The translations under genes were made by a program, and so were the position numbers. From Patescibacteria group bacterium (GTDB lineage: Bacteria > Patescibacteriota > Microgenomatia > UBA12405), in contig WARW01000001.1 in the NCBI GenBank assembly GCA_013387215.1, forward strand, positions 12,735 through 76,734: a stretch of 64,000 nt of DNA. The letters are read 5' to 3'. Below are positions 1 through 64,000 of the stretch, one piece after another; within the stretch, counting starts at the first letter, position 1, and each line of letters opens with the position of its first letter. The notes below the pieces were generated by a model that was not told the origin of the DNA, did no database searches, and was given only the letters and a program-made list of their open reading frames with translations.

Positions 1-77
1 AAAAGGTCAAAGTTCTGTTTTACATCATTGCTATTCCCTCGTTTTTGTTTGGGTTACTTTGTCTTTTAGTAAGATAA

Positions 78-593
78 ATGAAAAACAAAAAACATCAAAA
101 CAAAGCCGTTTGGACCTGTGACTTTTGTGAGCAAGAGTTTGGAACTAAAAATGAGGCCGATAAACATGAGTTAGGTTGCAAGAACAACTCTGCAAATCGA
201 GGGTCAAAATGGAATTTAGTCATGATTATTGGGAGTGTTATTTTAATTCTGATTATGGTGGGATTCTTTTTTTCCAGTGCCAATGAAAGTGGTAATGATA
301 AAATTTCTCCCACCCCCACTATTGACCCAGATCCAATTGTTAAATGTTCTTGGAAAAATGATCAAAATCCCAACCAGCCCAATTGTGCCGATAAAATGAT
401 GAAAAGTTCAGAATGTTTCGATTCCGTCTGTTGTAATTTGTTAAACGGTTCCTGGACTCCGCTTTCTAAAATTGAATGTGCTAAATTTCAAGCGCAAGTA
501 AGAGGAAGTAAACCTGCAATTTCTGTACCTTTACCTCAAACTACTCACTGTTATCCAGATTTACTGGGAGGAGTTACCTGTACTACTCAGTAA
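78..593 (+). CDS. Membrane protein with N-terminal zinc-finger-like motif and Cys-rich C-terminal domain
   Basis: CDFC-x12-H-x3-C, one hydrophobic TM segment, 8 Cys after the TM. Confidence 0.7.
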   Translation: MKNKKHQNKAVWTCDFCEQEFGTKNEADKHELGCKNNSANRGSKWNLVMIIGSVILILIMVGFFFSSANESGNDKISPTPTIDPDPIVKCSWKNDQNPNQPNCADKMMKSSECFDSVCCNLLNGSWTPLSKIECAKFQAQVRGSKPAISVPLPQTTHCYPDLLGGVTCTTQ

Positions 594-596
594 TAT

Positions 597-1163
597 ATGA
601 AGTTTAAAATAATCTGCTTAATCTTAATCGTTGCCATTATTTTCGTTTTGAGACATGGTATCCCTTATTACCCGCCAGAAGATCAAACGGTTAATATCAA
701 GCCAGAAACCTTACCTTCCGACAGGGTTGAAAAGGATCTAAATGGTGATGAGGTCAAGGAAATCCTTATAGCTGATAACAGCCTAAAACTGGACCATTTA
801 TTTGATAAATCCTTTAATCCTGTTCACAGTAAGATCTTAACTTTAAAAGATGGAAAATATGTTGACGCCAGTGGTGATTTTAAGTCTTACTATCAAGACG
901 AAATTAAATTTTTTGAAGGTTATTTGGACACGCTAAAAAACAAACTCGATAATCCTCGACCTCAAGAAATCTTGGCTATTTCGGTTATGAGTTATCTAGA
1001 TTATGCTGAAATCGGCCAAAAGGATATTGGCTTTGATAAGTTTTGGCGTCAAACCGATATTAAAAATTGGCCGTCAAGAATCGTGGTTGATGAGGCTGAT
1101 AGGCAAATGGTTGATAAAGTTCGACAGAGAGTCAAAGAAATTTGTCTAACCCCTATTCATTAA
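597..1163 (+). CDS. Hypothetical secreted or membrane-anchored protein
   Basis: N-terminal hydrophobic segment; DLNGD motif; 3 nt after upstream stop. Confidence 0.65.
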   Translation: MKFKIICLILIVAIIFVLRHGIPYYPPEDQTVNIKPETLPSDRVEKDLNGDEVKEILIADNSLKLDHLFDKSFNPVHSKILTLKDGKYVDASGDFKSYYQDEIKFFEGYLDTLKNKLDNPRPQEILAISVMSYLDYAEIGQKDIGFDKFWRQTDIKNWPSRIVVDEADRQMVDKVRQRVKEICLTPIH

Positions 1164-1802
1164 AAAGAATGAACACCAATCACCATTAAACGATTCTAAA
1201 AGATTAAAACTTGTTCATCTTTCAAAGAAAATATGTTAAATAATTTCCTAATTTTACTGATAAATCAACTAAATGCTATTAAGTTAATCAGGACTTAAAA
1301 GGTTCATCAATGGCGTCAAATTGGAGGATAGTTTTATTATCTAAAATTAATAAATTTGATTAAAATTATTTGGAATTTAGTTAAAATTAATGTATTATTG
1401 AATAATATTATTGTACTTTTTATTATTAGTGTTCATGATAATAAAATAATTTAGTAGACGGCACTCCTAACTTGGGAATCATGCCTGTTTCTTCCAATAA
1501 AACAGAGACACAAATCATAATCGCTGTAGCTCTTTTGGGTTCCCATAAAGCGGGTGTCTGTTGTCGTGAAGTGATAAAAGTTAATGACGCCATGAAGTTT
1601 TGTTCTCAACGACACTAGTGTTTAGGTATAAATTGCCTCTTGACAAGAAATGCACAACCTTAGGGAATAATTATAAACTGAGTACTTGACTTTTATACCC
1701 CGTCTAATTTATCACTGAGGTAGACAGGTAAAGTTTCGAAATAGCACTAGAATCAAATCCTATCCAGTCATTGCCGGACTTTAGTGCGGCTAAAAACTAA
1801 AA

Positions 1803-2258
1803 ATGAAATCTACATTCGTAAAATTTATTCGCAATTCAGAAAGCTACTTTAAGCTAATTAAAAAGAGGCCAAGCGCTTTTGTCCTACTAAGTTTAATTGC
1901 TATCCGAGCTAGACGAACTAGTGAAAAGAATTTACCAATCGATTTAGAAATTGGAGGAGCCTTAATTGGGGACCATGATACTTATAAAGTCACCGAGGCG
2001 GTTTATCGGACTGATAAAAAATATCTTGAAAAAAATGGTTTTATTGTAACGACCAAAACGAATAGAAGGGGAACAATAGTTAAGCTCATAAACAAGGATA
2101 TATTTGATATCTGTCCTGAAACGATTCCATCAGACAACACGAGTAACAAAAGAAATATATCACTTGAGAAAACAAATAACACTATAGAACATTTCACCGG
2201 CGATCAAATTAAAACTTATTTACCTCATGAGGAAGATAACAAGGAGGGTAAAAGGTGA
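1803..2258 (+). CDS. Putative replication-initiator-like winged-HTH protein
   Basis: Basic helical N-terminus with pattern KKYLEKNGFIV..TNRRGTIV as in phage replication proteins; GTGA overlap with primase. Confidence 0.45.
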   Translation: MKSTFVKFIRNSESYFKLIKKRPSAFVLLSLIAIRARRTSEKNLPIDLEIGGALIGDHDTYKVTEAVYRTDKKYLEKNGFIVTTKTNRRGTIVKLINKDIFDICPETIPSDNTSNKRNISLEKTNNTIEHFTGDQIKTYLPHEEDNKEGKR

Positions 2259-3169
2259 CTTCAGATCAAATTAAAGAATTAAAAAACAGAAATAAGATTT
2301 TCGTAGTAGCTAATAGGTTAGGTTTATTTAAAAGAAGTATTAGTGAAAATTATCAATCAACTTATTGTGTTAGCTGTCCAAATGTAAGTGTTCACAAAAA
2401 TAATGATCGTTCGCCCTCTCTAGCTTTATTACCCAGAATAAATAAATTCAAATGTTACACCTGTGGTATTGAGGGTGATGTCATTGAGTTGGTGCGAAAG
2501 GTCAGGAATTGCAGCTTTCAGGAAGCCATTCTTTGGCTTGATCCAAACGCAATTCTATCATCAGTCAAAAACCCTAAGGCTAAAGCCTATTTGAATAAAA
2601 AAGGTTTGTCTGTTGAAACCATAAAAAAGTTTTCAGTCTTTACTGGGGAATATTGGCATGATGGTCAAAAGTATGAGTGTGTTTATTTTCCCATCAAAAC
2701 AGGATTAAAGTATCGATTAATTGATTGTCCAGATTGTAAATACAAAAATGGTGTTAACGCCTTTCATTGTTTATTTAAAACAATTGAAGACTCGCCATAT
2801 GACTTAGTAGTTTTATGCGAAGGCGAGCTTGATAGTATGGTAGGTTGGCAAAACACCGGTTATCCATTTTGGAGTTCAACTGGTGGAACTAATACCTTTG
2901 ATCCTAGTTGGGTTAACGAACTTAAGAGATTCCATCAAATAATTATTGGTTATGACAATGACGATGCTGGAAAAGAAGGGGCTCAAAATACAATTAAAAC
3001 CCTTATAGATGGAGGGATTAATCGAGAAAACATTATTCAGATAGAAGTTCCCGAACTATTGGGCAAAGATTGGTCTGATTTTTTTACGGCAGGAATGAAG
3101 AAAGCGGATTTTGATGAATTAATTGAGATTGAACTAAATAAGAGAGGTAATCATGAATTTGTCAGATAA
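2255..3169 (+). CDS. DNA primase (CHC2-type zinc finger plus Toprim domain)
   Basis: C..H..FKCYTCGIEGDVI zinc finger; Toprim motifs CEGELD, YDNDDAG, KDWSD. Confidence 0.88.
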   Translation: MTSDQIKELKNRNKIFVVANRLGLFKRSISENYQSTYCVSCPNVSVHKNNDRSPSLALLPRINKFKCYTCGIEGDVIELVRKVRNCSFQEAILWLDPNAILSSVKNPKAKAYLNKKGLSVETIKKFSVFTGEYWHDGQKYECVYFPIKTGLKYRLIDCPDCKYKNGVNAFHCLFKTIEDSPYDLVVLCEGELDSMVGWQNTGYPFWSSTGGTNTFDPSWVNELKRFHQIIIGYDNDDAGKEGAQNTIKTLIDGGINRENIIQIEVPELLGKDWSDFFTAGMKKADFDELIEIELNKRGNHEFVR

Positions 3170-3311
3170 GACCGTAACCGATTTTCAAGAATTGTACTTT
3201 CGTAAAACAGGCCAAAAAATTTCTGATGAGGAAGCCAATGAAAAAGCATTAAATTTACTAACCTTTATGAAGTTAATTTATAAACCAATAAAATTCGACA
3301 AACAAAATTAG
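3153..3311 (+). CDS. Small 52-aa protein (not in ORF track)
   Basis: ATG after AGAGGT; MNLSDKTVTDFQELYFRKTGQKISDEEANEKALNLLTFMKLIYKPIKFDKQN; amphipathic helical. Confidence 0.7.
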   Translation: MNLSDKTVTDFQELYFRKTGQKISDEEANEKALNLLTFMKLIYKPIKFDKQN

Positions 3312-3337
3312 AAAAATAAATTATGTTAGTATTTAAT

Positions 3338-3421
3338 TGCAACCAGAAAAATTCGTTGAAGTTTTTTAATGCCCTCATTGGACAGGACTTCAACGGTTCT
3401 GGTTGCACCAGTGGGGGCATT
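3338..3421 (+). promoter_or_regulatory. Candidate cis-regulatory RNA switch in recombinase leader
   Basis: Stem A 3338-3362/3387-3407 and stem B 3368-3381/3408-3421 (14 bp, two G-U) interlock; stem B covers GGGGG upstream of ATG 3427. Confidence 0.5.
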
Positions 3422-3426
3422 TAAGT

Positions 3427-5319
3427 ATGGATAATACAAGCAAAATTGAAACAGGATCAAGATATTTTATTTATTGCCGCAAGTCATCAGACTCCGAAGA
3501 TAAACAAATAGCTTCATTGCCCGACCAAATAAAAGTGATGACTGAGTTGGCACACAAACTAAAATTAAAAATAGTTGATTCTCTCCAAGAGAAAAAATCT
3601 GCCTTTAAAATAGGAAGACCAGTATTTAATCAAATGATTGAAAGAATAAGTAGAGGTGAGGCCGACGCTGTTTTATGTTGGGATCCATCAAGAATTGCTC
3701 GCAATAGTAAAGATAGTGGCAACTTTATTTATCTTATGGATGAAGGAAAACTAAAAGAACTTAGAACTCCAAACAAGACTTTTTACAACACCGCTGATGA
3801 TAAGATGATGCTTAACGTTGAATTTACTATGACTAAAAAATATTCGGATGATTTAAGTGTTAATGTGCACCGCGGTAATCGCCATAAATTTTTTGATCTT
3901 AAGGAATGGGGTGGAGTCGCAAAACCAGGATACCTTAATTACACTGATCCATTGACCAAAGAAAATCATATAAAAACAGACCCTGATAGATTCGAGATGA
4001 TTCAAAAAGCAATCCTTCGGATTTTAGATGGAACTCATACCCCCATGGAATCACTGCGTGAACTTAATAACAAAGGGTATACAACCAGAAAAACAAAGAG
4101 TCTGGGTGGTAGACATTTAAGTAGGGCATCATTTTACAGAATATTAGCTGATAGTTTTTATTGTGGAGTTATGAAAAGAAAAGTAGGTGATAATCGTGAG
4201 GTAGGGAAAGGTTCCCATGAACCAATGATTTCAGAAGCTCAATTTGATTTATTGCAGATAAGACTCGGTAAAAAAGGTAAGCCTAGATATGGTAAAAATA
4301 ATTTTCCATATAAAAATTTATTGAAATGTGGTGAATGTGGTGGATCCGTTACCTGCGAAGAAAAATATCAGATTATCTGTCCTACTTGTAAAACTAAATT
4401 CCATAAAGGCAAAAAAACGGATGAATGTCCGAATTGTCATATGAAGATAGAGGAAATGAAGGATCCAAAACTACTACATTATATTTTTTATCACTGTACA
4501 AAGAGGGTTCATAAAGATTGTAGTCAAGGGAGTATAACTTTGGAAAATATGGAAAAAGAAATCGACTACAAACTGCAAAAGTTTGAGATTGATCAAGATT
4601 ATCGCGATTTTGCCATCGACCATCTGAAGGAATTGAACACCGCCGAGGAACAAGAACAGGAGACTTTAAGGGACAGGCTGAATAAGAGACTGGAAGAAAC
4701 CAACTGGAGCATCAATAACTTGATTAGATTGAGAACCAGAAGAGAAAATGTAAATGACTATGAAAACGAGGACAAACAAAAAGCCTACGATGAAGAAGAA
4801 GATAGATTATTGGCTGAAAAGAAATTACTTAAAAAACAAATAGATGAGGTGGACGGTCAACAGATCGAAAGACTTGAAATGGCGAAAGAAACTTTCGATT
4901 TTGCTTACTATGCCCGCCACTACTTTGCTACTGGAGACGTCCTTACTAAAACCAAAATTCTGGCGAGACTTGGTTCGAACCTAACTATTAAAGATAAAGA
5001 ATTCCATATAGAAGGGGAAAATGCGTTTTTCTTAATCGAGAAAGGTAAGAAGGAGATTGCCGATATCATAAATTCGTTAGAACCTGAAGAAATACCGAAT
5101 AATTCCAAGGGATTATTAGCACTCGAACCAGTTTGTCAATCTTGGCGGAGGAGGTGGGATTCGAACCCACGAGTCCTTTCGAACACACGCTTTCCAGGCG
5201 TGCGCCATAAACCACTAGGCGACTCCTCCTTAGGTGAGAGTATTATATCTTATTACTCTATTTCTTCCAAAGACTCAAAAGAATTTACTGTTTTATTAGG
5301 GCTTCAAGCTGGTTTTTAG
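3427..5319 (+). CDS. Large serine recombinase (integrase) with zinc ribbon
   Basis: YCRKSS catalytic Ser, SRIARN, recombinase domain, CGECG zinc ribbon, coiled coil; ATG 3427 preferred to TTG 3403. Confidence 0.93.
   Translation: MDNTSKIETGSRYFIYCRKSSDSEDKQIASLPDQIKVMTELAHKLKLKIVDSLQEKKSAFKIGRPVFNQMIERISRGEADAVLCWDPSRIARNSKDSGNFIYLMDEGKLKELRTPNKTFYNTADDKMMLNVEFTMTKKYSDDLSVNVHRGNRHKFFDLKEWGGVAKPGYLNYTDPLTKENHIKTDPDRFEMIQKAILRILDGTHTPMESLRELNNKGYTTRKTKSLGGRHLSRASFYRILADSFYCGVMKRKVGDNREVGKGSHEPMISEAQFDLLQIRLGKKGKPRYGKNNFPYKNLLKCGECGGSVTCEEKYQIICPTCKTKFHKGKKTDECPNCHMKIEEMKDPKLLHYIFYHCTKRVHKDCSQGSITLENMEKEIDYKLQKFEIDQDYRDFAIDHLKELNTAEEQEQETLRDRLNKRLEETNWSINNLIRLRTRRENVNDYENEDKQKAYDEEEDRLLAEKKLLKKQIDEVDGQQIERLEMAKETFDFAYYARHYFATGDVLTKTKILARLGSNLTIKDKEFHIEGENAFFLIEKGKKEIADIINSLEPEEIPNNSKGLLALEPVCQSWRRRWDSNPRVLSNTRFPGVRHKPLGDSSLGESIISYYSISSKDSKEFTVLLGLQAGF
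5143..5229 (-). tRNA. tRNA-Ser(GGA), CCA encoded
   Basis: GGAGGAG acceptor, anticodon arm CACGC-CTGGAAA-GCGTG, long variable arm, GTTCGAATCC. Confidence 0.95.
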
Positions 5320-5803
5320 CTTTTTTCAGCAATATTTTTTCAGAATCGTAAGCCAATTTTTGGTTGGCTTCATCAAACGTAAACCAATCTCTTTCCAACA
5401 CCAGTTCCTTGTCGTAATATTTCAAATTGCTTGGCTCCAAATATTCCATCAAAAAGAAAGTTACTTTTTTGACAATTTTTTTTCTCAATTCTTTATCCCA
5501 GATAATATAATTGTTTGATCCCAATTTAATTACCACTTTAGCTTTTACTCGGCCTTCTTCTTCCACTTCTCTCAAAGCGGCTTGTTTTAAAAATTCATTT
5601 TTTTGCAAATGGCCTTTGGGAAATTTGTACACCGACTTTAATTCTTTACCTGTCATTCGGCCAATATTCTCCGTCCGGTTGTTGGTTGAAGTTTTAATTA
5701 AAAGCCAATATACTTTTCCGTTCTCAATTTTATAGACCAGTCCACCCGCGGATCGTTCATCGAAGTTCACTTCGTCATTGGTTTTAATTATTTCGGGTTT
5801 CAT
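5285..5803 (-). CDS. NUDIX hydrolase
   Basis: Nudix box FPKGH...EFLKQAALREVEEEG. Confidence 0.9.
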   Translation of the reverse strand: MKPEIIKTNDEVNFDERSAGGLVYKIENGKVYWLLIKTSTNNRTENIGRMTGKELKSVYKFPKGHLQKNEFLKQAALREVEEEGRVKAKVVIKLGSNNYIIWDKELRKKIVKKVTFFLMEYLEPSNLKYYDKELVLERDWFTFDEANQKLAYDSEKILLKKAKNQLEALIKQ

Positions 5804-5844
5804 TTTTATAAATAGTTTCTGATTTTACCAGGTTTATTGCAATG

Positions 5845-5918
5845 TGTGTTCGAGAGGATTTGAACCTCCAATCACTCCCTTCGGAGGGGAGTACTCTATC
5901 CAGTTGAGCTACGAACAC
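5845..5918 (-). tRNA. tRNA-Arg(CCG)
   Basis: GTGTTCG acceptor, CTCCC-CTCCGAA-GGGAG anticodon arm, GGTTCAAATCC. Confidence 0.93.
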
Positions 5919-5935
5919 AAATACTGTATTTTACC

Positions 5936-8530
5936 TTAATCCATCAGATTAACTTCCAGCTTGTTGCCTTTTTCATCTACCACCACTCCAGTCACATCAT
6001 CAGCATTTTCTTCTTTATCTAATAATATTAAGGCTAATTTATCTAGTATTTCTGTTTGGATTAACCTCTTAAGCGGTCTGACTCCAAAAATAGGATCATA
6101 AGCTTTCTTGGCTAAATATTTTTTAGCTTTTTCGCTCACTGTCATCACTACATTTTGATCTTTAAGTTGATTAATAATTCTTCCGAGCTGTATATCAACA
6201 ATCTTAGTTAATTCGTCTGGTGTCAATTTTTTAAATATTATGACTTGATCCAAACGGTTTAAAAATTCTGGTTTGAAACCGCGTCTTAAAATTTCCCAAA
6301 CTTCCAGCTCCAAAAGATCTTCTTTTTTCTTCGACACATTATCTTGAATTATTCCCGACGCAATATTGGAAGTCATAATAATAACCGTGTTGGTGAAATC
6401 AACAGTTCTACCCTTACCATCGGTTAATCTTCCTTCATCCAGTACTTGTAAAAACAAACTGAATATTTGTGGATTTGCTTTCTCGATTTCATCTAAAAGT
6501 ACCACTGTGTATGGTCTTCTCCTGACCGCCTCTGTTAATTGTCCGCCTTCTTCAAAACCGACATAACCTGGAGGCGCCCCAATTAATCTGGCGACCGTAT
6601 GAGGTTCGCTGTATTCACTCATATCGATTCTTACCAATGCTTTTTCATCATTGAATAATTGTTCTGCCAACGCTTTTGCTGTTTCGGTTTTACCAACTCC
6701 TGTGGGTCCTAAAAATAAGAATGTGGCAATTGGTCTGGTCTGTTCACCCAAATGTAATCGTGATCTTCTGACTGCATTTGCCACTGCCGAGATTGCCTCA
6801 TCTTGTCCTACCACTCTTAATTTTAAAATTGCTTCTAGTTTCTTTAATTTTTCTGATTCTGATTTCAACATTCTGTTGGCTGGAATTCCGGTCCATTTAG
6901 CGACTATTTTTGCAATATCGTCTACATCAACTTCTTGTTTAATTAACTTTTCTTCTATCGGAATTTCATTCCATTTCTTTTCTGCCTTTTCCAATTTTTT
7001 TTGATTTTCAGGAATTAATCCATATTTAATTTCTGCTGCCTTATCTAGTTCCAAATTTCTTTCGGCAACCCCTAAATCATATTTTAATTTATCTAAATTT
7101 TCTTTTAAGCTTTGAACCTCATTTAAAGTGGCTTTTTGTTGTTTCCATTTTAAGTTCATTCCTTGCATTTTTTCCCTATATTCGGCTAATTCTTTTCTGA
7201 CTTCATCCAATCTTTTCTCTGTGTTTGGATTATTTTCTTTGGATAATGCTTTTTCTTCTATTTCTAGCTGTCGGACTTTTCGGTTCAAGTTATCAATAAT
7301 TGCTGGTGCCGATTCCATTTCAATTCTTAAACCAGATGCTGCCTCATCAATTAAATCTATTGCCTTGTCTGGCAAAAATCTGTCCCTAATATATCGATCG
7401 GACAGTTTGGCTGCTGCCACCAAAGCCGCATCAGTTATTTTTATTCCATGATGAATTTCATATTTTTCTTTTAAACCTCTTAAAATTGAAATTGTGCTTT
7501 CTACATTTGGTTCATTCACCATCACCGGTTGAAATCTTCTTTCCAATGCTGCATCTCTTTCAATATATTTTCGATATTCATTTAAAGTAGTGGCTCCAAT
7601 TACTCTCAAAACTCCTCGGGCCAGTCCAGGTTTCAGCATATTTGAGGCATCGACTGCGCCCTCTGCTCCGCCAGCCCCAACGATTGTATGTAATTCATCA
7701 ATAAATAAAATTACCTGACCTTCGCTTTTAATTACTTCATCAATCACACTTTTCAATCTTTCTTCAAACTCTCCTCTAAATTTAGCACCAGCCAAAATTG
7801 TGGAAATTTCCAAAGTTAAAAGTTTTTTATTTTTTAAAGATTCAGGCACATCGCCGCTGACAATTCTTGAGGCCAGTCCTTCCACGATGGCAGTTTTACC
7901 AACTCCAGGATCTCCCACTAAAACCGGATTATTTTTGGTCCGGCGCGACAACACTTGCATCACCCTTCTGATTTCTTCTTCGCGGCCAATTACTGGATCT
8001 AATTTTCCTGATTTAGCCAAGCTTGTTAGATCGATTGTGTATTTTTGCAACGCTTTATACGTTGTTTCTTTTGTTTCTGTATCCACGGTTTTTCCTTGTC
8101 TTAAATCAATAATTGCTTCATTTATTTTATTATCATTTACTTCATTGTCTTCTAAAATTCGTCTGACTTCATAAGCACCCCGGTTGCTCACTGCTTTTAA
8201 AAGCATTTCTTGTGGCACAAAACTATCCCCAAATTTTCGGCTTTCATTAATAGCGGTTTGAAGGGTTTCTTGGAGTTTCCTGGAAATTTGAGGTTCTGGT
8301 GTTGGACCCTCAAAAACCGGCATTCTGTTTAAGGCATAGGCAATATCTTCTTTTAATTTATTAAAGCTCAAAGCTTCCTGTTTTAAAATTTCCCGGCTGA
8401 TTCCTTCGCCTTCCGATAATGCCCAAAGTAGGTGCAATTCATCTACTTCTGGGTTTCTTCTGGCAGCAGCTTCTGTAACTGCTTTTTGAAGAGTCTCAAG
8501 TGACAGTTGAGTGAATTGAGTCTGATCCAT
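5936..8530 (-). CDS. clpB: ATP-dependent chaperone ClpB
   Basis: Two AAA+ modules ([16 protein letters not shown]), coiled-coil middle domain, [10 protein letters not shown]. Confidence 0.96.
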
Positions 8531-8548
8531 ATTCAAATTTTAATCCAT

Positions 8549-8575
8549 TTAGCACTAAAATGCAACGAGTGCTAA
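8549..8575 (-). promoter_or_regulatory. CIRCE operator (HrcA site) upstream of clpB
   Basis: Minus strand TTAGCACTC-N9-TAGTGCTAA, one mismatch to consensus. Confidence 0.9.
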
Positions 8576-8601
8576 ATGCTAAAAAATAATCAAAATTAAA
8601 C

Positions 8602-9504
8602 CTATTTTTTCCGGGCTATTATCAATTGAAGGGGAATCAAAAGGAAATTATTGGCGATAGTGTACAAAATGGCTGGCAGGGCTGTTAACGGATTAAAAAG
8701 TGATAATGCCACTAAAGTTGCCAATGTGTAATTTTTATAGCTCGAAGAAATTGCAAAAGTAATTTTTTCTGAATATTTTTTCCCCAATAAAAAACCCAAT
8801 GAAAAATCAAAAACTATCAAAAAAACAACAAACATTGCTAACCCGATTGATCTTGATAAATCAGCCAATACCACATTTCTGATTGGCGACACGATTCCCA
8901 TAATTATTAAAAATAATATACCCACCGAAAGACTTGGACTGTATTTGCTCAATGGTTTGCCGATTCCAATCCATCTGGCGATAATAGCCGCAATAATTGG
9001 CACCACTACCAGCCATAAAATAGTCGATCCCATTTCAATTGGATTCATTTCGATTGTTGTTCTGGCAAACACCCAGGCCACCAATGGCACAATCACTGGA
9101 CTGATAATATTTGAAATTGAAGTCACGACTAAGGCTTTGGTTGGTTCGCCGCCATAAATATTACATAAAAAAACGGCGCTTCTTCCAGCAGGAATTGTGG
9201 ATGCTAATATTAATCCTAAAAATATTTCTGGAGAAAAATAATCTTTTAAAAACAAGACGATTAATGGAGATGCAAAGTGGACAATTAAAAGGACAATTAT
9301 TTGTTTATTAAATCCAGTCAAGCTTTCGAGTACTTCTTTTGCATTAATATCCAAGCAGCTCAAAAACATCATTGCCATCAAAAGATAGCTTAAAATTGGT
9401 TTCAAATTTAATCCTAAAAACGGAAAACAAAAACTGACTGCAATCGCAATAAAAATTATTAGCCAAGTGTATTGCTTAACCATATAAACCGCTCCTTTTA
9501 GCAT
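8602..9504 (-). CDS. Bile acid:sodium symporter family transporter
   Basis: About 9 TM helices; P-AG-S, GG and KN motifs of SBF family. Confidence 0.8.
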   Translation of the reverse strand: MLKGAVYMVKQYTWLIIFIAIAVSFCFPFLGLNLKPILSYLLMAMMFLSCLDINAKEVLESLTGFNKQIIVLLIVHFASPLIVLFLKDYFSPEIFLGLILASTIPAGRSAVFLCNIYGGEPTKALVVTSISNIISPVIVPLVAWVFARTTIEMNPIEMGSTILWLVVVPIIAAIIARWIGIGKPLSKYSPSLSVGILFLIIMGIVSPIRNVVLADLSRSIGLAMFVVFLIVFDFSLGFLLGKKYSEKITFAISSSYKNYTLATLVALSLFNPLTALPAILYTIANNFLLIPLQLIIARKK

Positions 9505-9585
9505 GATTATATTTTTTCATAAAAATCAATCCAATAACACCCCAAAATATGTGTTACTATTATTACAGAGAGGTTAGAAATCAAA

Positions 9586-9894
9586 ATGACTTTTAACGAA
9601 ATTAAAGAAAAAATTAAATCTTTATTTCCTGGAGTTTATTCTGAAGTCGGTATCAGTGCTATTTTGCAGGAATTAATTTCTATGGATAAGGAAATCAGAA
9701 ATGAGTTTGAAAATTATCTTTCTGGCAAGCCGGTAAAAGATTTAAAATTTGCCGGCTACACTCTTAAAAAATTAGAACTTGAACATGGCATGAATCCCAT
9801 TGCTGGATTTTTAACCTTAGATTGGATCAAAAGAAGTCCAAAAGATGCCACCGAATCCCTCAAAAGAGGTCACGACACATTTAAATTTCGCTAA
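9586..9894 (+). CDS. Hypothetical protein
   Basis: ATG after GAGAGG; 102-aa helical protein. Confidence 0.65.
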   Translation: MTFNEIKEKIKSLFPGVYSEVGISAILQELISMDKEIRNEFENYLSGKPVKDLKFAGYTLKKLELEHGMNPIAGFLTLDWIKRSPKDATESLKRGHDTFKFR

Positions 9895-11090
9895 AGATTG
9901 TTGATATAAGGAAATTCTTCCAAAAGCTCGCCTGAATAATAAAATTCATACGAAAGTCTGCCAAAACTATATTGGTTTTGTCCGATTTTAACCGAAGACC
10001 CACCCACCTTTGGATTCGCATTTGGTCTAGATTGGGGAAATCCCACATTAAAAAGCGTTCCCACAATTTCCGGTCTGTCTGTAATATCAAATCCTGCATC
10101 CTTCCATTGTTTCATCATTTGCTTCAAATAAAGCCCCGCATACAAATAACTGTAATAATGAGTATTTTCCGTTAATCGCTTATATCTTTCGGCTGCTACA
10201 TCTTCGCCTTCTTTGTAATCTAAAATATTTTCATATTCTGGCCCCAAATAATACGGTGAACTTTTGTCTTTTAAATGATTTTCAATTTGAATGGCTGTGT
10301 CTTCTTTTATTGCCATTACTCCTAAAGAAATTTTATTTGAATTAGATAATATTTTTAATGGCTCGAAATATTGTTTATAAAGTTCTCGGGCTGAATAAAA
10401 TATTCTCAATTGTTCCACCATTAAATCTGAAACAATCAACCGTGGTTCAATATTAGCCGCAATAGCCGCATTATTAATTACTTTTTGATCTTTTTTGATT
10501 GATTCTGAGACTGCTTTCCATTCTTCCTGATCAGGCCACACAAATATATTTTGTCCCGTAGTGCTTTTAACTCTGTTTTCAATCTGCTCTTCAGAAATAT
10601 TTTTTGCAGAAAAATTATTCATACAACCCATCACGTTTTTGTCGTAGTCATCTTTATTGGTCAAATATGTTTCCACCGCAAAAATCATTTGCGCCACAAT
10701 TGAATCTGATTTTATATTCTTTTTAGCCATCAAAATTCTGTCTACATTTTTTGGAGCCGTATAGCTTAATTCTTCCAGTTTGCATAAATTTTGGGTTTTT
10801 AAATTTCTTTCGGCCGTTAATTTATTTATTTCTGTTTCAATGTTTGCCACTTCACCATTATTCTCTTTTATTTGAGCGCTGGTGCTGGCACCTAAAACCT
10901 GGCTTTGGTTAATTTGGCTTTGAAATGAATCGCTTAAATTATCGATACTGCCTTTAACATTGGTAAGTTTAAGTCTAATGGCAAAAAACACTCCCACAAA
11001 AATTATCCCGATAATTGCAAAAACGTGAATTCCAATTAAATACCCGATTTTCACTGGCTTACAAATTTTAGGCCGCTTAAACCGCAACAT
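9891..11090 (-). CDS. Membrane-anchored hypothetical protein
   Basis: N-terminal TM, coiled coil, globular C-terminal domain; TATACT 7 nt before ATG. Confidence 0.75.
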   Translation of the reverse strand: MLRFKRPKICKPVKIGYLIGIHVFAIIGIIFVGVFFAIRLKLTNVKGSIDNLSDSFQSQINQSQVLGASTSAQIKENNGEVANIETEINKLTAERNLKTQNLCKLEELSYTAPKNVDRILMAKKNIKSDSIVAQMIFAVETYLTNKDDYDKNVMGCMNNFSAKNISEEQIENRVKSTTGQNIFVWPDQEEWKAVSESIKKDQKVINNAAIAANIEPRLIVSDLMVEQLRIFYSARELYKQYFEPLKILSNSNKISLGVMAIKEDTAIQIENHLKDKSSPYYLGPEYENILDYKEGEDVAAERYKRLTENTHYYSYLYAGLYLKQMMKQWKDAGFDITDRPEIVGTLFNVGFPQSRPNANPKVGGSSVKIGQNQYSFGRLSYEFYYSGELLEEFPYINNL

Positions 11091-11120
11091 ATTTTCCAGT
11101 ATAGCAAGGGATTCTTTATT

Positions 11121-11678
11121 TTATCTCACCAAACCGATTGGCATATACCATCCCATTGGTTTTTTGCATAAAGGACAAACTTGTGGTGGTTGTTTGCCCT
11201 TATGAATATAGCCGCAGTTGACGCATTTCCACTCAAGCTCCACGTCTTGATTATAAAGTGTGTTGCTGTCCATACATTTGGAGATGATAATATACCTTTC
11301 TTCGTGGTCAGCTTCGACTTCTTTTAGTTTCGAAAATAATCTTTCTGCATCTGTTTCTCCATCAATTTTTGCTTGTTCTTCAAAATTTGGATACATTGTG
11401 GTCCATTCAAATTTTTCTCCAGCTGCTGCCATTCTTAAATTTTCCAAAGTAGATTTAAATGGTCCTATTTCCAAATCTCCAGTCGTAACCACAGGTTCAG
11501 AAATTAATTCGAAAAGTTCCTGAGCATGTATCTTTTCATTTTCAGCCGTTTCTTCAAAAACTCTAGCAACCCATTCCAAATTTTCTTTTCTGGCAATTTT
11601 AGCGAATACTGAATATTTATTTCTGGCTTGGCTTTCACCCGCAAACGCTTTCAAAAGATTCTCTTGTGTTTTTGTCAT
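11121..11678 (-). CDS. rbr: Rubrerythrin
   Basis: AFAGESQA, EKIHA and EADHE diiron ligands, C-terminal CVNC/CPLC rubredoxin site. Confidence 0.93.
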   Translation of the reverse strand: MTKTQENLLKAFAGESQARNKYSVFAKIARKENLEWVARVFEETAENEKIHAQELFELISEPVVTTGDLEIGPFKSTLENLRMAAAGEKFEWTTMYPNFEEQAKIDGETDAERLFSKLKEVEADHEERYIIISKCMDSNTLYNQDVELEWKCVNCGYIHKGKQPPQVCPLCKKPMGWYMPIGLVR

Positions 11679-11700
11679 AACTAATATTACACTATTTAAA

Positions 11701-11733
11701 TTTCTCAGTTATTTCTCAGTTGTGAGCTATAAT
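11701..11733 (+). promoter_or_regulatory. OmpR-type direct-repeat operator and -10 box
   Basis: TTTCTCAGTT repeated at 11-bp period, then TATAAT at 11728; TTCTCAGTTG recurs at 13488. Confidence 0.65.
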
Positions 11734-11744
11734 ATGGAAAGCAA

Positions 11745-12431
11745 ATGAAAGTACTTGTGGTTGAAGATGAACATAAAATAGCCAATTCCATCAAAAAAGG
11801 ACTCGAGCAAGAATCTTATGCCGTCGATGTGGCCTATGATGGCAATGATGGCTATGATTTGGCTTCCTCTGAAAGTTATGACTTAATGATTTTGGATTTA
11901 ATGTTGCCTGGTCTGAGTGGAATTGAAATCTGCAAAAAACTTCGTACCAATAGTATTCATACCCCAATTTTAATTCTTACTGCCAAAGGTCAATTAAAAG
12001 ACAAAGTCGATGGGCTTGATTCAGGTGCCGATGATTACTTAACAAAACCTTTTGCTTTTGAAGAACTTTTAGCCAGATCTCGGGCATTAATTAGACGCCC
12101 CCATGCCACTTCCGGCACTGTTTTGTGCTTAGATGATTTAAGTCTTAACACCCTTACTTATGAAGTCAAAAGGGGAGCCAAATCCATCCAGCTTTCCAGC
12201 AAAGAGTACGCTCTTTTGGAATATTTATTGCGCCATATTGGTAAAACTATTACTAAAGAACAAATTATTAATCATGTTTGGAATTATGATTCTGACGTTT
12301 TACCCAACACTGTTGAAGTCTATGTGGGTTATTTAAGAAATAAGATTGATAAGCCTTTTCCTGAAAAAACCAATTTAATCCACACCATCAGAGGATTTGG
12401 ATATAAATTAGAAAAGAAACTAAATGTTTAA
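11745..12431 (+). CDS. OmpR/PhoB-family response regulator
   Basis: VVEDE, LDLMLP, KPF receiver motifs; winged helix ending RGFGY. Confidence 0.95.
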   Translation: MKVLVVEDEHKIANSIKKGLEQESYAVDVAYDGNDGYDLASSESYDLMILDLMLPGLSGIEICKKLRTNSIHTPILILTAKGQLKDKVDGLDSGADDYLTKPFAFEELLARSRALIRRPHATSGTVLCLDDLSLNTLTYEVKRGAKSIQLSSKEYALLEYLLRHIGKTITKEQIINHVWNYDSDVLPNTVEVYVGYLRNKIDKPFPEKTNLIHTIRGFGYKLEKKLNV

Positions 12432-13482
12432 GCAAGCTCGGATCAAATTAACTGTCCAATACCTCATGATCATTATGATCATTAGTATTTTTTTTAGTTT
12501 AGTTATTTATCGGGCCTTAACTTTCGAATTAACTCGAATCGAAAACGCTCAAAGACTGAGAATTGAGCTTGGTTTGCCTTTCGGTATCAGTCTTCCGCCT
12601 GCATCAGGAACTGATTTTCCTCGTCGCTTATACATCGATCCTGAACTAATTCAGGACACCAAAAACAGAATCGGTTTATTGTTGCTCATAATAAATGTTG
12701 TTATATTAAGTGGTTCTTCGGCCGCAGCTTATTATTTGGCTGGAATTACTCTTAAGCCAATTAAAGACATGCTTGATGAACAAAATCGCTTTATTACTGA
12801 CGCCTCTCACGAACTCAGAACTCCAATTACGGCTTTAAAATCTGAAATTGAAGTTAATTTAAGGGATAAAAATTTAAAGCTTTCCGATGCCAAAGCGCTT
12901 CTCAAAAGTAATTTGGAAGAAACCAATCATCTGCAGTCTCTAACGGATGAATTGATAAAATTAACCCAATATCAAGGCAAAAACGATGAACACAAAATTG
13001 TCATGTCTAGTGTTTCTTTAGGATTAATTTTAGATGAATCGATTAATCAGGTTAAAAGTATGGCTAAAAATAAAAAAATTACTTTAACTAATACAGCCGC
13101 CGACTTTAATATTGAAGCCAACGCTCCATTATTATCCGAACTTTTTATTATTTTTCTTGATAATGCCATTAAATATAGTCCCAAAAATAGCGAAATAAAA
13201 ATAAGCGACAAAAAAACCGATGGTCATGTTATTGTTTCTATTGCTGACTCTGGTATGGGGATTTCCAAAGAAGACATCTCCCATATTTTTGATCGTTTTT
13301 ATCGAACTGATAAATCACGTTCTAAAACTAACACCTCTGGCTATGGTTTAGGTTTATCAATCGCCAAACAAATCATCGATAAACACCACGGGTTTATAAA
13401 AGTTCAAAGTCAGGTAGACAAAGGCACTACTTTTTTAATCGAACTTCCCCTAAAACAACCTAAGAAAATAATTAATATTTAA
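12424..13482 (+). CDS. Sensor histidine kinase
   Basis: Two TMs, H-box DASHELRTP, N/G1/F/G2 boxes. Confidence 0.95.
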   Translation: MFKQARIKLTVQYLMIIMIISIFFSLVIYRALTFELTRIENAQRLRIELGLPFGISLPPASGTDFPRRLYIDPELIQDTKNRIGLLLLIINVVILSGSSAAAYYLAGITLKPIKDMLDEQNRFITDASHELRTPITALKSEIEVNLRDKNLKLSDAKALLKSNLEETNHLQSLTDELIKLTQYQGKNDEHKIVMSSVSLGLILDESINQVKSMAKNKKITLTNTAADFNIEANAPLLSELFIIFLDNAIKYSPKNSEIKISDKKTDGHVIVSIADSGMGISKEDISHIFDRFYRTDKSRSKTNTSGYGLGLSIAKQIIDKHHGFIKVQSQVDKGTTFLIELPLKQPKKIINI

Positions 13483-13510
13483 GCTTCTTCTCAGTTGCCT
13501 TTTGTAAATT

Positions 13511-14794
13511 ATGGCCATGACCAATCAAAATAGTGCAAAAAAAGGCAATAACTTTTTTAAAGGTCGCGAAATAATCATCTTTGCCCTTGTTATTATTGCC
13601 CTCGGTTTTGGGGCTTTCAAATTATTTTTTCCTAAAAAAGCCGCTGTTCAATATCAAACTTCTACTGCTGAAAAGGGAACTTTAATTTCCAGTGTTTCTT
13701 CCTCAGGAAGTATTTCTTCTGGTAATAATCTTTCTATTTCCACGGCCGCTACCGGGGTTATTGATAAAGTTTTTGTTAAGAATGGCGACAAGGTCAGACA
13801 AGGCCAAACTATCGCTACTATTTTGCCAGATCAAGATTCCAAACAAAAACAAATAGCCGCCTGGGGAGCTGTTGTCTCTGCTCAAAATCAATTAAGCTCA
13901 GCTCAAACTGCTATGTATCAACTCCAGTCCACCGCAGCTAAGGCCGATCAAGTCTTTCATGATCAAGCTCAGTCTCAAAATCTTTCTCCTGACGATATCA
14001 CTTATATTACCCAAAAAGCCAACAAAGATCAGGCTGATGCTCAATTAGCTAACCAGCCAAGCGTTATTAATGCCGCTCAAATTTCTCTTACCAACGCCCA
14101 GCTTTCATATCAAAAATTATCAAATAGTATTATTGCTCCTTCTGCTGGCACTGTTTCCAATTTAATTATTGCTCCTGGTACTATTATCAGCCAGCAGTCC
14201 AGTTCTAATTCAAATTCCAGCGGAACTCAGCAAATTGGAACAATAACCAGGCAGCAAAATAACCTTCAAGCCGCTGTCAATCTAAGTGAAATGGATGTCA
14301 CTAAAGTAAAAGTAGGCCAAAAAGTAACAATTTCTCTTGATGCTTTTCCCAATAAAACATTTACTGGCAAAGTGCTTTTAGTCAATACTAACGGCCAGGT
14401 TAGTTCCGGCGTTACCAATTATCCGACTATTATTGGTTTTGACACTGATCCAGGTAATATTTATCCCAATATGGGTGTTAGTACCGATATTATTACTAAT
14501 ATTAAAAACGATGTTGTTTTAGTTCCTTCAACTGCAGTCAAAACCTCAAATGGTCAATCAATGGTTCAAGTTATGAAAAATGGTCAAGTAAGTTCTGTTC
14601 CAGTTGAAATAGGTGATTCCAATGATACTCAAACAGAAATCACTTCCGGTATTAATGAAGGCGACGTTGTTGTTACTAACACCTCTAATTCTTCGGCCGC
14701 CAAAGCTTCAACTAGCACCAGTTCTGTTTTTAGCAATATTGGCCGTGGTGGCGGTGGAAATGCAGTTAGAATTCAAGGCGGATTTGGCCGTTAA
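13511..14794 (+). CDS. MacA-like membrane fusion/adaptor protein
   Basis: TM anchor, lipoyl halves GVIDKVFVKNGD and IIAPSAGTV, helical hairpin. Confidence 0.88.
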   Translation: MAMTNQNSAKKGNNFFKGREIIIFALVIIALGFGAFKLFFPKKAAVQYQTSTAEKGTLISSVSSSGSISSGNNLSISTAATGVIDKVFVKNGDKVRQGQTIATILPDQDSKQKQIAAWGAVVSAQNQLSSAQTAMYQLQSTAAKADQVFHDQAQSQNLSPDDITYITQKANKDQADAQLANQPSVINAAQISLTNAQLSYQKLSNSIIAPSAGTVSNLIIAPGTIISQQSSSNSNSSGTQQIGTITRQQNNLQAAVNLSEMDVTKVKVGQKVTISLDAFPNKTFTGKVLLVNTNGQVSSGVTNYPTIIGFDTDPGNIYPNMGVSTDIITNIKNDVVLVPSTAVKTSNGQSMVQVMKNGQVSSVPVEIGDSNDTQTEITSGINEGDVVVTNTSNSSAAKASTSTSSVFSNIGRGGGGNAVRIQGGFGR

Positions 14795-14798
14795 AGCT

Positions 14799-15518
14799 AT
14801 GACAGATAAAGCAATTATTAAAGCTAGTCATTTAACTAAAGTTTACAAAACAGATCTTTTGGAAACTGTTGCCTTGTCTGACGTTTCATTTACCATCAAT
14901 AAAGGGGAATTTGTGGCTATTATGGGGCCATCTGGCTCTGGCAAATCAACTCTAATGCATATCTTGGGAGCCCTAGATAAACCTACTTCTGGGGAATATA
15001 TTCTTGATGGCGAAAATGTTGAAAATCTTTCCGATGACGAACTTGCCGACATTCGTAATCGTAAAATCGGTTTTGTTTTTCAGGCTTTTAATTTATTGCC
15101 TCGTACCAGTACTTTAAAAAATGTCATATTACCAATGACATATGCCGGTATTCCCAAAGATGAAGCCGAAAAAACCGCAATTAAATATTTAAAAATGGTT
15201 GGCCTCAACGATCGTTTAAACCACACTTCCAATCAAATTTCAGGTGGTCAGCAGCAGCGTGTGGCCATAGCTAGAGCTTTAGTTCTGAATCCTGCCATTA
15301 TTCTTGCAGATGAACCGACTGGAAATATTGCCTCTGCCCAGGCCAATGAAATTATGGCCATATTTCAGGACTTAAATAACAAAGGCCATACCATTGTCAT
15401 GATTACCCACGAACCGGATATCGCCGAACATGCCAAAAGAATTATTCACATTCGCGATGGCAAGATAGCCCAGGATTCTAATGGGCACAAACAACTCTTA
15501 GTTAAAAAAAATAAATAA
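14799..15518 (+). CDS. ABC transporter ATP-binding protein (MacB/LolD type)
   Basis: GPSGSGKS, ISGGQQQR, ADEPTG; start at ATG 14799. Confidence 0.95.
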   Translation: MTDKAIIKASHLTKVYKTDLLETVALSDVSFTINKGEFVAIMGPSGSGKSTLMHILGALDKPTSGEYILDGENVENLSDDELADIRNRKIGFVFQAFNLLPRTSTLKNVILPMTYAGIPKDEAEKTAIKYLKMVGLNDRLNHTSNQISGGQQQRVAIARALVLNPAIILADEPTGNIASAQANEIMAIFQDLNNKGHTIVMITHEPDIAEHAKRIIHIRDGKIAQDSNGHKQLLVKKNK

Positions 15519-15519
15519 T

Positions 15520-16740
15520 ATGAACCTAATTAATTTATTTTTAGAAAGCCTCAGCACACTGACTTTAAACAAAACCAGAACTGGCTTGGCTATCTTGGGT
15601 ATTATTATTGGCATCGGCAGCGTTATTGCTCTTGTTTCTCTGGGTCAAGCCACTCAAAAATCAATCCAAAATCAAATTCAATCTCTTGGTTCTAACCTGT
15701 TAACCGTATCGCCTGGTGCTGTCAATCAGGGTGGAGTTAGAGGTGCTTCGGGTGGCGGTACCACTCTAACTCTTGAAGATGCTAAAACTATTGAGTCTTC
15801 ACCTCAAATCACTACCATTCAAACTGTTTCCCCTGAACTGTCAAAACGTACCCAAATTACCACTGGCGCCAGTAATACCAATGTTCAAGTCATCGGTGTT
15901 ACTCCGGCTTATTCAGATGTTCACAAAATTGCCGTAGATTCAGGTAATTTTATAACCCAACACGATGTTGATGCTATGACTAAAGTAGCTGTAATTGGTC
16001 CTCAAGTTGCCACTGATTTATTTGGCACTTCATCTCCTATCGGTCAAAAAATTAGGGCTGGCGGTCAAACATTAACTGTTGTTGGTGTCACCGTTTCAAA
16101 AGGAGGAACTGGATTTCAAAATCAAGACGACATTGTTTTTGTGCCCCTATCTACCGCTCAAAAACAAATGTTTGGTTCGGATTATTTAAGTTCCATCGCG
16201 CTTGAAGCCAAAAGTTCCGATCAGATGCTTGCTGCCCAAGATGAAGTTGGCTATTTTCTTCTAGCTCGCCATAAAATTACCGATCCGACCTTGGCCGATT
16301 TTTCCATATTTTCTCAACAGGATATTTTAAACACCGCCTCGTCAGTCACTGGCACTTTCACCACTCTTCTTTCTGGTGTAGCCGCTATTTCACTTTTAGT
16401 CGGTGGTATTGGCATTATGAATATCATGCTGGTTACTGTCACCGAAAGAACTCGCGAAATTGGTTTAAGAAAAGCCTTGGGCGCCAAGAAAAAAATCATT
16501 ATCACCCAATTTTTAAGTGAATCCATTATTCTGACTTTTACTGGTGGATTATTTGGTATTGTCCTAGGTATCTTAGCTTCTTTTATAATTTCTAAAATTT
16601 CTAATTCACTTTTTGTTGTTTCACCATCATCCATTCTTTTGGCTTTTGCAGTTTCAGCTGCGATTGGTATTATTTTTGGCTGGTATCCGGCCCAGCGCGC
16701 TTCCAATCTTCAGCCGATTGAAGCTCTCCGTTATGAATAA
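15520..16740 (+). CDS. ABC transporter permease (MacB/FtsX type)
   Basis: GIIIGIGSVI, GGIGIMNIM, ERTREIGLRKALGA, PIEALRYE. Confidence 0.95.
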   Translation: MNLINLFLESLSTLTLNKTRTGLAILGIIIGIGSVIALVSLGQATQKSIQNQIQSLGSNLLTVSPGAVNQGGVRGASGGGTTLTLEDAKTIESSPQITTIQTVSPELSKRTQITTGASNTNVQVIGVTPAYSDVHKIAVDSGNFITQHDVDAMTKVAVIGPQVATDLFGTSSPIGQKIRAGGQTLTVVGVTVSKGGTGFQNQDDIVFVPLSTAQKQMFGSDYLSSIALEAKSSDQMLAAQDEVGYFLLARHKITDPTLADFSIFSQQDILNTASSVTGTFTTLLSGVAAISLLVGGIGIMNIMLVTVTERTREIGLRKALGAKKKIIITQFLSESIILTFTGGLFGIVLGILASFIISKISNSLFVVSPSSILLAFAVSAAIGIIFGWYPAQRASNLQPIEALRYE

Positions 16741-16782
16741 ACAATTTACTCAATTTATTAATTTATATAAAAGGAAAAAAGT

Positions 16783-17271
16783 ATGTTGAACGAAGAGAAA
16801 TCCAGCTCTGCTGGAAAAAATAATTCAATAATAATCACCGTTGTTCTAGTTTTAGCAGTTGGTGCCAGTGCTTTCTTTGGCGGCATGAAATATCAGCAAA
16901 GCAAAGCTCCCAGTTTTACATCGTTCAATGGTCAAGGTGGCGCTAGAATGCAGGGTGGCCAGGGTAGAGGAACTCAAGGAGGTGGAAACCGTGCCAATGG
17001 TGGATTCCGCCCCATATTAGGTGAAATAGTTAGCTCTGATGATAAATCAATTACTGTTAAACTCCAAGACGGTTCGAGTAAGATAGTTATTCTTTCTACT
17101 TCCACCAATATCAATAAAGCCTCAACTGCCGCAAAAACTGATTTAACCACTGGTCAAACAGTTTCTGTTTTTGGTCAAGCCAATCAAGATGGAAGCGTTA
17201 CTGCTCAAAATATCCAGCTTAATCCCATCATCAGAAACAATCCTTCAGTTTCACCAGCTCCGCAGCAATAA
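16783..17271 (+). CDS. Membrane-anchored Gly-rich beta-barrel (DUF5666-like) protein
   Basis: TM, Gly-rich linker, GEIV..SITVKL and DGSVTA..IQL pattern. Confidence 0.65.
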   Translation: MLNEEKSSSAGKNNSIIITVVLVLAVGASAFFGGMKYQQSKAPSFTSFNGQGGARMQGGQGRGTQGGGNRANGGFRPILGEIVSSDDKSITVKLQDGSSKIVILSTSTNINKASTAAKTDLTTGQTVSVFGQANQDGSVTAQNIQLNPIIRNNPSVSPAPQQ

Positions 17272-17324
17272 ACTATTTAGCCAACTGCACACTCTGGGCA
17301 ATTTGCCATAAAGTAATTTTTATC

Positions 17325-18464
17325 TTATTTTTTATACAAATAGAAAAAATCTTTATTATATTTCGATAAATACTGTTTAGATCCGTCTTGAAGACTTTTG
17401 TTTAGGGTTGTACTTTTATATCGTCCATTTCCGATCGAGTCGAAAAAATTGAATCGTACCCAATATGGATTAATATCTAATTGAATTGCGTCCTGGGCTC
17501 CGGCCATTTTCAAAGCCTTTGCTAAAGTTGCAGGTGTTAAATTATTTCCAACGGCAAACAATAAATTACCATTTTTGTTTAAACCTAAACCTGACCTCCA
17601 GGTATAAGTATCTGATGTCAAAGTTCTGCCCCATAAATTTTTATTTCTTGAATCCAGAACTGCCATACTTCCGTTTTCAATAAGTATTGGACAGTTTTGT
17701 CGCACAAAAATCATGTCACTTCCAATTTCTTGACCAGTATAATTTACAATTCTGAGTGTTCCGTTTTTAAATCCCACCAAAGTTCCTGTGTCATTTTTAA
17801 GCGGCAAGTAGCTGACATTATCCACAATCATTCCATATTCTCCATCCCGATATTGAAATCCTCCGTCAAATGCCGCCACTAATTTTCCGCTCTCTATAAT
17901 ATCTTTTGGTATTGATCCTGGACCTGGTTTACCCACTGCCCCTCCGGGTTCTTTGGTTCCAGCCACTAATCCCAAACGTAATGCTTTCATATCTATTTGG
18001 ACTACACTGACCACTGCAAACGGTCTTGCCGGATCTGGCCTTACAAAAGTATACGCAGCTACTTCTTCATCAGGAAACAAGCTAATTGGTTTATTTTTCC
18101 AAGCCCCTTCATTATTTACCGGCGTTAAATTTTTATCTACTGGTATTGTTTTCAAATCTAATCTAGTTTTTATATTAATACTGCTAAACTGTAAACCTTG
18201 ATCTTCAAATTGGGGATCAGAGGCGATTTTGTTATTGTAAGTTAGTCTTTCCACATTATCCGAAAAATTATAAAATACCTTTTCTAGCCATACAATCGTT
18301 TTAGCCCCAAATATCGGTCTTAAATAATTATCTGTTATTTCTGCTGCATCAGCTGCATCTACTTTAATAAATATTCCTAGGCCAATAACCAGAAAAACCG
18401 GCACTAATAATATCCACCAAAACTTTTTTATAATTTTTAACCCTCTCTTCTGTTTAAAATGCAT
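17325..18464 (-). CDS. Phosphodiester glycosidase (NAGPA-like) family protein
   Basis: AAFDGGF, WRSGLG, AIQLD motifs; N-terminal TM. Confidence 0.7.
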   Translation of the reverse strand: MHFKQKRGLKIIKKFWWILLVPVFLVIGLGIFIKVDAADAAEITDNYLRPIFGAKTIVWLEKVFYNFSDNVERLTYNNKIASDPQFEDQGLQFSSINIKTRLDLKTIPVDKNLTPVNNEGAWKNKPISLFPDEEVAAYTFVRPDPARPFAVVSVVQIDMKALRLGLVAGTKEPGGAVGKPGPGSIPKDIIESGKLVAAFDGGFQYRDGEYGMIVDNVSYLPLKNDTGTLVGFKNGTLRIVNYTGQEIGSDMIFVRQNCPILIENGSMAVLDSRNKNLWGRTLTSDTYTWRSGLGLNKNGNLLFAVGNNLTPATLAKALKMAGAQDAIQLDINPYWVRFNFFDSIGNGRYKSTTLNKSLQDGSKQYLSKYNKDFFYLYKK

Positions 18465-18518
18465 AGAAAATTAATAATTGATACTTTATTATATAGTTAG
18501 TAATAAACTAATTCCAGA

Positions 18519-19394
18519 TTATTGATTATTGTTCGCTTCCAATATCTTTGCTTTTTTATGAAGCTCAAAAGTTTTATTGATAGCTAAAATATCTTTATTA
18601 ATTACCGCCTTAATTGTCTTGGCAGTAGCTTGACTGGCAGTTAAATCAGTCGAAGTTTCTAATTTTTGTATTCGGTCGGATTGTAAGTTTAGATCATCCA
18701 AAATTCTTTGAGCGGCCGTTGTGTCATAACCTTTTGTTTTTTGATCATTTATTCTTTTGGAAAAATTCAAAATTTTTATATTTAAATCATTGTTTGCTGT
18801 TTTAAGGCTGTTTTTAAATGCTATATTTTTGTAAGCCTGTTCAATTGCCTTGTTGGCTTCAACAAAGTCCTTTTGCACAATAGTTTTTACCGAATTTATG
18901 CTTTTTCGAATCGCATTAATATTTTCAGTATTCGATTCTGCTGGAACTTTTATATTTTTTAAAATTTCAATTTGATTTTCCAAATCATTGATTATTGTTT
19001 TAATATTCTCAGACTCGGTTCCTTTTATCTTAGATAATTTTTTGCTTAATACTAAATTCTTATTTTGGGCATCTTTAATTGCATTTTCTATTTCTAATTT
19101 AACTTGGGTATTTTTAACTTTTGGTGGATTTGTTTTATTTGTAGTTGCTGCTTTTTTTGTTGTTGTTTCTGCATTTGCAATTAAACCGCTGCAGGCGCAA
19201 GTTTGGCTGTCAGTGCCATCAAAACATTTCAGTCTATTTGTTGCTTTGTTGCAAACCACAATTCCGCCGTGTCCGCCGCAGCATTTATCAGCTGCTTGTG
19301 CCGGCATTGGCATTATAAAAACAAAGGCTGACAAAACTGCTACGCTCAAAATTTTTTTGATTTTCATACGTGTAATTATTATTTTATTATGCAA
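18519..19394 (-). CDS. Secreted protein with small Cys-rich N-domain and coiled coil
   Basis: Signal peptide ending AQA, CCGGHGGIVVC..CFDGTDSQTCAC, helical C-terminus. Confidence 0.7.
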   Translation of the reverse strand: MHNKIIITRMKIKKILSVAVLSAFVFIMPMPAQAADKCCGGHGGIVVCNKATNRLKCFDGTDSQTCACSGLIANAETTTKKAATTNKTNPPKVKNTQVKLEIENAIKDAQNKNLVLSKKLSKIKGTESENIKTIINDLENQIEILKNIKVPAESNTENINAIRKSINSVKTIVQKDFVEANKAIEQAYKNIAFKNSLKTANNDLNIKILNFSKRINDQKTKGYDTTAAQRILDDLNLQSDRIQKLETSTDLTASQATAKTIKAVINKDILAINKTFELHKKAKILEANNNQ

Positions 19395-19397
19395 TCT

Positions 19398-19982
19398 CTA
19401 ATAAGTCGATATCCTCTCGCCTAAACTTTGAGCTTTAATTTCCCACATCTTTTTTTTGGCTTCATCTGCTTTTCTGACTGGCGTAAAGTAGTTGAATTTG
19501 ACCGGTTTTACCCCGCAAAATCCTAAAATTGATTTTCTCATTAACAACTCCAAAGGTCGGCCCATAAAAACTTTGTAATAAACCAAAGGGGAGTCCATAG
19601 TCGCCAAAACTTCAGCACTTTTATTTTTCATTAATTGAATAGGCAGTGGAGAACCGCTTTGATATTTATACATTATCCCCGATAAAAAGGTTCTATCAAT
19701 AAACCCTTTCAATAAAGCTGGCATTGCTCCCCACCATATTGGCGTCACAAAAAGCCAATGGTCTGCCCACAATAAATCATCCACTGCCATTTTTAAGTCA
19801 GGCTCCCATTTTTGTTCTTGCCGATAACCGTTTTTCAAAATCGGATCGAATTTTAAATCTCCCAAATATAAAATTCTAACTTCTGCTCCCTTCATTTCTG
19901 CACCCTTTTTGTAGGCTTCAGCCAACATTCCTGATGTGCTGTCTTTTAAAGGATGGCCAACAATAATGCTTATCTTTTTCAT
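19398..19982 (-). CDS. NAD(P)H dehydrogenase (quinone), flavodoxin-2 family
   Basis: GHP, PIWWGAMPALLKGFIDR. Confidence 0.9.
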   Translation of the reverse strand: MKKISIIVGHPLKDSTSGMLAEAYKKGAEMKGAEVRILYLGDLKFDPILKNGYRQEQKWEPDLKMAVDDLLWADHWLFVTPIWWGAMPALLKGFIDRTFLSGIMYKYQSGSPLPIQLMKNKSAEVLATMDSPLVYYKVFMGRPLELLMRKSILGFCGVKPVKFNYFTPVRKADEAKKKMWEIKAQSLGERISTY

Positions 19983-20722
19983 TACTTAATTCTACTCGTT
20001 ATTTGGCAATTATTAGTAAAACAGCCATAACCAATCTCATCACATTTCACTTTTATTCTTTTCCAATCTTCATCTTTATTTATTAAAGCTAAAACACTTG
20101 GATAAATTAAATTATTTTCCTTATATATGTGATAGCTCATTTTTTTAACGATTTGATCGGTTAAAATTCCAAAATTTTTCTTAAACTTATCAAACTCTTG
20201 GCTGATATTAGATTCGATTAATTCCAAAAGTTTATCCTTGTTTTCCCTCATTTTTTTATGCTCCTCTTCCATGATTTTCAATTTGTAGAAAGTGGCGATT
20301 TGTTTAAATTCCTCAAAAATAACCAATTCTTCTCTTAAATCATGAGTATTTGTTTCTTTTAATTTCATAACCACATTATTTAAAGTCGTCTTAAGGCCTT
20401 TGCTCATATTCTCATAAGTTTTTGTGTTTTGGACTTTTTCATTTACCAATTCAAGTTCATCCAAAAGATACATCATTTCTTCGTGTTCCAGGGCTAAAGT
20501 TTTGATCGGATGTTCTTCTGGCAGATCGGTAAATATTTCATTCATCCTGTCGCTTAAAGTGTTGATGTGGGCTGCATGCAGACTGTCCAGATCATCTTCT
20601 CCCAGTTTCCCCAAATCCGCTTCAATTTTCTTTAAAAGTTTTGAGTCCAGCTTCTGTTTGCTGGTAAATTTATTTAATTTGTCTACTAATTTTTTTAAGT
20701 CGTTTAAATTTAGTTTTATCAT
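19982..20722 (-). CDS. Hemerythrin-domain protein
   Basis: HPI..L..EH, HDLREE, EEH, HIYKEN motifs. Confidence 0.85.
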   Translation of the reverse strand: MIKLNLNDLKKLVDKLNKFTSKQKLDSKLLKKIEADLGKLGEDDLDSLHAAHINTLSDRMNEIFTDLPEEHPIKTLALEHEEMMYLLDELELVNEKVQNTKTYENMSKGLKTTLNNVVMKLKETNTHDLREELVIFEEFKQIATFYKLKIMEEEHKKMRENKDKLLELIESNISQEFDKFKKNFGILTDQIVKKMSYHIYKENNLIYPSVLALINKDEDWKRIKVKCDEIGYGCFTNNCQITSRIK

Positions 20723-20726
20723 AATT

Positions 20727-21125
20727 TTATTGGTTCATCATTCTTTCTAATGTTGTATTTTTAAGCGTCACGTCGATTTCGTTTTCCAAAGTTTTAATTA
20801 TATTTTTCATATAACATTTCTTTGGGTTGCAGTAGAGTGCCTTGCCGTTAAAGCACTTCATCAATTTGGTTTCTCCCTGAATTGAATCCATGATTTGAAA
20901 TAAAGTCACTTCTTGGGGCTGCTTTATCAACTTAAATCCGCCAGTTGGTCCAAACTTGGAGTCAATAATTTTATCCTTCGCTAATTTTTGAAAAATCTTT
21001 GACAAGAGACTAATTGATAATCCCAATTTATTGGCTAAATTCTTGACATCAGTATATTCTTCTTTTTGATTAGCCAACCCAATTAATCCCAAAACAGCGT
21101 ACTCAGTTTCTTTCGTTATGATCAT
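20727..21125 (-). CDS. Rrf2-family transcriptional regulator
   Basis: TEYAV, LSKIFQKL, GPTGGF, three Cys. Confidence 0.92.
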   Translation of the reverse strand: MIITKETEYAVLGLIGLANQKEEYTDVKNLANKLGLSISLLSKIFQKLAKDKIIDSKFGPTGGFKLIKQPQEVTLFQIMDSIQGETKLMKCFNGKALYCNPKKCYMKNIIKTLENEIDVTLKNTTLERMMNQ

Positions 21126-21139
21126 ATATTTTTTAAATA

Positions 21140-21182
21140 AATAATCTAAGAGTAATTTACTCCTAGATTATTAACGAGTCAA
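21140..21182 (-). promoter_or_regulatory. Palindromic operator overlapping promoter of the Rrf2 operon
   Basis: AATAATCTAAGAGTAA-T-TTACTCCTAGATTATT (15/16 match); TTGACT-17-TAAATT on minus strand. Confidence 0.7.
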
Positions 21183-21205
21183 GAGCTTAGTTATCTTTAA
21201 AACAA

Positions 21206-22351
21206 TTACTCTCTAATCGCTTGGGCAATCACACTAACCACACCTCGATCCAAAGGACTTGGCAAAATAAAATCGACTGTTAGTTCATTTTCTTTAACGT
21301 AATTTGCCAAAGCCACAGCGGCCGCTAGTTTCATTTTATCCGTTATCTTTCTGACCTTGTTGTCCAAAGCACCTCGAAAAACTCCCGGGAAAGCCAAGAC
21401 ATTGTTAATTTGATTTGGATGATCGCTTCTGCCCGTGCCCACAATAAAAGCTCCCGCTGACTTTGCCATTACTGGATCAATTTCAGGAATCGGATTTGCC
21501 ATGGCAAAAATAATTGGCTTTTCCGCCATCGAATTAACCATTTCCTCAGTGGCCACATTTGGCCCGCTGACCCCAATAAAAACATTTCGATTTTTCATTG
21601 CCGTTGCCAAATCTCCGCTCAAATTTTCCTTATTAGTAAATTCCAAAAATTCTTTTTTCTCGTTATTCAAATCAGTTCTGTCTTTGCTGATTATTCCTTT
21701 TGAATCGACCACAATTAAATCTTCAAAACCATACGCACACAAAAGTTTTGTGATTGCCGTTCCGGCTGCTCCCGCTCCGCACACCACAATTTTTGTATCT
21801 TTTGGTATCTTATTTGCCAATTTACAGGCATTAATCAATGCCGCTAAAACTACAATTGCCGTCCCGTGTTGATCGTCATGCATGACAGGGATATTCAAAA
21901 TTTCTTTTAATTTATTTTCAATATAAAAACATTTTGGTGCCGAAAAATCTTCCAAATTAATTCCGCCCAACCCTGGCGCAATATTTTTGACAATATTAAT
22001 AATTTCATCTGGGTCTTGAGTGTCCAAAACAATAGGGAAGGCGTCAACATTTCCAAACTCTTTAAACAATAAAGCTTTTCCTTCCATAACAGGAAGCGCT
22101 CCGTATGGCCCGATATTCCCGAGTCCCAAAACCGCCGATCCGTCCGAAACCACCGCTACCGTGTTACTTTTAATTGAATATTCGGAAGCTAGTTCTGGGT
22201 GTTGTCCCAAAAGTGTCGACACTGCCGCCACCCCAGGGGTGTATGCCACGCTCAAATCTTCTTTTGTTTTCAGTTCTTCAAATTTGCTTGCGATTGCAAT
22301 TTTACCTTTAAATTGTTTGTGTTTTTCGAGTGAAGTTTGAGAGTAATCCAT
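21206..22351 (-). CDS. NAD(P)-dependent malic enzyme
   Basis: AYTPGVA, VMEGKA, INLED, HDDQHGTA, GAGAAG, NQINN. Confidence 0.95.
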   Translation of the reverse strand: MDYSQTSLEKHKQFKGKIAIASKFEELKTKEDLSVAYTPGVAAVSTLLGQHPELASEYSIKSNTVAVVSDGSAVLGLGNIGPYGALPVMEGKALLFKEFGNVDAFPIVLDTQDPDEIINIVKNIAPGLGGINLEDFSAPKCFYIENKLKEILNIPVMHDDQHGTAIVVLAALINACKLANKIPKDTKIVVCGAGAAGTAITKLLCAYGFEDLIVVDSKGIISKDRTDLNNEKKEFLEFTNKENLSGDLATAMKNRNVFIGVSGPNVATEEMVNSMAEKPIIFAMANPIPEIDPVMAKSAGAFIVGTGRSDHPNQINNVLAFPGVFRGALDNKVRKITDKMKLAAAVALANYVKENELTVDFILPSPLDRGVVSVIAQAIRE

Positions 22352-22380
22352 AATTGATTATACCTATTATTAATATTGCT

Positions 22381-24714
22381 TCATGGGTGAATTGGAACTG
22401 TACTAGAACCATTATTTTCAGTTTTTAATGGTTCCTCTAAAATTTTGTAATGTTCAGGGAATGTTACTTCTATCATTTCAAGAAGATATTTTATAATTTT
22501 CTGAGATTCAGGTATTAAACAAGGGTCAAATCCTTTACCTGTTATATGAGATTGGTCATTTACAAATTTATAAATAGCAGTAAGTTTGTTTTCGTCATTA
22601 AATTTATCTTTTAATGTTTCAAGTTTTTTGTACATATTATCATTGTTTGGAACTCTAAACATTAAAAAAGTATCAAGTAGTTTTCTTGCTATATTTGGTA
22701 AGTTATAAACAGAGGCGATCGTCCCATCTGATTTAAAAGTGTAAAGAGTTTTAAACAAATAAGTATATTCTGTCTCATGATCCTTTAAATCCTTATCTAA
22801 AATTGAAATGTAAGCAACCCGTCCCAGAGTAGAATCAGAATTATTAACCATATAATAACTCTTTGACCCTTGAACATTTGAGTTTTTCAACCAGTTTAAT
22901 AACAATCTCAAAAAATCAAAATTATGAGTTAATAAAAATACTTGGTGTGCATCTTTTACTGCATTTTTAAGGAAAGAAAAAGCTTGAAACAAAGAATTGG
23001 AATCTAGACTGGAAATTGGATCATCTATAACCACAATTCCATTTGATACATCAAAACTTTGATCTTTTAAATGAATTATAAAATAAACAAAAGCTATAGC
23101 GGTTTTTTCACCTTCACTTAAATATTTTGCAATTTGTCCATTTCTTTTAATTAAATATCCATCGTCAATTTCTTTTTGAATTCCGTTTTCTATTATTTTT
23201 CTAGTGCTCGGTTCAAATATTAGCTCATTTCTACCTAAATATATTTCTAGAAATTTATTGATTTCGTTACAAGCCTTATAAGAAGATGATATTAGGTTTC
23301 TATTGGTATCAATTCTTTCTTTTAGCTTTAAAACACCTATGTTATTTGGAATATTTTCATCACCATTGTTTAATATTGTTATCTCTGCATAGTAATCATT
23401 TATTTTGGAAGATATCTTATTAATATCATTATAGATAGAACTTAAATAATGAGTTTCTAATAATTTCTGTGCAGATTCTTTATTTAGCTTAAAGTTTTTA
23501 GTTTTATCATTGTGTTTGTTTATCTCGTCGTTTATTTTTTTTATCGACTCTGTATATTCAACAGTATTAATATCCATTTCAAATTTAATTAATTCTGCAG
23601 TCTTAGTTTTTTTACTTTTTAAAATTTCAATAATTTTATCTAAGTTATCTAATAAATTTTGTTTTTCAGTTTCATATAATTTTACTGATGACTGATAAGA
23701 AACTTGTAGTTCATCATATAAATTAGCCTTATCAATAGCCCTGATTTGATTTAATGAGTACTGAATATTAAGGATACGTTCTATTAAACCGTCTATCTTA
23801 CTTTTAAGTTCTAAATCTGCCTCATTAAAATATTTTGACAATTCTTTTACTCGTTCTTCCAATAAAGGTTGAGAACAAAACTCACACACTTTTGAATGGT
23901 GAATTTTGTGTAGCTCTATTCCTTTTTCAACCCATACTGACAAATCATTATTGATTCTTAGTCTTTCGATAATGATAGTATCAATTTTTGTTAAACATAT
24001 TTTTTTTGCATCTTCAAATATTTCTTTTAAAACATTTGCTAGTGTGATAGGTTTATTTTCTAGGTCGATCCATTTTATTTCCTTTAATTCTTCTAGGCAA
24101 TTTTTTTCTAGTTGTTTTAAAGTTAACAAATGAATTTTCAACTCTTTTTCAGTTAAAATTTTTGGTTCTTTTATTAATTCAAAGGATTTTTCCGCATCAG
24201 GTTTTCTATAGTTTCTACTTAATAGTCCTCCAGTATTTATACTAATTAAAGACGCAATGTCAGTAAACATTTTTCCTTTTTGTTTTTCTAAATCCAATAT
24301 TTTAGTATTATCTTCATTAATCTTTGCAGATTTTTCATTTAGTAATTTTTCATCAATATCAATTTGTTCAGCAATTAATTTATTTTCTTCACCAAGTATA
24401 TATATTGATTTAGCCCTTCCTGTAAGAACTTGGATGTTATTAGTTATATAGTCTTGATTAAAAACTCTAACTAATTGAGGAAATTTAGAACCATTCTTAA
24501 AAGTACCAATATCTGTTTCAATCTCATATTCTAAGTTAGGAAATTTTTGAGAGTATCCATTTTCTAAAGACTCAAAAAGGTTGGTTAATGTAGTTTTTCC
24601 GCTGCCATTCCATCCATAAAATAAATTGTATTTACTAAATTCTGGTAATGTTGAATTAACCAGATAGTCAGAAAATATTCCTAAGCCTTTTATCTTTTTT
24701 ATTTTTTTAATCAC
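22381..24714 (-). CDS. RloC-like ABC/SMC ATPase with zinc hook and C-terminal HEPN-like nuclease
   Basis: GWNGSGKT, coiled coil with CEFC hook, LSEGE, IDDPISSLD, LTHN, NIARKLL...NDQSH. Confidence 0.8.
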   Translation of the reverse strand: MIKKIKKIKGLGIFSDYLVNSTLPEFSKYNLFYGWNGSGKTTLTNLFESLENGYSQKFPNLEYEIETDIGTFKNGSKFPQLVRVFNQDYITNNIQVLTGRAKSIYILGEENKLIAEQIDIDEKLLNEKSAKINEDNTKILDLEKQKGKMFTDIASLISINTGGLLSRNYRKPDAEKSFELIKEPKILTEKELKIHLLTLKQLEKNCLEELKEIKWIDLENKPITLANVLKEIFEDAKKICLTKIDTIIIERLRINNDLSVWVEKGIELHKIHHSKVCEFCSQPLLEERVKELSKYFNEADLELKSKIDGLIERILNIQYSLNQIRAIDKANLYDELQVSYQSSVKLYETEKQNLLDNLDKIIEILKSKKTKTAELIKFEMDINTVEYTESIKKINDEINKHNDKTKNFKLNKESAQKLLETHYLSSIYNDINKISSKINDYYAEITILNNGDENIPNNIGVLKLKERIDTNRNLISSSYKACNEINKFLEIYLGRNELIFEPSTRKIIENGIQKEIDDGYLIKRNGQIAKYLSEGEKTAIAFVYFIIHLKDQSFDVSNGIVVIDDPISSLDSNSLFQAFSFLKNAVKDAHQVFLLTHNFDFLRLLLNWLKNSNVQGSKSYYMVNNSDSTLGRVAYISILDKDLKDHETEYTYLFKTLYTFKSDGTIASVYNLPNIARKLLDTFLMFRVPNNDNMYKKLETLKDKFNDENKLTAIYKFVNDQSHITGKGFDPCLIPESQKIIKYLLEMIEVTFPEHYKILEEPLKTENNGSSTVPIHP

Positions 24715-24854
24715 AGTAATTCAATAATAATTATTTTTCACAAAAGTATCTCATATTTAAAAATAATAAATACAAGGAAAAATACGCCAAAGTTGTTCAT
24801 TTTTTGTTCATAATTCAGTGATATACAAAATATAAATTACAAATTAAATATACT

Positions 24855-25175
24855 GTGGTTAATATAAAAAAGTTTAAATGTGATCTGTGTGATAAAGAGA
24901 TAGAAATAAATTTCCTCGGAGATATGGAAAATTTTAATAAAGACCCAAAACTTTTAGAAGAATTAATAGATAAAGGAAAACATTATCATTGGATTTATAA
25001 TCATAGAAGATGTGCAATTTGTGGAAAATTAATAGAGTCTGAAGATTTAGATTTAATCAAAAATCAGCATGGAATTCGGATAAGTGAGAATTATATAAAA
25101 GAGACATTGCCAAAAGAAAGTAATGGTGAATTGCTCATTATACATAAAAAATGCTTTAAAAATCGGTCTAAATAA
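24855..25175 (+). CDS. Hypothetical zinc-binding protein
   Basis: CDLC, H..H...H, CAICG, HKKC. Confidence 0.6.
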   Translation: MVNIKKFKCDLCDKEIEINFLGDMENFNKDPKLLEELIDKGKHYHWIYNHRRCAICGKLIESEDLDLIKNQHGIRISENYIKETLPKESNGELLIIHKKCFKNRSK

Positions 25176-25203
25176 TAAAGTTAAAAAATAACTTTAATAA
25201 GAT

Positions 25204-25539
25204 TTACATTCTTCTCCACACCACCAACGCCAATCCAATCACAAAAATAATCGAAAAAATCGTTTTATTATTTCTAGCCACAAATTTTGGCAGGAAAATA
25301 TCAAATCCATCCTCATGATTTTTCGTATATTTATAAGCCACCAAAGTCAGAGGGCAGTGCCATTTGAAAAACAGCAAAACTAAAGATTCTCCTAAAATTG
25401 TCGCAATTGAAATATAAACCAAAAGATTTTGAATATTAAAAATTCCGGCGATCAAAATATAAACAATCATTGAAGCCATCACTGCCCAAATAGAAGTGTG
25501 CAGAATTTTTATTAACAACAGCTTTGTTTTAATATTCAT
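25204..25539 (-). CDS. Small membrane protein
   Basis: Three TMs, WHCPLT and FDIFLP motifs. Confidence 0.75.
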   Translation of the reverse strand: MNIKTKLLLIKILHTSIWAVMASMIVYILIAGIFNIQNLLVYISIATILGESLVLLFFKWHCPLTLVAYKYTKNHEDGFDIFLPKFVARNNKTIFSIIFVIGLALVVWRRM

Positions 25540-25578
25540 TTTTCTGAAAAATTAAATAAATAATTTAATAATTCGATA

Positions 25579-26442
25579 TTAAATTTCGTATTCTAGGGCC
25601 AATATCTTGAAACAAGTACCATATCTGGTCCCAACTCCAAATTGTTTTTTTACCGTACTATCGCCCATTTCCACAATAGGCATTATTACACCAAACTCTT
25701 CTTGTGAATTAAAATCTTTTTGACCGTCTGAATTTTCAATGGCATATTTTATAGAAGGATTTAATATAACTTTTCTACCCTTTGGGTCAGGAACTCTTGG
25801 AGCAATAGAAATTGTCATTTCTGTTTTTAAATCTGGTGTGTCACTCAACCAATCTTGTACTTGGCTTTTATTATCTTTATTGTATAAACGAATTGTCTTT
25901 AAATCACTATCAAAAACACTTAATCGATAATATGGTTGTGGGGCTAAACCAAATTTATATGACCCATATGTTAAGGCTAATGTAGGTGGTTTTTTGTTGT
26001 CAGGTTTAATTTGTACGCGAATTTTTAAGTTTGTTAATTGGGCAGGAAATTCTTCTTTTGTCCACATACTCCAAAATTCAAAGTTTTTTACAGTCGGACA
26101 ATAAAAGCCATCATTATCCATTCTAAAATTATCAATTATCCAATTCTTTTCATTAAAACTAGCCTTTACACCTTCTAAATTTTTTGGACCAGGTGTTTCT
26201 GGCGTACCAAGCACTTGGGGATTATTTGGACAAAATTGTTGTATTATCTGAGTTTGGTTTGAAACGAAAGCAGTAAATTTTTTTTCCAAATCTTTACTAT
26301 TCCAGTAATGAGCTAATATTATTAATCCAATAATAGGTATGTAATAAACAAAAATATAAAATAAAATCGTTTTAACCCAACCATACTTTTTTATGGAATT
26401 TTGAACCTCCTCTATTTTTGGCATTTGTAAATTGTCCACCAT
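25579..26442 (-). CDS. Membrane-anchored hypothetical protein
   Basis: N-terminal TM, beta-rich C-terminal domain. Confidence 0.7.
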   Translation of the reverse strand: MVDNLQMPKIEEVQNSIKKYGWVKTILFYIFVYYIPIIGLIILAHYWNSKDLEKKFTAFVSNQTQIIQQFCPNNPQVLGTPETPGPKNLEGVKASFNEKNWIIDNFRMDNDGFYCPTVKNFEFWSMWTKEEFPAQLTNLKIRVQIKPDNKKPPTLALTYGSYKFGLAPQPYYRLSVFDSDLKTIRLYNKDNKSQVQDWLSDTPDLKTEMTISIAPRVPDPKGRKVILNPSIKYAIENSDGQKDFNSQEEFGVIMPIVEMGDSTVKKQFGVGTRYGTCFKILALEYEI

Positions 26443-26734
26443 TAATATAACTATATCTTATAAAATATTCTATTAACACCGACTGTTCATAATTGATACA
26501 ATAAATATCATTTAAATATATTACAAGTTATATTTTATTAAACACCAAAAAAATCCCCTCAATATAATTCCTGTCTTACGATACAAAATACCAAAGGACA
26601 ACAGAAATAGAATCAATAATATTTTGCGATTTAATCGATATTCAGTTTCTCAATGATTTCTATAACTTTATTAACAACAACTTTATCAATTTATTCATTA
26701 AATTATTGTAAATTATATATTTTTAAATTTTTCC

Positions 26735-26788
26735 AAAAAAATACCCGTCAAATATTTTGTCCGAAGACAAAACACCCAAACGGGTTTT
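26735..26788 (-). terminator. Probable intrinsic terminator (long bulged hairpin)
   Basis: ACCCGT...ACGGGT stem with inner TTTTGTC/GACAAAA stem and U-tract on minus strand. Confidence 0.55.
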
Positions 26789-26796
26789 CAAAAATT

Positions 26797-27240
26797 TCAA
26801 GAGTTTTCAATTTTCAGTTTTTTGATGGTTCTTTCCACCGCATCGGCCACCTTATCAACGTAAGAGAAAAACTTCTCATTTTCATTGAAAGTTGCATCCT
26901 GCAATCCTTCATCCACATATTGTCTTAATAATGGATTGGAAGTTGTTTTATCAAGCAATATTGGTCCACCGATCATGGCGATTGGATAAACATCAATTAA
27001 AGCTGTTTTTGTTGTCACCCAGGAATGTCTGTATGGTCCATAAACAAAATGTCCATCATGGACGGTCACTGGAAAAAATCTGGCAATGGCTCGGGCCAGC
27101 ATATGGCAGGAGACCAAAACTGGAATATTTCTGGCATCCAACCCTAAATTAACTTCCGGCATTTCCCAGATTACCTTTTGGATATTTGCAAAAAGTTTCT
27201 GGTCTTCTTGGTTAACCAATTTACATGCGTATGGTTTCAT
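26797..27240 (-). CDS. Hypothetical protein, possibly papain/transglutaminase-like fold
   Basis: ATG 27240 after GAGGAGG; SCH...HSW...IDVY Cys-His-Asp pattern. Confidence 0.6.
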   Translation of the reverse strand: MKPYACKLVNQEDQKLFANIQKVIWEMPEVNLGLDARNIPVLVSCHMLARAIARFFPVTVHDGHFVYGPYRHSWVTTKTALIDVYPIAMIGGPILLDKTTSNPLLRQYVDEGLQDATFNENEKFFSYVDKVADAVERTIKKLKIENS

Positions 27241-27440
27241 CGCATCTACCTCCTCAAATTTTTGATTATCAAAGTACAATCTTGTTTAAAATTATTTTTA
27301 GAGATTTTTCTAAAACCTTCTTAAACAGGAATGCCGTATTATACACCAAATTAAAAATAATGATCAAAAAAAAGCCCCGATTTGTATTTATTGTTTTTTA
27401 CAATAAAACCGCGATCGGAGCAGTCAATTTTAAAAGAGAT

Positions 27441-28235
27441 CTAAATGAATTCCTGATTCTGCAAACTTCCTAAAAGTTTATATACTGCCTCCTCGTACAG
27501 GGGATGATCATCACCCAACGTCTTCATTCTGGTAATAAATTCTTGGGTTTCTTCCTCAGTCGGAATTTCACATTTTGTCACATTCCTGTCATATGGAAAA
27601 TAAATTCTATTGGCTGAATCTTCGGTAAGCTTCAAAGCATTTTCCGGGCAGCCCTCAAACTCGACAAGAAATTGTCCCAAAAGTTTGGTTGTTCCTTCAA
27701 CAGGGCCGGGTATTAAAGACTTAATGTAATACAATTCCTGTTGTCCTTCTTGGGCGTTTTTAATATACCCGTAAGCATTTGTGCCTCTGGCGCTCAAAGT
27801 TACTTTAATAATTGCATTGTCTTTTGGTAATTTGACCTCTTCAATCTCTAAACTTTCCTCTGGAGCGCTTCTTTGTTTGTCTACGTCTAAAAGTATTTTT
27901 TCGATTAATTCCTTATACTGGGGATTATATTCTTCCATTGTTTCCATATGGCTCACAAATTCGCCGATTTCCTTTTTTGTTGGTTGGCTGTAAAACTTTA
28001 CTCTGGAATCTCCGGGGAAATAAACTCGATTTGTGCTGCCTGGTGCCAGCTTTAAAGCTAGCTCTGGGCACTCAATAAACTCGTGTAAAAACTGTCCTAA
28101 AAGCATGGTTTCTTGGGTAATCGAACCCTCACGTACTTGGTCAATAAAATAAGCTTCTTTCCGATCCCTCATTGTTAAAACCACCAATGTTCTTTGCTTT
28201 GGTATAAACGGATTTTTCCTTACCATTTTATCCAT
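27441..28235 (-). CDS. Hypothetical protein with two tandem homologous domains
   Basis: LLGQFL.EF..CPE.ALKL....NR.YFP occurs twice; SD AAAGGAG. Confidence 0.75.
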   Translation of the reverse strand: MDKMVRKNPFIPKQRTLVVLTMRDRKEAYFIDQVREGSITQETMLLGQFLHEFIECPELALKLAPGSTNRVYFPGDSRVKFYSQPTKKEIGEFVSHMETMEEYNPQYKELIEKILLDVDKQRSAPEESLEIEEVKLPKDNAIIKVTLSARGTNAYGYIKNAQEGQQELYYIKSLIPGPVEGTTKLLGQFLVEFEGCPENALKLTEDSANRIYFPYDRNVTKCEIPTEEETQEFITRMKTLGDDHPLYEEAVYKLLGSLQNQEFI

Positions 28236-28406
28236 TCAAATATCTCCTTTCATTTTAAAAGTGCTGACCTCAATTTTTGCTTTCAAAAATCGTTTCCTTT
28301 TAAGGAATGCCGTATTATACATCAAAAAAAAGCCCCAAAAACTAATTGTAAAAATACAATTAATTGTTCAGGGCTAATGCTGCAATTAAAAAGAGAAACC
28401 GTTCAA

Positions 28407-28853
28407 TTAAATTAATGACAAAGTTTTATTTTCGCAGTCAATAAGCCAGGCTCTGCCTTTATCAATCATATGCGATTGTAAACCGATGCCGAATTCTTCT
28501 TTGGAAAAATAATAGGGAAATCCTTCCGCAAGTCCGCAATGAGTCACCAACACCAGCACTTCAGTTTCGTTGGCATATTCTCTGACCAGTTTCAGTGTAC
28601 TTGGGAAATCATCTTCAGGGCTTAAGTCCGCCAATAAAGTACTTTTCTCTTCAATATCACATCCGGTAAATAGACCGATAATTAAAGCAGTTTCTTTGGT
28701 TCGGATAGACGGTGAGCAGAGTATCGTTATTTTTTTATCCTGTTCGAGCGCTAATATTTTATCTGCCAGTGCCATAACTTTAAGTTTTCCATCATTGCTC
28801 AAATGTCCATTTTCTTGAAAATCACCATGTCTCGCAACTATTAAATACTTCAT
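28407..28853 (-). CDS. Histidine phosphatase family (SixA-like)
   Basis: RHG, SPSIRT.ETA, LVTH; ATG 28853 after AAAGGAG. Confidence 0.85.
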   Translation of the reverse strand: MKYLIVARHGDFQENGHLSNDGKLKVMALADKILALEQDKKITILCSPSIRTKETALIIGLFTGCDIEEKSTLLADLSPEDDFPSTLKLVREYANETEVLVLVTHCGLAEGFPYYFSKEEFGIGLQSHMIDKGRAWLIDCENKTLSLI

Positions 28854-29041
28854 AACCCATTCTCCTTTCAGTTTTGCCTCTCTTTTTATTGTCAAAGATC
28901 TCTTTCTAATCTAAAAATAATATTTTAGAGTTTTTTCTAAAACTATCTTTAAAAAGATTATCGGTATTATACACCAAATTGTTTGATATTGCCGAGATTA
29001 TAGGATATAATAACGAACTTAAATAAGCTTACACAGCATTT

Positions 29042-30853
29042 ATGTCAAGAAACATTGAGAGTCCAAGTTTCGTACAAATCAAAGAAGCTTTGGCTTGTCC
29101 GCATATTCAAAAAACCGCTCGCCCTATTGGTGTCGACTTGTTTTATTCGGATCTGGAAAGTGCTAAGGAAAGAAGACAGCTTTTGGAAAAAATGAGCCAT
29201 CTTTTTGATCAGATTCCAGACCTAAACATGGATGTCGATACCGCTTTAAAAAATAATTTAATTAGCTCTGAAAACTTATCTAATGTTTATCAGGATTTAT
29301 CTGATTTCATCAGCTCAGATTCCAATCATTCTCGTTTAGCTTTATATCTGCCTTTCCAAATTATTCCCAATTTAAATCCAGACAATTCAAAAAATATAAC
29401 CGAATCTCAGGTTAAATTTGCTAACGTCTATAAAAATGCTTGGATGCAATTGTTGTTTGAAAGTGATATTCGGGCGGATTTTTTAAACGGAGACACATTA
29501 GAACCAGGCCTAGGCGAACCAGCTCGAGTCAGAAAAGCAGCCCATTTAATACCGGAAATTTTAAAAAAGGGAATTATTGATAAAGAAGATATTGACTTAA
29601 TATTAGAAATAAATAAATCAGATGATGAATTATGCCATTCAATTAACGAAGGAGTAATTGCCTACGAGAAATTAAATAAATCAGAAAAATCTGAGGAAAC
29701 TTCAGAAATTTTTGATTTAGATAATTTAAAAAAAGAACTGGCTCTTATTGATAAAAATTACGGACCAAATTCAGAAAATATTTCCAAATTAAGTCTAAAG
29801 GAAAAATACGATTCGCCCAATCTGCTTGATTCAAAAATCAGCCAAGAAAGAGCTGCTTGGATAAGAAGAACTAAATATGGAGAAACTTTAAATAAATATG
29901 CCCAAAAAATTCATAATTTTAATACCATTGATTCTTTATTAGAAGCAGATGAACCAGTCTATAAAATACTTGGCTTAAAAGCGATTTTTAATCAAAATCA
30001 ACCGACTGATATCTTTGATAAATTAATTGAGGAACAGTGGTTGACTGGTAATAATCAAATCAAGGAAGCAATAATTACCGGCCTAAGTTATTGGCAAAAA
30101 AATAATCTAATTTCTTCACATTACCTAGATCGATTCGGAATTAAAATTCCTGATTTATCACAACCGTTTTCAGTTGATTTAGATAAATTAATTTTGTCCG
30201 ACCTTAAAAATATGACAGAGGCTGTAGAAGGAATTAAAAATGAATCAATTCTTTCTGAAAATATTTATCCAACCATATTAGTATTTGGATCAAGAGTCAA
30301 AGGATATTCTGGTCTTGATTCTGATTATGATATCGCTGTCTTTTTTAAACCAAACGCCTTAATTGATAACCGGAATTCAATTCTTCAATCAATCAAAGCG
30401 ATTCCTTCATTAAAAGAAGTAGGGAAGATATGTGAATTTTGGACAACCGAAAATGATGGAAAAATAGGTCTTAGACCAATCTCAGAAAAAGTTTGGGGCA
30501 TGATTGGACCGGAACAAATTCACTTTTTATTTGGAGGTGCTTGGATTGGTGATAAAACCGATATAAATAAAATACAGCAGGATCTTTTGGAAAAATATTG
30601 TGATTTATCAAGATTTGACCATCAAAAAGATTTGGTACGATCTCGCTTGCTGGGTAATTTAGAATACGATATTCTTCAATGCCGTCTTATGCATAAGGGG
30701 TATCGAAAATTTTATCCTGATAAAATTGATCCGAAAATTAAAAGTATAAACGCTATTGATGGAAATAGTGCCTTTTGGGATCCTGGGTTTAGACGAGTGG
30801 CAACGCAACTTTTTTTGAGTAGAGTATTTTTACCTGATTTATCGGGTAAATAA
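29042..30853 (+). CDS. Large protein with Pol-beta-superfamily nucleotidyltransferase domain
   Basis: FGSRVKGY..LDSDYDIAVF motif after a long helical N-terminal region. Confidence 0.7.
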   Translation: MSRNIESPSFVQIKEALACPHIQKTARPIGVDLFYSDLESAKERRQLLEKMSHLFDQIPDLNMDVDTALKNNLISSENLSNVYQDLSDFISSDSNHSRLALYLPFQIIPNLNPDNSKNITESQVKFANVYKNAWMQLLFESDIRADFLNGDTLEPGLGEPARVRKAAHLIPEILKKGIIDKEDIDLILEINKSDDELCHSINEGVIAYEKLNKSEKSEETSEIFDLDNLKKELALIDKNYGPNSENISKLSLKEKYDSPNLLDSKISQERAAWIRRTKYGETLNKYAQKIHNFNTIDSLLEADEPVYKILGLKAIFNQNQPTDIFDKLIEEQWLTGNNQIKEAIITGLSYWQKNNLISSHYLDRFGIKIPDLSQPFSVDLDKLILSDLKNMTEAVEGIKNESILSENIYPTILVFGSRVKGYSGLDSDYDIAVFFKPNALIDNRNSILQSIKAIPSLKEVGKICEFWTTENDGKIGLRPISEKVWGMIGPEQIHFLFGGAWIGDKTDINKIQQDLLEKYCDLSRFDHQKDLVRSRLLGNLEYDILQCRLMHKGYRKFYPDKIDPKIKSINAIDGNSAFWDPGFRRVATQLFLSRVFLPDLSGK

Positions 30854-32290
30854 GTATTCGTATCCTGATCTTATTTTTCTATCTTTTGCTTTTGGTCCCC
30901 ATCCTTCAGCCACTACTGGAATTTGGATCTTTTCTTCAACATAATCCAAAAAAGTATCGACCATTGTTTTGTTATTTTCGGGTTTAAGGGTAGATAAAAT
31001 TGGCTGGCATTGATTAAGTAATTTAGTCAATTGCAGTTGGTGTTTATAATGAGCTTCGTCTTGAGTATTAGGATAAATTTTAATTCCAGTAATGATATCG
31101 TTTTCCATTTCAAAGTAGTCTTCCAAATTAGTATTTTCTCCATTAAATTTATAGCCCTCACAAATCTGCCACTCATTTTTTTGAGATAAAACATCAAGAT
31201 AACTGATCATTAGACCGTCAAAAGATTTCTTTCCGCCGCTAATTTCAACAGCATATTTCATGGCCACAATATCATAATTACCATTTCTAAATTCTCCCAG
31301 CCATTCAGTCCAATTATTGTGAGTTTCCTGAATTGAATCAGTCATTTCTCGATTAAAACTAACCAGTGGGCCGGCTCCATGGCGGGTCATATAGCATCGG
31401 CTAACACCAATTCGGACTATCTCCCCTGAATAATTTTGTTTTTGAAGAGTGCCAAGAATATCTTGAGAAGTTGGATCGATTTGAGTAGTGTGAGGAATAA
31501 AGCCGTACCATGGGTGTAAAAGTGCACCATGAGAAGTTTCGCAGACCACTAAACCTTCTTGTGACAGCATTTCATTTAAATAATTATCGTCAACAATTTT
31601 GAACAAATCGGCAGTGTATTTGAATGATTTGGCAGTTGATCCAACAAAACTTTGATCATAAAGTATTTCCAATTGTTCATATGCTTCTTCCGGCAATTGA
31701 TCTAATCCAAGAATTAGTTTTTGAGCTTGTTGAATTTTATTTTGCCGGATATTTTCTATTTTTTGGCACAAAGTTTCTTCATCATCGCTAAAATCGCCGG
31801 CTCTGATTGTTAGTTGTGGATCTTTTGAATCTTTTATGGCTTCGCCAACCCCCATACCAACTGTTCCTTTCTTGTCTTTACCTCGCATAATTTCGCGAAG
31901 TCGGCTTATAGCCCGGTGAAACGGAGTTATGGAAATACATTCTTTATCGATAGTTATTAAATCGAATGGATTTTTTACTCCCTTTTCTTCAACCTCAATA
32001 GCCTCATTAAAGAGATCAGTCGGGCAGATTACCATGTGTTTTAAGTGAGTTTTAGCGCCGTCAAAAGTACCAGCCCCAAAATGGCTAAACATTTGTTCTC
32101 GCCCATCTTCGGCTGTAATATGGTGTCCGGATTGGCAGCCTCCTGATCGCCAAACAGTATGAGCATTAAGCATTTTAGTAAAAGCTTCAACTGTGTTGCC
32201 TTTGGTTTCTTCGCCAATACCTAAACCAGTAACCACAATGACTTTATTTTTGGGCTTTTCAAAATTAATATTTGAAATTATTTCTTTCAT
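30839..32290 (-). CDS. Divergent adenylosuccinate-synthetase-family ligase (copy 1)
   Basis: GLGIGEETKG, GGCQSGH, GTVGMGVG, TRHGAGP, GWGP; Asp-binding TTGR loop absent. Confidence 0.8.
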   Translation of the reverse strand: MKEIISNINFEKPKNKVIVVTGLGIGEETKGNTVEAFTKMLNAHTVWRSGGCQSGHHITAEDGREQMFSHFGAGTFDGAKTHLKHMVICPTDLFNEAIEVEEKGVKNPFDLITIDKECISITPFHRAISRLREIMRGKDKKGTVGMGVGEAIKDSKDPQLTIRAGDFSDDEETLCQKIENIRQNKIQQAQKLILGLDQLPEEAYEQLEILYDQSFVGSTAKSFKYTADLFKIVDDNYLNEMLSQEGLVVCETSHGALLHPWYGFIPHTTQIDPTSQDILGTLQKQNYSGEIVRIGVSRCYMTRHGAGPLVSFNREMTDSIQETHNNWTEWLGEFRNGNYDIVAMKYAVEISGGKKSFDGLMISYLDVLSQKNEWQICEGYKFNGENTNLEDYFEMENDIITGIKIYPNTQDEAHYKHQLQLTKLLNQCQPILSTLKPENNKTMVDTFLDYVEEKIQIPVVAEGWGPKAKDRKIRSGYEYLFTR

Positions 32291-32291
32291 A

Positions 32292-32342
32292 AACCTTTCG
32301 TCCTTTTGGACTCATCAGTATCGATACGCATCGATAGAGGTT
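32292..32342 (-). ncRNA. Type III hammerhead ribozyme (HH1)
   Basis: AACCU-C, stem I UAUCGAU/AUCGAUA, CUGAUGA, stem II GUCC-AAAA-GGAC, GAA, AGGUU; cleavage predicted after C at 32337. Confidence 0.93.
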
Positions 32343-32404
32343 GAATAGCTAAAAGCCAGTCTTTAAATTAATAAAGATAGCTTTCAGCTATTCTGTAAAG
32401 AGTG

Positions 32405-33556
32405 TTAGAACTTATTCCAATTGATTCCGCTTCCAGGCTGTTCATCCTTTATTGGTTGCTCTACAACAGTAGTTGCATCGTGCCCGATAGGCCAAATGTC
32501 GCGAAGATTGGCGAATTTGTCTCCAGGTTTGGGGATTTTATTATATCCGGGTAACTTCGCCTGGGCGCCAAAAAGCGGTTTTGCAACCTGCAGCCATCCC
32601 CATAGACGATTAACATCGCGTTGTGAAATATGATCATTGGAATTGCCAGCCAGCAAGAATTTGTTTAAACCGTCTTCGGTAGGTTGCAGAGTCTCTGTAA
32701 CATAAATTAGCCCTGCTTGAGCTTCGGCAAGTAGGTCAGGGTCAGGAATTGAAATAACTCTGTCTTCACCTAAATATTGCTGCCACCAGTAGATATTTGA
32801 ATTATTATGGCCAACATTAAGGTAAAACAAATGCCATTTTGATATCAGGCTTTCACAAACCTTTTTCAATGAAACCTTTTCGCTTTGCATGGTATGACCT
32901 AAATATCTTTCAACATCATGTTTGGTTACATACTCCCTGCAATCAGCATCAGCACCTAAGAAGAAATAACCTTTAAGACCGTAGTTTATAATGTCGACTT
33001 CTGTCTGATTATCGACATACCACAAACCAAGTTGATAATCTTCTGTCCAATCATCGCCATCTTTATCGGGAACCAATAACTCAACATGTTCAACGGCGCG
33101 ATTATCAGATTCAAATTCGGCCATTTGGAATGGAGGGTGGTCATCTTTTACATCCTGCAGAACGGCAACGGACAGATCTATTTGATATCTATCCTGTAAT
33201 TCTGACAGCATACAATAGACCTTCCCCATTGCCTTAAGAGCAAGTGCTACTTTTTCGCCCATTGAACCGGTTCCGTCTGTTCCTAAGATAGTCGGTAATT
33301 TAATACCTTTTGCCAATATATATATTTTTTTTCCAGCCTCATCCAACAGCACCATCGCGTTACGAGAAAGACGTTTAACACCAAAAATATTAACATTTTG
33401 ATGTAATTTGCCAGTTTTTTTGAAAACTTCATGACCTTTCTCATGAACAGTTTCGGTAAATCTCACCCCTTTCGTTGTTGCTCTTTCTTCCATTTTTCTA
33501 ACGGTTTCTACATGCTTCACTGCATTAAAAGTAGAGGTATCTTGCTTCCTTGCCAT
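32405..33556 (-). CDS. VWA-domain protein (copy 1)
   Basis: MIDAS-like DGTGS, PFQMAEFES, EDYQL, KGYFFLGAD; aligns with 38215-39762. Confidence 0.75.
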   Translation of the reverse strand: MARKQDTSTFNAVKHVETVRKMEERATTKGVRFTETVHEKGHEVFKKTGKLHQNVNIFGVKRLSRNAMVLLDEAGKKIYILAKGIKLPTILGTDGTGSMGEKVALALKAMGKVYCMLSELQDRYQIDLSVAVLQDVKDDHPPFQMAEFESDNRAVEHVELLVPDKDGDDWTEDYQLGLWYVDNQTEVDIINYGLKGYFFLGADADCREYVTKHDVERYLGHTMQSEKVSLKKVCESLISKWHLFYLNVGHNNSNIYWWQQYLGEDRVISIPDPDLLAEAQAGLIYVTETLQPTEDGLNKFLLAGNSNDHISQRDVNRLWGWLQVAKPLFGAQAKLPGYNKIPKPGDKFANLRDIWPIGHDATTVVEQPIKDEQPGSGINWNKF

Positions 33557-33587
33557 TTAAATCAACCCTTTCTTTTTTTAATTTTTT

Positions 33588-34553
33588 TTACCTTGGATAC
33601 GTCCGAAATTCATGAAATTGTCTTTTTAACCCTTTTCCATCCCAAGTCGGTTCTTTTGGCCAAATTTCATCAGATAGTTTGTAAAGATCATCAAACTCCT
33701 CCCCAGCAGCTTTAGCATCACCATCCATAATTCTTCGTAAGAAAGAAACATACTTATCGTAAGCATCTTTACTCATAATTTCCGAATCATAAGGCGGATT
33801 TGATTTTTCAGTGCCTCCGGCTGCTTCCCAGGCTATTTTTGCCGCTGCCACAACTTCTCGAATCTTATCGGCATAACTCGGATCTCCCTTAGTATTGGAA
33901 AAATCCAGTATAAATACTCCATGAAGTGCAGTTTCGACAAGTTCATTGTCGGCATTAACCAATCCAACCGTTAAATCAAAACTGTGGACAAAATACAGCA
34001 ACTTCAAAAGTTTTCCAAATATCCATTGGACACTTTTCAAATCAACCCTTTCCGTTGCTGTTATTACCGATAGTGGTGTTAATTGTTTATAAGAATTTAT
34101 ATTCTCGTGGTATCCCAAAAACAAAGCTGTTCTGTCTCCGGCGTCAATTTTTTCAATTAACTTCGGAAACATCGATCCGTAAAATGCTGGAGTTTCGTTT
34201 TTGCTTATCGCTTCCTGATCTAGTTCATGAGCAATTCGTTGAAGCTTTTTGAGCGTTAATGCTTCATTGTTAAGAACATTATTGCGCTCACTGCTGTTAA
34301 CGATTTTCATTAATCCGAATTGACTTGATGGTAATTTTGCTGCATAAACTCTAAATACGCTTGTTTGGGCTATTGGTAATGGATTTGGGTTATCTCCGGA
34401 TTTTAAACCGAAAATTTCATACTGGCCATTCAATCCATCGTAAAAACCCATGCTGATTAAATTAGATTCAGCTGGATTTTCACTTGGAACTAATAAGGCG
34501 ACATTTAACACTAAATCCGTTAGCCATCCTGTTGAAGAATCATTTTTTGGCAT
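33588..34553 (-). CDS. Protein-kinase-fold protein lacking HRD catalytic Asp (copy 1)
   Basis: LMKI, NEA..L, VQWIFGKLL, VGLVNADN, ILDFS. Confidence 0.65.
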   Translation of the reverse strand: MPKNDSSTGWLTDLVLNVALLVPSENPAESNLISMGFYDGLNGQYEIFGLKSGDNPNPLPIAQTSVFRVYAAKLPSSQFGLMKIVNSSERNNVLNNEALTLKKLQRIAHELDQEAISKNETPAFYGSMFPKLIEKIDAGDRTALFLGYHENINSYKQLTPLSVITATERVDLKSVQWIFGKLLKLLYFVHSFDLTVGLVNADNELVETALHGVFILDFSNTKGDPSYADKIREVVAAAKIAWEAAGGTEKSNPPYDSEIMSKDAYDKYVSFLRRIMDGDAKAAGEEFDDLYKLSDEIWPKEPTWDGKGLKRQFHEFRTYPR

Positions 34554-34556
34554 TTT

Positions 34557-34754
34557 TCACACCCCTCTCATTAATTCATTCATAAAATATTTCTTAACGT
34601 TTTTTCGTTCTCTAAAGTATTCATGGATGTAGCTTCTTTCTTTAACTTTAAACTCCTTTCTCACCTGACTGATGTCTGACTCTTCAGAAACAGGTAATAA
34701 TGAAGCAAAACATAAAACTAATCCAGTCAGCCATTCCTCAGGTGTTTTTCTCAT
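34557..34754 (-). CDS. Small 65-aa protein sharing N-terminal motif with the kinase-fold proteins
   Basis: SD GAAAGGGTG; EEWLTGLVL resembles TGWLTDLVL and QSWLTGVVL. Confidence 0.75.
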   Translation of the reverse strand: MRKTPEEWLTGLVLCFASLLPVSEESDISQVRKEFKVKERSYIHEYFRERKNVKKYFMNELMRGV

Positions 34755-34786
34755 TCCGATTCACCCTTTCTATTACTAACACTTTA

Positions 34787-34798
34787 TTGTTAAAGAAC
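34787..34798 (-). promoter_or_regulatory. boxA-like antitermination motif
   Basis: GTTCTTTAACAA preceded by a hairpin; one of about 10 similar leader motifs in the window. Confidence 0.6.
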
Positions 34799-34847
34799 TT
34801 TTAATAAGATCATGACCGCTTTGACCAAGATCTTACCCAGATATCAT

Positions 34848-34908
34848 CCCAAATTCCTTTCGTCCTTTTGGACTCATCAGTATCGATACACATCGACAGA
34901 GGATTGGG
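34848..34908 (-). ncRNA. Type III hammerhead ribozyme (HH2)
   Basis: UCCU-C, stem I UGUCGAU/AUCGAUA, CUGAUGA, GUCC-AAAA-GGAC, GAA, AGGA; cleavage predicted after C at 34899. Confidence 0.93.
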
Positions 34909-34975
34909 GGAGTTTGTTTTTTTTATTGAGTATTGATACTCAAAACAAACTCCGCCCGGGACTATCATTTGATTT

Positions 34976-35395
34976 TTAGATTCTAATCCGTGAATCAGCA
35001 GGCCTGATGCCTTTTTGGTAAACCAATTGCATTAGTACCTTTAGTTGCGGACCAAAATCCTTTTTCAGATCTTCAGGCATAGTATTAAGAAACTGGTAGT
35101 CATCCTTGAAAAGAAAGCTAGATAAACTAGTCAATTCCGGATTTTTTTCAACCAGACTCAAATATGCCTCCCTGGTGGCGGTTGTAAACACTTCTTTGGG
35201 AGCACAGGCACGCAGGGTTAAGATGTGAACAGGTTTCATCGTATTCCAACCAGTCTTATGTTCGGAAAACATGTTGGCATCCATACGTTCTGCATTCTCA
35301 AATAACCAAGTGGCAACTTTGGAAACATCTTCCTCTTGAATTATCCTCAGATAATCCCTCAGGAAATCATTACTTGCGAAAGGAATTGCCTCCAG
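34976..35395 (-). CDS. Hypothetical protein, start uncertain (possible CTG)
   Basis: Protein-like helical frame filling the gap; AAGGAGG 9 nt before in-frame CTG at 35395. Confidence 0.55.
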   Translation of the reverse strand: MEAIPFASNDFLRDYLRIIQEEDVSKVATWLFENAERMDANMFSEHKTGWNTMKPVHILTLRACAPKEVFTTATREAYLSLVEKNPELTSLSSFLFKDDYQFLNTMPEDLKKDFGPQLKVLMQLVYQKGIRPADSRIRI

Positions 35396-36488
35396 CGGGT
35401 CGGTCCTCCTTAGACAGTTTTTCCCATGGAATCGATGTACCGAGTTGTAACAGGGCAGCAAGATATGCATATTCATATTGGCCAGCTGTTACTTTCGGAT
35501 ATTCCATAATGGACAAAGCATACCTGGTGATACTACGCTCCATTCTGACATAATCAGCTGAAACATTCACATCAAGCATTTTGAGCATCTGTTCTTTGTT
35601 GGCGGCGCCAATTTGAGCTGGTAGGGCTGAATTTTCCAAAACCTCTTTGATTCTGTTGGCATCCAATGCTAAAGCCCTGGCAATCACGATACCTGTGCCG
35701 GCAAAAACCTTGTTGATCTTATCAATCACACCTTCAGCTCCATCGCGCAATGCGCTTGTATCGGGTGGCTGCTGCATCATACCTGCTGGCATTCCTGCTT
35801 GGCCTCCTGTTGCATAAATAGCAAGAGCCATCATTGCTGTAGGAGCTACTCCTTGCTGGTACGAATTAACCCATGACACAACCTGCTGGTTGTACTCGTA
35901 GAGTGCTGGCCAGAGATTCGTCCTGAGTTTATTGAGCAACGCGTCTTTCTTTCCCTGGGTTACGCTGGCACTGTCGATGTCGAGAGCCTGGAAGATTTCT
36001 GCATAATTACGTTTGGTAACCAGTTTCTGCAGCTTGTAGAAATCTTCTCCGCACGGTTCTTCCTGTTCTTCGGCAAATTTTTCCATCCGGTCCATAATGA
36101 TTTTGGGCAATTCGTAAAGACCGCTTTTGTCTGCCAATGTTGCCCTGATGGCTGCAATAATTTCAGTTATGCCGATTTTCAGCTCTCCACCTATTTTCAG
36201 CATGGCTAAAAATGAGGTATCGTCCGGAACCTGTGGCAGAACGTCCATTGACGGTTGAGCTGCTGCTGTTGCAGTTGCTTCAATTTTCGGTTTTTCCTCC
36301 TCTTTGGGTTTGAATGCTGCCGCAATTTTTTTTGCTACCACAGCACCGCATCCGGCATAAGATTTGATCTCGTCGGCTGACAATAAAACCATGTCCGCTT
36401 CAGTCATTACCCCTTCAGTTTCCAGTTTTGCAATTTGGTCTTCTTTAAGTCCGAGCTCGGTTAGCCTCAGTTTCAATGTTTCTTCCAT
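35370..36488 (-). CDS. Hypothetical protein with N-terminal SAM/HhH-like domain
   Basis: LTELGL..QIAKLE.EGV..EADMVLLS.DEI..G.G.V.AKKI pattern, linker, helical domain; ATG after GAAGGGAG; visibly more GC-rich than flanks. Confidence 0.7.
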   Translation of the reverse strand: MEETLKLRLTELGLKEDQIAKLETEGVMTEADMVLLSADEIKSYAGCGAVVAKKIAAAFKPKEEEKPKIEATATAAAQPSMDVLPQVPDDTSFLAMLKIGGELKIGITEIIAAIRATLADKSGLYELPKIIMDRMEKFAEEQEEPCGEDFYKLQKLVTKRNYAEIFQALDIDSASVTQGKKDALLNKLRTNLWPALYEYNQQVVSWVNSYQQGVAPTAMMALAIYATGGQAGMPAGMMQQPPDTSALRDGAEGVIDKINKVFAGTGIVIARALALDANRIKEVLENSALPAQIGAANKEQMLKMLDVNVSADYVRMERSITRYALSIMEYPKVTAGQYEYAYLAALLQLGTSIPWEKLSKEDRPAGGNSFRK

Positions 36489-36670
36489 AACAAAATCTCC
36501 CTTCATCTTTGAAATCACCACTATACAGTCATATCCATATTTATGACTAATGGCTTGCTGGACACAAATTTTGTACCCAAAAAGCCACTAGTCATTTATA
36601 TTCAAATGATAGTCTTTGTAAAAATTTTTTTCTTTCACCAGCTTTTGGTGTAAATCAAAAAATCCTTACT

Positions 36671-36724
36671 TTGTTAAAGTGCAAATTTAGCCTATAGCTT
36701 AGCACAAGGGATTGCTGTAGTCAA
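36671..36724 (-). promoter_or_regulatory. Sigma70 promoter and boxA-like motif of operon copy 1
   Basis: TTGACT-17-TAAGCT with TG extension, followed by GCACTTTAACAA. Confidence 0.65.
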
Positions 36725-36806
36725 TCAAAAATTATTGATCATTACCGTAATATTTTTCGTAATCATAAAATATAATCATAAACTTATAATAATTAAAATT
36801 TTTACC

Positions 36807-36865
36807 AAAAAAAACCTCAATTTAGAAATTAATTAGCATTCGCTAAAAAATTTCACCATTGAGGT
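36807..36865 (-). terminator. Intrinsic terminator of operon copy 2
   Basis: ACCTCAAT...ATTGAGGT long hairpin followed by U-tract. Confidence 0.65.
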
Positions 36866-36866
36866 A

Positions 36867-38213
36867 TTAAATATCAATCGAAATCTTTTGATCTCGATCA
36901 GGGCCAACTGAAATTAAACCGATAGGAACGCCTAATTGTCCCTCGATATACTCCAGTAAGCTTCTAGTTTTAGAAGGTAAGTCTAAATAATTTTTGATAT
37001 TTGAAATATCATCTTCCCATCCTGGAAGGGTAGTGTAGACAGGCTGGCAGTTCCAAAGCAATTTCGACATTACTTCATCCTGCTTTTGCAGTTTCACTCC
37101 TACAATCTGATTATTGGGCCCGAAATCAAAGTATTTGTTTAAGGTTTCTTCGCTCTCTTTGCCGATATATCGGTAAGAATTTGCAAATTTGATTTCTTTT
37201 AAACCAGACATTTTGTCCAAGCAGGACACTACCAGTTTGTCGATTCTTTTGTTCACTTGAAGCGAATATCTAAGCAGTACAAAATCTAGCCAGCCTTGTC
37301 TGACAAATCTTTGCCAAGGAGTATAAACGTTATGAGTTTCTTCCAGATTTAAGTTTTCATCTACTGTTGGAAATGGTCCTGCCCCATGTCGGACACTGTA
37401 TGGTCTTAATAATCCTAGTATAACCGCTTCTTTTTCTCCAAGAAGTTCCAATGCATTAGCTATGGATGTCCTAGTCTGGGTGATATTTGGTTTAAAACCA
37501 TAATCGCAATCCAAAATTGTGCCCTGAGCTGCCTCAAAAATATTATTTTGAGTTTGGATTATCTTTTGTATTTCTTCATCACTTAAAATACCCACCCTTT
37601 TGGTAAGTTCCAAATAAATTTTAGCCAATCCTTTTGGTGAGTACATTTCAAACTCTTCTAAAAGTATTTTTGTTTCTTCGTTACTGGCTAGCTGTTCTAT
37701 CTGGTCAAGTTTTAACATCTTTAGTGTTTTTAGCTTGTATTCCAGATCAGGTCTCAACAGATCTTTCGCTCTAATACTAAATGCAGGATTTGTCCTTTCA
37801 TCTATAACCGTTTCTCCAACACCTCTTCCGCAAGTTCCTTTTTTGGTTGTTCTTAGTATTTCTTTTATCTTTCCGCAGATTATTTGGTAGGGGGTAATTA
37901 CTAAAGAGTTTTCTGATATCAATAATTTTTCAAATGGATCAGAAATACCCTTAGTTTCTAGTTTTTCTCCCTCTACCAAAATTCCGATTGGATCAATCAA
38001 AGTAAACTTTGAAATTATAGTTTTTAAACCAACAAAGGTTCCGGATCCGAATTGGGAAAAGGTGTGGTGGATCCCACTCGACACCACATTGTGAGCACAC
38101 TGAGATCCACCGCAATATCTGACCACATTTCCTCCATATTTTGAGGCTAAAAAATCAACCATTGATCCTTTACATTCGTCACCTTTATCTAGGCCCACAG
38201 TTATCCAATCCAT
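36867..38213 (-). CDS. Divergent adenylosuccinate-synthetase-family ligase (copy 2)
   Basis: GLDKGDECKG, GGSQCAHN, GTCGRGVG, EAAQG, VRHGAGPFPT, GWLD, ISVGPDR. Confidence 0.85.
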   Translation of the reverse strand: MDWITVGLDKGDECKGSMVDFLASKYGGNVVRYCGGSQCAHNVVSSGIHHTFSQFGSGTFVGLKTIISKFTLIDPIGILVEGEKLETKGISDPFEKLLISENSLVITPYQIICGKIKEILRTTKKGTCGRGVGETVIDERTNPAFSIRAKDLLRPDLEYKLKTLKMLKLDQIEQLASNEETKILLEEFEMYSPKGLAKIYLELTKRVGILSDEEIQKIIQTQNNIFEAAQGTILDCDYGFKPNITQTRTSIANALELLGEKEAVILGLLRPYSVRHGAGPFPTVDENLNLEETHNVYTPWQRFVRQGWLDFVLLRYSLQVNKRIDKLVVSCLDKMSGLKEIKFANSYRYIGKESEETLNKYFDFGPNNQIVGVKLQKQDEVMSKLLWNCQPVYTTLPGWEDDISNIKNYLDLPSKTRSLLEYIEGQLGVPIGLISVGPDRDQKISIDI

Positions 38214-38214
38214 C

Positions 38215-39762
38215 TTAAAGTCTCCTTGTCTTTGACCCTGTTGTCTTGTTTACAGGTTTATTGTCGGGCATTTTCATATCGACTGTAATTTCTGGCACCA
38301 AACTATTGTCCAGTGGCCTTAAAGCAGTTTCGATGTCATTTTGCCGTTCTATGGTTTGATCTCTATCACGCATATCCTTGATGTAGTCTGACAATTCTCG
38401 GCCTCCGTATCTTGCCAAAACTCCGATAATCAAATCAACAATTCCTTTTGGATCTTTCAATCTTAAAACATGATCCTCGGGAATTACCGATGACCATTGC
38501 GCCACGATCACGTCGTCTTGGTAGTTAGCATATTTATCCTTTGTTTCCGTTATTCTTTGTTCTGGATCATAATCAAACTCCAGAATTAGTATATTACTGT
38601 TTTCCCTTGTCTTATAAGCTGGCATTACCTTTTCAAAATGCTGTATTTCACCATTGATTTCAACTTCCACAGTAAACTGTGTTTCTATACTTTCTGATTG
38701 GTGAAAAGCATAGTTTTGAACATACACTTTATAGTGTCCTTTTCTGGCTCTGCCTTTTTCCCATCTGATATTTTCCACAGGTTTTGTTGTTTCCCCGTGC
38801 ACATTCATATCTACATCCAAAAAACCTCCACACGGAGCCTTTTTGTTCTCACTTGGATAGTAAATATGAAAACCAGATGGGGTAATCACATGTAAGTCCA
38901 AGTCATTGGTGTTGTGCCAAATCAGTGAAACCCTAATATCGACTCCCTCATACAAGCCCCCGGCTCTTTCGACTCTCTTTTTGATCTCATTATCAATATC
39001 AGTTTTTCTTTTTTCCCATGTTTTTTGCGGGAAAATAAAGAATACTTCATATTTATCCTGAAGATCAGCAAAAACTTTCTTTGAGTCTAGGTCTTCGGGA
39101 ATATCATCGCCGATTATTCTTTTGACTTCATCTTTCGATACTTTGTCATAAAATCCTTCATCGCCAATGAAAAAAAGATAACCTTTTTCTCCGCGGTCAT
39201 TAGCCTCCAACGTTGAGTGATAAGCATAAAAATAACCCATCAATTCATAGGATTCTTGCCCGGTGCCGCCGCCGCCTTTTTCTGGCCACATGCATGAAAG
39301 CACTTCATCAATTTTGTCGTCATAATAAAATTTGCCGACTTGAATTGGTGCTTTGTCAAACTTAGCGTCGCCCAAACCAGCAAAACTAATCACTGGATTA
39401 AGAACGTAGCCCTTCATATTTATTTGGCCAATGAGCATTGGGACTTTTTTGTCGATTATTTCAATATCCTTTCCGCGTGAATCGGTAAAATCTGAAACCA
39501 CTACGATTGGTGTTACTTTTGCTGCTATGTTACGGATAAAATCCAAACACTGTCGAAATGCATTTTTTGGATCAAGACTAGCATGAACCACTCTTTCTTT
39601 TGTAGCATTTTTACCCACCACATCATATTGATATTCTGTATTCACACTGCTTGTTCCCACGCTTCTTTCGTAAAAAACCATATCAGATGGTCCATCGCCG
39701 TCTCCGCCTCCCATTAAAAATGGTGCCAAAAAAGCACAACGCAGTATTCTTAAAAATTTCAT
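38215..39762 (-). CDS. VWA-domain protein with inserted YfaP/DUF2135-like domain (copy 2)
   Basis: DFTDS, GGGGTGQESYEL, KGYLFFIGDE; insert VSLIW..NDLDLHV..PSG..GG.LDVD..PVENI. Confidence 0.8.
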   Translation of the reverse strand: MKFLRILRCAFLAPFLMGGGDGDGPSDMVFYERSVGTSSVNTEYQYDVVGKNATKERVVHASLDPKNAFRQCLDFIRNIAAKVTPIVVVSDFTDSRGKDIEIIDKKVPMLIGQINMKGYVLNPVISFAGLGDAKFDKAPIQVGKFYYDDKIDEVLSCMWPEKGGGGTGQESYELMGYFYAYHSTLEANDRGEKGYLFFIGDEGFYDKVSKDEVKRIIGDDIPEDLDSKKVFADLQDKYEVFFIFPQKTWEKRKTDIDNEIKKRVERAGGLYEGVDIRVSLIWHNTNDLDLHVITPSGFHIYYPSENKKAPCGGFLDVDMNVHGETTKPVENIRWEKGRARKGHYKVYVQNYAFHQSESIETQFTVEVEINGEIQHFEKVMPAYKTRENSNILILEFDYDPEQRITETKDKYANYQDDVIVAQWSSVIPEDHVLRLKDPKGIVDLIIGVLARYGGRELSDYIKDMRDRDQTIERQNDIETALRPLDNSLVPEITVDMKMPDNKPVNKTTGSKTRRL

Positions 39763-39785
39763 TTTAAAAACCCCTTTCCTTATTC

Positions 39786-40694
39786 TTAAAATTCAAACAC
39801 TTGGAATCCGATATCTCCCCATATTTCTTTCCTCAATTCGTACAGTTTTTTTGCCATATCCCATGCATCCCTAGCCCTTTGTATTGGACTGGAGATTAAA
39901 AAGTTTTCTATAAATCTTTGGAATCGGGGGTCAACAGTATCAGGAAGACTATTATCCTCAAGATTGCCACCCAAAAGGTAAATCATACATTTACCAATGG
40001 AATACATATCTGAAGATTCTTTTGGTTCGTCTTTTTTCTGCACCTCCGGAGCGCTGTAATCATCATTTACTGCCCTAAAACCAGCCTTATTTATTGAAGC
40101 ATAACTCCAATCAATCAAACAGGCATTATGGTCATCTTTATGATTAGTCAGCAAATCCACAGGTTTTATGAGAATGTGTGCCGGTTCAATATTGCAATGA
40201 AATATTCCTTTACTATGGGCATATCCCACTGCTGCTAAAATTCGGCACAGCATCCAGGCGGCATGATAATCGGGAACTCCCGACACATACAATGGATGTT
40301 CTCTGATTTGGTTAAGGTTGAAACCCTCAAACTTCTGAAGAATTATCCCCACCGTCTTTTCTTTTGTTTTAAATCTATCCAGGAATTTTGGCAAATGAAC
40401 TTGGTTTTGGTTTTCTTCTGCAAATAATGCATTTAAGATTTTTATCTCATTATTTGCAAACTTATTGTCGATTTCTTCTTTGATTACTTTAACAATGATG
40501 TTTATGCTTTCGCTTTCATTGGCAAAATAACCCTCATAAATCATCGACAAGTCGCCCTCACCAATAACTTTGTTGACGTGGTATTCACGATTTTTAATCG
40601 TTATTACCCAGTCCAGTTTCTCAGATTCATTTGTTGCATTTGAAGCCCCTAAAACTACACCAGTCAACCAGCTTTGAGGATTTTTTTCATCCAT
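39786..40694 (-). CDS. Ser/Thr-kinase-fold protein with HCN in place of HRD (copy 2)
   Basis: IGEGD, IIVK, NEIKIL, HCNIEPAH, LIDWS, SAPE, SDMYSIG; ATG 40694 after GAAAGGGTG. Confidence 0.8.
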   Translation of the reverse strand: MDEKNPQSWLTGVVLGASNATNESEKLDWVITIKNREYHVNKVIGEGDLSMIYEGYFANESESINIIVKVIKEEIDNKFANNEIKILNALFAEENQNQVHLPKFLDRFKTKEKTVGIILQKFEGFNLNQIREHPLYVSGVPDYHAAWMLCRILAAVGYAHSKGIFHCNIEPAHILIKPVDLLTNHKDDHNACLIDWSYASINKAGFRAVNDDYSAPEVQKKDEPKESSDMYSIGKCMIYLLGGNLEDNSLPDTVDPRFQRFIENFLISSPIQRARDAWDMAKKLYELRKEIWGDIGFQVFEF

Positions 40695-40713
40695 TTTTAT
40701 CACCCTTTCTTTA

Positions 40714-41319
40714 TTAATCAGTTTCGATTTTGATATCAAACTTTTGCTTTTCTATACACAGCTTTTGAGCAATTTCCACCTGGTCGTAAAAATTCTTTTT
40801 TATTATTTTTTCATTCATCCCAAATTCTTCTACATCCCTTTTAATCCTCCTTTCCAATCTCGTTTTTGAACTCGCCGACATAAAAATATTTACTTTTTGC
40901 TCAAGATTTCCAATAGCTTCGCTGATCATTGAAGCATATAATCCTTCAACGATAATGTATTTTTGGGAAACTATCGCTTTTGTACCTACTCTCATGTTTG
41001 TTCTAATATCGTAATCAGGAAACATAACTTCTTTTTCTACTGAAAGTTTTTTGATATAACCTTTCATTTCTTCAATATGATAAGAGCTTGGCATATCAAA
41101 CGATCGATAACCGCTTATTATTGGCAAAGAATTATCGTTTTTGTTTTTAAAGCAATCATCCATTTCTACAACCACACTCTCATCATTCAAAAACTCTTTA
41201 AGTAATTTAGCTAAATATGTTTTGCCTGAACAACTGCCGCCGCTGATAAAAATAAAATAGGGGAAAACTGAAGCCTCTTTAATTTTGCTTATTAACCAAT
41301 CTACATTCAAATCAATCAC
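40714..41319 (-). CDS. Uridine kinase-like P-loop kinase
   Basis: GGSCSGKT, MDD, FDMP, IIVEG, RLERRIKRD. Confidence 0.82.
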   Translation of the reverse strand: MIDLNVDWLISKIKEASVFPYFIFISGGSCSGKTYLAKLLKEFLNDESVVVEMDDCFKNKNDNSLPIISGYRSFDMPSSYHIEEMKGYIKKLSVEKEVMFPDYDIRTNMRVGTKAIVSQKYIIVEGLYASMISEAIGNLEQKVNIFMSASSKTRLERRIKRDVEEFGMNEKIIKKNFYDQVEIAQKLCIEKQKFDIKIETD

Positions 41320-41468
41320 TTCCTTTCTAAAATTAGTTTTTAAAGTGCTGTCATCATAAAATCTTGCGATTTTTACAATGCGACCGATTGTAACATTTAC
41401 AAGCTAATTCCTCAAAGTTTTGGCTTATTTATCTTGGAAATTAAATTTAGTCTCACTCAAAGCTGGAT

Positions 41469-41939
41469 TTACTGTTTTATTCTCTTGCAAAAATTATCAA
41501 ACTTTTCTTGATAAATTTTTTTGTCTTTTAATTCTTTTGTATTCCACCCTTCAAAAATATCAATCTTTTTATCTACCAATTTTTGCAAGCTAGCCACTGT
41601 TTTCTCTGGTTTAGTATCGCCGGAAGTAATAAAAATTATTACTTTTTTAAATTGTTTTTTAAATTTATCAATATAAGTCCTTACTGCTGGAGTTGAATTC
41701 CAACCCCATACTGGTGTGCCGACAATAACGACATCATAATCTTTTGGATCTTTACAGGTTTTTATTTCAGTTAAATATTCTTTCATTCCATCTCTTCCGC
41801 TCAAAAGCCAGCCTTTTATTCCGCTTCTGTCTTTTAAATCGATTATTTCATCAACATCTGCTTTTAAATTTTCAGCCAAATCCAAAGCTACCCTTTTAGT
41901 ATTTCCTGTTTTTGAATAATAGGTGATTAAGTATTTCAT
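41469..41939 (-). CDS. Flavodoxin family protein
   Basis: YYSKTGNT, GTPVW. Confidence 0.88.
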   Translation of the reverse strand: MKYLITYYSKTGNTKRVALDLAENLKADVDEIIDLKDRSGIKGWLLSGRDGMKEYLTEIKTCKDPKDYDVVIVGTPVWGWNSTPAVRTYIDKFKKQFKKVIIFITSGDTKPEKTVASLQKLVDKKIDIFEGWNTKELKDKKIYQEKFDNFCKRIKQ

Positions 41940-42061
41940 AACTTTATTTTACCTTAACTTTCTACGCATCTATCGACTCAATTGATCTGAATGATCATAT
42001 ATGATACATTACTTCACTCGCATGGTTGTGAGAATTTGCACCTTAAAAAGGAGAAAGACGC

Positions 42062-43120
42062 ATGAATAAATTGTTTGATTTTGAAGCGCATCCGCAAGCT
42101 GCTTGGCTAACCACCAACAGAGATTGTGATGCCAGGTGTCCACATTGTTATGCCCAAGGAACTCATTATGATCCTGCTGATGATATGACTATCGAAACTG
42201 CCAAATCACTTCTGGCTTTACTTGTTAGTATCGACATAAAGCTTGTCACTACTTTAGGAGGAGAGCCGCTGCTTTGGAAGCCGTTGTTGGAATTCAATCG
42301 GATTGCCAAAAGCTTGGGTATTACTACCAAAATGGCAACAAATGCATTTCGTTTTGGTGATAATGAATTTTGGCAAAGATATCTAAAAAATCCTTGTGAT
42401 TCCGTCGGTATCTCTATCAAAGGAGTCGGCGCCGAAATGCTCAAAAGATTGGCTAATGTCACAGATTATGAAAAAGCTGAAAAAGGTATTAAACGAGCCA
42501 TGAATTTTTACAAAAATGGCGTTGGTACGGTTTTTAGCAGCTTGATGACTCTCGACGACCTGTGGAAAATTGCCGAAACTACCCACGAATGGGGAGCAAA
42601 AACATTTTCCATTGGATTTGCCTGTGCCACTTTGGACTCAGAAGGTTGCCCTTCGAAGAAAAACTATATGATTAAGCTCGACAAAATCGAGGAGTTCATC
42701 CAAGTATACGAAAGAATCGATGAGCTTTTTGAAGGCAGTGTTGGTTTTGAACCCCAGCTTCCGTTTTGTTTATTCAGGGAAGATTTTATTGATAAGTTGA
42801 TTGATAAGGGTCAGCTGTCGAATGGTTGTTTTGTCAACAGCCGCGGCGGATTTACCTTCGATAAAGATGGTAATGTTTTGATCTGCAACTCGATTTATCA
42901 TGAACCTATCGGAAGAATCGGCAAAGATTTCACCGATGGCTCCACCCTGATTAATCATCTTAATAGTGAACCTATCAAAGATATTTTCAGGGAGCTTTTG
43001 CGTTATCCGTCCGATGTTTGCCTGGCCTGCCGCTACAACAAATACTGTCGTGGAGGCTGTGTTATCAATTGGACTGCTTTAACGCCAGACATATTACAGC
43101 CTGTTTTAAAGGAGGTGTAA
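42062..43120 (+). CDS. Radical SAM/SPASM-domain peptide maturase
   Basis: CDARCPHC, GGEP, SPASM cysteines GC..DGNVLIC..CLACRYNKYCRGGC. Confidence 0.9.
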   Translation: MNKLFDFEAHPQAAWLTTNRDCDARCPHCYAQGTHYDPADDMTIETAKSLLALLVSIDIKLVTTLGGEPLLWKPLLEFNRIAKSLGITTKMATNAFRFGDNEFWQRYLKNPCDSVGISIKGVGAEMLKRLANVTDYEKAEKGIKRAMNFYKNGVGTVFSSLMTLDDLWKIAETTHEWGAKTFSIGFACATLDSEGCPSKKNYMIKLDKIEEFIQVYERIDELFEGSVGFEPQLPFCLFREDFIDKLIDKGQLSNGCFVNSRGGFTFDKDGNVLICNSIYHEPIGRIGKDFTDGSTLINHLNSEPIKDIFRELLRYPSDVCLACRYNKYCRGGCVINWTALTPDILQPVLKEV

Positions 43121-43122
43121 TC

Positions 43123-43368
43123 ATGGATAAATTTTTAAACAGTTTAAACAAAATTGGTTCGAAAGAAACCGAACCTGTCCAACCCTTATCTCCAACCTGT
43201 GCCAAATCCCATTGCGCTTGTGAACATTGCGAATGTCAATGTCAGTGTCAATGCCAATGCAGCCCGAGTCAAAAAGATATCGAAGATATTGTCAAAAAAA
43301 CAGTCAAAGAAGTTAGTAAGGAACAGAAAAAAGACAATAATAACGATAACAACGATAACAACAAATGA
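43123..43368 (+). CDS. Cys-rich putative RiPP precursor peptide (81 aa)
   Basis: ATG after AAGGAGGT; core CAKSHCACEHCECQCQCQCQC (9 Cys); directly after the rSAM gene. Confidence 0.8.
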   Translation: MDKFLNSLNKIGSKETEPVQPLSPTCAKSHCACEHCECQCQCQCQCSPSQKDIEDIVKKTVKEVSKEQKKDNNNDNNDNNK

Positions 43369-43380
43369 ATTACGGGCCCA

Positions 43381-43416
43381 CCCGCTGAATCTATGAGACC
43401 AGCGGGTTTTTTTTTT
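43381..43416 (+). terminator. Intrinsic terminator
   Basis: CCCGCTG...CAGCGGG plus T10. Confidence 0.85.
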
Positions 43417-43454
43417 GCCCAAAATCAGGAAATTTATTACAAAATGCAATTTTG

Positions 43455-43538
43455 CGGAGAGAGAGGGACTCGAACCCCCAAGCCCTTGCGGGCGGCAACT
43501 TTCGAGGTTGCTGCCTTACCAATTCGGCGCATCTCTCC
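43455..43538 (-). tRNA. tRNA-Ser(CGA)
   Basis: GGAGAGA acceptor, GCAAC-CTCGAAA-GTTGC, long variable arm. Confidence 0.93.
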
Positions 43539-43563
43539 AAAGAAGATTACAGGGAAACTGCTG

Positions 43564-43635
43564 TGCGCCTACCAGGAATCGAACCTGGATCAACGGTTCC
43601 GCAAACCGCTATTCTATCCATTAAACTATAAGCGC
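43564..43635 (-). tRNA. tRNA-Arg(GCG)
   Basis: GCGCTTA acceptor, GCGGT-TTGCGGA-ACCGT, GTTCGATTCC. Confidence 0.92.
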
Positions 43636-43671
43636 GAATAATCAGTGAATTATATCAGACAATCCTCTCTA

Positions 43672-44232
43672 TTACTTTTTCTCTTCTTTATTTTCCAAAG
43701 GCAACCTGTCGGCAAACCATTTGCTGACTTTATCAACGAAAGTAGGTGAACTTTCCAGCATTGGGATTCTTTTAACTATCAGAGTTTTAATCTTTTCTTT
43801 ATCTTTAGGATCAATCACTAAAGAAATTTGTCTTGGAAATCTTAAATTTGTTTCAAACTGCAAAAGTTCGCTGTTTAAGCTGCTTTTAAACCAAAATCTT
43901 AGCAATAATTCCCATTCATATCTTAATTCGCCAAAATAAACCGCCCTGTTGGTAATTTTATTTTTAATATTTCTTGGCGGAACAGTCGAAAGAACATAAT
44001 ACAAAAAAAGAACCGATATTAAGGCAATAATTAAGAAAAACTCTTTGATGAACATTAAAATAACAGCTGTTAAAACTAAAATTGCAATCACTGTAATCCA
44101 AAAATCCTTATCTCTGGTTTTGAACGATCTTTCGGCAGCTTCCCATTCAAACCATACTTTTTCTTCATTAAGGTCAATATCTCTCAGACTTTCATTTGGT
44201 GATATTTCTTGCGGATCATTTTTTACAGCCAT
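43672..44232 (-). CDS. Conserved-looking membrane protein
   Basis: Two TMs followed by a soluble beta domain. Confidence 0.75.
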   Translation of the reverse strand: MAVKNDPQEISPNESLRDIDLNEEKVWFEWEAAERSFKTRDKDFWITVIAILVLTAVILMFIKEFFLIIALISVLFLYYVLSTVPPRNIKNKITNRAVYFGELRYEWELLLRFWFKSSLNSELLQFETNLRFPRQISLVIDPKDKEKIKTLIVKRIPMLESSPTFVDKVSKWFADRLPLENKEEKK

Positions 44233-44284
44233 TTATTATTATAATAAAGCATTTGAGAAAAATTTGATATACTAAAAAGCACTA

Positions 44285-44367
44285 GGAAGGATGCGGCGAA
44301 TGGTAAGCCACAGGTTTGCTAAACCTGCGCCCGAAAGGACATGAGGGTTCGACTCCCTCTCCTTCCG
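44285..44367 (+). tRNA. tRNA-Ser(GCT)
   Basis: GGAAGGA acceptor, CAGGT-TTGCTAA-ACCTG, long variable arm. Confidence 0.93.
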
Positions 44368-44376
44368 CTCAAAATT

Positions 44377-44399
44377 AATCCCCGTTTGGGGATTTTTTT
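44377..44399 (+). terminator. Intrinsic terminator
   Basis: AATCCCC-GTTT-GGGGATT plus T-tract. Confidence 0.8.
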
Positions 44400-44419
44400 A
44401 TTCCCTTTAAGATATCCTC

Positions 44420-44707
44420 TTATTCAGCCTGTTTGCTTTTTTTCAAAAAACTCCACACTAAAAACGCGGAAAATATCATCGCCATAACCACAATTGAAAG
44501 AATATTGCTCAAAATTCCTTGTGTAATTCTTGGAAAAAATGCATTCAAATCCAAAATCCCAAAATAATTTAAATCTTGAAGCCCTCGATCTTTAAAACTT
44601 TTTATTATTAAAATTCCAATATGAATCAAAGCCGTAATTAAAACGAACTTCAAAAAACTGGAATATACATTTTTGCTGATTTTTAAAAACATATTTGAGA
44701 ATAACAC
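44420..44707 (-). CDS. Small membrane protein
   Basis: Two hydrophobic segments. Confidence 0.55.
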   Translation of the reverse strand: MLFSNMFLKISKNVYSSFLKFVLITALIHIGILIIKSFKDRGLQDLNYFGILDLNAFFPRITQGILSNILSIVVMAMIFSAFLVWSFLKKSKQAE

Positions 44708-44724
44708 AACTTTAAACTAATCTC

Positions 44725-44772
44725 TTGACAAAAAAGTTAAATAGATCTAACATACAGTTAGAAATAATTAAC
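44725..44772 (+). promoter_or_regulatory. Promoter with tandem GTTA-N8-TAAC palindromes (probable XRE autoregulation)
   Basis: TTGACA-17-TAACAT; GTTAAATAGATCTAAC and GTTAGAAATAATTAAC. Confidence 0.55.
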
Positions 44773-44776
44773 AATT

Positions 44777-44968
44777 ATGAAAACAAAAATTAAAGAATAT
44801 CGAGCCAAAAACAATCTGACTCAATTGGAGCTAGCCGATAAGGTTGGTGTTCGCCGGGAAACAATTGTTTTTCTGGAACAGGGGAAATACAACCCCTCTC
44901 TAAAACTAGCCTATGATGTGGCTAAAGTCCTTAAAACATCTATAGATGAATTATTTATATTTGAATAA
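44777..44968 (+). CDS. XRE-family HTH regulator
   Basis: [27 protein letters not shown]. Confidence 0.92.
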
Positions 44969-44992
44969 AAATTATTTATTGAATTAAAAAAT

Positions 44993-45415
44993 ATGTTTGC
45001 AAATCCAAATTGGTTTAACCAAAGAAAATATAGTGGTTGGGGATTAACTCCTAACTGTTGGCAAGGTTGGCTTTATATGGCCGTTGCTATTTCGCCCTTA
45101 GTTATTTTAAGCAATTTAAGCTTGCCAGGTATGCTTTCTCCAATATTTATGTCTGTTTGGGCTTTTATTTTTATCGCTGATTTCATTGATATCTTCAGAA
45201 AAATTAAAAAAGATGAACGCGATTTGGCTCATGAGGCCATTGCCGAAAGAAATGCTATGTGGGTCATGATTGCCGCTTTGGGTGCTGGCATTGCCTACCA
45301 AGTTGCTGTCGGCATGATTAATAAAACTAATCAAGTTGACCCGGTAATTTTAGTTGCTCTTGCTGGTGCTGTTATCACTAAAGCCATTACTCATTTTTTT
45401 CTGAGGAATAGATAA
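44993..45415 (+). CDS. Membrane protein
   Basis: WF..KYSGWGLTP.WQGW, four TMs, DERD motif. Confidence 0.75.
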   Translation: MFANPNWFNQRKYSGWGLTPNCWQGWLYMAVAISPLVILSNLSLPGMLSPIFMSVWAFIFIADFIDIFRKIKKDERDLAHEAIAERNAMWVMIAALGAGIAYQVAVGMINKTNQVDPVILVALAGAVITKAITHFFLRNR

Positions 45416-46634
45416 GGAAAACCTTATCGTTAACCCGGACTTTTTCTGAAACTTTAAAAGTGATAGAGTCGCCCTTAATGGCTCTATCACTTTTTTCGTC
45501 ATTAACCAACAAATCTTCAAATTTGCCCTTTAGCGTTCCTGTCGTTGGCCCGGTAATCATCAACTGATCTCCTTGTCTTATTTCAACATCATTATTTATT
45601 GTCATCAAAATAACTCCAATCTTGGGATAATAATGTTCAATTTGACCAATTAATTGTTTCTTTTCTGTGGCCATATTATTTTCCCCATTTGACCACTCTT
45701 CGATTTTCCTGCCCATATAATATCCGGTCGAAAAATTGCGGTTAAAAACTTTCTTTAAATTAAAAAGCCAAGTTGTAACTTTTTCCTGAGAATAATTTCC
45801 GTTTTCAATCGTCGTTAATGCTTCTTTGTAAGTTCTTATTACCGTATCAACATATTCAGGGCCACGGCCTCTGCCTTCAATTTTTAACACACTAATTCCG
45901 CTGGCAACTAATTTATCAAGCATTCCGATCGTACAAAGATCGCTTCGGCTCATCACAAAATTATTATCAATCACCAGTTCTTGATTTGTGTCCATATCAA
46001 TTACCTGATATTTTCTTCGGCAGACTTGGGTGCATTTGCCGCGGTTGGCCGACAAATTGTAATGATAAAGACTCATGGCGCATCGGCCGCTTTGAGCCAC
46101 ACACATCGCTCCATGTGCAAAAATTTCAATTTCTACCAACTTTCCGCTTGGTCCGCAAATATTTTCTTTCTTAATATCCTCAATAATTTTTTGGACTTGT
46201 TCTAAATCCAATTCGCGGGCTAAAACAATTCGGTCGGCAAACTTAGAAAAGAATCTGACCGATTCAGTGTTGGAAACAGACATTTGGGTGGAAATATGGA
46301 CTTCAACTCCAATTTTTCTAGCATATTCGATTACTGCCAAATCTGAAGCAATTATGGCGTCAATTCCATATAATTTGACTTGATCAATTATTTCTCTTAT
46401 CTTTTCTAGTTCCTGATTATAAACAACAGTATTTAAGGTAATGTAAGCTCTAATTTTATTTTCATGGCAAATATCAGCAATCTTTTTCAAATCGCTTATC
46501 TGAAAATTAATAGCCGCGCTTGCTCGCATATTCAAATCGCCTACGCCAAAATAAACCGCATCAGCACCGGCATTAATTGCCGTCATCAATGTTTCAAAAG
46601 AACCAGCAGGAGCTAATAATTCCACTTTTTTCAT
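45387..46634 (-). CDS. Peptidase U32 family protein (probable RNA hydroxylase)
   Basis: ELLAPAG, GADAVY, HGAMC..SGRC..NRGKC..CR, KIEGR. Confidence 0.9.
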   Translation of the reverse strand: MKKVELLAPAGSFETLMTAINAGADAVYFGVGDLNMRASAAINFQISDLKKIADICHENKIRAYITLNTVVYNQELEKIREIIDQVKLYGIDAIIASDLAVIEYARKIGVEVHISTQMSVSNTESVRFFSKFADRIVLARELDLEQVQKIIEDIKKENICGPSGKLVEIEIFAHGAMCVAQSGRCAMSLYHYNLSANRGKCTQVCRRKYQVIDMDTNQELVIDNNFVMSRSDLCTIGMLDKLVASGISVLKIEGRGRGPEYVDTVIRTYKEALTTIENGNYSQEKVTTWLFNLKKVFNRNFSTGYYMGRKIEEWSNGENNMATEKKQLIGQIEHYYPKIGVILMTINNDVEIRQGDQLMITGPTTGTLKGKFEDLLVNDEKSDRAIKGDSITFKVSEKVRVNDKVFLIYSSEKNE

Positions 46635-46652
46635 CCAAGGGATTATAGCAAA

Positions 46653-48185
46653 TTACTTCTCAATTAAACTTTCTCCTGTCATTTCTAATGGTTTTTCTAT
46701 TCCCATTAATTCCAAGATAGTGGGTGCTACATCTTTAAGTCCGCCGTTTGGCTTAAATTTAATTCCTTCCAAATCTTTACCCACCAAACTATAAATTACC
46801 GGGTTAAAGCCGTGGGAAGCATCAACTTCACCATTGGCATAAAGCATGTTTTCAGCATTGCCATGGTCTGCTCCAACAATAACATAATAATCATTTTCCA
46901 AAGCTTTACTGACAATTTTTCCAACCTGATTATCCACGACTTCACAGGCTTTTACTGCTGCTTCAAAAACACCGCTGTGACCAACTAAATCCGGATTGGC
47001 AAAGTTCACTAAAATAAAATCGTATTTACCCACATTCTCCAATACTTTTTCACACACTTCCGGTGCCGACATCTCAGGTTGCAAATCATAAGAAGGAACT
47101 TTAGGACTTGGCACCATAATTCTGTCTTCGCCCGAATACACTTTTTCCTGTTGTGAATTAAAGAAAAAAGTCACATGGGCATATTTTTCGGTTTCTGCCA
47201 CTCTTAAATCAGTTTTAAAATTATTTGCCAAAACTTCGGCTAAATTATTACTTATTTTTTCTTGTTCAAAAGCGACTGGCAAAGTCCATGATTCATCGTA
47301 ACGGCACATTCCTACATAATAAGGATTAATTTCACCCCAAAACTCTGCAGGGCACAGTTCAGTCTTTTCCATCATGGCTGTAATTTGTCTTGATCTGTCG
47401 GTTCTAAAATTAAACCACACAAATGAATCTTCATTTTTAATTAAAGCTACTGGCTTACCGTGTTCAACTATTACTGTCGGCTGCACATAATAATCAGTTT
47501 TATCGCCGCGCTCATACGCTTTTTCAATTGCTTCTTTAGCAGTTTGAGCAGTAAAACCAACACCTTTAGCCATTACCTCATAACCTTCTTTGGTTCTGTC
47601 CCAATTTGTATCTCTGTCCATTGTATAGTATCTACCTGCTACAGAGGCAATTTTTCCAACTCCGACTTCTTCGATTTTTTGATTTAATTTTTCCAAATAA
47701 TCAAGCGCACATTTTTCCGGAACATCTCTACCGTCTAAAACCAAATGAATAAAAACATTGTTCAGTTTATTTTCTTTAGCTAATTTCAAAAGAGAATACA
47801 AATGGTTTACGTCAGAATGAACGCCGGCATCAGAAAATAATCCGGCTAAGTGTAAAGAAGAATTGTTGCGTAAACAGTTATCAATTGCCGAAAGTAAAGC
47901 TCTATTTTCAAAAAAAGAACCGTTTTCAATTGCTTGATTAATTAGTTCTTGGGGTTGCCAAACCACTCTTCCAGCCCCCAAAGTTAAATGTCCAACTTCA
48001 CTGCCGCCTTGTGCTGATTCTGGATTACCAACCTCTCGACCGATACATTTTAAAAGGGAACTAGGGTAATTCTTAACATAATTTTCATGATTGGGAACGT
48101 GGGCGGCTTTAATTGCATTTCCTTTAACAATTGAACTCTCACCCCAGCCATCTCTAACAATTAGAATTACTCTTTTGTTTTTCAT
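46653..48185 (-). CDS. gpmI: 2,3-bisphosphoglycerate-independent phosphoglycerate mutase
   Basis: DGWG, GSEVGH, DGRD, ETEKYAHVTFF, DLVGHSG, ADHGN. Confidence 0.96.
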   Translation of the reverse strand: MKNKRVILIVRDGWGESSIVKGNAIKAAHVPNHENYVKNYPSSLLKCIGREVGNPESAQGGSEVGHLTLGAGRVVWQPQELINQAIENGSFFENRALLSAIDNCLRNNSSLHLAGLFSDAGVHSDVNHLYSLLKLAKENKLNNVFIHLVLDGRDVPEKCALDYLEKLNQKIEEVGVGKIASVAGRYYTMDRDTNWDRTKEGYEVMAKGVGFTAQTAKEAIEKAYERGDKTDYYVQPTVIVEHGKPVALIKNEDSFVWFNFRTDRSRQITAMMEKTELCPAEFWGEINPYYVGMCRYDESWTLPVAFEQEKISNNLAEVLANNFKTDLRVAETEKYAHVTFFFNSQQEKVYSGEDRIMVPSPKVPSYDLQPEMSAPEVCEKVLENVGKYDFILVNFANPDLVGHSGVFEAAVKACEVVDNQVGKIVSKALENDYYVIVGADHGNAENMLYANGEVDASHGFNPVIYSLVGKDLEGIKFKPNGGLKDVAPTILELMGIEKPLEMTGESLIEK

Positions 48186-48307
48186 AGCTCTATTTTAGTC
48201 TGGCGCTTCATTTAAATCACTATTTTGATATTTAATATTATAAATGCTATACTCCGGCGTTCATTTATAATCGGACCTTAGGCAAAAAAAGAAAGGAAGT
48301 GAGTTTT

Positions 48308-48412
48308 ATGATGCGTGATGATGAGAATCCAAGACCACCGTTGTTTTTGATTATCATATTTATCATTGTTATTGTCGGCATAATAATTAGCCCGTCGCCT
48401 TGGGGAAATTAG
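48308..48412 (+). CDS. Small 34-aa single-TM peptide (not in ORF track)
   Basis: SD GAAAGGAAG; MMRDDENPRPPLFLIIIFIIVIVGIIISPSPWGN. Confidence 0.55.
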   Translation: MMRDDENPRPPLFLIIIFIIVIVGIIISPSPWGN

Positions 48413-48507
48413 TAAAACATCAAAGCGATGTTAATTCGAAAGATAATCAACCGTTTATAAATATACGTACCTTGAAAAATGAAAATTATTTAATGGAGGT
48501 GATTTAA

Positions 48508-49068
48508 GTGGATAAATACATGGAAATGAAGGAACTAATATTATTGATTGATCCGCCTAACCGTTTTATTTGTTATCAAATTTTTCTTGATAACGAAACA
48601 CTTTTTAAACAGGCGCAAGGCTCTACTCATCTTCATCAAGCTTGGATGGGTGGCTATTATGATCATGTTTGCGAAGTTATGAACATCGCGGTGGTTCAAT
48701 ATGCCGGCTTATCAAGATTAAGACCTTTACCTTTTACCTTACCCGATGCACTTCTGGTGTTATTCTTTCACGATATCGAAAAACCATGGAAATATAAACT
48801 TGTCGACGGTCAAATTCAACAAGTCGAGGAACTAAAAGACAAAAAAGCTCAGCGCGAATATCGTGACAGAAAACTAAAAGAATATGGAATAATTTTGACT
48901 CCAGCACAGCTTAATGGTCTAGAATACACAGAAGGGGAACTTCATAACTATAGTAATACCCAAAGAACGATGAATGGGCTTGCCGCTTTTTGCCATACCT
49001 GCGATGTCATATCAGCACGTATTTGGTACGATTATCCTAAACGTGACTCTTGGCTTAACGCTAAATAA
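48508..49068 (+). CDS. HD-domain phosphohydrolase
   Basis: HQAWMGGYYDH, FHDIEK, CDVIS; SD GGAGGTG. Confidence 0.82.
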   Translation: MDKYMEMKELILLIDPPNRFICYQIFLDNETLFKQAQGSTHLHQAWMGGYYDHVCEVMNIAVVQYAGLSRLRPLPFTLPDALLVLFFHDIEKPWKYKLVDGQIQQVEELKDKKAQREYRDRKLKEYGIILTPAQLNGLEYTEGELHNYSNTQRTMNGLAAFCHTCDVISARIWYDYPKRDSWLNAK

Positions 49069-49177
49069 TTTTCGTTTTGTACTTTTACAATTCGGGGTCA
49101 TGAAATAGCTAAATTACATAACTACCGTCGACTTAGTTAGATTTGTCGAAAATGTATTAATGAAAGGAAGAGATTTC

Positions 49178-49564
49178 ATGATTAAATTTAAAATTTTTCT
49201 CAAAAAAATTTCCAGGATTTTACTCCAAACCCTAATTATTTTAATTGTAATTGGAGTTATTTGCGGCACTTATTATGTCGTCTTTCCACGTTGCTATGAA
49301 ACTCCAACGACAATCGTTGGGATAATTGATGATCGAGTCATCAACGAACCCAACAAAGACCTCATGATAATAATTTTTACGCCGGAAAATAATACTGTAG
49401 CTCTAAAAAACAACGATGCATCAGGACAAGATAAAAAATATCAGCAAAATAATTACAAAGAAATTTCTCAACTGGAAGTTGGTAAAACTTACGTTTTTAA
49501 AGTTTTCCGTTCTTTCAAAACTAAGGAGCTTCGCATCATTGATTATTCTTTAGCCTTTAAATAA
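49178..49564 (+). CDS. Membrane-anchored hypothetical protein
   Basis: N-terminal TM, small beta domain; ATG 49178 after GAAAGGAAG. Confidence 0.65.
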   Translation: MIKFKIFLKKISRILLQTLIILIVIGVICGTYYVVFPRCYETPTTIVGIIDDRVINEPNKDLMIIIFTPENNTVALKNNDASGQDKKYQQNNYKEISQLEVGKTYVFKVFRSFKTKELRIIDYSLAFK

Positions 49565-49577
49565 ACCCCGGATTGTC

Positions 49578-49622
49578 GGCTCGTCATGAATGACAAAATC
49601 TTTCACGGCGAGCCTTTTTTTT
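49578..49622 (+). terminator. Intrinsic terminator
   Basis: GGCTCGTC...GGCGAGCC plus T-tract. Confidence 0.65.
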
Positions 49623-49624
49623 GT

Positions 49625-50890
49625 TTAATTTTTTAATTCTTCTTCAATTCTCATCAATCGATTATATTTACAAACTCTTTCGCCTCTGGTTGGCCCGACT
49701 TTAATATATGCCGATCCTACGGCCACAGCTAAATCCACTAAAAATGTATCATTGGTTTCACCGCCGCCTCGATGGCTAGGCATGGTCATCAAATTATGTT
49801 CTCGGGCAAGTAAACAACAGTCAACAGTTTCAGTTAAAGTTCCAGCCTGATTTAATTTAATCAAAATTGCAGTGGCTGCCTTCATTTCAATCGCTTTTTT
49901 CCACAGATTAGTGTTTGTGACAGTCAAATCATCGGCAATTAATGGAAATTTTCCGCCGATTGCTTCAACAATTTTTGGCCAGTTGTCCCAATCAAATTCC
50001 GACAACATATCTTCCATGGTGGCAATTGGATATTTTTCAATCCATGGTTTGTAGTAGGCAATTAGTTCTTCAGATGTTAATTCTTTACCTTCCAATTTCA
50101 AATTATATTTTTTGGTTTCTTCACTGTAAAACTCAGAAGCAGCCGCATCAATACCAACACCTGCATCAACCCCTGGTTTATATCCTGCATTAGTAATAGC
50201 TTGGACTAAATATTCAATTGGTTTTTCGTTACTGGATATTCCATTTGGTGCAAAAGCGCCTTCATTGCCGACATTAGTTGATAATTTTTCAGCTTTTAAA
50301 ATTTTCTTTAAAGCGTCATAAATTTCCATTTCCATTCTTACGTTTTCTGCAGCCGATTTGTTGCCCATGGCACCAATCATAAATTCCTGTAAATCGGTAG
50401 TATCATCGGCATGTTTGCCGCCTTCGATCATCACAATCATTGGCTTAGGTAATACCCAGCCAATTTCGCCAATTCCGTAAACTTTTCTCAAATATTTATA
50501 AAGTGGCATGTTTTCCTCGCATGCCTCTGCTCTTGCTACTGCTAAAGAAACTCCTAACATGGCATTTCCGCCCAAGATTGCCTTATTAATAGTTCCGTCT
50601 AAATCAATCATTTTTTGATCAACAGTTCTCTGTTCTGCAGCTTCCATTCCAATTAAAGCCTCTTTGATTTTAGTATTGATATTCGCGATTGCATTTAACA
50701 TTCCTTTGCCGTTATAACGGGTTTTATCTCCATCCAATAAAACCGTAGCTTCTTTTGATCCGGCCGATGCTCCATATGAAACTGATGCTTCTCCTGTCAC
50801 TCCCGATTCCAAAGTTACTGTAACTTCCAAGCTTGGTGCTCCACCGCTGGCTAATATTTCTCGAGCAAAAATGTTTTTTATTTTTGACAT
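49625..50890 (-). CDS. eno: Enolase
   Basis: GASAG..EA, QEFM, VGNEGAF, ADDL, LIKLNQAG, SHRGGET. Confidence 0.95.
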   Translation of the reverse strand: MSKIKNIFAREILASGGAPSLEVTVTLESGVTGEASVSYGASAGSKEATVLLDGDKTRYNGKGMLNAIANINTKIKEALIGMEAAEQRTVDQKMIDLDGTINKAILGGNAMLGVSLAVARAEACEENMPLYKYLRKVYGIGEIGWVLPKPMIVMIEGGKHADDTTDLQEFMIGAMGNKSAAENVRMEMEIYDALKKILKAEKLSTNVGNEGAFAPNGISSNEKPIEYLVQAITNAGYKPGVDAGVGIDAAASEFYSEETKKYNLKLEGKELTSEELIAYYKPWIEKYPIATMEDMLSEFDWDNWPKIVEAIGGKFPLIADDLTVTNTNLWKKAIEMKAATAILIKLNQAGTLTETVDCCLLAREHNLMTMPSHRGGGETNDTFLVDLAVAVGSAYIKVGPTRGERVCKYNRLMRIEEELKN

Positions 50891-50933
50891 TCTTATTTTT
50901 AATCAATAACTTGTCTATTGCCCTTTTATATTA

Positions 50934-51449
50934 TCACTTGATCACTTTATAGCGAAGCTGAACAATATTGTCTGTTAGCTTTTTTGTTTCCATAAATTCC
51001 AGTTTCAAATCAAAATCTTGCGGTGAAAATATTGGTAACCCTTTGCCGATTAGAACCGGTTCAATATTAAAAATAATTTCATCTATCAAATTATCTTTAG
51101 CAAAAGAACTATTATTAATTGCTCCTCCACACAAAATTACTTCTTTGTAACCCATCTTTTCTAAAATTTCCAAAGCTCCTTGGGGTGAGTTAGCTAATTC
51201 GCAGCCTGTATCCAATTCAAATTTTTGATTTGAAACAATGACTTTTCTAACTTCTTTAATTTGATCCAAATAATTTTTATCCCAAGTTTTTACCACTTCA
51301 AAAGTTTTCCTTCCCCAAATCAAACACCCTGTCTTTCGGGTTAATTTCACAAAAGTTTCCCAGCTGTCGTCGGAAATAAAATCTTCATCATTATTCTCTC
51401 TGGCAACAATCCCATTTAAAGACATTGCCATAAAAAGTGTAGTCTTCAT
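50934..51449 (-). CDS. Dihydrofolate reductase/RibD C-terminal family protein
   Basis: AMSLNG, GRKTF, GG, LIDEI...P..IGKG. Confidence 0.85.
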   Translation of the reverse strand: MKTTLFMAMSLNGIVARENNDEDFISDDSWETFVKLTRKTGCLIWGRKTFEVVKTWDKNYLDQIKEVRKVIVSNQKFELDTGCELANSPQGALEILEKMGYKEVILCGGAINNSSFAKDNLIDEIIFNIEPVLIGKGLPIFSPQDFDLKLEFMETKKLTDNIVQLRYKVIK

Positions 51450-52297
51450 TTATTTATATTTAAAATTTTTTTAATAACCTTTTTAATTCTAATATCTTTG
51501 AATTGTTCAAGCATATCTTTTATAGACAATTTATTTTTTACAAACAAATCAGCATATCCAGTTTTATTTATAGAGCAGATTTTATCAATTTTATTTTTAC
51601 TTAAAGCCCGGTAAATATAAAACCAATCATTAATAAAAAAGATTTTTCCATATATTTTTTTAAGACAATCCATCATCTGTTTTGAATTCATTTTGGCTTG
51701 TTTATAAGCCTCAGGCCAATATTCAAAAAATATAATTGGTTTATGTTTTTTAATTATATTTTTGCCTCCGGCAATTACTCCTGGCTCATGTCCCTGAGTA
51801 TCAATTTTTATAAAATCCACCCTATCAGTTCCTAAAAATTGATCCAAGGTTTTACAATTGACTCTAATTTTTTTTCTATTTTTATTATCTGAAAATAATC
51901 GGTGATCGCCATAATTTTCTTCCGATATAAAAAAATCGACTCTGCCGGATTTGTTGCTCAAAGCCGCTTGAACCGCAGTTACATTTTTCAAATTATTTTC
52001 TTCGATATTTTTTTTCAAAATCGAAAAATTGGTTGGATCTGGTTCGAATGCAAATACTCGACCTTTTTCTCCGACTTTATCGGCAAAAAGAATAGTATTA
52101 AAACCGATGTTCGCCCCCACATCCACCACCACATTTCCTTTTTTTATATTTCTAAGCATCAATTCAGTCTCATATGGTTCATATTTTTCTAAAGCCACTC
52201 TTTGCCCCACATATTTATCGTCTTCAAGATAAAAGAAAGTAAACTTGCCCCCAAGCACTTTTGATTTTGTTAAAATACTATTAGTCATTATTTCCAA
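51446..52297 (-). CDS. FkbM-family methyltransferase
   Basis: VDVGANIG, AFEP, FIKIDTQG.E. Confidence 0.9.
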   Translation of the reverse strand: MEIMTNSILTKSKVLGGKFTFFYLEDDKYVGQRVALEKYEPYETELMLRNIKKGNVVVDVGANIGFNTILFADKVGEKGRVFAFEPDPTNFSILKKNIEENNLKNVTAVQAALSNKSGRVDFFISEENYGDHRLFSDNKNRKKIRVNCKTLDQFLGTDRVDFIKIDTQGHEPGVIAGGKNIIKKHKPIIFFEYWPEAYKQAKMNSKQMMDCLKKIYGKIFFINDWFYIYRALSKNKIDKICSINKTGYADLFVKNKLSIKDMLEQFKDIRIKKVIKKILNINK

Positions 52298-52362
52298 TAT
52301 TTTAACAGTTCTCTTGCCCCCATCGTTGACCTCTTGACGCCAACTTTACTATTGCTAAAATA

Positions 52363-52389
52363 TTAGCAGTCTCACTCGTTGAGTGATAA
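52363..52389 (+). promoter_or_regulatory. CIRCE operator upstream of groES
   Basis: TTAGCAGTC-N9-GAGTGATAA just after TTGACG...TGCTAAAAT. Confidence 0.85.
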
Positions 52390-52409
52390 TTATTAATTAA
52401 GCTTAAGCC

Positions 52410-52712
52410 ATGTCAGACACACAAACCAAAATCCATCCCGCCCCAGGTTACATTTTAGTCAAACCTCAAAAGAAAGAAACTACCACAGCTTCGGGAATAG
52501 TTTTACCATCAACCCACGAAGAAAAACCTCAGCAAGGTGTAGTTTTAGCAGTTGGGGGAGAGATGATTACTGATTTTGGCACCAAAAAAGATTCACCATG
52601 CCAAAAAGGGGACATTGTTATTTACCGCGAATGGGGTGGCAAAGAATATAAGGAAAACGACGCTGAACTTTTAATCCTAAAGTTCGACGATATTATGGCA
52701 TTAGTTAAATAA
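52410..52712 (+). CDS. groS: Co-chaperonin GroES
   Basis: TASGIVLP mobile loop, EKPQQG.VLAVG. Confidence 0.95.
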   Translation: MSDTQTKIHPAPGYILVKPQKKETTTASGIVLPSTHEEKPQQGVVLAVGGEMITDFGTKKDSPCQKGDIVIYREWGGKEYKENDAELLILKFDDIMALVK

Positions 52713-52715
52713 TAG

Positions 52716-54395
<1,680 letters not shown>

Positions 54396-54414
54396 ATCAC
54401 TCAAAAAAAATAAT

Positions 54415-54445
54415 AAAAAACCCTTCGAGAAATCGGAGGGTTTTT
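54415..54445. terminator. Bidirectional intrinsic terminator
   Basis: AAAAACCCTTCGA-GAAA-TCGGAGGGTTTTT. Confidence 0.85.
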
Positions 54446-54447
54446 GT

Positions 54448-54957
54448 TTAATGTTTGTTAAACTCTGCTAAAATCACTTTAAACCAAAATGTGTATTTAT
54501 CAGGATTTTCTAAAACATCTTTATTAAGCTCAATCATCGAAATCCATTTCCAACTCTCAGCTTCTTCTTTATTAATTTTTGGTTCCAAATTGTAATTACC
54601 CACAAACACATGATCATGTTCATTTTCGGTCAAATCATGATCTAGTGGGGCTGTGTAATTGAATGAAAATTTTTCTCTTAACTCGCAGTCGAACCCCATT
54701 TCTTCTTGAAGTCTTCGGTGAGCTGCTGCTTCTGTTTCTTCGCCAGGTCGGGGATGGCTGCAGCAAGTATTTGTCCAAAGTCCGCCGCAATGATATTTAC
54801 TCAATGCTCTTTGCTGAAGCATTAATTCGTTTTTATCATTGAAAATTAAAATCGAAAAAGCTCGGTGCCTTTTACCGCCATTTTGGTGGGCCGCTATTTT
54901 TTCTTCAACTCCAATTTGATTATCATTGTCATCAACAAGAATTACGTTTTCTGTCAT
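54448..54957 (-). CDS. idi: Isopentenyl-diphosphate delta-isomerase type 1
   Basis: HRAFS, LQQRA, WTNTCCSHP, ENE.DHVF. Confidence 0.95.
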   Translation of the reverse strand: MTENVILVDDNDNQIGVEEKIAAHQNGGKRHRAFSILIFNDKNELMLQQRALSKYHCGGLWTNTCCSHPRPGEETEAAAHRRLQEEMGFDCELREKFSFNYTAPLDHDLTENEHDHVFVGNYNLEPKINKEEAESWKWISMIELNKDVLENPDKYTFWFKVILAEFNKH

Positions 54958-55050
54958 GTTAATAAAGTCGTAAATGTTAAAAAATTCATTCCTTTTTTAA
55001 TTATATAATTAGCTTTAATATTTGATAAAATAAGCTTACTTTGAAAATCT

Positions 55051-55121
55051 GACGCGGTAGTCAAGCGGTTAGACAGCGGTCTGCAAAACCGTATAGATGG
55101 GTTCAACTCCCATCCGCGTCT
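55051..55121 (+). tRNA. tRNA-Cys(GCA)
   Basis: GACGCGG acceptor, GCGGT-CTGCAAA-ACCGT, U discriminator. Confidence 0.93.
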
Positions 55122-55126
55122 CAAAT

Positions 55127-55516
55127 TTATTTAGTCCAAATTTCTCCGACCCTTCCATATTCTTTTCTGGCAGGCCACACCTTGCCCACTTCTTGCCTAA
55201 TAGCTCCTCCTAATACTCTTGCCTCTGGTTTAACTTCTGCCCTAGAAACAAGTTCAGAAAATATTTCAAAAAAATCTTTTTCTATTTTTTCGTTGATTTC
55301 CCAATTTTCTCCCGTAAAAAATTTAATGTCTCCAGTCGGATCAATCACTCCTCTTAATTCTTTTTCAATAAAATCTTTTGCTTTATTTTCAGAAAATCCG
55401 AAATCTAAAAGCCAATCAAAATGACAGCCGCCATAGCCGCGATCAGCTAATACCAACTTTTTATCAATCATAAAAAACATTCTTCTGGCTTGATGATATG
55501 CTTTTTCTTTATTCAT
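55127..55516 (-). CDS. Hypothetical protein
   Basis: 129-aa ORF with TATAAT 9 nt upstream. Confidence 0.65.
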   Translation of the reverse strand: MNKEKAYHQARRMFFMIDKKLVLADRGYGGCHFDWLLDFGFSENKAKDFIEKELRGVIDPTGDIKFFTGENWEINEKIEKDFFEIFSELVSRAEVKPEARVLGGAIRQEVGKVWPARKEYGRVGEIWTK

Positions 55517-55649
55517 TCGTTGCTAATTATACATTATAAAATCTATCTATTGATTTAATATACTTCTGTACTATAATCCCGATAGTTAGAGCAATTCAAC
55601 GCTGCGTTGATTTATTTGCACTTTCCAAATTTGAAAGGAGTTGTTCGTT

Positions 55650-55877
55650 GTGAACAAAGACATTTTATTGCCGTTATTCTTCAGAGGAAGAGCCAAAGTT
55701 TGGTTTTTAACAATACTGATTGAAGTCCTTCTGGGCATCACTTTATTTTTCCCTGAGCATACAGCTGACAAAATTATATGCATGTCGATATTTTTTATTG
55801 CTATGATGTCTTACCTTTTATTTTTCACTTCTGGTATTAAAAAGCTAAATCAGCTAAAAGATAAAAAATCTAGATAA
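55650..55877 (+). CDS. Small two-TM membrane protein
   Basis: Own promoter (TTGATT..TATAAT), hairpin, boxA-like motif, SD GAAAGGAG, GTG start, terminator at about 55896-55947. Confidence 0.65.
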   Translation: MNKDILLPLFFRGRAKVWFLTILIEVLLGITLFFPEHTADKIICMSIFFIAMMSYLLFFTSGIKKLNQLKDKKSR

Positions 55878-56021
55878 ACAGAAGCCAAAACCAAAACCGT
55901 CAGGTCTATGTAAAATTTATTTTTACATTTATCTGCCGGTTTTTTTTATTGTTAAATTTCAAAAATTTGAGCCATTAACGCATATTTAGTTTGAATATTT
56001 TGAGATGTACAATGTTTCCAT

Positions 56022-56702
56022 ATGTCAAAACAGAGGCAGCCAATTGTTGGTTTTGTCGGTCCCATGAATGCCCGAAAAACTTTATTATTGCTTGACCATA
56101 TATTTGCTGCCGAAGCTGTGGGAGAAACTGTATTAGTCTATAAGCCTCAAGTCGACGATCGTTTTGGAGTTGGCATCGTCAGGTCTCGTTGTGGTGGCAC
56201 TCACGAAGCCATTCCTGTTCCAGAGTCACCTCAGGGTGAATTAAAAGCTCAATCCAGCTTTATTTTGGATGATATTTTAAAAAATAATAAAAAACCCACT
56301 TTGGTAGCCATCGATGAAGTTATGATGTTTGATGATGACATTGCTGAAGTAGTTGTCAGTCTTAGTGAGGCTGGAATTCAAGTTGCTTACGCCGGTTTAA
56401 ATATGAATTATCGTGGAGAACCATTTTCCAGTGGCATAAAAGAATTAATGTCGATTTCTACTCGATTAGAAGTATTATCTGCCAGATGCACTTATTCTCA
56501 TGATGGCATTCACAAATGTGGAGCTCCGGCAACAATGACTCAGCGTTTAAAAAATGGAGAACCAGATTCTTATGATAGCCCTTTAATTGTTATCGAAAAG
56601 TTTGCCACGGAAGATCAAAAACCAGTCTTTACTTATGAAGCTAGATGTTTAACTCATTGGTCAATTTCCGGAACTCGTCCCCAAAAAACTACTCTCCCAT
56701 AA
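56022..56702 (+). CDS. tdk: Thymidine kinase
   Basis: GPMNARKT, KP..DDR, IDE, AGL, YEARC..H. Confidence 0.92.
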   Translation: MSKQRQPIVGFVGPMNARKTLLLLDHIFAAEAVGETVLVYKPQVDDRFGVGIVRSRCGGTHEAIPVPESPQGELKAQSSFILDDILKNNKKPTLVAIDEVMMFDDDIAEVVVSLSEAGIQVAYAGLNMNYRGEPFSSGIKELMSISTRLEVLSARCTYSHDGIHKCGAPATMTQRLKNGEPDSYDSPLIVIEKFATEDQKPVFTYEARCLTHWSISGTRPQKTTLP

Positions 56703-57144
56703 CTTGGATAATTATTTTTCTTTGTCTTGAACAATCCAATTCAATGGCAAACACTCTTTGCCAAGTTCCAAGCATTAATTTTCCCTCGATTATCGGAATT
56801 GTTTCTGAGTTTCTCATCAAAAGGTGAGTACAGTGCGAATGTCCATTTAAGCAATCAGAAGCTCCCGACTGACAGACTAAATTTTCAGTTCTGATACTCA
56901 AATCGTTGTGACGATAATATGAATCTTTTGGAATTATTTTTTTAAGCAAATCTTTAAAATCTTCAAAAAATCCTTTTTCTTTTTCATTAATGCAAATTGC
57001 TTGAGTGGTATGCATTGAATAAATCAGCACTGATCCATTTTTAACTCCTGATTCTTTTACGGCTGTTTCCACTTCTGATGAAATATCTTTAAATTCTAAA
57101 AAATCATTGCTTTTAATCGACAGGGTTTTGTTATGAACTTTCAT
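56689..57144 (-). CDS. YjbQ/UPF0047 family protein
   Basis: HTT, INE, NGHSH, LGTWQ. Confidence 0.9.
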   Translation of the reverse strand: MKVHNKTLSIKSNDFLEFKDISSEVETAVKESGVKNGSVLIYSMHTTQAICINEKEKGFFEDFKDLLKKIIPKDSYYRHNDLSIRTENLVCQSGASDCLNGHSHCTHLLMRNSETIPIIEGKLMLGTWQRVFAIELDCSRQRKIIIQVMGE

Positions 57145-57203
57145 AAATAAAATAAATATTTGGTACTAATTAAGTCGCCAAATACTCTTTTATCATGCTG
57201 ATT

Positions 57204-57545
57204 TTATTTTTTTTTGAAAGCCCGATAAGTCCAATATCCCAAATACAAAAATACCAAAGTTTCCATACCAATAACTACTGCAAAAACCATTCCTACCGAG
57301 TTAATCATAAATCCATACCTATGAATATCCCAAATTATTCTGGCGCTGATATATCCAAAAATGGGCATAAAAATTGTGCCGGATAATAAAAATATTTGAG
57401 ATTTATCTTTTTCTCTAGCTAGATTTTTTATAGTCAGTAATGGTTGATTTAAAAGATTATATATATTGCAGATTAATTTCCAGGTCTGTCTAAAAAAAAT
57501 TAAAATCGATAATTGAAAAATTTTTTCGATTCTTTTTTTAATCAT
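57204..57545 (-). CDS. Membrane protein, candidate anti-sigma factor
   Basis: Two TMs, overlaps the stop of the ECF sigma gene. Confidence 0.6.
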   Translation of the reverse strand: MIKKRIEKIFQLSILIFFRQTWKLICNIYNLLNQPLLTIKNLAREKDKSQIFLLSGTIFMPIFGYISARIIWDIHRYGFMINSVGMVFAVVIGMETLVFLYLGYWTYRAFKKK

Positions 57546-58029
57546 AATTCCATACTTCCTTAAATTTTTTCTTAGCTCTAATTAACTTTGATTCCACCGC
57601 CTTAGCACTTATTTCCAAAACTTCAGCAATTTGTCTGATTTTCAGCCCTTCTATATATTTAAGTCGTAATATTTTTATATAACCTGTGTTTAAGTCTTTT
57701 AAGGTATTTTTAATTTCCTCTTTTAGTTCATTTTTTAAAACATCTCTTTCCGGAGTCAAAGCCTTATCGGCAATTTCTTCAAACACTGGGCAGGCAGAAA
57801 ATAAAATAGTTTTTATTTTTTTCTTCCGGTAATAATCAATTATTTTATGTTTAGCAATACTGCAAAGCCAGCTAAATTCACTGCTTTTGCCATTAAAGCT
57901 GGAAATTGAAGTTATCCCCGCCATCATTATATCGTTTGTTAATTCCTCAGCCACTCCTTCATCATCGATTCTTTGTCGGACAAAACTATGAATACTGAAA
58001 TAATATTTTTTATAAAAATCCTCCATCAA
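57538..58029 (-). CDS. ECF RNA polymerase sigma factor
   Basis: AEEL..D, SWL..IA...IIDYYRK, EGL...QIAEVL..S..AVES.L.RAK. Confidence 0.9.
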   Translation of the reverse strand: MMEDFYKKYYFSIHSFVRQRIDDEGVAEELTNDIMMAGITSISSFNGKSSEFSWLCSIAKHKIIDYYRKKKIKTILFSACPVFEEIADKALTPERDVLKNELKEEIKNTLKDLNTGYIKILRLKYIEGLKIRQIAEVLEISAKAVESKLIRAKKKFKEVWNYD

Positions 58030-58068
58030 TGCCTACTTTAACATATTTTAAGCTATACTTTTATTATT

Positions 58069-58860
58069 ATGATATTTAGCCGATCTGCCTCTCCGCTAGA
58101 AAAAATATCTCAAGAACTCCGCATTGATTTGCTGGATATGATTTATCGTTCTGGTGGTGGCCATATTGGCGGTTCGCTTTCTTCTTTGGATCTAATTACT
58201 ACTGCCTATTTTTCGGATATTTTCAATTTCAAAAAAGATCATTTCATTCTTTCTGCTGGTCATTTATGTCCGAGCTTGTATGTTGTTCTGGCTCGTCTCG
58301 GATTTTTTCATAAAAAAACTTTGGCCACATACTCTTCTTTTGGTTCAATTCTTCAAGGCCATGTTTCCAGTGGTGTTCCTGGAGTTGAATATTCTTCCGG
58401 TTCACTTGGTCAAGGGTTGTCTTTTGCTTGTGGTCTAGCCCTAGGGGATAAGAACAATCGCACAATCTGTTTGACTTCCGACGGTGAACATCAGGAAGGC
58501 CAAATTTGGGAAGCTGTTTTATTTGCCAAAAAATACAAGCTTGGCAATTTAATCAACATTGTCGATTACAATGGCTATCAAATTGACGGAAAAACTTCCG
58601 ATATTATGCCTCTTGGAAATTTAGCTGCCAAATATGTTCAGTTTGGCTGGACGGTCACTGCTGTCGATGGCCATGATTTTAATCAACTCCAAAACGCCTA
58701 TAAAAAGGCTCAAAATTCAGATTACCCCAACTGTATTATTGCTAAAACAGTTCTTGGAAAAGGCATTTCTTTTATGGAAAATAATTGTCAGTATCACGAT
58801 GTCAAAAACTTGCCTGAAAATTTGTTTCATAAAGCTTTATTAGAATTAAAAACGACATGA
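58069..58860 (+). CDS. Transketolase, N-terminal subunit
   Basis: GHIGGSLS, LSAGH, SGSLGQG, SDGE.QEG. Confidence 0.93.
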   Translation: MIFSRSASPLEKISQELRIDLLDMIYRSGGGHIGGSLSSLDLITTAYFSDIFNFKKDHFILSAGHLCPSLYVVLARLGFFHKKTLATYSSFGSILQGHVSSGVPGVEYSSGSLGQGLSFACGLALGDKNNRTICLTSDGEHQEGQIWEAVLFAKKYKLGNLINIVDYNGYQIDGKTSDIMPLGNLAAKYVQFGWTVTAVDGHDFNQLQNAYKKAQNSDYPNCIIAKTVLGKGISFMENNCQYHDVKNLPENLFHKALLELKTT

Positions 58861-59807
58861 GCAACTCATTTTTTTCCATCCGGGAAACTTTCGGAAAAAC
58901 TATTACAGAGCTTGGAAAACAAAATAAAAATCTTTATGTCGTCAATGCCGATCTAAAAACACCTTTATTTTTAAATGAATTTGCCAGGCGCTATAAAAAT
59001 CGTTTTATTGAATGTGGCGTGGCTGAAGCCAATGCTGCCGCTGTTGCCGCTGGTCTTGCTAAAACTGGAAAAACTGTCTTTTTGGTTTCTTTTGCCTGTT
59101 TTTCCCCAAGTATTAATTGGAACACCATAAAACAATCGATTTGCTATAACCACGCCAATGTTAAAATTATCGGTTCTCACGCTGGTCTCTTAAGCACCGA
59201 TCTTGGTGCTACCCATCAAATGCTAGAAGATGTTGCCCTAATGACTTCCATGCCTGGTATGGATGTCTTTGCCCCGGTTGATGCTTTTGAAACTGAAAAA
59301 ATAATTAATACTGTTTTTCGCAGCCCAAAGCCTGCCTATGTTCGTCTAGTCAGGCCAGCAACCCCCAGTATTTACCCCAAAACTTTAGGATTCACTATTG
59401 GCAGTTCAAAAGTTATTAAACCCGGTAAAGATCTAACCATAATTTCTTATGGCCCAATCCTAAACCAGGCTCTCGAAGCTCAAGCCAAGCTTGTTCTTGA
59501 ACTTGGCAAAAAAGCCCCATCAATAGAAATCATTAATTGTTCTTCAATAAAACCGCTTGATTTTGAAACGATCAAAAAAAGTGTTCAAAAAACTAAAAGA
59601 TTAATTTGTATTGAAGATCATCAACAAAACGGAGGCTTAGGCCAAATTGTTGCCTCACTCTTGTTAACTAACGGAATTTCTCCTAAATTTATTCACCTTG
59701 CAGTTGATAATCAATTTGGCCAATCAGGCAAATTTTCAGAAGAGTTGTATGATTATTATGGTATTGGTATTTCTAATTTAATAAGTTCCATTAAAAAACT
59801 TTTATGA
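58857..59807 (+). CDS. Transketolase, C-terminal subunit
   Basis: ADL, GVAEAN, GATHQ, EDH...GGLG. Confidence 0.93.
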   Translation: MSNSFFSIRETFGKTITELGKQNKNLYVVNADLKTPLFLNEFARRYKNRFIECGVAEANAAAVAAGLAKTGKTVFLVSFACFSPSINWNTIKQSICYNHANVKIIGSHAGLLSTDLGATHQMLEDVALMTSMPGMDVFAPVDAFETEKIINTVFRSPKPAYVRLVRPATPSIYPKTLGFTIGSSKVIKPGKDLTIISYGPILNQALEAQAKLVLELGKKAPSIEIINCSSIKPLDFETIKKSVQKTKRLICIEDHQQNGGLGQIVASLLLTNGISPKFIHLAVDNQFGQSGKFSEELYDYYGIGISNLISSIKKLL

Positions 59808-60649
59808 AAACCCTAAAAGAAATCTTTGTTGAATACAAATCGAAAGGTTTAGCACTGCCTGCCTTTAACATTGATTCTTTTGAAATTTATCAAGCAGTAG
59901 AGGATGCCGTCAGAGAAACCTATTTGCCCTGTATTGTTCAATTGTCTCCCAGCGAAGATCAGTTTATTCAGGCGGAAAGATTATTCTTATTAGTCAAAAA
60001 AGCCCAACTTGATGGTTTGCCGATCTATTTGAATATGGATCACAATAAAGACATGCTTCGTTTGGAAAAACTAGTTGGTCTTGGTTTTGATATGGTTCAT
60101 TTTGATGGTTCCAGTCTAGATTACGATATCAATCTCAATGTGGCCCAAAAATTTATCAAAGACATCAAGCTTAAATATCCTGAAATCATGGTGGAAGTTG
60201 AATTTAATAAAATAAATTTAGTCAACGACAGTCTTTCTCTAAACAGTCTTACCACCCCTGAAAAAGCTCAAGAATTCATGACTGCAACAAATGCCGATCT
60301 TCTGGCAGTATCGATTGGCAATCTTCATGGTGTCAGCACTACTATTCCTGAACATATCGATCTTGATCTGCTCCAAAAAATTTTTGACAAACTTTCATTG
60401 AATAACTTTATAACTCTTCATGGTGGTTCAGGTATTGGTGATGATCAAATATCCAATGCCATAAAATTCGGCATCGTAAAAATTAATATCAACACTGATT
60501 TAAGATTGAAATTCAAAGAATCCCTAGATCGAAATTTAAAATCAATTTCTACTGAAAAAATCTACGAAATTTTATCTCCCACTATTGAGGAAGTAAAACA
60601 AATTATTAAACATAAATTAACTTTATTCTCTAGTTCTAACTATGTATGA
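59804..60649 (+). CDS. Class II fructose-bisphosphate aldolase family
   Basis: PAFN, MDH, SIGNLHG, LHGGSG, KININTD. Confidence 0.9.
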   Translation: MKTLKEIFVEYKSKGLALPAFNIDSFEIYQAVEDAVRETYLPCIVQLSPSEDQFIQAERLFLLVKKAQLDGLPIYLNMDHNKDMLRLEKLVGLGFDMVHFDGSSLDYDINLNVAQKFIKDIKLKYPEIMVEVEFNKINLVNDSLSLNSLTTPEKAQEFMTATNADLLAVSIGNLHGVSTTIPEHIDLDLLQKIFDKLSLNNFITLHGGSGIGDDQISNAIKFGIVKININTDLRLKFKESLDRNLKSISTEKIYEILSPTIEEVKQIIKHKLTLFSSSNYV

Positions 60650-61556
60650 TGTAATTTCTTTTGGTGCCGCTACAGTTGATATTTTTGCTAAATCTTCTGA
60701 TTTTGTTGTCAAAAACAATCAGCTTTCGGTCGAATATTCTTCAAAAAACGAAATTACTAACAGCTTAATTTGTTCGGGTGGAGGAGCCACTAATTCCTCA
60801 GTATCTTTCTCTCGTTTGGGTCTAAAATCTGCCTGTGTTTCCCTAGTTGGCGATGATCATTTAAATAATTTTATTTTGGATGACTTAAAACTCGATCACG
60901 TTTCAACTAGTTTATTGGTAAAATCTAGTCAGGACACCACTGATTTTTCCATTATTTTAGTAGCCAAAGATGGCGGTCGTTCAATTTTAACCAACAGAGG
61001 TGTTTCTCGGCTGGAAGAAAAACATATTAAATGGGAAAAACTAAAATCTCGTTGGTTTTATATAAGTTCTTTGGAAGGTAATATTGGTCTTTTGGAAAAA
61101 ATAATTGGTTACGCTTGTGAAAACAACATCAAAATTGCTCTTAATCCTGGCAATCGTGAACTAAAACAAAAAAAACTCTTAATTCCTCTCCTAAAATATG
61201 TCGATTTTTTACTTCTAAATAAAACCGAATCAGAAATTATTACTGATTCGCTCATGGGCGAGCCAAAATTTAAAGCTAAAATCGATAAATTTGATTCAAA
61301 GTTGGTGGCTGTTACCAATGGTCATGAAGGTGCCCATATTTTCGATGGCAAAAATCAATATTATTCGCCTATAATCAATGTTAAACCTGTTGATGAAACT
61401 GGAGCCGGTGATGCTTTTGGTTCTGCTTTTGTAGCTGGTTTAATCTATAAGTTGACACCTCAAAAATCACTTTCCTGGGCAATAAAAAATTCTGCTTCTG
61501 CAGTTTCGGTTTTAGGCGCTAAACCAGGTCTTTTGACATTCAATAAAATTAAATAA
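60642..61556 (+). CDS. PfkB-family carbohydrate kinase
   Basis: GGGATN, N..E, DETGAGDAF. Confidence 0.93.
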   Translation: MYDVISFGAATVDIFAKSSDFVVKNNQLSVEYSSKNEITNSLICSGGGATNSSVSFSRLGLKSACVSLVGDDHLNNFILDDLKLDHVSTSLLVKSSQDTTDFSIILVAKDGGRSILTNRGVSRLEEKHIKWEKLKSRWFYISSLEGNIGLLEKIIGYACENNIKIALNPGNRELKQKKLLIPLLKYVDFLLLNKTESEIITDSLMGEPKFKAKIDKFDSKLVAVTNGHEGAHIFDGKNQYYSPIINVKPVDETGAGDAFGSAFVAGLIYKLTPQKSLSWAIKNSASAVSVLGAKPGLLTFNKIK

Positions 61557-62206
61557 TGCTACCAAAACCAGAAAAAATCAGAAAATCTGCCAGCAATGCC
61601 GAACAACTTGATTTGGTTGATACTCTATCTCATGATAAAAAAGTAAAAAATAAACGCCGTTTTGTTTTACTGTTTTTAATTTTAACAGTTGGACTTAGTA
61701 TTGGTTTTTGGACCTACCATTTCTTTAAAACTTTCACTTTTAAAAATCCGATATCTAATTTTAGTTTCAGTCTTCCTCAAATTAATCTTAATAATACCAA
61801 AGCCAGTCAAACTGATTTTGATAAAAATATTCAATCCGTAATTTCCGCCGATCCAAACACTTGGTCAATTTTTATTTACAGTGTTAATCCAGGCAACAAG
61901 ACCTTTACTTATGAAAAGAATGCTTCTGAAATATCTTCAAATTATTCTTCAATCGTTAATAGTTTATCTGCTCAAAAATATTCTTCTCAAAGTTCACTCA
62001 TGAAAGCTTTGCCGCAAGGCACTAAAATTCAAGAAATTGTCGATAAACAAAAAGAATCAATCTCTCAAGAATCATTAATTACTATTCCTCATCAAAATAT
62101 TTTATTTTATTTCAAAATCTCTGGGTCTAATCTCGATCAATCTGAAAAATTAATCCCAACCCTTGTAGAAAAAATCTATTGGCAGCTGATGGACCTAAAC
62201 CAATAA
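61556..62206 (+). CDS. Membrane-anchored hypothetical protein
   Basis: Single TM; TAATG coupling to pfkB. Confidence 0.7.
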   Translation: MLPKPEKIRKSASNAEQLDLVDTLSHDKKVKNKRRFVLLFLILTVGLSIGFWTYHFFKTFTFKNPISNFSFSLPQINLNNTKASQTDFDKNIQSVISADPNTWSIFIYSVNPGNKTFTYEKNASEISSNYSSIVNSLSAQKYSSQSSLMKALPQGTKIQEIVDKQKESISQESLITIPHQNILFYFKISGSNLDQSEKLIPTLVEKIYWQLMDLNQ

Positions 62207-62632
62207 TTTATTACTTTTAAATTCATTTGTATCCTCAACTATACTGATTAGTTTTGATTTTTTATCTAATCCTTTGAGCTTAATCATTGCTTCCAAATAA
62301 TCGCCGATTAATCTTTTGTATATTTTTATTTTTTCATCTTCATCTTTTAATTCTGATCTAATAATAATCACTGCCAGTTTGTCTTTAAAATCGCTTCTAA
62401 AGATATATTGAATCATATTTTTCAGCAAACAATATTGATTTTCATTTTCAAAATAATCATCAATAACCAAGACATCAGTAGAGTTTATATATTTTTTACA
62501 ATCAGCTAAATTACGGCATAAATATACACGTTTTGGTTTTTCCCGTTCTAGATAATCCAAAACGGATTGACGGATGCTGATATTCATAACAAATTTACCG
62601 GTCAAAGAAAAATCGTCATAAGTTGCTAACAT
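62195..62632 (-). CDS. Hypothetical protein
   Basis: 145-aa ORF, alpha/beta pattern (VLVIDD). Confidence 0.6.
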   Translation of the reverse strand: MLATYDDFSLTGKFVMNISIRQSVLDYLEREKPKRVYLCRNLADCKKYINSTDVLVIDDYFENENQYCLLKNMIQYIFRSDFKDKLAVIIIRSELKDEDEKIKIYKRLIGDYLEAMIKLKGLDKKSKLISIVEDTNEFKSNKLLV

Positions 62633-62699
62633 AGTGTGTTATATGTCACAATTAATAACTAATTAATTATATGAAAAATAAAAATCGCTTGTCCAGTAC

Positions 62700-64000
62700 T
62701 TAGTTTGGTTGATGATTGGCACATGGATTATTTATTGCCACACCTTTGGAATAAAACTGATCTTGGCCACATGTATTTTCTTTATATAAATCATCAGGAA
62801 CTTCCCATTTTTCATCATCTTTGTTTTTCAAAACCTCACTTATTATTTTGTTCCAAACAGGAGTTGCTCCAGTCACCCCAGACGCCACCCAGCTCATTGG
62901 TGTTCCGTCATTGTTTCCCACCCAAGTCGCCACTAAAACGCTAGGTGACCAGCCGATACACCAATTATCTTTTAAATTATTGGTTGTTCCGGTTTTCACT
63001 GCCACTGTTTTTCCTGGAATCACTAATTTTGAACTGGTTCCAAATATCGGTGCTCTGGCAAAATTATCGCTTAATGCATCATTAATCAAAAAAGCATCTT
63101 CTTTTTTAACCACTTCTTTTTCCTCATTATGTTTTTCATATATAGTTTCGCCCAAATAGTTTTGGATTTTTAAAATTGGATTGACTTCAATTTTTTTACC
63201 GGAATTGGCAAAAATCGAATACGCTTGAGCTAGATCAGTCATTTTTACCTCAGCGCTCCCTAATGCCAAAGAAAGACCATATCTTGATCGGTCTTTCCAT
63301 GTAGTTATTCCCATTGATTCAGCCAAATTTATCATATTATCTACTCCGTTTTGAGACAGCAATTTAACTGATGGGACATTTAATGAAGAAGCTAAAGCTG
63401 TTTTTAGAGTTACTCTTCCCATAAATTTTCCTGTGTAATCTTGCGGTGAATATGGTTTTTGTCCGGGGACATAATAAGTCACTGGTGTATCATCAATGGT
63501 TGACGCCAAACTATATCCATTTTCCAAAGCTAATAAATAATTTATCGGTTTTATAGATGAACCTGGCTGTCTTAAACCAGTCGTAACATTAAATTGGCCG
63601 TCAATATCCTTAGCGTTATAATCTTTTGACCCCACCATTGCCAAAATATCTCCGTTTTTGACATCCAAAACTAACGCGGCTCCGTTACTGATTTTCAAAT
63701 TTTTAATATTATCGACTTCATCTTTGACTATTTTTTCTGACATTTTTTGAGTGTTCAAATCCAAGCTGGTGGTGATTGTTAATCCCAATTTTCCAAAATT
63801 TTCATAACCATATTTTTGTTCCAAAATACTTTTTACATAAAAAACAAAATGAGGTGCTTGGATTTTTTGATTTTCTTTGGTAATTTCCACTTTTTCCTTC
63901 AAAATATTATCTGCTGTTTCCTGGTTAATAAATTTAGCATTAACCATTTCTTCAATTACATGTTTTTGCCGATAAAACCCGTAATCTGGGTTATTGCCAA
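62700..64000 (-). CDS. Class A penicillin-binding protein, C-terminal part (5' end outside window)
   Basis: RQPGSSIK (SxxK), SLN, KTGTT. Confidence 0.92.
   Translation of the reverse strand, partial: GNNPDYGFYRQKHVIEEMVNAKFINQETADNILKEKVEITKENQKIQAPHFVFYVKSILEQKYGYENFGKLGLTITTSLDLNTQKMSEKIVKDEVDNIKNLKISNGAALVLDVKNGDILAMVGSKDYNAKDIDGQFNVTTGLRQPGSSIKPINYLLALENGYSLASTIDDTPVTYYVPGQKPYSPQDYTGKFMGRVTLKTALASSLNVPSVKLLSQNGVDNMINLAESMGITTWKDRSRYGLSLALGSAEVKMTDLAQAYSIFANSGKKIEVNPILKIQNYLGETIYEKHNEEKEVVKKEDAFLINDALSDNFARAPIFGTSSKLVIPGKTVAVKTGTTNNLKDNWCIGWSPSVLVATWVGNNDGTPMSWVASGVTGATPVWNKIISEVLKNKDDEKWEVPDDLYKENTCGQDQFYSKGVAINNPCANHQPN

Follow-up and report, generated by a model that had tools for sequence, protein, structure and literature searches.

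A 12-nucleotide box in the 5' leaders of accessory genes of a Patescibacteria (CPR) soil bacterium resembles the boxA of the organism's own rRNA leaders and is best read as the mark of an expanded boxA/Nus regulon of accessory genes, predicted from sequence. On balance the box is probably the rRNA-leader boxA itself, reused on about 40 accessory units and acting through NusB–S10. boxA and the Nus factors are textbook rRNA machinery; to our knowledge, the known mRNA targets of boxA number only a handful per genome.

Sites in the window

The genome is small (1.31 Mb, 98.6% complete). An earlier note on one stretch of 64,000 nucleotides (the window) had placed ten such 12-mers in 5' leaders, each in sense orientation, and all ten were confirmed in position and strand. 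The -10 boxes and hairpins given here were judged by eye, and the Shine–Dalgarno (SD) sequences by their pairing energy to the organism's own 16S tail; genes and start codons come from our own crude ORF caller, in which the SD was used in choosing starts.

27266..27277, minus strand: box GTACTTTGATAA, leading a 147-aa orphan gene (26797-27240, ATG at 27240); promoter-like site 27367-27338, hairpin ~27296-27315, SD GAGGAGG (SD energy -12.9)
28253..28264, minus strand: box GCACTTTTAAAA (matrix score 18.8), leading a 264-aa orphan gene (27441-28235); TATAAT 49 nt upstream, two hairpins 28271-28307, SD AAAGGAG (SD energy -9.0)
28889..28900, minus strand: box GATCTTTGACAA, leading a His_Phos_1-like 148-aa gene (28407-28853); promoter-like site 28995-28966, hairpin 28922-28943; leader paralogous to that at 27266
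34787..34798, minus strand: box GTTCTTTAACAA, an exact GYTCTTTAANA match, heading a four-gene operon (34754 down to 30839) whose last gene is PurA-like; hairpin 34803-34837, SD GAAAGGGTG
36671..36682, minus strand: box GCACTTTAACAA, ~150 nt before a 378-383-aa orphan gene (35370-36521) and nearly on a TATAGG -10-like box; no preceding hairpin, SD weak
41337..41348, minus strand: box GCACTTTAAAAA, heading a four-gene operon (41319 down to 36867: uridine-kinase-like, protein kinase, 515-aa orphan, PurA-like); promoter-like site 41415-41387, hairpin 41350-41384
42038..42049, plus strand: box GCACCTTAAAAA, abutting the SD (GGAGA) of a radical-SAM gene (42062-43120); hairpin 42017-42032
48467..48478, plus strand: box GTACCTTGAAAA, leading an orphan gene of 186 aa (48508-49068) that forms an insertion between iPGM and enolase; no hairpin, strong SD GGAGGTGAT, box nearly on the -10
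49079..49090, plus strand: box GTACTTTTACAA, inter-cistronic, between the two genes of the 48467 unit and before 49160-49564; no promoter, hairpin or SD
55618..55629, plus strand: box GCACTTTCCAAA, leading a 75-78-aa two-TM orphan gene (55641/55650-55877) that is followed by thymidine kinase; TATAAT 55572-55577, hairpin 55596-55610, SD GAAAGGAG

Genome-wide occurrence and placement

The degenerate pattern G-N-W-C-Y-T-T-N-M-M-A-A describes nine of the ten listed sites, missing 27266, which has T at position 10. It has 13 matches in the 64 kb window against 6.83 expected, a marginal excess (3/100 shuffles reach 13), and four of the 13 (15109, 33678, 46996 and 49509) appear to be chance matches within coding sequence. 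The box is thus taken as real because of its placement and the genome-wide counts, rather than the window count. In upstream regions across the genome the pattern is found 35 times in sense and nine times in antisense; among 1000 patterns with permuted columns the mean count was 2.9 and the highest 15, none reaching 35. Of the 57 non-coding matches in the genome, at least one of which (15109) is probably coding, 48 face a downstream gene on the same strand, eight do not and one lies at a contig end (baseline share of facing matches 0.578, binomial p 6.6e-6). A refined matrix trained on the mRNA sites marks 43/932 upstream regions at a threshold of 13.5. The boxA reference pattern GYTCTTTAANA, the E. 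coli-derived search pattern of Baniulyte et al. 2017 (PMC5725501), has 12 exact sense matches and two antisense matches within 250 nt of starts.

The strictness of this orientation to the gene (48 versus 8; 35 versus 9) speaks against a role of the box as a DNA operator, just downstream of accessory promoters, on which a global repressor or nucleoid protein would act, as do its asymmetric, non-palindromic sequence and its presence in rRNA leaders, which are unlikely silencer targets. The fixed position of the box relative to the promoter and the marking of accessory genes, a class often silenced, would suit such an operator, which we nevertheless regard as very improbable.

A supposed variant of the box before tRNA-Cys (55036) did not hold up: the invariant G is missing there, and 0/46 tRNA/tmRNA leaders score above the matrix threshold.

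Relative to a reversed control, the pattern count is 43/15 in this genome, 23/15, 9/9, 8/11, 18/9 and 9/9 in five congeners, and 4/7, 14/5, 3/7, 7/3 and 8/1 in five genomes of the same order; the enrichment is far weaker or absent in most relatives. Positions 26000-43400 of the window have no DNA match in 29/30 congeners, and the radical-SAM gene at 42062-43120 has no match in 40 relatives at E 1e-20.

Organization of the leaders

The typical order is -10 box, hairpin, box, and then SD and start codon. A TATAAT-like -10, 27-60 nt upstream of the box and with an intervening hairpin, is seen at seven of the ten listed sites (27266, 28253, 28889, 34787, 41337, 42038 and 55618). The SD energy is -6 kcal/mol or lower at seven of the ten, borderline at 41337 (-5.9); the SD is absent or weak at 36671 and absent at 49079. 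The description of most of the ten as having a hairpin before the box and a strong SD after it stands, at 7/10 each. The hairpin before the box is also supported by folding (mean z -1.51, compared with -0.15 in controls; Mann–Whitney p 1.7e-8), and the box is unpaired more often than the stretch that precedes it (0.59 versus 0.38). In the leaders of a syntenic gene in two congeners, the -35 and the -10 are kept and a 27-nt block around the box is fully conserved, whereas the hairpin sequence between the -10 and the box has diverged. Across the matrix sites, a -10 box, where one is seen, lies 27-55 nt upstream of the box; the distance from box to start is wide, at 12 to 195 nt, and is often 12-40 nt with a strong SD. 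As the spacing is narrow to the promoter and variable to the start codon, the position of the box is tied to the promoter. At 34787 and 49079 a second box lies mid-operon, as in the spacers of rRNA operons.

The 34787-led operon also carries two hammerhead-like ribozymes, the first of them upstream of its box.

34858..34900, minus strand: hammerhead type III-like ribozyme, preceding the 34787 box by ~60 nt (RF00008, 27.3 bits, E 0.001)
32296..32338, minus strand: second hammerhead-like ribozyme, inside the operon, its closing stem ending 3 nt short of the start codon of the PurA-like gene (ATG at 32290)

RF00008 has six matches in the genome (27-45 bits, E values of 7.8e-9 to 6.5e-4), none of which reaches the gathering score of 48.5. 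They show the core CUGAUGAG...CGAAA and the helices, and at 34858..34900 the core is intact. All six lie within or adjoining box-led units.

Likeness to the rRNA-leader boxA

The organism's own 16S leader has a TATAAT, a hairpin and then GATCTTTAAAAA; its 23S leader has a hairpin followed by GATCATTAACAA. The mRNA box matches this rRNA-leader box of its own lineage, which upholds its description as boxA-like. Eight 16S leaders of the genus were examined, one of which (L067) lacks the anchor motif and was left out; all seven that could be placed show a TATAAT, a structurally conserved hairpin and GTAC/GTTC/GATC/GAAC-TTT-W-AAA-W. The 23S leader of a congener (G017) carries GTTCTTTAACAA, the same 12-mer as site 34787. 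The box variants of the rRNA leaders in the genus therefore cover the same span as the mRNA boxes. The order of elements also agrees with that of B. subtilis rrn operons, in which, as PMC13753749 describes, a small 5' hairpin comes first and is followed by a boxA-like NusB-binding element.

Measured against the E. coli-derived GYTCTTTAANA, the 43 matrix sites comprise ten exact matches, 13 with one mismatch, 19 with two and one with three; the ten listed sites have 0, 1, 1, 2, 2, 2, 2, 2, 3 and 3 mismatches, and the organism's own rRNA boxes have one (16S) and two (23S). The mRNA boxes hold an invariant G and C within an A/T-rich 12-mer, and their consensus has A at position 3 (60% of sites) where GYTCTTTAANA has T. 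The own rRNA boxes, with A at position 2, which is rare among mRNA sites, and in the 23S box also A at position 5, score 7.5 and 8.4, below the threshold of 13.5 of the mRNA-trained matrix.

Position 3, at which the mRNA consensus departs from the E. coli-derived pattern, leaves some room for a different reader: the box could be bound, as RNA, by some other factor specific to the lineage, for instance an RNA chaperone or a nuclease involved in processing, that acts on both rRNA precursors and mRNAs. The placing of all six hammerhead-like ribozymes, from which the RNAs appear to be heavily processed, and the lack of a SuhB match in the genome point the same way. Set against these, no candidate factor was found, and NusB, whose sole reported role is boxA binding with S10 (PMC13753749), is retained in this reduced genome. 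We consider another factor unlikely.

Genes that carry the box and their translation

Box-led genes are mostly without a Pfam family (33/46, compared with 32/128 random genes), and no box was found before the ribosomal-protein, chaperonin or glycolysis genes examined. The proposal of a distinct transcript class is thus well founded, in that the box overwhelmingly marks accessory and orphan genes and none of the core genes examined. The co-occurrence of the box with a strong SD is likewise real and specific: 35/43 box-led genes are SD-led, against 8/32 orphan genes without the box and against 22/96. Most core genes lack an SD, as in the ribosomal-protein cluster (SD in 5/27 genes).

mRNA-stabilizing leaders consisting of a hairpin and a strong SD are described in Gram-positive bacteria, and the leaders here could be of this kind, with the A/U-rich 12-mer acting as a translation enhancer or as a landing pad for ribosomes or S1, and the likeness to boxA due to shared composition or convergence. 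The strong SD after the box in 35/43, often within 12-40 nt, and the closeness of the hairpin to the predicted 5' end of the transcript agree with this, and as most core genes have no SD, box-led genes clearly use another initiation route. A box that served initiation would, however, hardly lie 12-195 nt from the start while keeping a narrow spacing to the promoter; an invariant G and C are unexpected in a simple A/U-rich pad, and the same box stands in the untranslated 16S and 23S leaders. As for an enhancer that pairs with 16S rRNA, only one of five core strings, a 7-mer, has a complement in the 16S, at position 223. We consider a stabilizing leader of this kind unlikely.

The earlier note had also speculated that these mRNAs are poorly translated in this cell and formatted for the ribosomes of an epibiont's host. 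Poor translation fits badly with the strong SDs. Inspection of the organism's own 16S showed that it ends in the canonical anti-SD GGATCACCTCCTTT; the box is the signal of its own rRNA leaders, and the genome has genes for NusB, S10, NusG and NusA of its own. Among the gene products are membrane and secreted proteins whose N-termini are ordinary and signal-like, and we know of no mRNA export route. The only point in favour of host ribosomes is an SD-led class unlike the mostly SD-less core genes, and we give the idea almost no credence.

Nus factors and a proposed mechanism

NusB is encoded and is a homologue of NusB proteins of solved structure, including NusB–NusE–boxA entries; S10 (rpsJ, NusE), NusG, NusA and Rho are encoded as well. 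The NusG family has a single PF02357 match (C11:40161-40472, in a secE-nusG-rplK locus), and the search of the genome with PF02357 gave no second member of the RfaH/LoaP type. The E. coli rRNA antitermination complex also includes S4 and, as its fifth member, SuhB; no PF00459 (SuhB) match was found in this 98.6% complete genome. Of the Nus-factor autoregulation common in gamma-proteobacteria this genome gives no hint: no box was found ahead of nusB, rpsJ-tuf or rho. This result counts against the boxA reading, as do the lack of a SuhB match, the boxless tRNA/tmRNA leaders, the low matrix scores of the own rRNA boxes, the 20/43 sites at two or more mismatches from GYTCTTTAANA and the weak or absent enrichment in most relatives.

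As the accessory leaders are laid out like rRNA leaders, they are likely to be transcribed by the same Nus-factor-modified polymerase. With the box placed within the first 25-60 nt of the transcription unit, the nascent 5' hairpin would emerge first after promoter escape, followed by the single-stranded box. NusB–S10 would bind the box, and NusG and NusA would join to give an rRNA-type, Rho-resistant elongation complex on which the 5' end of the RNA stays held. Foreign or weakly coupled genes are usually silenced by Rho; the accessory units, with their long leaders, inter-cistronic gaps and self-cleaving ribozymes, would escape this and be transcribed to the end, and ribosomes would be loaded at the strong SD, without recourse to the SD-less route of core genes. 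Alternatively, as at E. coli suhB, a Nus complex at boxA may repress translation and so promote Rho termination. Many box-led units are single short genes with a strong SD, for which Rho is no obvious threat, and this counts against antitermination. Within the NusB–S10 reading, protection from termination is still distinctly favoured over repression.

A wider proposal, possible but doubtful, is that the cell has two expression routes, one for SD-less, boxless core genes and one in which the large, lineage-specific accessory set is expressed 'like rRNA'. The promoter-proximal hairpin and boxA would load the Nus complex, with extra boxes mid-operon, the hammerhead ribozymes would cut the transcripts into units and the strong SD would then recruit ribosomes.

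Comparison with known systems

The closest parallel is the rRNA antitermination leader and spacer, with the same order of promoter, hairpin and box, a box shared with the organism's own and the genus 16S and 23S leaders, a second box mid-operon in two units, and NusB, S10, NusG, NusA and Rho encoded. The differences are that here some 43 protein-coding accessory leaders with a strong SD are involved, and that SuhB was not found. Of mRNA boxA elements, Baniulyte et al. 2017 (PMC5725501) describe E. coli suhB and other gamma-proteobacterial genes, with repression as the outcome at suhB. The suhB boxA likewise lies shortly upstream of the SD, and its effect is kept when the spacing is enlarged by up to 100 bp (PMC5725501), which fits the variable box–SD spacing in this genome. 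The same study reports 0-7 putative sites per genome and expects 'only a few regulatory targets' per species, with Nus-factor genes themselves often among them (PMC5725501); in contrast, we find 43 leaders (12 exact-pattern sense matches), nearly all before orphans and none before nusB, rpsJ or rho.

Non-rRNA transcripts are also served by boxA ahead of CRISPR arrays, which PMC13753749 mentions. CRISPR RNAs are untranslated, whereas the box-led RNAs here are SD-led mRNAs. The boxA of CRISPR-array leaders protects a non-rRNA transcript class from Rho. In RfaH/ops and LoaP systems, a leader element recruits a specialized NusG paralogue to horizontally acquired operons. The analogy is functional: in both cases accessory operons share a short leader element that would make them resistant to termination. 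Here, unlike in those systems, the PF02357 search found no second NusG-family gene (one match), and as the element equals the rRNA box, the general Nus factors are likelier readers than a NusG paralogue.

Implications

The presence of a probable boxA on about 40 orphan genes of a reduced genome suggests that processive antitermination may act as a 'licence' for accessory genes in general, and its pairing with an SD that core genes have largely given up suggests a split between core and accessory genes at both transcription and translation in CPR. Were the two-route proposal true, accessory expression would be coupled to how much free Nus factor is available and in this way to ribosome synthesis, newly acquired genes would be shielded from silencing by Rho, and the Nus regulon would exceed any described by an order of magnitude. 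The layout of promoter, hairpin, box and SD gives a handle by which genuine small orphan genes and their correct starts can be recognized in CPR genomes, and may offer ready-made leaders for expression work in organisms not yet grown or engineered.

Occurrence of the box

The earlier note had placed a boxA-like 12-mer (the box) in the 5' leaders of ten accessory units of the window, mostly with a hairpin before it and a strong Shine-Dalgarno sequence (SD) after it. These ten sites, named here by their window coordinates (27266 to 55618), were given with the correct positions and strands, and each lies on the sense strand between a gene and its upstream DNA. A degenerate pattern, G-N-W-C-Y-T-T-N-M-M-A-A, has 13 matches in the window against an expected 6.83; 3 of 100 shuffles attain 13, a marginal enrichment for the window alone, and four of the 13 matches resemble chance occurrences within coding sequence.

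The genome under study (G000), in which the window spans positions 12735-76734 of contig C1, comprises 1.31 Mb in 23 contigs with a G+C content of 34%, and contains 154 matches, 57 of them non-coding according to in-house gene calls. A downstream gene on the same strand is faced by 48 of the 57, while eight are not so oriented and one is at a contig end; the baseline share for same-strand orientation is 0.578 (binomial p = 6.6e-6 for the observed non-coding matches). One of the eight is the 16S leader itself, which is counted there because rRNA is absent from the gene list. Within the upstream regions, taken as at most 200 nt each, the pattern occurs 35 times in sense and nine times in antisense; 1000 column-permuted patterns average 2.9 matches and reach at most 15, against the 35 sense matches. 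Across the genome the enrichment is thus strong. An iterated matrix trained on the mRNA sites (consensus T-T-t-G-[TC]-[AT]-C-T-T-T-[AT]-A-[AC]-A-A) accepts 43 of 932 upstream regions and, at the same threshold, eight antisense regions. A search for exact 7-mers enriched in leaders returned SD-like words and coding contamination from the crude gene calls, and did not recover the degenerate box.

Layout of the leaders

In most of the 43 leaders a TATAAT-like −10 box is followed by 27–55 nt that hold a hairpin, by a short T-rich linker and by the box; the SD and the start come after another 12–195 nt. The 40 nt 5' of the box fold with a mean z of −1.51, compared with −0.15 in matched stretches of other leaders (p = 1.7e-8; 42 box sites and 139 controls), and also fold better than shuffles; the unpaired share is 0.59 for the box and 0.38 for the stretch before it. 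The complete layout is found at seven of the ten window sites. At 36671 and 48467 the box lies almost on the −10 box, and 49079 is between two genes belonging to one unit. A promoter scan showed no overall enrichment over shuffles (41 versus 56), and it contributes just three individual promoter-like sites 5' of boxes. A reading of the box as the −35 element of a downstream promoter was rejected, because in many leaders the box is separated from the SD and start by no more than 12–40 nt, which leaves no space for a promoter.

Three small neighbouring genes (box sites 27266, 28253 and 28889; window 26797-28900, minus strand) have leaders with a near-identical promoter and 5' sequence (GTGTATAATAC...), which looks like local duplication of a leader before unrelated orphan genes. 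Outside the window, three paralogous leaders (contig C1, positions 169081, 176034 and 184869) carry a promoter, a hairpin, the box and then a second box-like GATCTTTTGAA; they precede the genes of a GH17-like, an LRR and a small membrane protein, and point to a single leader copied to unrelated genes.

Translation signals

The 16S rRNA has a canonical 3' end, GGATCACCTCCTTT, and the majority of genes in the genome nevertheless lack an SD. With starts called by a simple in-house ORF script that chooses them partly by SD strength, an SD (pairing energy ≤ −6) is found at 15% of short-spacer genes, 38% of other genes and 10% of internal ATGs; the ribosomal-protein cluster (contig C15, 210399-226179) has one in five of 27 genes. 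At seven of the ten window sites the SD pairs with the cell's own 16S tail at ≤ −6 kcal/mol. Co-occurrence of box and strong SD, another point raised in the earlier note, is borne out: an SD is present at 35/43 genes downstream of a box (box-led genes), 8/32 boxless orphans and 22/96 genes of Pfam families (Fisher p = 1.3e-6). The SD therefore tracks the box and not mere orphan status. The converse fails, as strong-SD genes are mostly boxless. Pairing of the box with 16S was rejected: of five core strings of the box, just one 7-mer has a complement in the 16S, at position 223.

The earlier note had speculated that these mRNAs are formatted for the ribosomes of a host. This idea fails on two counts: the cell's own 16S carries a canonical anti-SD, and the box is a signal of the cell's own rRNA leaders. 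Loss of the anti-SD is described for some Parcubacteria (PMC9297842).

Comparison with rRNA leaders

In this genome the 16S leader consists of TATAAT, a hairpin (CTGTTCA...TGAACAG) and then GATCTTTAAAAA, and the 23S leader, 3' of a tRNA with the anticodon TGC, has its own hairpin and the box GATCATTAACAA. The two genes are unlinked, on separate contigs (16S, C1:98506-100008; 23S, C5:7302-10272), and a terminator-like hairpin lies downstream of the 16S gene. In seven 16S leaders of the genus the promoter and hairpin structure are conserved, the stems co-varying by eye, and the box is made up of GTAC, GTTC, GATC or GAAC and then TTT-W-AAA-W; the 23S leader of a congener (G017) has GTTCTTTAACAA. 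The rRNA boxes of the genus thus span the same range of variants as the mRNA boxes. Against this, the mRNA-trained matrix scores the two rRNA boxes of the genome at 7.5 and 8.4, under its threshold of 13.5. Compared with GYTCTTTAANA, the boxA search pattern used for gamma-proteobacteria by Baniulyte et al. (PMC5725501), ten of the 43 sites are exact, 13 have one mismatch, 19 have two and one has three.

Distribution in relatives

Counts of the pattern and its reversed control are 43/15 in G000, 23/15, 9/9, 8/11, 18/9 and 9/9 in five congeners, and 4/7, 14/5, 3/7, 7/3 and 8/1 in five genomes belonging to the same order. Some of the matches in relatives (leaders L049, L057 and L058) have the complete layout with an SD. 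Two leaders of relatives, L032 and L048, resembled 16S leaders but were rejected as such, since Rfam shows no rRNA there and Nudix-like genes lie downstream. Ahead of a syntenic gene, two congeners have retained both promoter elements (−35 and −10) and a block of 27 nt surrounding the box, and the hairpin sequence has changed. The leaders of G000 and congener G010 were compared by eye, as MAFFT put the box in the wrong place, with the hairpin absent in G010. The box is therefore a device common to the lineage and much expanded in the larger G000, which holds much extra DNA relative to the 30–40 congeners sampled (listed sizes 0.4–1.0 Mb).

Genes behind the box

Outside the window, 46 genes follow a pattern or matrix match, and 33 of them have no Pfam family at E 1e-4. 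The remainder encode enzymes and proteins of the cell surface or of transport (GH17, LRR, PP2C, permease, VanW, epimerase, DsbD-like), with one class II tRNA-synthetase-core protein among them. Six 20-kb regions drawn at random hold 128 boxless genes, 32 of them without a family, and three box-led genes, all without one (Fisher p = 3.7e-8 for family absence in box-led versus boxless genes). Many box-led products are small membrane or secreted proteins, and the G+C of box-led genes is 0.365 versus 0.345 (p = 0.007). Within the window the box stands before orphan genes, before the genes of a radical-SAM enzyme and a histidine-phosphatase-like protein, and before two operons that encode kinases and PurA-like enzymes. 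The earlier note had tied the box to accessory genes, and it is not equally common before core genes: there is none at ClpB, iPGM, enolase, GroES/EL, transketolase, aldolase and the others inspected. No orthologue of the radical-SAM gene was found in 40 relatives at E 1e-20, which is evidence for its accessory status and meant that no leader alignment was obtained from it. Of 30 congeners, 29 lack any DNA match to window 26000-43400; from 43449 on, a stretch with a tRNA and core genes is matched in most.

The two four-gene operons (window 30839-34754 and 36867-41319, both minus strand) each end in a PurA-like (adenylosuccinate-synthetase) gene (E 5.8e-47 and 1.3e-73), and one of them also encodes a uridine-kinase-like protein, a Ser/Thr protein kinase and a 515-aa orphan. 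A matching island is found in congener G010 only, at 64–68% DNA identity. The operons could represent an unusual module for nucleotide modification or defence. At the left of the window (2255-5319, plus strand) the genes of a DnaG-like primase, with CHC2 zinc finger and Toprim, and of a large serine recombinase adjoin tRNA genes, and an integrated element may have its edge here.

Hammerhead-like ribozymes

Two short islands in the window, 88–100% identical in many congeners and present in several copies in some, are hammerhead type III-like ribozymes. The genome has six matches to RF00008 (27–45 bits, E 7.8e-9 to 6.5e-4), all under the gathering score:

Hammerhead type III-like matches (RF00008) in the genome under study
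Window 34858-34900, minus strand: about 60 nt before the 34787 box
Window 32296-32338, minus strand: within an operon, 3 nt 5' of a start codon
Contig C15, 180869-180924: hammerhead type III-like
Contig C15, 181594-181649: hammerhead type III-like
Contig C11, 11593-11647, minus strand: hammerhead type III-like
Contig C11, 16836-16889: hammerhead type III-like

All six lie in or beside box-led accessory units, and four have a small gene led by a box and an SD 59–205 nt downstream.

Proposed function

The simplest reading of these sequences is that the box is a boxA acting as in rRNA operons. NusB–S10 would bind the box in the nascent transcript and, together with NusG and NusA, would turn the polymerase Rho-resistant. 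The genome encodes NusB, a homologue of solved NusB proteins, as well as S10 (read directly from the sequence between tuf and rplC), NusA, Rho and a single NusG; a NusG paralogue as reader of the box was rejected, as no second NusG was found. These retained factors, the promoter-tied position, the hairpin and the mid-operon boxes (34787 and 49079) fit this reading, and the layout agrees with B. subtilis rrn, where a 5' hairpin is followed by a NusB-binding boxA-like element (PMC13753749). Against it, the mRNA consensus deviates from the classical pattern at position 3, SuhB/IMPase has no match in this 98.6% complete genome, the box occurs in none of 46 tRNA leaders and is absent before nusB, rpsJ and rho (on which ground Nus autoregulation was rejected), and many of the units are short, with good signals for translation. 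A leader acting as a stabiliser or enhancer, a site for another RNA-binding factor and a DNA operator were also considered. By analogy with suhB, a Nus complex at the box might alternatively repress translation; boxA-mediated repression there persists when the boxA–SD spacing is lengthened up to 100 bp (PMC5725501).

For gamma-proteobacterial mRNAs the same source gives 0–7 putative boxA sites per genome and 'only a few regulatory targets' per species, compared with 43 matrix-marked leaders here. A literature search found no description of boxA leaders on CPR mRNAs. The window stretch is contained in three DNA soil-metagenome runs, all from one study, and no RNA run was listed among the runs containing it. 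BoxA on mRNAs is already known, and its function in the leaders described here is a predicted one. Rho silences foreign or poorly coupled transcripts, and we infer that a boxA in their leaders would exempt the accessory genes from this silencing.

Follow-up and report, generated by a model that had tools for sequence, protein, structure and literature searches.

The PurA fold couples aspartate to IMP (PurA) or to dGMP (PurZ), and the TerY-P triad consists of a vWA protein, a PP2C phosphatase, and a kinase. As in that triad and in archaeal ArnB with its kinases (PDB 8s05, 5a8j), a vWA protein adjoins a kinase-fold protein at the locus described here, but the third member is a PurA-fold enzyme, the kinase is predicted to be dead, and the trio comes without a phosphatase; no PP2C phosphatase was found among the 17 genes scanned between 25.6 and 44.2 kb. 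An earlier, sequence-only reading of this DNA had drawn the comparison with TerY-P, which holds as a loose analogy for the shared vWA protein and fails for the PP2C phosphatase and the active kinase. Operons of a DarT-like ART (Lmac_3114 family) and an adenylosuccinate synthetase also link a PurA-family gene to ADP-ribose genes and to NUDIX, but no vWA protein is mentioned there (bioRxiv 10.1101/2024.07.30.605764). Cluster C mycobacteriophages (Bxz1, I3, Bread gp257-259) carry the same trio in the same order with the same signature residues. The phage gene is annotated as a 'PurA-like adenylosuccinate synthetase', an annotation for which we found no functional study in the literature. What these phages lack and the locus has is the second subtype, the additional genes, and the predicted ribozymes. 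Our literature search found no description of the vWA/kinase/PurA-like trio, and neither PurA nor adenylosuccinate is mentioned in passages of PMC9503650, PMC7824862, and PMC7159879.

In the window (the whole stretch of 64,000 nucleotides that was analysed) of this ultra-small bacterium, the order kinase-fold, vWA, PurA-like occurs twice in tandem, as had been read from the sequence, with all ORFs of both trios on the minus strand. The features are as follows.

40714..41319, minus strand: P-loop kinase, uridine-kinase-like, 201 aa, accessory to copy 2 (PF00485, E 3.5e-13)
39786..40739, minus strand: kinase-fold protein of copy 2, predicted pseudokinase (Pkinase, E 1e-15; family alignment)
38215..39762, minus strand: vWA protein of copy 2 with an inserted YfaP/DUF2135-like beta domain (fold search, phrog_2971)
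36867..38213, minus strand: PurA-like enzyme of copy 2, 448 aa (PF00709, model, alignment)
36536..36600, minus strand: long RNA hairpin directly upstream of the first gene of copy 1 (predicted fold)
35370..36521, minus strand: 372-aa protein (from ATG 36488) with HhH/SAM-like N-terminus (weak Rad51-N match)
34976..35476, minus strand: small protein, likely about 139 aa from an inferred CTG start at 35395 (homologues in the same position)
34854..34904, minus strand: predicted type III hammerhead ribozyme A (motif, fold, covariation)
34557..34754, minus strand: 65-aa ORF, likely remnant of a kinase 5' end (9/14 identities to the N-terminus of kinase copy 1)
33588..34553, minus strand: kinase-fold protein of copy 1, 321 aa, predicted pseudokinase (phrog_3043, E 1e-6)
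32405..33556, minus strand: vWA protein of copy 1, 383 aa (invariant D-x-T-x-S; alignment to the copy 2 family)
32292..32342, minus strand: predicted type III hammerhead ribozyme B (motif, fold, covariation)
30839..32290, minus strand: PurA-like enzyme of copy 1, 483 aa, CPR clade (PF00709, alignment)
29042..30853, plus strand: Pol-beta-type nucleotidyltransferase, 603 aa, convergent (PF18765, E 4e-7)

The description of the trio as duplicated stands in that there are two copies. A recent local duplication was ruled out: the two PurA-like enzymes are 29% identical, and their sister relationship was rejected with p-AU 3e-10 in a test on a quick 24-row tree. By these measures copies 1 and 2 are two old paralogous subtypes. 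Copy 2 is the standard form, and copy 1 a CPR-restricted derivative marked by D13E, Q224H, and an unconserved Gly2. Separate promoters for the two copies had also been claimed; a consensus scan returned 34 promoter-like sites vs 42 in shuffles, which gives the claim no support. The intergenic gaps are the sole hint at such promoters.

Both PurA-like genes match PF00709 (E 1e-73 and 6e-47), with purA scores of 197 and 107.5 bits vs a TIGR00184 cut-off of 395.55. The model of copy 2 (pLDDT 96) has a TM of 0.80 to E. coli PurA, at 29% identity. In E. coli PurA numbering, which is used throughout, copy 2 retains six residues (D13, K16, H41, Q224, T239, and D333), of which the catalytic D13 and H41, K16 and D333 of the GTP site, and Q224 presumably have the roles that they have in E. 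coli PurA. It has changed T129 to C and V273 to H, and has lost R143, T300, T301, and R305; copy 1 shows the further changes D13E, T129V, and Q224H. T300, T301, and R305 of the aspartate-binding loop, where R303 is variable, are missing from both copies, the loop here reading H-N-x-x-N-x-W-Q, and the contacts to the IMP 5'-phosphate are gone, with C or V at 129 and R143 absent. The pattern extends to relatives: D13, K16, H41, and D333 are present in 65/65 main rows (6 of these rows canonical), and the R305 position, which is R in 17/17 parsed canonical rows, is F, V, I, L or W in at least 111/116, at least 121/126, and at least 90/91 subfamily rows. Position 129 is C in 117/118 and 121/122 subfamily rows, and the new Cys and His are invariant in the subfamily active site. 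In the CPR clade to which copy 1 belongs, D13 is replaced by E in 94/106 proteins. The alignments indicate that the PurA-like enzyme retains the phosphoryl-transfer residues, has lost the aspartate pocket, and is neither PurA nor PurZ.

A vWA gene was found at 123/125 full-flank loci of non-canonical PurA and a kinase gene at 99/125, vs a vWA neighbour at 0/7 canonical viral PurA loci. The proposal of a three-component system built on a PurA-fold enzyme other than an ordinary adenylosuccinate synthetase is supported, the system being conserved and apparently uncharacterised; the neighbourhood survey put forward as its check found the homologues still beside vWA genes, and the dispersal that was to refute it was not seen. 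Judged by residues and neighbourhoods, the enzyme defines a third, very widespread branch of the PurA fold, falling outside both PurA and PurZ and almost always linked to vWA. The module occurs in actinomycetes, Chloroflexota, and CPR bacteria, on plasmids, and in large phages by the hundreds, laboratory mycobacteriophages among them, with matches in 201 Mycobacterium phage records. When viral contigs were scanned, copy 2 as a single protein gave no matches, whereas the family alignment did. Distribution is patchy (5/132 genomes of the order), and the kinase is often missing from Nocardia loci. Two or three vWA genes surround one PurA-like enzyme at several loci (L011, L047, L077, L082, L203), and a vWA-PurA-like fusion occurs in one assembly. 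This fusion is known from that single assembly, where a lost stop codon may explain it.

No name for either vWA protein was returned by Pfam, a PDB sequence search, or PADLOC, and the Atlas placed them in unnamed clusters, reaching vWA families only at 0.82. The structure search with copy 2 recovered integrin I-like/vWA domains (Z 15.0, rmsd 3.1-3.2 over about 195 residues), ArnB being the best Foldseek match. The vWA families of copies 1 and 2 align at 100% probability; the copy 2 protein carries the YfaP/DUF2135-like beta domain (a name taken from source labels) as an insert at about residues 256-400, and the copy 1 protein has an invariant MIDAS-like D-x-T-x-S. The conserved start of the copy 2 protein is its second Met, at 39714, giving Met-Gly-Gly-Gly. 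A Met-Gly start was found in 116/120 best homologues of this protein, M-G-x(1-3)-aromatic in 145/156 vWA ORFs from module loci, and Gly2 in 58/68 distant cluster representatives, vs a background of 17/797 long ORFs in this genome. In a model of the vWA protein alone, the first 40 residues have a pLDDT of 47-60, which predicts a flexible tail, as would be expected of one that is ordered only by a partner. The copy 1 protein starts Met-Ala and lacks Gly2. Gly2 relaxes among its closest homologues (5/18), in the clade where D13 becomes E; the sister group of that clade (L205, L206) retains both Gly2 and D13. That Gly2 and D13 were lost together counts as one event in evolution. At L082 and L203, some of the additional vWA paralogues next to the enzyme begin with Met-Ser. 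Conservation of Gly2 can also reflect removal of Met, docking, or a different modification of the N-terminus.

The kinase-fold protein of copy 2, whose likely start is ATG 40694, matches Pkinase, and that of copy 1 matches phrog_3043 only. In copy 2 the catalytic-loop Asp is Asn and the J-domain HPD is absent; the catalytic Asp occurs in 2/80 parsed members of the family (42/122 were not parsed). Copy 2 is thus predicted to be a pseudokinase, as is the strongly degenerate copy 1. The 65-aa ORF upstream of copy 1 is unconserved, relatives holding other short ORFs at its position, and is likely what is left of a kinase 5' end.

Copy 1 carries two extra genes and the convergent nucleotidyltransferase. 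The 372-aa protein is a conserved partner of copy-1-type modules, with homologues adjoining the module at L019, L168, L205, L206, L225, L235, L245, L260, and L281; it has no Atlas match, 400 genomes of the class yielded no relative of full length, and its two viral matches are weak. Its HhH/SAM-like start, proposed earlier, is tentatively suggested by the Rad51-N match (E 0.007). The segment 36530-36610 before it has a predicted fold energy of -31.5 kcal/mol. Homologues of the small protein occupy the same place in L168, L220, L225, L235, L241, L260, and L265. The nucleotidyltransferase overlaps the end of copy 1 and is found in the same convergent position in L168, L205, L206, L215, L245, L252, L261, and L264. 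This conserved gene and the two hammerhead ribozymes were overlooked in the sequence-only reading. Upstream of copy 2, the PF00485 match of the P-loop kinase scores under the udk cut-off, and a uridine-kinase-like gene also lies upstream of the module in two other genomes (G003, G144).

The neighbours of other modules point in part to NAD and ADP-ribose. NrtR adjoins 43/45 actinomycete loci, vs 1/35 non-actinomycete genome loci and 9/80 viral loci. The nrtX-nrtY pair reportedly comprises genes for an SPFH and a kinase-like protein. A GT-N7-AC palindrome, the motif of PMC2330246, lies immediately upstream in 7 loci; the NrtR regulons described there (Rodionov 2008) are ADP-ribose-responsive with GT-N7-AC sites, as beside the actinomycete copies, and the main text mentions neither PurA nor adenylosuccinate and does not identify its unexplained nrtX-nrtY targets. 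NAMPT and NrtR genes share a stretch at some viral loci, a Rhizobium phage has NMN adenylyltransferase/NUDIX and PRTase genes nearby, and pyruvate-kinase-like and uridine-kinase-like genes occur within CPR versions. This genome has no PF21906 match for NrtR and no match for NAPRTase/NAMPT or IMPDH, and the NAD link is not general.

We favor, at a probability of roughly 0.35, the reading that the PurA-like enzyme couples a 6-oxopurine nucleotide, driven by GTP, to Gly2 of the vWA protein. Because D13, K16, H41, Q224, and D333 are retained, the enzyme would activate O6 of the nucleotide with GTP, as PurA does. With the aspartate pocket gone, the activated nucleotide would couple to the free N-terminal glycine of the vWA partner, Gly2 being the likely nucleophile, and the loss of R305, T300, and T301 suggests an amine substrate lacking a free alpha-carboxylate. 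Free ammonia or a small amine suits the lost carboxylate pocket equally well. Because T129 is C, R143 is lost, and NrtR is linked to the module, the 5'-phosphate would be substituted or bound differently, as in an inosine compound resembling ADP-ribose or NAD. In this scheme the vWA protein is the predicted acceptor, and the dead kinase would have an accessory, regulatory part. Tagging or trapping nucleotides of this kind under NAD/ADP-ribose stress would be the function, one that would suit bacteria as well as large phages. The chemistry of copy 1 likely differs or is lost, since it has D13E, Q224H, and an unconserved Gly2. The earlier idea of ligating an amine to a nucleotide is compatible with the active-site pattern. 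Its companion, a role in defence, is not borne out: the vWA and PurA-like proteins lack a PADLOC match, PADLOC 2.0 giving only generic kinase and NTase matches for module components, and large lytic phages commonly carry the module.

Close to this best guess is a small-molecule reaction, which we regard as a tentative possibility. The enzyme would re-aminate or substitute a deaminated nucleotide (IMP, ITP, inosine ADP-ribose/NAD) with ammonia or a small amine, without PurB, while the vWA protein acts as an obligate activator that docks through its Met-Gly tail, with the J-pseudokinase aiding assembly. The same active-site pattern fits this reaction, as do the absence of PurB from this genome, NrtR with its palindrome in actinomycetes, and the NAD-related and kinase-like genes of the viral stretches, the Rhizobium phage, and the CPR versions; however, it leaves the invariant first glycine and the several vWA proteins per enzyme unaccounted for, and the NAD-salvage and NrtR matches are absent here. 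It is unlikely that the trio is a conflict or stress-signalling switch, in which the PurA fold would chiefly sense GTP or nucleotides, or provide phosphotransfer, for the vWA and pseudokinase partners and its product would not be a C6-amine adduct. Such a switch would agree with the patchy presence within the order, with phage and plasmid carriage, with the invariant new Cys and His, and with retention of the degenerate D13E form in about 100 CPR proteins, but the main family keeps the full catalytic set, and no recurring effector or toxin domain was found in the module neighbourhood, and the vWA and PurA-like proteins are without PADLOC matches.

A PurZ-like role in making a modified DNA or RNA base is quite improbable. 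The phage-carried paralogues PurZ and PurZ0 (PDB 6fm1, 7odx, 7vf6) use another substrate than PurA and share a PHROG family with the enzyme described here, labelled '2-aminooxy adenylosuccinate synthetase'; large phages carry the module, and a polynucleotide could fit into the altered phosphate site. However, identity to PurZ/PurZ0 is 12-18%, the partner genes differ, the aspartate loop is lost here, and position 13, Ser in 147/147 phage PurZ (PMC12884076), is Asp in copy 2 and Glu in copy 1. No polymerase or dNTP-hydrolase was found among the 30 largest neighbour clusters. Scans with general profiles recognised no datZ, mazZ, dutZ, or dpoZ among recurring neighbour clusters or scanned window genes. 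Finally, ordinary adenylosuccinate synthetases (EC 6.3.4.4; PF00709; PDB 1ade, 1cg3, 3hid) that supply AMP beside chance neighbours would explain the Pfam match and the PurA fold but are highly improbable given the scores far under purA cut-offs, the lost aspartate and IMP-phosphate residues, the separate clade, the near-obligate vWA neighbour, and the absence of any PurB-family match from the entire genome (98.6% complete), which extends the earlier remark that purB is missing from the window.

Within copy 1 we also identified two predicted type III hammerhead ribozymes, conserved with covariation. Both have the core CUGANGA...GAAA and a U-H cleavage site, with 2 matches vs 0.05 expected, and the MFE fold reproduces the hammerhead junction. 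Across relatives, 99% of 735 stem cells are paired and 6/7 pairs of stem I vary in both partners, in rows that were pre-selected for a stem and with stem II set by the pattern used in the search. RF00008 scores are 28.6 and 27.3 bits vs a gathering threshold of 48.5, at which level Rfam reports tRNAs only. The predicted cuts lie between 34899 and 34898 (ribozyme A) and between 32337 and 32336 (ribozyme B), each ribozyme following a strong hairpin, and are predicted to divide the copy 1 transcript into three pieces. Ribozyme B ends 5 nt upstream of the PurA-like start codon and overlaps the ribosome site, which cutting would free. Type III cores and stems, in clustered ribozymes that flank bacterial or prophage genes, several per predicted transcript, were described by Perreault 2011 (PMC3088659; RF00008), including one hammerhead near a start codon; in contrast, those found here sit at fixed junctions of a CPR enzyme operon, one of them over the ribosome site.

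Taken as a whole, the favored reading is of a post-translational modification system common to bacteria and large phages, in which the PurA-fold enzyme may join an inosine-type nucleotide via C6 to the N-terminal glycine of the vWA protein. The nucleotide is possibly deaminated ADP-ribose, NAD, or an immune-signal nucleotide, the vWA protein would be a covalent sink or switch, and the CPR version would be dosed gene by gene by hammerheads, one gating translation of the enzyme; in this full form the proposal is still doubtful. If true, a purine on a protein N-terminus would be new chemistry; if the module instead serves to repair or make an NAD-linked nucleotide, this would be a new salvage or counter-defence route. 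The predicted hammerheads would provide an example from nature of a ribozyme that covers a ribosome-binding site.

The sequence-only reading had placed ten ORFs on the minus strand, and all of them were found where it had placed them. The genes of the two modules, together with the elements within and beside copy 1, are as follows.

40714-41319, minus strand: uridine-kinase-like gene preceding copy 2
39786-40739, minus strand: kinase-fold gene, copy 2
38215-39762, minus strand: vWA gene, copy 2
36867-38213, minus strand: PurA-like gene, copy 2
35370-36521, minus strand: 372-aa gene, copy 1
34976-35476, minus strand: small gene, copy 1
34854-34904, minus strand: predicted hammerhead ribozyme A
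33588-34553, minus strand: kinase-fold gene, copy 1
32405-33556, minus strand: vWA gene, copy 1
32292-32342, minus strand: predicted hammerhead ribozyme B
30839-32290, minus strand: PurA-like gene, copy 1
29042-30853, plus strand: convergent nucleotidyltransferase gene

The window is part of contig C1 of a 1.31-Mb genome that is 98.6% complete. Among named sequences, the closest homologues belong to Patescibacteria (CPR); a protein from a same-genus genome is labelled Shapirobacteria. Both PurA-like genes matched PF00709, and the predicted model of the copy 2 enzyme (pLDDT 96) gave a TM of 0.80 against E. coli PurA. A Pfam search found no supporting model for the vWA genes; that assignment was borne out by a predicted model and structure search (Z 15.0, rmsd 3.1-3.2 over ~195 residues against integrin I-like domains), which returned a list filled by vWA domains. 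The copy 1 and copy 2 vWA types form a single family.

The two copies share 29% identity in the PurA-like proteins and 27% over 163 residues in the vWA proteins, and BLAST gave no alignment of the kinase-fold proteins. Each PurA-like copy has far closer relatives elsewhere (85% and 61% identity), a 114-row tree puts the two in different, supported clades, and constraining them together lowered the log-likelihood by 396 (p-AU 2.6e-10, 24-row quick tree). On these grounds a recent duplication of the trio is rejected, although the tandem arrangement described by the sequence-only reading stands. Two same-genus genomes carry a single type each, copy 1 in one and copy 2 in the other; the subfamily occurs in 5 of the 132 genomes of the order, with two copies only in the source genome. 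A tandem of both types may occur again elsewhere, for example at the homologous locus L235, where the copy 1 lead genes directly follow a standard-type enzyme. Matching lengths of the longest contig (31810, 8811 and 11792) for proteins of both types may point to further such genomes.

Within copy 1, two 47-nt repeats (32294-32340 and 34856-34902) are 96% identical and carry a hammerhead core (2 matches observed, 0.05 expected). Both are predicted to fold as a three-way junction, and their RF00008 matches (E 0.014 and 0.032) lie below gathering. Ribozyme B is kept at the same junction in a same-genus genome, with compensatory changes. An exact 25-base scan found 78 metagenome loci, 15 of them, some redundant, in copy-1-type operons; type III architecture was seen in 79 of the 83 cores examined. 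Among 49 distinct rows with an 18-nt stem-loop I, pre-chosen for having a stem and with stem II set by the search pattern, 99% of cells were paired and covariation was seen at 6 of 7 pairs of stem I, more than in any of the 500 shuffles or any slid control. Since the other family members mostly lie shortly after unrelated genes, the hammerhead family characterises these genomes in general and not the module. A strong hairpin lies 5' of each ribozyme. The 3' end of ribozyme B is 5 nt upstream of the enzyme start codon, compared with 7-9 nt in five distinct relatives and 24 nt in one, these being orthologues and not independent cases; the 3' strand of stem III may double as a ribosome site that would be released upon cleavage. 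Clustered hammerheads that cut bacterial polycistronic RNAs are already known (PMC3088659).

Four further hammerhead-like cores were observed in the source genome, at C11:11621 (-), C11:16861 (+), C15:180893 (+) and C15:181618 (+). Three lie just after small secreted-looking genes that belong to a single repeat type, and the fourth is flanked by a long gene and a PRTase-like/PP2C-like pair. In the window, a long stable hairpin (36536-36600, minus strand) precedes the first gene of copy 1. GC falls to 25-29% at 22000-26000, from ~35% elsewhere, adjoining the orphan-gene island that holds the modules, and a 264-aa orphan (27441-28235, minus strand) has an internal two-fold repeat and zero family matches. 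At 42062-43368 (plus strand), adjoining two tRNA genes, a radical SAM/SPASM gene precedes a short Cys-rich ORF (C-A-C-E-H-C-E-C-Q-C-Q-C-Q-C), likely a maturase and peptide precursor pair.

For the neighbourhood survey that the sequence-only reading had called for, we fetched the best 80 of at least 574 genome loci and the best 80 of 489 viral loci, leaving out of the counts 28 loci truncated at contig ends and 7 viral loci with a canonical PurA. Within these sets, and with profiles built from the same loci later counted, the vWA gene adjoined the enzyme in 60/62 genome and 63/63 viral loci, and the kinase gene in 48/62 and 51/63. The 7 canonical viral loci had neither alongside. Because the vWA gene is near-constant beside the enzyme and the kinase less so, the core pair is vWA plus enzyme; the kinase is common, yet often missing in Nocardia. 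Most often the genes run kinase, vWA, enzyme. Annotated examples of the trio are found in mycobacteriophage Bread and on plasmids of Rhodococcus and Agrobacterium, and the enzyme matched in 201 Mycobacterium phage records. CPR copy 2 types are accompanied by uridine-kinase-like or pyruvate-kinase-like genes, and copy 1 by the convergent nucleotidyltransferase together with the 372-aa and small genes. The literature searched, mainly open-access, contained no description of the trio. A preprint places adenylosuccinate synthetase genes beside a DarT-like ADP-ribosyltransferase (bioRxiv 10.1101/2024.07.30.605764).

Two variants were observed among the fetched loci. In a Bdellovibrionales assembly (L019:5432-8302) one ORF fuses the vWA and PurA-like domains, with the kinase and a homologue of the 372-aa gene upstream. 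At L014, L082, L083 and L169, several CPR versions and one from Woesearchaeota, the vWA gene is separated from the PurA-like gene by a 305-aa pyruvate-kinase-barrel gene that could regenerate GTP.

The kinase-fold proteins are predicted from their residues to be pseudokinases, in keeping with the earlier claim: the catalytic Asp was retained in just 2 of 80 parsed rows (42 of 122 being unparsed). An N-terminal HPD motif of J-domain type occurs in 82 of the 122 and is absent from both proteins of the window. The vWA proteins start with Met-Gly in 145/156 cases from the best 80 plus best 80 loci, in 116/120 close homologues of the copy 2 protein and in 58/68 distant representatives, against 17/797 long ORFs of the source genome. 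This tail has low confidence in the vWA model predicted alone. Gly2 is relaxed in the copy 1 clade (5/18 closest vWA homologues), and its sister group retains both Gly2 and enzyme residue D13. The copy 2 vWA protein also has a YfaP/DUF2135-like domain inserted at residues ~256-400; hundreds of proteins from phages of Salmonella, Klebsiella, Bacillus and Caulobacter have this domain without the vWA part.

Enzyme residues were positioned by alignment to E. coli PurA, the reference for residue roles, and counted by ungapped offsets from motif anchors. The main family retains D13, K16, H41, Q224, T239 and D333, and the aspartate loop of E. coli PurA is replaced. Position 305, R in 17/17 parsed canonical rows, is hydrophobic in at least 111/116, 121/126 and 90/91 subfamily rows; in the main family W and Q take the places of T301 and G302, T129 becomes C in 117/118 and 121/122 subfamily rows, R143 is absent, and an invariant H replaces V273. 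Further changes mark the copy 1 clade (E at 13 in 94/106, H at 224 and either I or V at 129). Identity with PurZ is rejected, since every phage PurZ member has Ser at 13 (PMC12884076) whereas the main family has D13; about half of the 767 sequences in that survey belong to neither of its named groups, a point on which it does not comment.

The source genome has one more PurA-family gene, its third, outside the window (C10:17441-18460, plus strand; 339 aa, short archaeal type), which combines Ser at the Asp13 position with an intact aspartate loop, the PurZ/PurZ0 signature. It is on a bacterial chromosome, beside no recognisable Z-pathway, vWA or kinase genes, in a genome without a PurB match.

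An enzyme that keeps the phosphoryl-transfer residues and has lost the carboxylate pocket would use an amine substrate other than a free amino acid, and the proposed acceptor is the invariant N-terminal glycine on the loose tail of its obligate vWA partner. A small-molecule NAD-linked product ranks narrowly below such coupling and is a tentative second. NrtR and NAMPT are recurrent neighbours of the module, NrtR adjoining 43/45 actinomycete, 1/35 other genome and 9/80 viral loci (best 80 plus best 80), and a strict scan of 82 loci showed 7 with a GT-N7-AC palindrome immediately 5' of the first gene, besides unrelated matches in 4 loci without NrtR. This is the NrtR motif, with ADP-ribose as effector, of PMC2330246, whose main text makes no mention of PurA. 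The NrtR/NAD link holds for actinomycetes and is missing from the source genome. PurB/lyase, IMPDH, NAPRTase and NrtR families had zero matches in the whole 98.6% complete genome. A sensor or switch is doubtful and a nucleic-acid base product improbable. Both PurA-like genes score far below the curated purA cut-offs, and an ordinary PurA is scarcely credible. Nucleotide coupling to Gly2 of the vWA protein is the reading we favour, with a probability of roughly 0.35, because phosphoryl-transfer residues without a carboxylate pocket occur together with an invariant partner glycine on a loose tail.

Follow-up and report, generated by a model that had tools for sequence, protein, structure and literature searches.

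Gene content of the locus

The locus is a block of six co-directional genes with two hammerhead ribozyme motifs, HH1 and HH2, in its spacers. Coordinates are positions in the window, the whole 64,000-nt stretch of DNA that was analysed, and the ribozymes and genes are on the minus strand. The host is an ultra-small (Shapirobacteria-type) CPR bacterium. In the direction of transcription the features are as follows.

36696..36724, minus strand: promoter-like site TTGACT-17 nt-(TGc)TAAGCT, read by eye
36671..36682, minus strand: boxA-like leader motif GCACUUUAACAA, matching 11 of 12 consensus positions and lying about 8 nt downstream of the by-eye transcription start
35370..36488, minus strand: first gene, about 372 aa if the start is the ATG at 36488 behind AAGGGAG; no family match
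34976..35476, minus strand: 166-aa ORF, the last before the hairpin and HH2; no family match
34909..34953, minus strand: long hairpin with a 12-bp outer and a 6-bp inner stem, directly upstream of HH2 and downstream of the 166-aa ORF
34848..34908, minus strand: HH2, type III hammerhead motif, identified from sequence, RF00008, fold, and orthologs in L119 and G010
34787..34798, minus strand: boxA-like motif GUUCUUUAACAA on the predicted HH2 3' product, matching 11 of 12 consensus positions
34557..34754, minus strand: 65-aa ORF, the first after HH2
33588..34553, minus strand: 321-aa protein with a kinase-like lead only; the L121 ortholog has 38% identity
32405..33556, minus strand: 383-aa protein, a paralog of the 515-aa protein of the neighbouring operon; the L121 ortholog has 31% identity
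32343..32393, minus strand: long imperfect hairpin of about 22 bp without a U-tract, from the fold of the 70 nt upstream of HH1
32292..32342, minus strand: HH1, type III hammerhead motif, identified from sequence, RF00008, minimum free energy (MFE) fold, and orthologous copies with compensatory changes
30839..32290, minus strand: 483-aa divergent adenylosuccinate-synthetase-like (PurA-superfamily) protein, the cistron right after HH1

The gene labels proposed in an earlier note on this DNA hold only in part. The 483-aa protein matches Pfam PF00709 (E 5.8e-47) and scores at most 124.7 bits against the NCBIfam purA models, whose cut-off is 402 bits, and these searches support the label 'PurA-like'. 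The label 'SAM-like' is without support, and 'kinase' and 'VWA' are language-model leads only. The vWA-like fold of the 383-aa protein is a weak lead at chance level (0.83). BLASTP found no similarity between the 321-aa protein and the Pkinase protein of the neighbouring operon, and in PADLOC that Pkinase protein alone matches a defence model, with no match among the six proteins encoded by the ribozyme operon. Pfam searches of the 15 ORFs between 27.4 and 43.1 kb found PurA-like, kinase, nucleotidyltransferase, flavodoxin, and radical SAM families, and no phage or integrase families in that stretch.

The promoter reported near 36700 can be read by eye, but it fails the criteria of the consensus scan, and its -10 element matches only 3 of 6 positions. 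The scan of promoters and terminators from 30500 to 41800 found 27 promoter-like sites with 34.3 expected, and it is therefore uninformative.

Hammerhead motifs and upstream hairpins

HH1 and HH2 are real canonical type III hammerhead motifs on the sense strand of the gene block. The catalytic core was defined as C3 U4 G5 A6 N7 G8 A9, G12 A13 A14, an A15.1-U16.1 pair, and H17 at the cleavage site, and type III topology as helices I and II closed by loops with helix III open to the flanks. Both motifs have CUGAUGA and GAAA, U16.1, and C17 (triplet CUC), and both have a helix I of 7 bp, a helix II of 4 bp, and a helix III of 4-5 bp in the type III arrangement. Read from 32342 to 32292, HH1 begins with AACCUC before the predicted cut and continues with UAUCGAU, loop GCGU, and AUCGAUA (helix I), CUGAUGA, GUCC, loop AAAA, and GGAC (helix II), GAAA, and GGUU. 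The predicted cuts follow C17 at 32337 in HH1 and at 34899 in HH2, giving new 5' ends at 32336 and 34898. The core and helix II are identical in the two motifs, while helix I differs by an A-U versus a G-U pair and helix III is of the GGUU type in HH1 and UCCU/AGGA in HH2. The latter has 4 bp, or 8 bp if two bulges are allowed. In hammerheads a tertiary contact between loops or stems I and II gives fast cleavage at low Mg2+; the loops here are short (GCGU or GUGU in loop I, AAAA in loop II), and AAAA is kept in 10 of 11 copies from orthologous operons. The window has two occurrences of the 23-nt core string, and 100 shuffles have none.

Each ribozyme is directly preceded by a stable hairpin. 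The HH1 hairpin starts 11 nt past the 383-aa gene's stop codon, with a gap of 0 nt to helix III. The 70 nt upstream of HH1 fold at -26.9 kcal/mol (z -7.1) and those upstream of HH2 at -24.5 kcal/mol (z -6.7), with the hairpin z-scores taken from mononucleotide shuffles. In native context the MFE structure of each element is exactly the hairpin plus the three-way junction, at -43.0 kcal/mol (z -6.85) for HH1 and -43.2 kcal/mol (z -2.76) for HH2. At the other end of HH1, the 3' strand of helix III stops 1 nt short of the ATG at 32290, with a single U between them. The earlier note had described a near-identical pair of type III hammerheads, each behind a long hairpin, with HH1 running up to the start codon of the ligase; this description is accurate.

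Searches with covariance models

Comparison with Rfam, which the earlier note had proposed, gave a divided result. Both motifs match RF00008, HH1 with 28.6 bits (E 0.0042) and HH2 with 27.3 bits (E 0.0094) in a search of 4.5 kb, but both are below the gathering score of 48.5 bits. At gathering level the whole window yields six tRNAs only. The core, topology, and helix lengths fit RF00008 model positions 7-48, and the consensus loop II of this family (clan CL00010) has 8 nt in the model compared to 4 nt here. Two relatives from the genus exceed the gathering score, with 49.1 and 49.2 bits. The gathering threshold is a curation cut-off and not a structural feature.

A genus hammerhead model, R1, was built from 29 sequences. 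HH1 and HH2 are among these sequences, so their R1 scores are not independent. At E <= 1, R1 has two matches in the whole window, HH1 and HH2, and the second, paralogous operon (36867-41319) is therefore without a hammerhead, as had been claimed.

Conservation in orthologous operons

Related operons conserve the ribozyme that precedes the PurA-like gene. Orthologs of this gene with 45-64% identity were found in G010 and at seven metagenome loci; L120 looks like G010 and the two were counted once, which gives eight operons for comparison. A hammerhead lies directly upstream of the PurA-like gene in seven of the eight (51-64% protein identity), and a hairpin precedes six of these seven HH1 orthologs, with differing sequences. 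The upstream ribozyme is present in three of the five operons with enough sequence at the HH2 site. Homologous operons thus keep the ribozymes, a point on which the earlier note had wanted a check. Among the 11 operon ribozymes 93% of alignment cells pair, and compensatory changes occur in 9 of 17 pairs, in all three helices; none of 500 shuffles reaches this score.

The HH2 site is more variable. The G010 copy has CCGAUGA (U4 changed to C) and a helix III of only 3 bp, so in at least one lineage decay of this site has been tolerated. L115 has no HH2 and nothing structured in its place (z -0.1). In L121 both ribozymes are absent, while the kinase-like, 383-aa-like, and PurA-like genes are kept. 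The position equivalent to HH1 holds the best terminator-like hairpin of that region (11 pairs, 8 of them GC, and a T-run), and the position equivalent to HH2 holds its best promoter-like match (11 of 12). This replacement, known from the single locus L121, suggests that the ribozymes mark boundaries of expression units.

A tie between the ribozyme and the PurA-like system as such was considered and rejected. No hammerhead was found at 12 more distant PurA-like loci of the phylum (1.5-kb flanks), in the paralogous operon, or in G003 and G013.

Hammerheads in the genome and the genus

The combination of hairpin and hammerhead is widespread in the genus. Six such hammerheads are present in this genome and 70 in 31 of 38 genomes of the genus, nearly all in the order stop codon, hairpin, hammerhead; since related genomes contribute orthologous loci to many of the 70, the independent cases are fewer than the counts suggest. 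In the 29 sequences used for R1, 93.9% of cells are paired compared to 70.7% in shuffles, both sides change in 14 of 17 pairs, and the observed score is reached by none of 500 shuffles. In 67 of 70 cases a same-strand ORF ends at most 150 nt upstream (median 75 nt), versus 22 of 70 for the opposite-strand control. The 70 nt upstream have a median of -23 kcal/mol (z -5.3, with z below -2 in 62 of 70), and the 70 nt downstream have -8 kcal/mol (z -0.5, with z below -2 in 11 of 70). The gap between hairpin and helix III is 0-3 nt in 42 of 70. Outside the genus the association with a hairpin is weak, with z below -2 upstream in 12 of 21 and downstream in 7 of 22.

The hairpin was also considered as part of a fail-safe terminator, in which hairpin and U-tract overlap helix III. 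In 14 of 70 modules the hairpin is followed by a U-rich stretch with 5 or more U in 8 nt, and seven of those have a UUUU run. This arrangement fits these 14 and not HH1 or HH2.

These distributions bear on whether the ribozymes are neutral or selfish passengers, that is, spreading repeats or decaying relics without a role in the expression of the operon. In favour of this, HH1 and HH2 share a nearly identical stretch of about 50 nt within unrelated flanks, the genome has six copies, the G010 copy of HH2 has a core change, and the distant PurA-like loci have no hammerhead. It is nevertheless very unlikely that they are passengers, given the retention of position and of pairing by compensatory change in the orthologous operons, the strictly kept strand and distance from the upstream stop codon, and the persistence of hairpins that differ in sequence.

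Possible effects on translation and transcription

Cleavage at HH1 is unlikely to control translation by unmasking a start codon. According to this explanation, helix III of HH1 masks the start of the PurA-like gene and self-cleavage frees it. The 1-nt distance from helix III to the AUG fits, as does the occurrence of an ATG-led ORF (60 aa or more) 0-28 nt past helix III in 24 of 70 genus hammerheads (at most 15 nt in 21). However, opening the region from -15 to +12 around the HH1 AUG costs 7.4 kcal/mol before cleavage and 7.1 kcal/mol after it, as computed from secondary structure, and cleavage-gated translation was rejected on these energies. Across 30 hammerheads next to a start codon, the costs before and after cleavage differ by a median of 0.15 kcal/mol; three of them reach 3 kcal/mol, and two of the three are the same sequence. 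Helices I and II also remain after cleavage. The earlier suggestion of control through a ribosome-binding site overlapping the ribozyme finds no support either: Shine-Dalgarno sequences are rare in this genome (GGAG before 57 of 984 long ORFs), and the AAGG of the HH1 core is at -7, while the usual place is -13/-14.

A rather unlikely alternative is that the block consists of separate transcription units. In that case the task of HH2, and possibly of HH1, would be only to trim read-through transcripts, the downstream genes would mainly use a promoter of their own, and there would be no polycistron cut into three parts. No start codon is near 46 of the 70 genus hammerheads, and 22 of these 46 have, within 120 nt downstream, a sigma-70-like promoter with 9 or more matches of 12, while 14 have one with 10 or more; the corresponding upstream counts are 7 and 2. 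The promoter-like site of L121 in the spacer equivalent to HH2 and the boxA-like leader motif behind HH2 point in the same direction. At the locus itself, however, the interval from HH2 to the 65-aa ORF has no promoter that passes these criteria, and the best by-eye candidate would start transcription within the boxA-like motif. G000 and L119 show no conservation in the spacer that leads from HH2 to boxA, and after HH1 there is no room for a promoter.

The boxA-like motif behind HH2 lies 56 nt past helix III, and the ATG of the 65-aa ORF follows 32 nt further on. A boxA-like motif is found behind all three HH2 orthologs, the same motif at +56 in L119 and a looser form at +4 in G010. By the E. 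coli consensus, boxA-like motifs occur downstream of 8 of 70 genus hammerheads, compared to none of 70 upstream and none of 70 antisense, and the background rate is 0.009 per 160 nt. In the whole genome 23 of 42 matches to the E. coli consensus are intergenic, while long ORFs leave just 14% of the genome uncovered. A looser boxA-like motif precedes the 16S gene by about 100 nt.

Proposed mechanism

The favoured explanation, which is probably correct, is that HH1 and HH2 are canonical type III hammerheads fused to upstream hairpins and cut the operon RNA themselves at two gene boundaries. As the polymerase passes the module, the hammerhead would fold and cleave after C17. The HH2 cut would separate the genes for the kinase-like and 383-aa proteins from the two upstream genes, and the HH1 cut would separate the PurA-like cistron from the kinase-like and 383-aa genes. 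The upstream piece would end in the stable hairpin, a tail of 6-7 nt, and a 2',3'-cyclic phosphate, and the downstream piece would start with a 5'-OH and the folded ribozyme. The outcome would be the three RNAs that the earlier note had predicted, with a possible effect on stoichiometry. The boxA-like motif on the HH2 3' product may allow Nus factors to reload once the RNA link to the leader boxA has been severed.

The enzymes found in the genome are consistent with differing fates for these products. Hammerhead cleavage leaves a 2',3'-cyclic phosphate, and a 3' phosphate may inhibit PNPase but does not inhibit RNase II/R (PMC10250234). Family searches found PNPase, RNase J, RNase Y, and Rho, with PNPase as the only 3' exonuclease family, and no match for RNB (RNase II/R) or RtcB in the genome, which is estimated to be 98.6% complete. 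The 3' end of the upstream RNA would likely be a poor substrate for PNPase.

Excision followed by circularisation would be a further use of two cuts, with the 2.56-kb RNA between them joined end to end as in retrozymes and viroid-like RNAs. Two ribozymes of the same orientation do bracket three genes, and Perreault et al. raised circular or spliced products as a possibility and did not detect them (PMC3088659). This outcome is extremely improbable here and was set aside, in view of the missing RtcB ligase family and of the hybrid helix III (5' AACCU of HH1 with 3' AGGAAUU of HH2), which pairs over 2-3 bp only.

Comparison with known systems

Within bacterial operons, intrinsic terminators and 3' stem-loops fix the 3' ends of mRNAs and shield them. 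The modules described here are similar in that a stable hairpin just past the stop codon would become the 3' end of the upstream RNA. They differ from terminators in that the end would be produced by RNA self-cleavage and not by polymerase release, so that transcription downstream would continue, and in that it would carry a cyclic phosphate. The glmS ribozyme cleaves itself in a 5'-UTR, and its 5'-OH product is then degraded by RNase J1. Predicted self-cleavage in an mRNA leader, a 5'-OH product, and a host with RNase J are shared with glmS, while the hammerhead fold, the lack of a ligand-binding domain, and downstream genes presumably meant for expression are not. Motifs of 12 nt near the 5' ends of the leader and of the HH2 product, putative NusB/NusE sites by the E. 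coli consensus, resemble the boxA/Nus antitermination leaders of rrn operons (PMC10250234).

Gene-flanking hammerheads as a general idea are already in print. Perreault et al. described them in bacterial and prophage polycistronic transcripts in 2011, proposed that long RNAs are processed into gene- or operon-length mRNAs, and reported that three arrangements cleave in vitro (PMC3088659). The biological purpose of bacterial hammerheads was unknown at that time, and it was still called open in a 2019 review that also mentions the glmS ribozyme (PMC6765202). The present locus resembles those clusters in having at least two hammerheads of the same orientation in spacers of one co-directional block, here 2.56 kb apart. 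The cases of 2011 differ in being mostly near integrases or prophages with variable cargo, while this locus is on a CPR (Shapirobacteria-type) chromosome with no phage gene among 15 ORFs, and its ribozymes are at orthologous sites within a regular module of stop codon, hairpin, and hammerhead. The three published arrangements cleave in vitro, while cleavage of HH1 and HH2 is predicted from sequence and fold.

The hairpin module and the boxA-like motif behind the upstream ribozyme add moderate interest to this idea. In the part of PMC that was searched, hammerheads in CPR/Patescibacteria have nothing beyond incidental mention, nothing was found on natural modules of hairpin and hammerhead at 3' ends among the papers listed, and no boxA behind a ribozyme was found, as the papers on hammerheads and boxA use or mention engineered ribozymes.

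Implications for operon expression

The locus is a clean test case, a conserved chromosomal operon in which two ribozymes have fixed positions. Each hairpin predicts the exact 3' end of an upstream RNA, and a natural relative, L121, carries terminator-like and promoter-like sites at the same two places. As a compact natural part, the module also lends itself to the design of synthetic operons. If cleavage and protection by the hairpin both take place, a genome-reduced bacterium would set differing mRNA fates within an operon by RNA alone, in a genome without detected RNase II/R or RtcB and with few Shine-Dalgarno sequences. It is possible, and put forward tentatively, that in this CPR lineage the combined hairpin and hammerhead is a general protein-independent device for mRNA 3' ends, interchangeable with terminators at boundaries inside operons and coupled to a boxA behind the cut through which antitermination factors are acquired again. 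If true, this would be the first defined cellular job for bacterial hammerheads.

The hammerhead motifs

The operon lies on the minus strand and reads, 5' to 3', a ~372-aa gene, a 166-aa ORF, the hammerhead HH2, a 65-aa ORF, genes for 321-aa and 383-aa proteins, the hammerhead HH1, and the gene for a 483-aa PurA-like protein (30839..32290).

32342-32292, minus strand: HH1, AACCUC/UAUCGAU-GCGU-AUCGAUA-CUGAUGA-GUCC-AAAA-GGAC-GAAA-GGUU (slash, predicted cut)
34908-34848, minus strand: HH2, core and helix II identical to HH1, helix III UCCU/AGGA

HH1 and HH2 are real, conserved hammerhead motifs that belong to a known kind. Both have all of the conserved core positions, a CUC cleavage triplet, and type III topology, and their first helices differ at a single pair (A-U in HH1, G-U in HH2). 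Read from the sequence, the predicted cuts fall between 32337 and 32336 in HH1 and between 34899 and 34898 in HH2. HH1 is followed by one U and then by the ATG (32290) of the 483-aa ORF. The 23-base core string has two copies in the window and none in 100 shuffles. Folding in native context gives each stretch a minimum free energy structure in which a long hairpin leads directly into a three-way junction (-43.0 kcal/mol, z -6.85 for HH1; -43.2 kcal/mol, z -2.76 for HH2). The identification of two type III hammerheads in the earlier note agrees with core, triplet, topology, and fold. Its suggested Rfam check gave a divided answer: RF00008 matches both (28.6 bits, E 0.0042 and 27.3 bits, E 0.0094, with 4.5 kb searched), but both scores are under the gathering score of 48.5, and a search at gathering level lists six tRNAs only and neither HH1 nor HH2.

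Hammerheads in the genus and phylum

The genome (G000; 1.3 Mb, 34% GC, estimated 98.6% complete) has six hammerheads, on contigs C1, C11, and C15, and of the 36 other genus genomes, 24 have RF00008 matches. An alignment of 29 genus matches, HH1 and HH2 included, has 93.9% of cells paired on the hammerhead structure versus 70.7% in shuffles, and just 28-46% in slid registers. Changes on both sides occur at 14 of 17 pairs, and none of 500 shuffles reaches the covariation score. A covariance model built on this alignment has 70 matches in 31 of the 38 genus genomes and, in a sample of 150 further genomes from across the phylum, matches 20. Its scores for HH1 and HH2 are not independent evidence, since both copies trained it.

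Eight of the 70 genus hammerheads have A at 16.1 (triplets AAC, CAC, and CAT) and GAAU replacing GAAA, for example at loci L044 5014-5084 (genome G019) and L035 1490-1560 (genome G032). This turns the normally invariant A15.1-U16.1 pair into a swapped U15.1-A16.1, with all three helices intact; such hammerheads could be either active variants or copies in decay. Thirteen hammerheads lie 0-15 nt upstream of the start of a ~288-293-aa gene (loci L010, L012, L013, L023, L025, L026, L044, L062-L064, L071, L072, and L085, among others), whose product in G019 resembles a family-2 glycosyltransferase. This makes a second conserved pairing of ribozyme and gene in the genus. At locus L001 (768-839 and 1493-1564; G000:C15:180861-181657) a near-identical hammerhead pair brackets one small gene for a ~134-aa secreted-looking protein, with a boxA-like motif 78 nt past the first hammerhead.

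Conservation in orthologous operons

The PurA-like protein has orthologs in the related genome G010 (54% identity) and in seven metagenome relatives (45-64%). One of these, L120, has the same hits and ORF lengths as G010 and was merged with it, giving eight operons for comparison. Homologous operons keep the ribozymes, a point the earlier note had left to be checked. A hammerhead is directly upstream of the PurA-like gene in seven of the eight (the exception is L121), with 1 to 20 nt between helix III and the start codon. The HH2-type ribozyme is present in three of five assessable operons (the window, G010, and L119) and absent in two (L115 and L121). Across 11 ribozymes of the operon loci, in an alignment fitted to the model, which favours pairing, and with one member (L115) outside the operon, 93% of cells are paired, compensatory changes occur at 9 of 17 pairs, and 0 of 500 shuffles reach the score. 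The kept position and compensatory change contradict the reading of the ribozymes as passengers.

The HH2 ortholog of G010 (L043 7707-7777, equal to L120 3671-3741) has perfect helices I and II. It may be impaired because it has CCGAUGA (U4 to C) and a 3-bp helix III, and its sequence suggests that activity is being lost at a conserved site.

PurA-like matches occur in 10 of 401 phylum genomes sampled, G000 included. None of 12 more distant PurA-like loci (nine from nine other phylum genomes, one each from genomes G003 and G013, and the paralogous operon of the window, 36867-41319) has a hammerhead match at E <= 1 when searched with 1.5-kb flanks. Stretches of 12 kb in G003 and G013 have none, nor does the rest of the window, as the earlier note had said of the paralogous operon. 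Conservation in close and absence from distant PurA-like loci place the ribozymes with the lineage and operon type, and not with the PurA-like system as such.

Genes of the operon

Only the PurA-like assignment rests on profile matches: it is upheld by Pfam PF00709 (E 5.8e-47), with NCBIfam purA equivalogs far under cut-off, while profile searches lend no support to the label "SAM-like" for another gene. The 383-aa protein is paralogous to a neighbouring 515-aa protein (E 5e-12). A BLASTP comparison with the neighbouring Pkinase protein shows no similarity for the 321-aa protein, which has kinase-like Atlas leads. The GC content of the operon is unremarkable (36-41%). At 30839-30853 the PurA-like gene (minus) converges with a 603-aa nucleotidyltransferase-domain gene (plus, 29042-30853), and the 15-nt overlap leaves no space for a terminator. 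G010 has this convergent pair too.

The upstream hairpin and the gene boundaries

Most hammerheads of the genus lie behind genes and hairpins. Many of the 70 are orthologous loci, and the counts thus overstate the number of independent cases. In 67, an ORF (>= 60 aa) on the same strand ends <= 150 nt before helix III (median 75 nt), compared with 22 for the opposite-strand control. Against mononucleotide shuffles, the 70 nt upstream have a median of -23.0 kcal/mol and a median z of -5.3 (z < -2 in 62), and the 70 nt downstream have -8.0 kcal/mol and z -0.5 (z < -2 in 11). In 42 of the 70, a gap of 0-3 nt separates the last hairpin pair from helix III. HH1 (z -7.1, gap 0 nt) and HH2 (z -6.7, gap 2 nt) match this pattern, bearing out the long hairpin noticed before each ribozyme. 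The hairpin precedes six of seven HH1 orthologs, with unrelated sequences; for the exception, L118, the sequence reaches just ~100 nt upstream. Hammerheads outside the genus show the association weakly (z < -2 upstream in 12 of 21, downstream in 7 of 22).

Downstream, an ATG-led ORF begins 0-28 nt past helix III in 24 of the 70, as at HH1. The other 46 have a sigma-70-like promoter within 120 nt downstream in 22 cases (at least 9/12) or 14 (at least 10/12), compared with 7 and 2 upstream. HH2 fits neither class cleanly: the next ORF begins 98 nt downstream, and no promoter between them passes the same criteria. At eight loci, some probably orthologous (L014, L024, L028, L060, L073, L074, L079, and L082), a TATAAT-like hexamer and an immediately adjacent TTGACA follow the hammerhead by 10-20 nt, and a perfect or near-perfect promoter starts with that TTGACA.

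The relative L121 has the same gene order as the window, with kinase-like (38% identity, E 2e-68), 383-aa-like (31%, E 5e-64), and PurA-like genes; its gene upstream of the HH2-equivalent spacer is unrelated to the 166-aa ORF. The highest-ranking terminator-like site of the region, with 11 pairs (8 G-C) and a T-run, lies in the 64-nt spacer at the HH1 position and is followed by AAGGAG and ATG. The spacer at the HH2 position holds the best promoter-like site, TTGACA-17-TATCAT (11/12 match). At this one locus, then, both ribozymes correspond to boundaries that carry classical signals in a relative.

boxA-like motifs

Matches were scored against the E. coli boxA consensus.

34798-34787, minus strand: boxA-like GUUCUUUAACAA, 56 nt past HH2
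36682-36671, minus strand: boxA-like GCACUUUAACAA, operon leader
41337-41348, minus strand: boxA-like GCACUUUAAAAA, in the leader before the paralogous operon
C1:98386-98397 (genome), plus strand: boxA-like 12-mer, ~100 nt before the 16S gene

L119 has boxA-like GUACUUUAACAA at the same distance after its HH2 ortholog; the G010 match, at +4, is looser. Genome-wide, 23 of 42 matches are intergenic, though ORFs of 100 aa or more leave just 14% of the genome uncovered. Of the 70 genus hammerheads, eight have the motif within 160 nt downstream and none has it upstream or antisense (background 0.009 per 160 nt). Many mRNAs of this CPR genome may have leaders for Nus-type antitermination.

Proposed mechanism and significance

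The self-cleavage mechanism of the earlier note is plausible, and it is the same as a published, unproven one. Co-transcriptional self-cleavage, which we infer, would leave an upstream RNA ending in the hairpin and AACCUC (or AAUCCUC) with a 2',3'-cyclic phosphate. In G000, matches were found for PNPase, RNase J, RNase Y, and Rho, and none for an RNB-family exonuclease (RNase II/R) or RtcB in this genome of 98.6% estimated completeness. PMC10250234 gives the end chemistry of hammerhead cleavage and says that PNPase, unlike RNase II/R, may be inhibited by a 3' phosphate. In G000 a 3' end made of a hairpin and a short phosphorylated tail should thus be long-lived. The downstream RNA would begin with a 5'-OH and the folded ribozyme, and antitermination factors would be able to reload after the cut at the boxA-like motif behind HH2. 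Circularisation is unlikely, with no RtcB match.

Translation control through a ribosome-binding site overlapping HH1, as suggested in the earlier note, is not supported. Opening of -15..+12 costs 7.4 kcal/mol before and 7.1 after cleavage, and among 30 start-adjacent hammerheads the median difference is 0.15 kcal/mol, with 3 reaching 3 kcal/mol. Shine-Dalgarno motifs are rare in G000 (among 984 ATG-led ORFs with a length of 150 aa or more, 57 have GGAG <= 20 nt upstream), and in the HH1 core AAGG stands at -7 relative to the start.

Perreault et al. 2011 (PMC3088659) reported polycistronic RNAs, associated with prophages, in which hammerheads flank genes, and showed that three tandem arrangements cleave in vitro; processing into gene-length mRNAs was proposed and the function left unknown. 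The 2019 review PMC6765202 still calls this role untested. Among the papers that a literature search listed, none joins hammerheads with CPR bacteria or natural hammerheads with boxA, and none sets a hammerhead beside a natural upstream protective hairpin. To the published proposal the HH1/HH2 locus adds a regular hairpin module, conservation in orthologous operons, the terminator/promoter swap, and the boxA lead.
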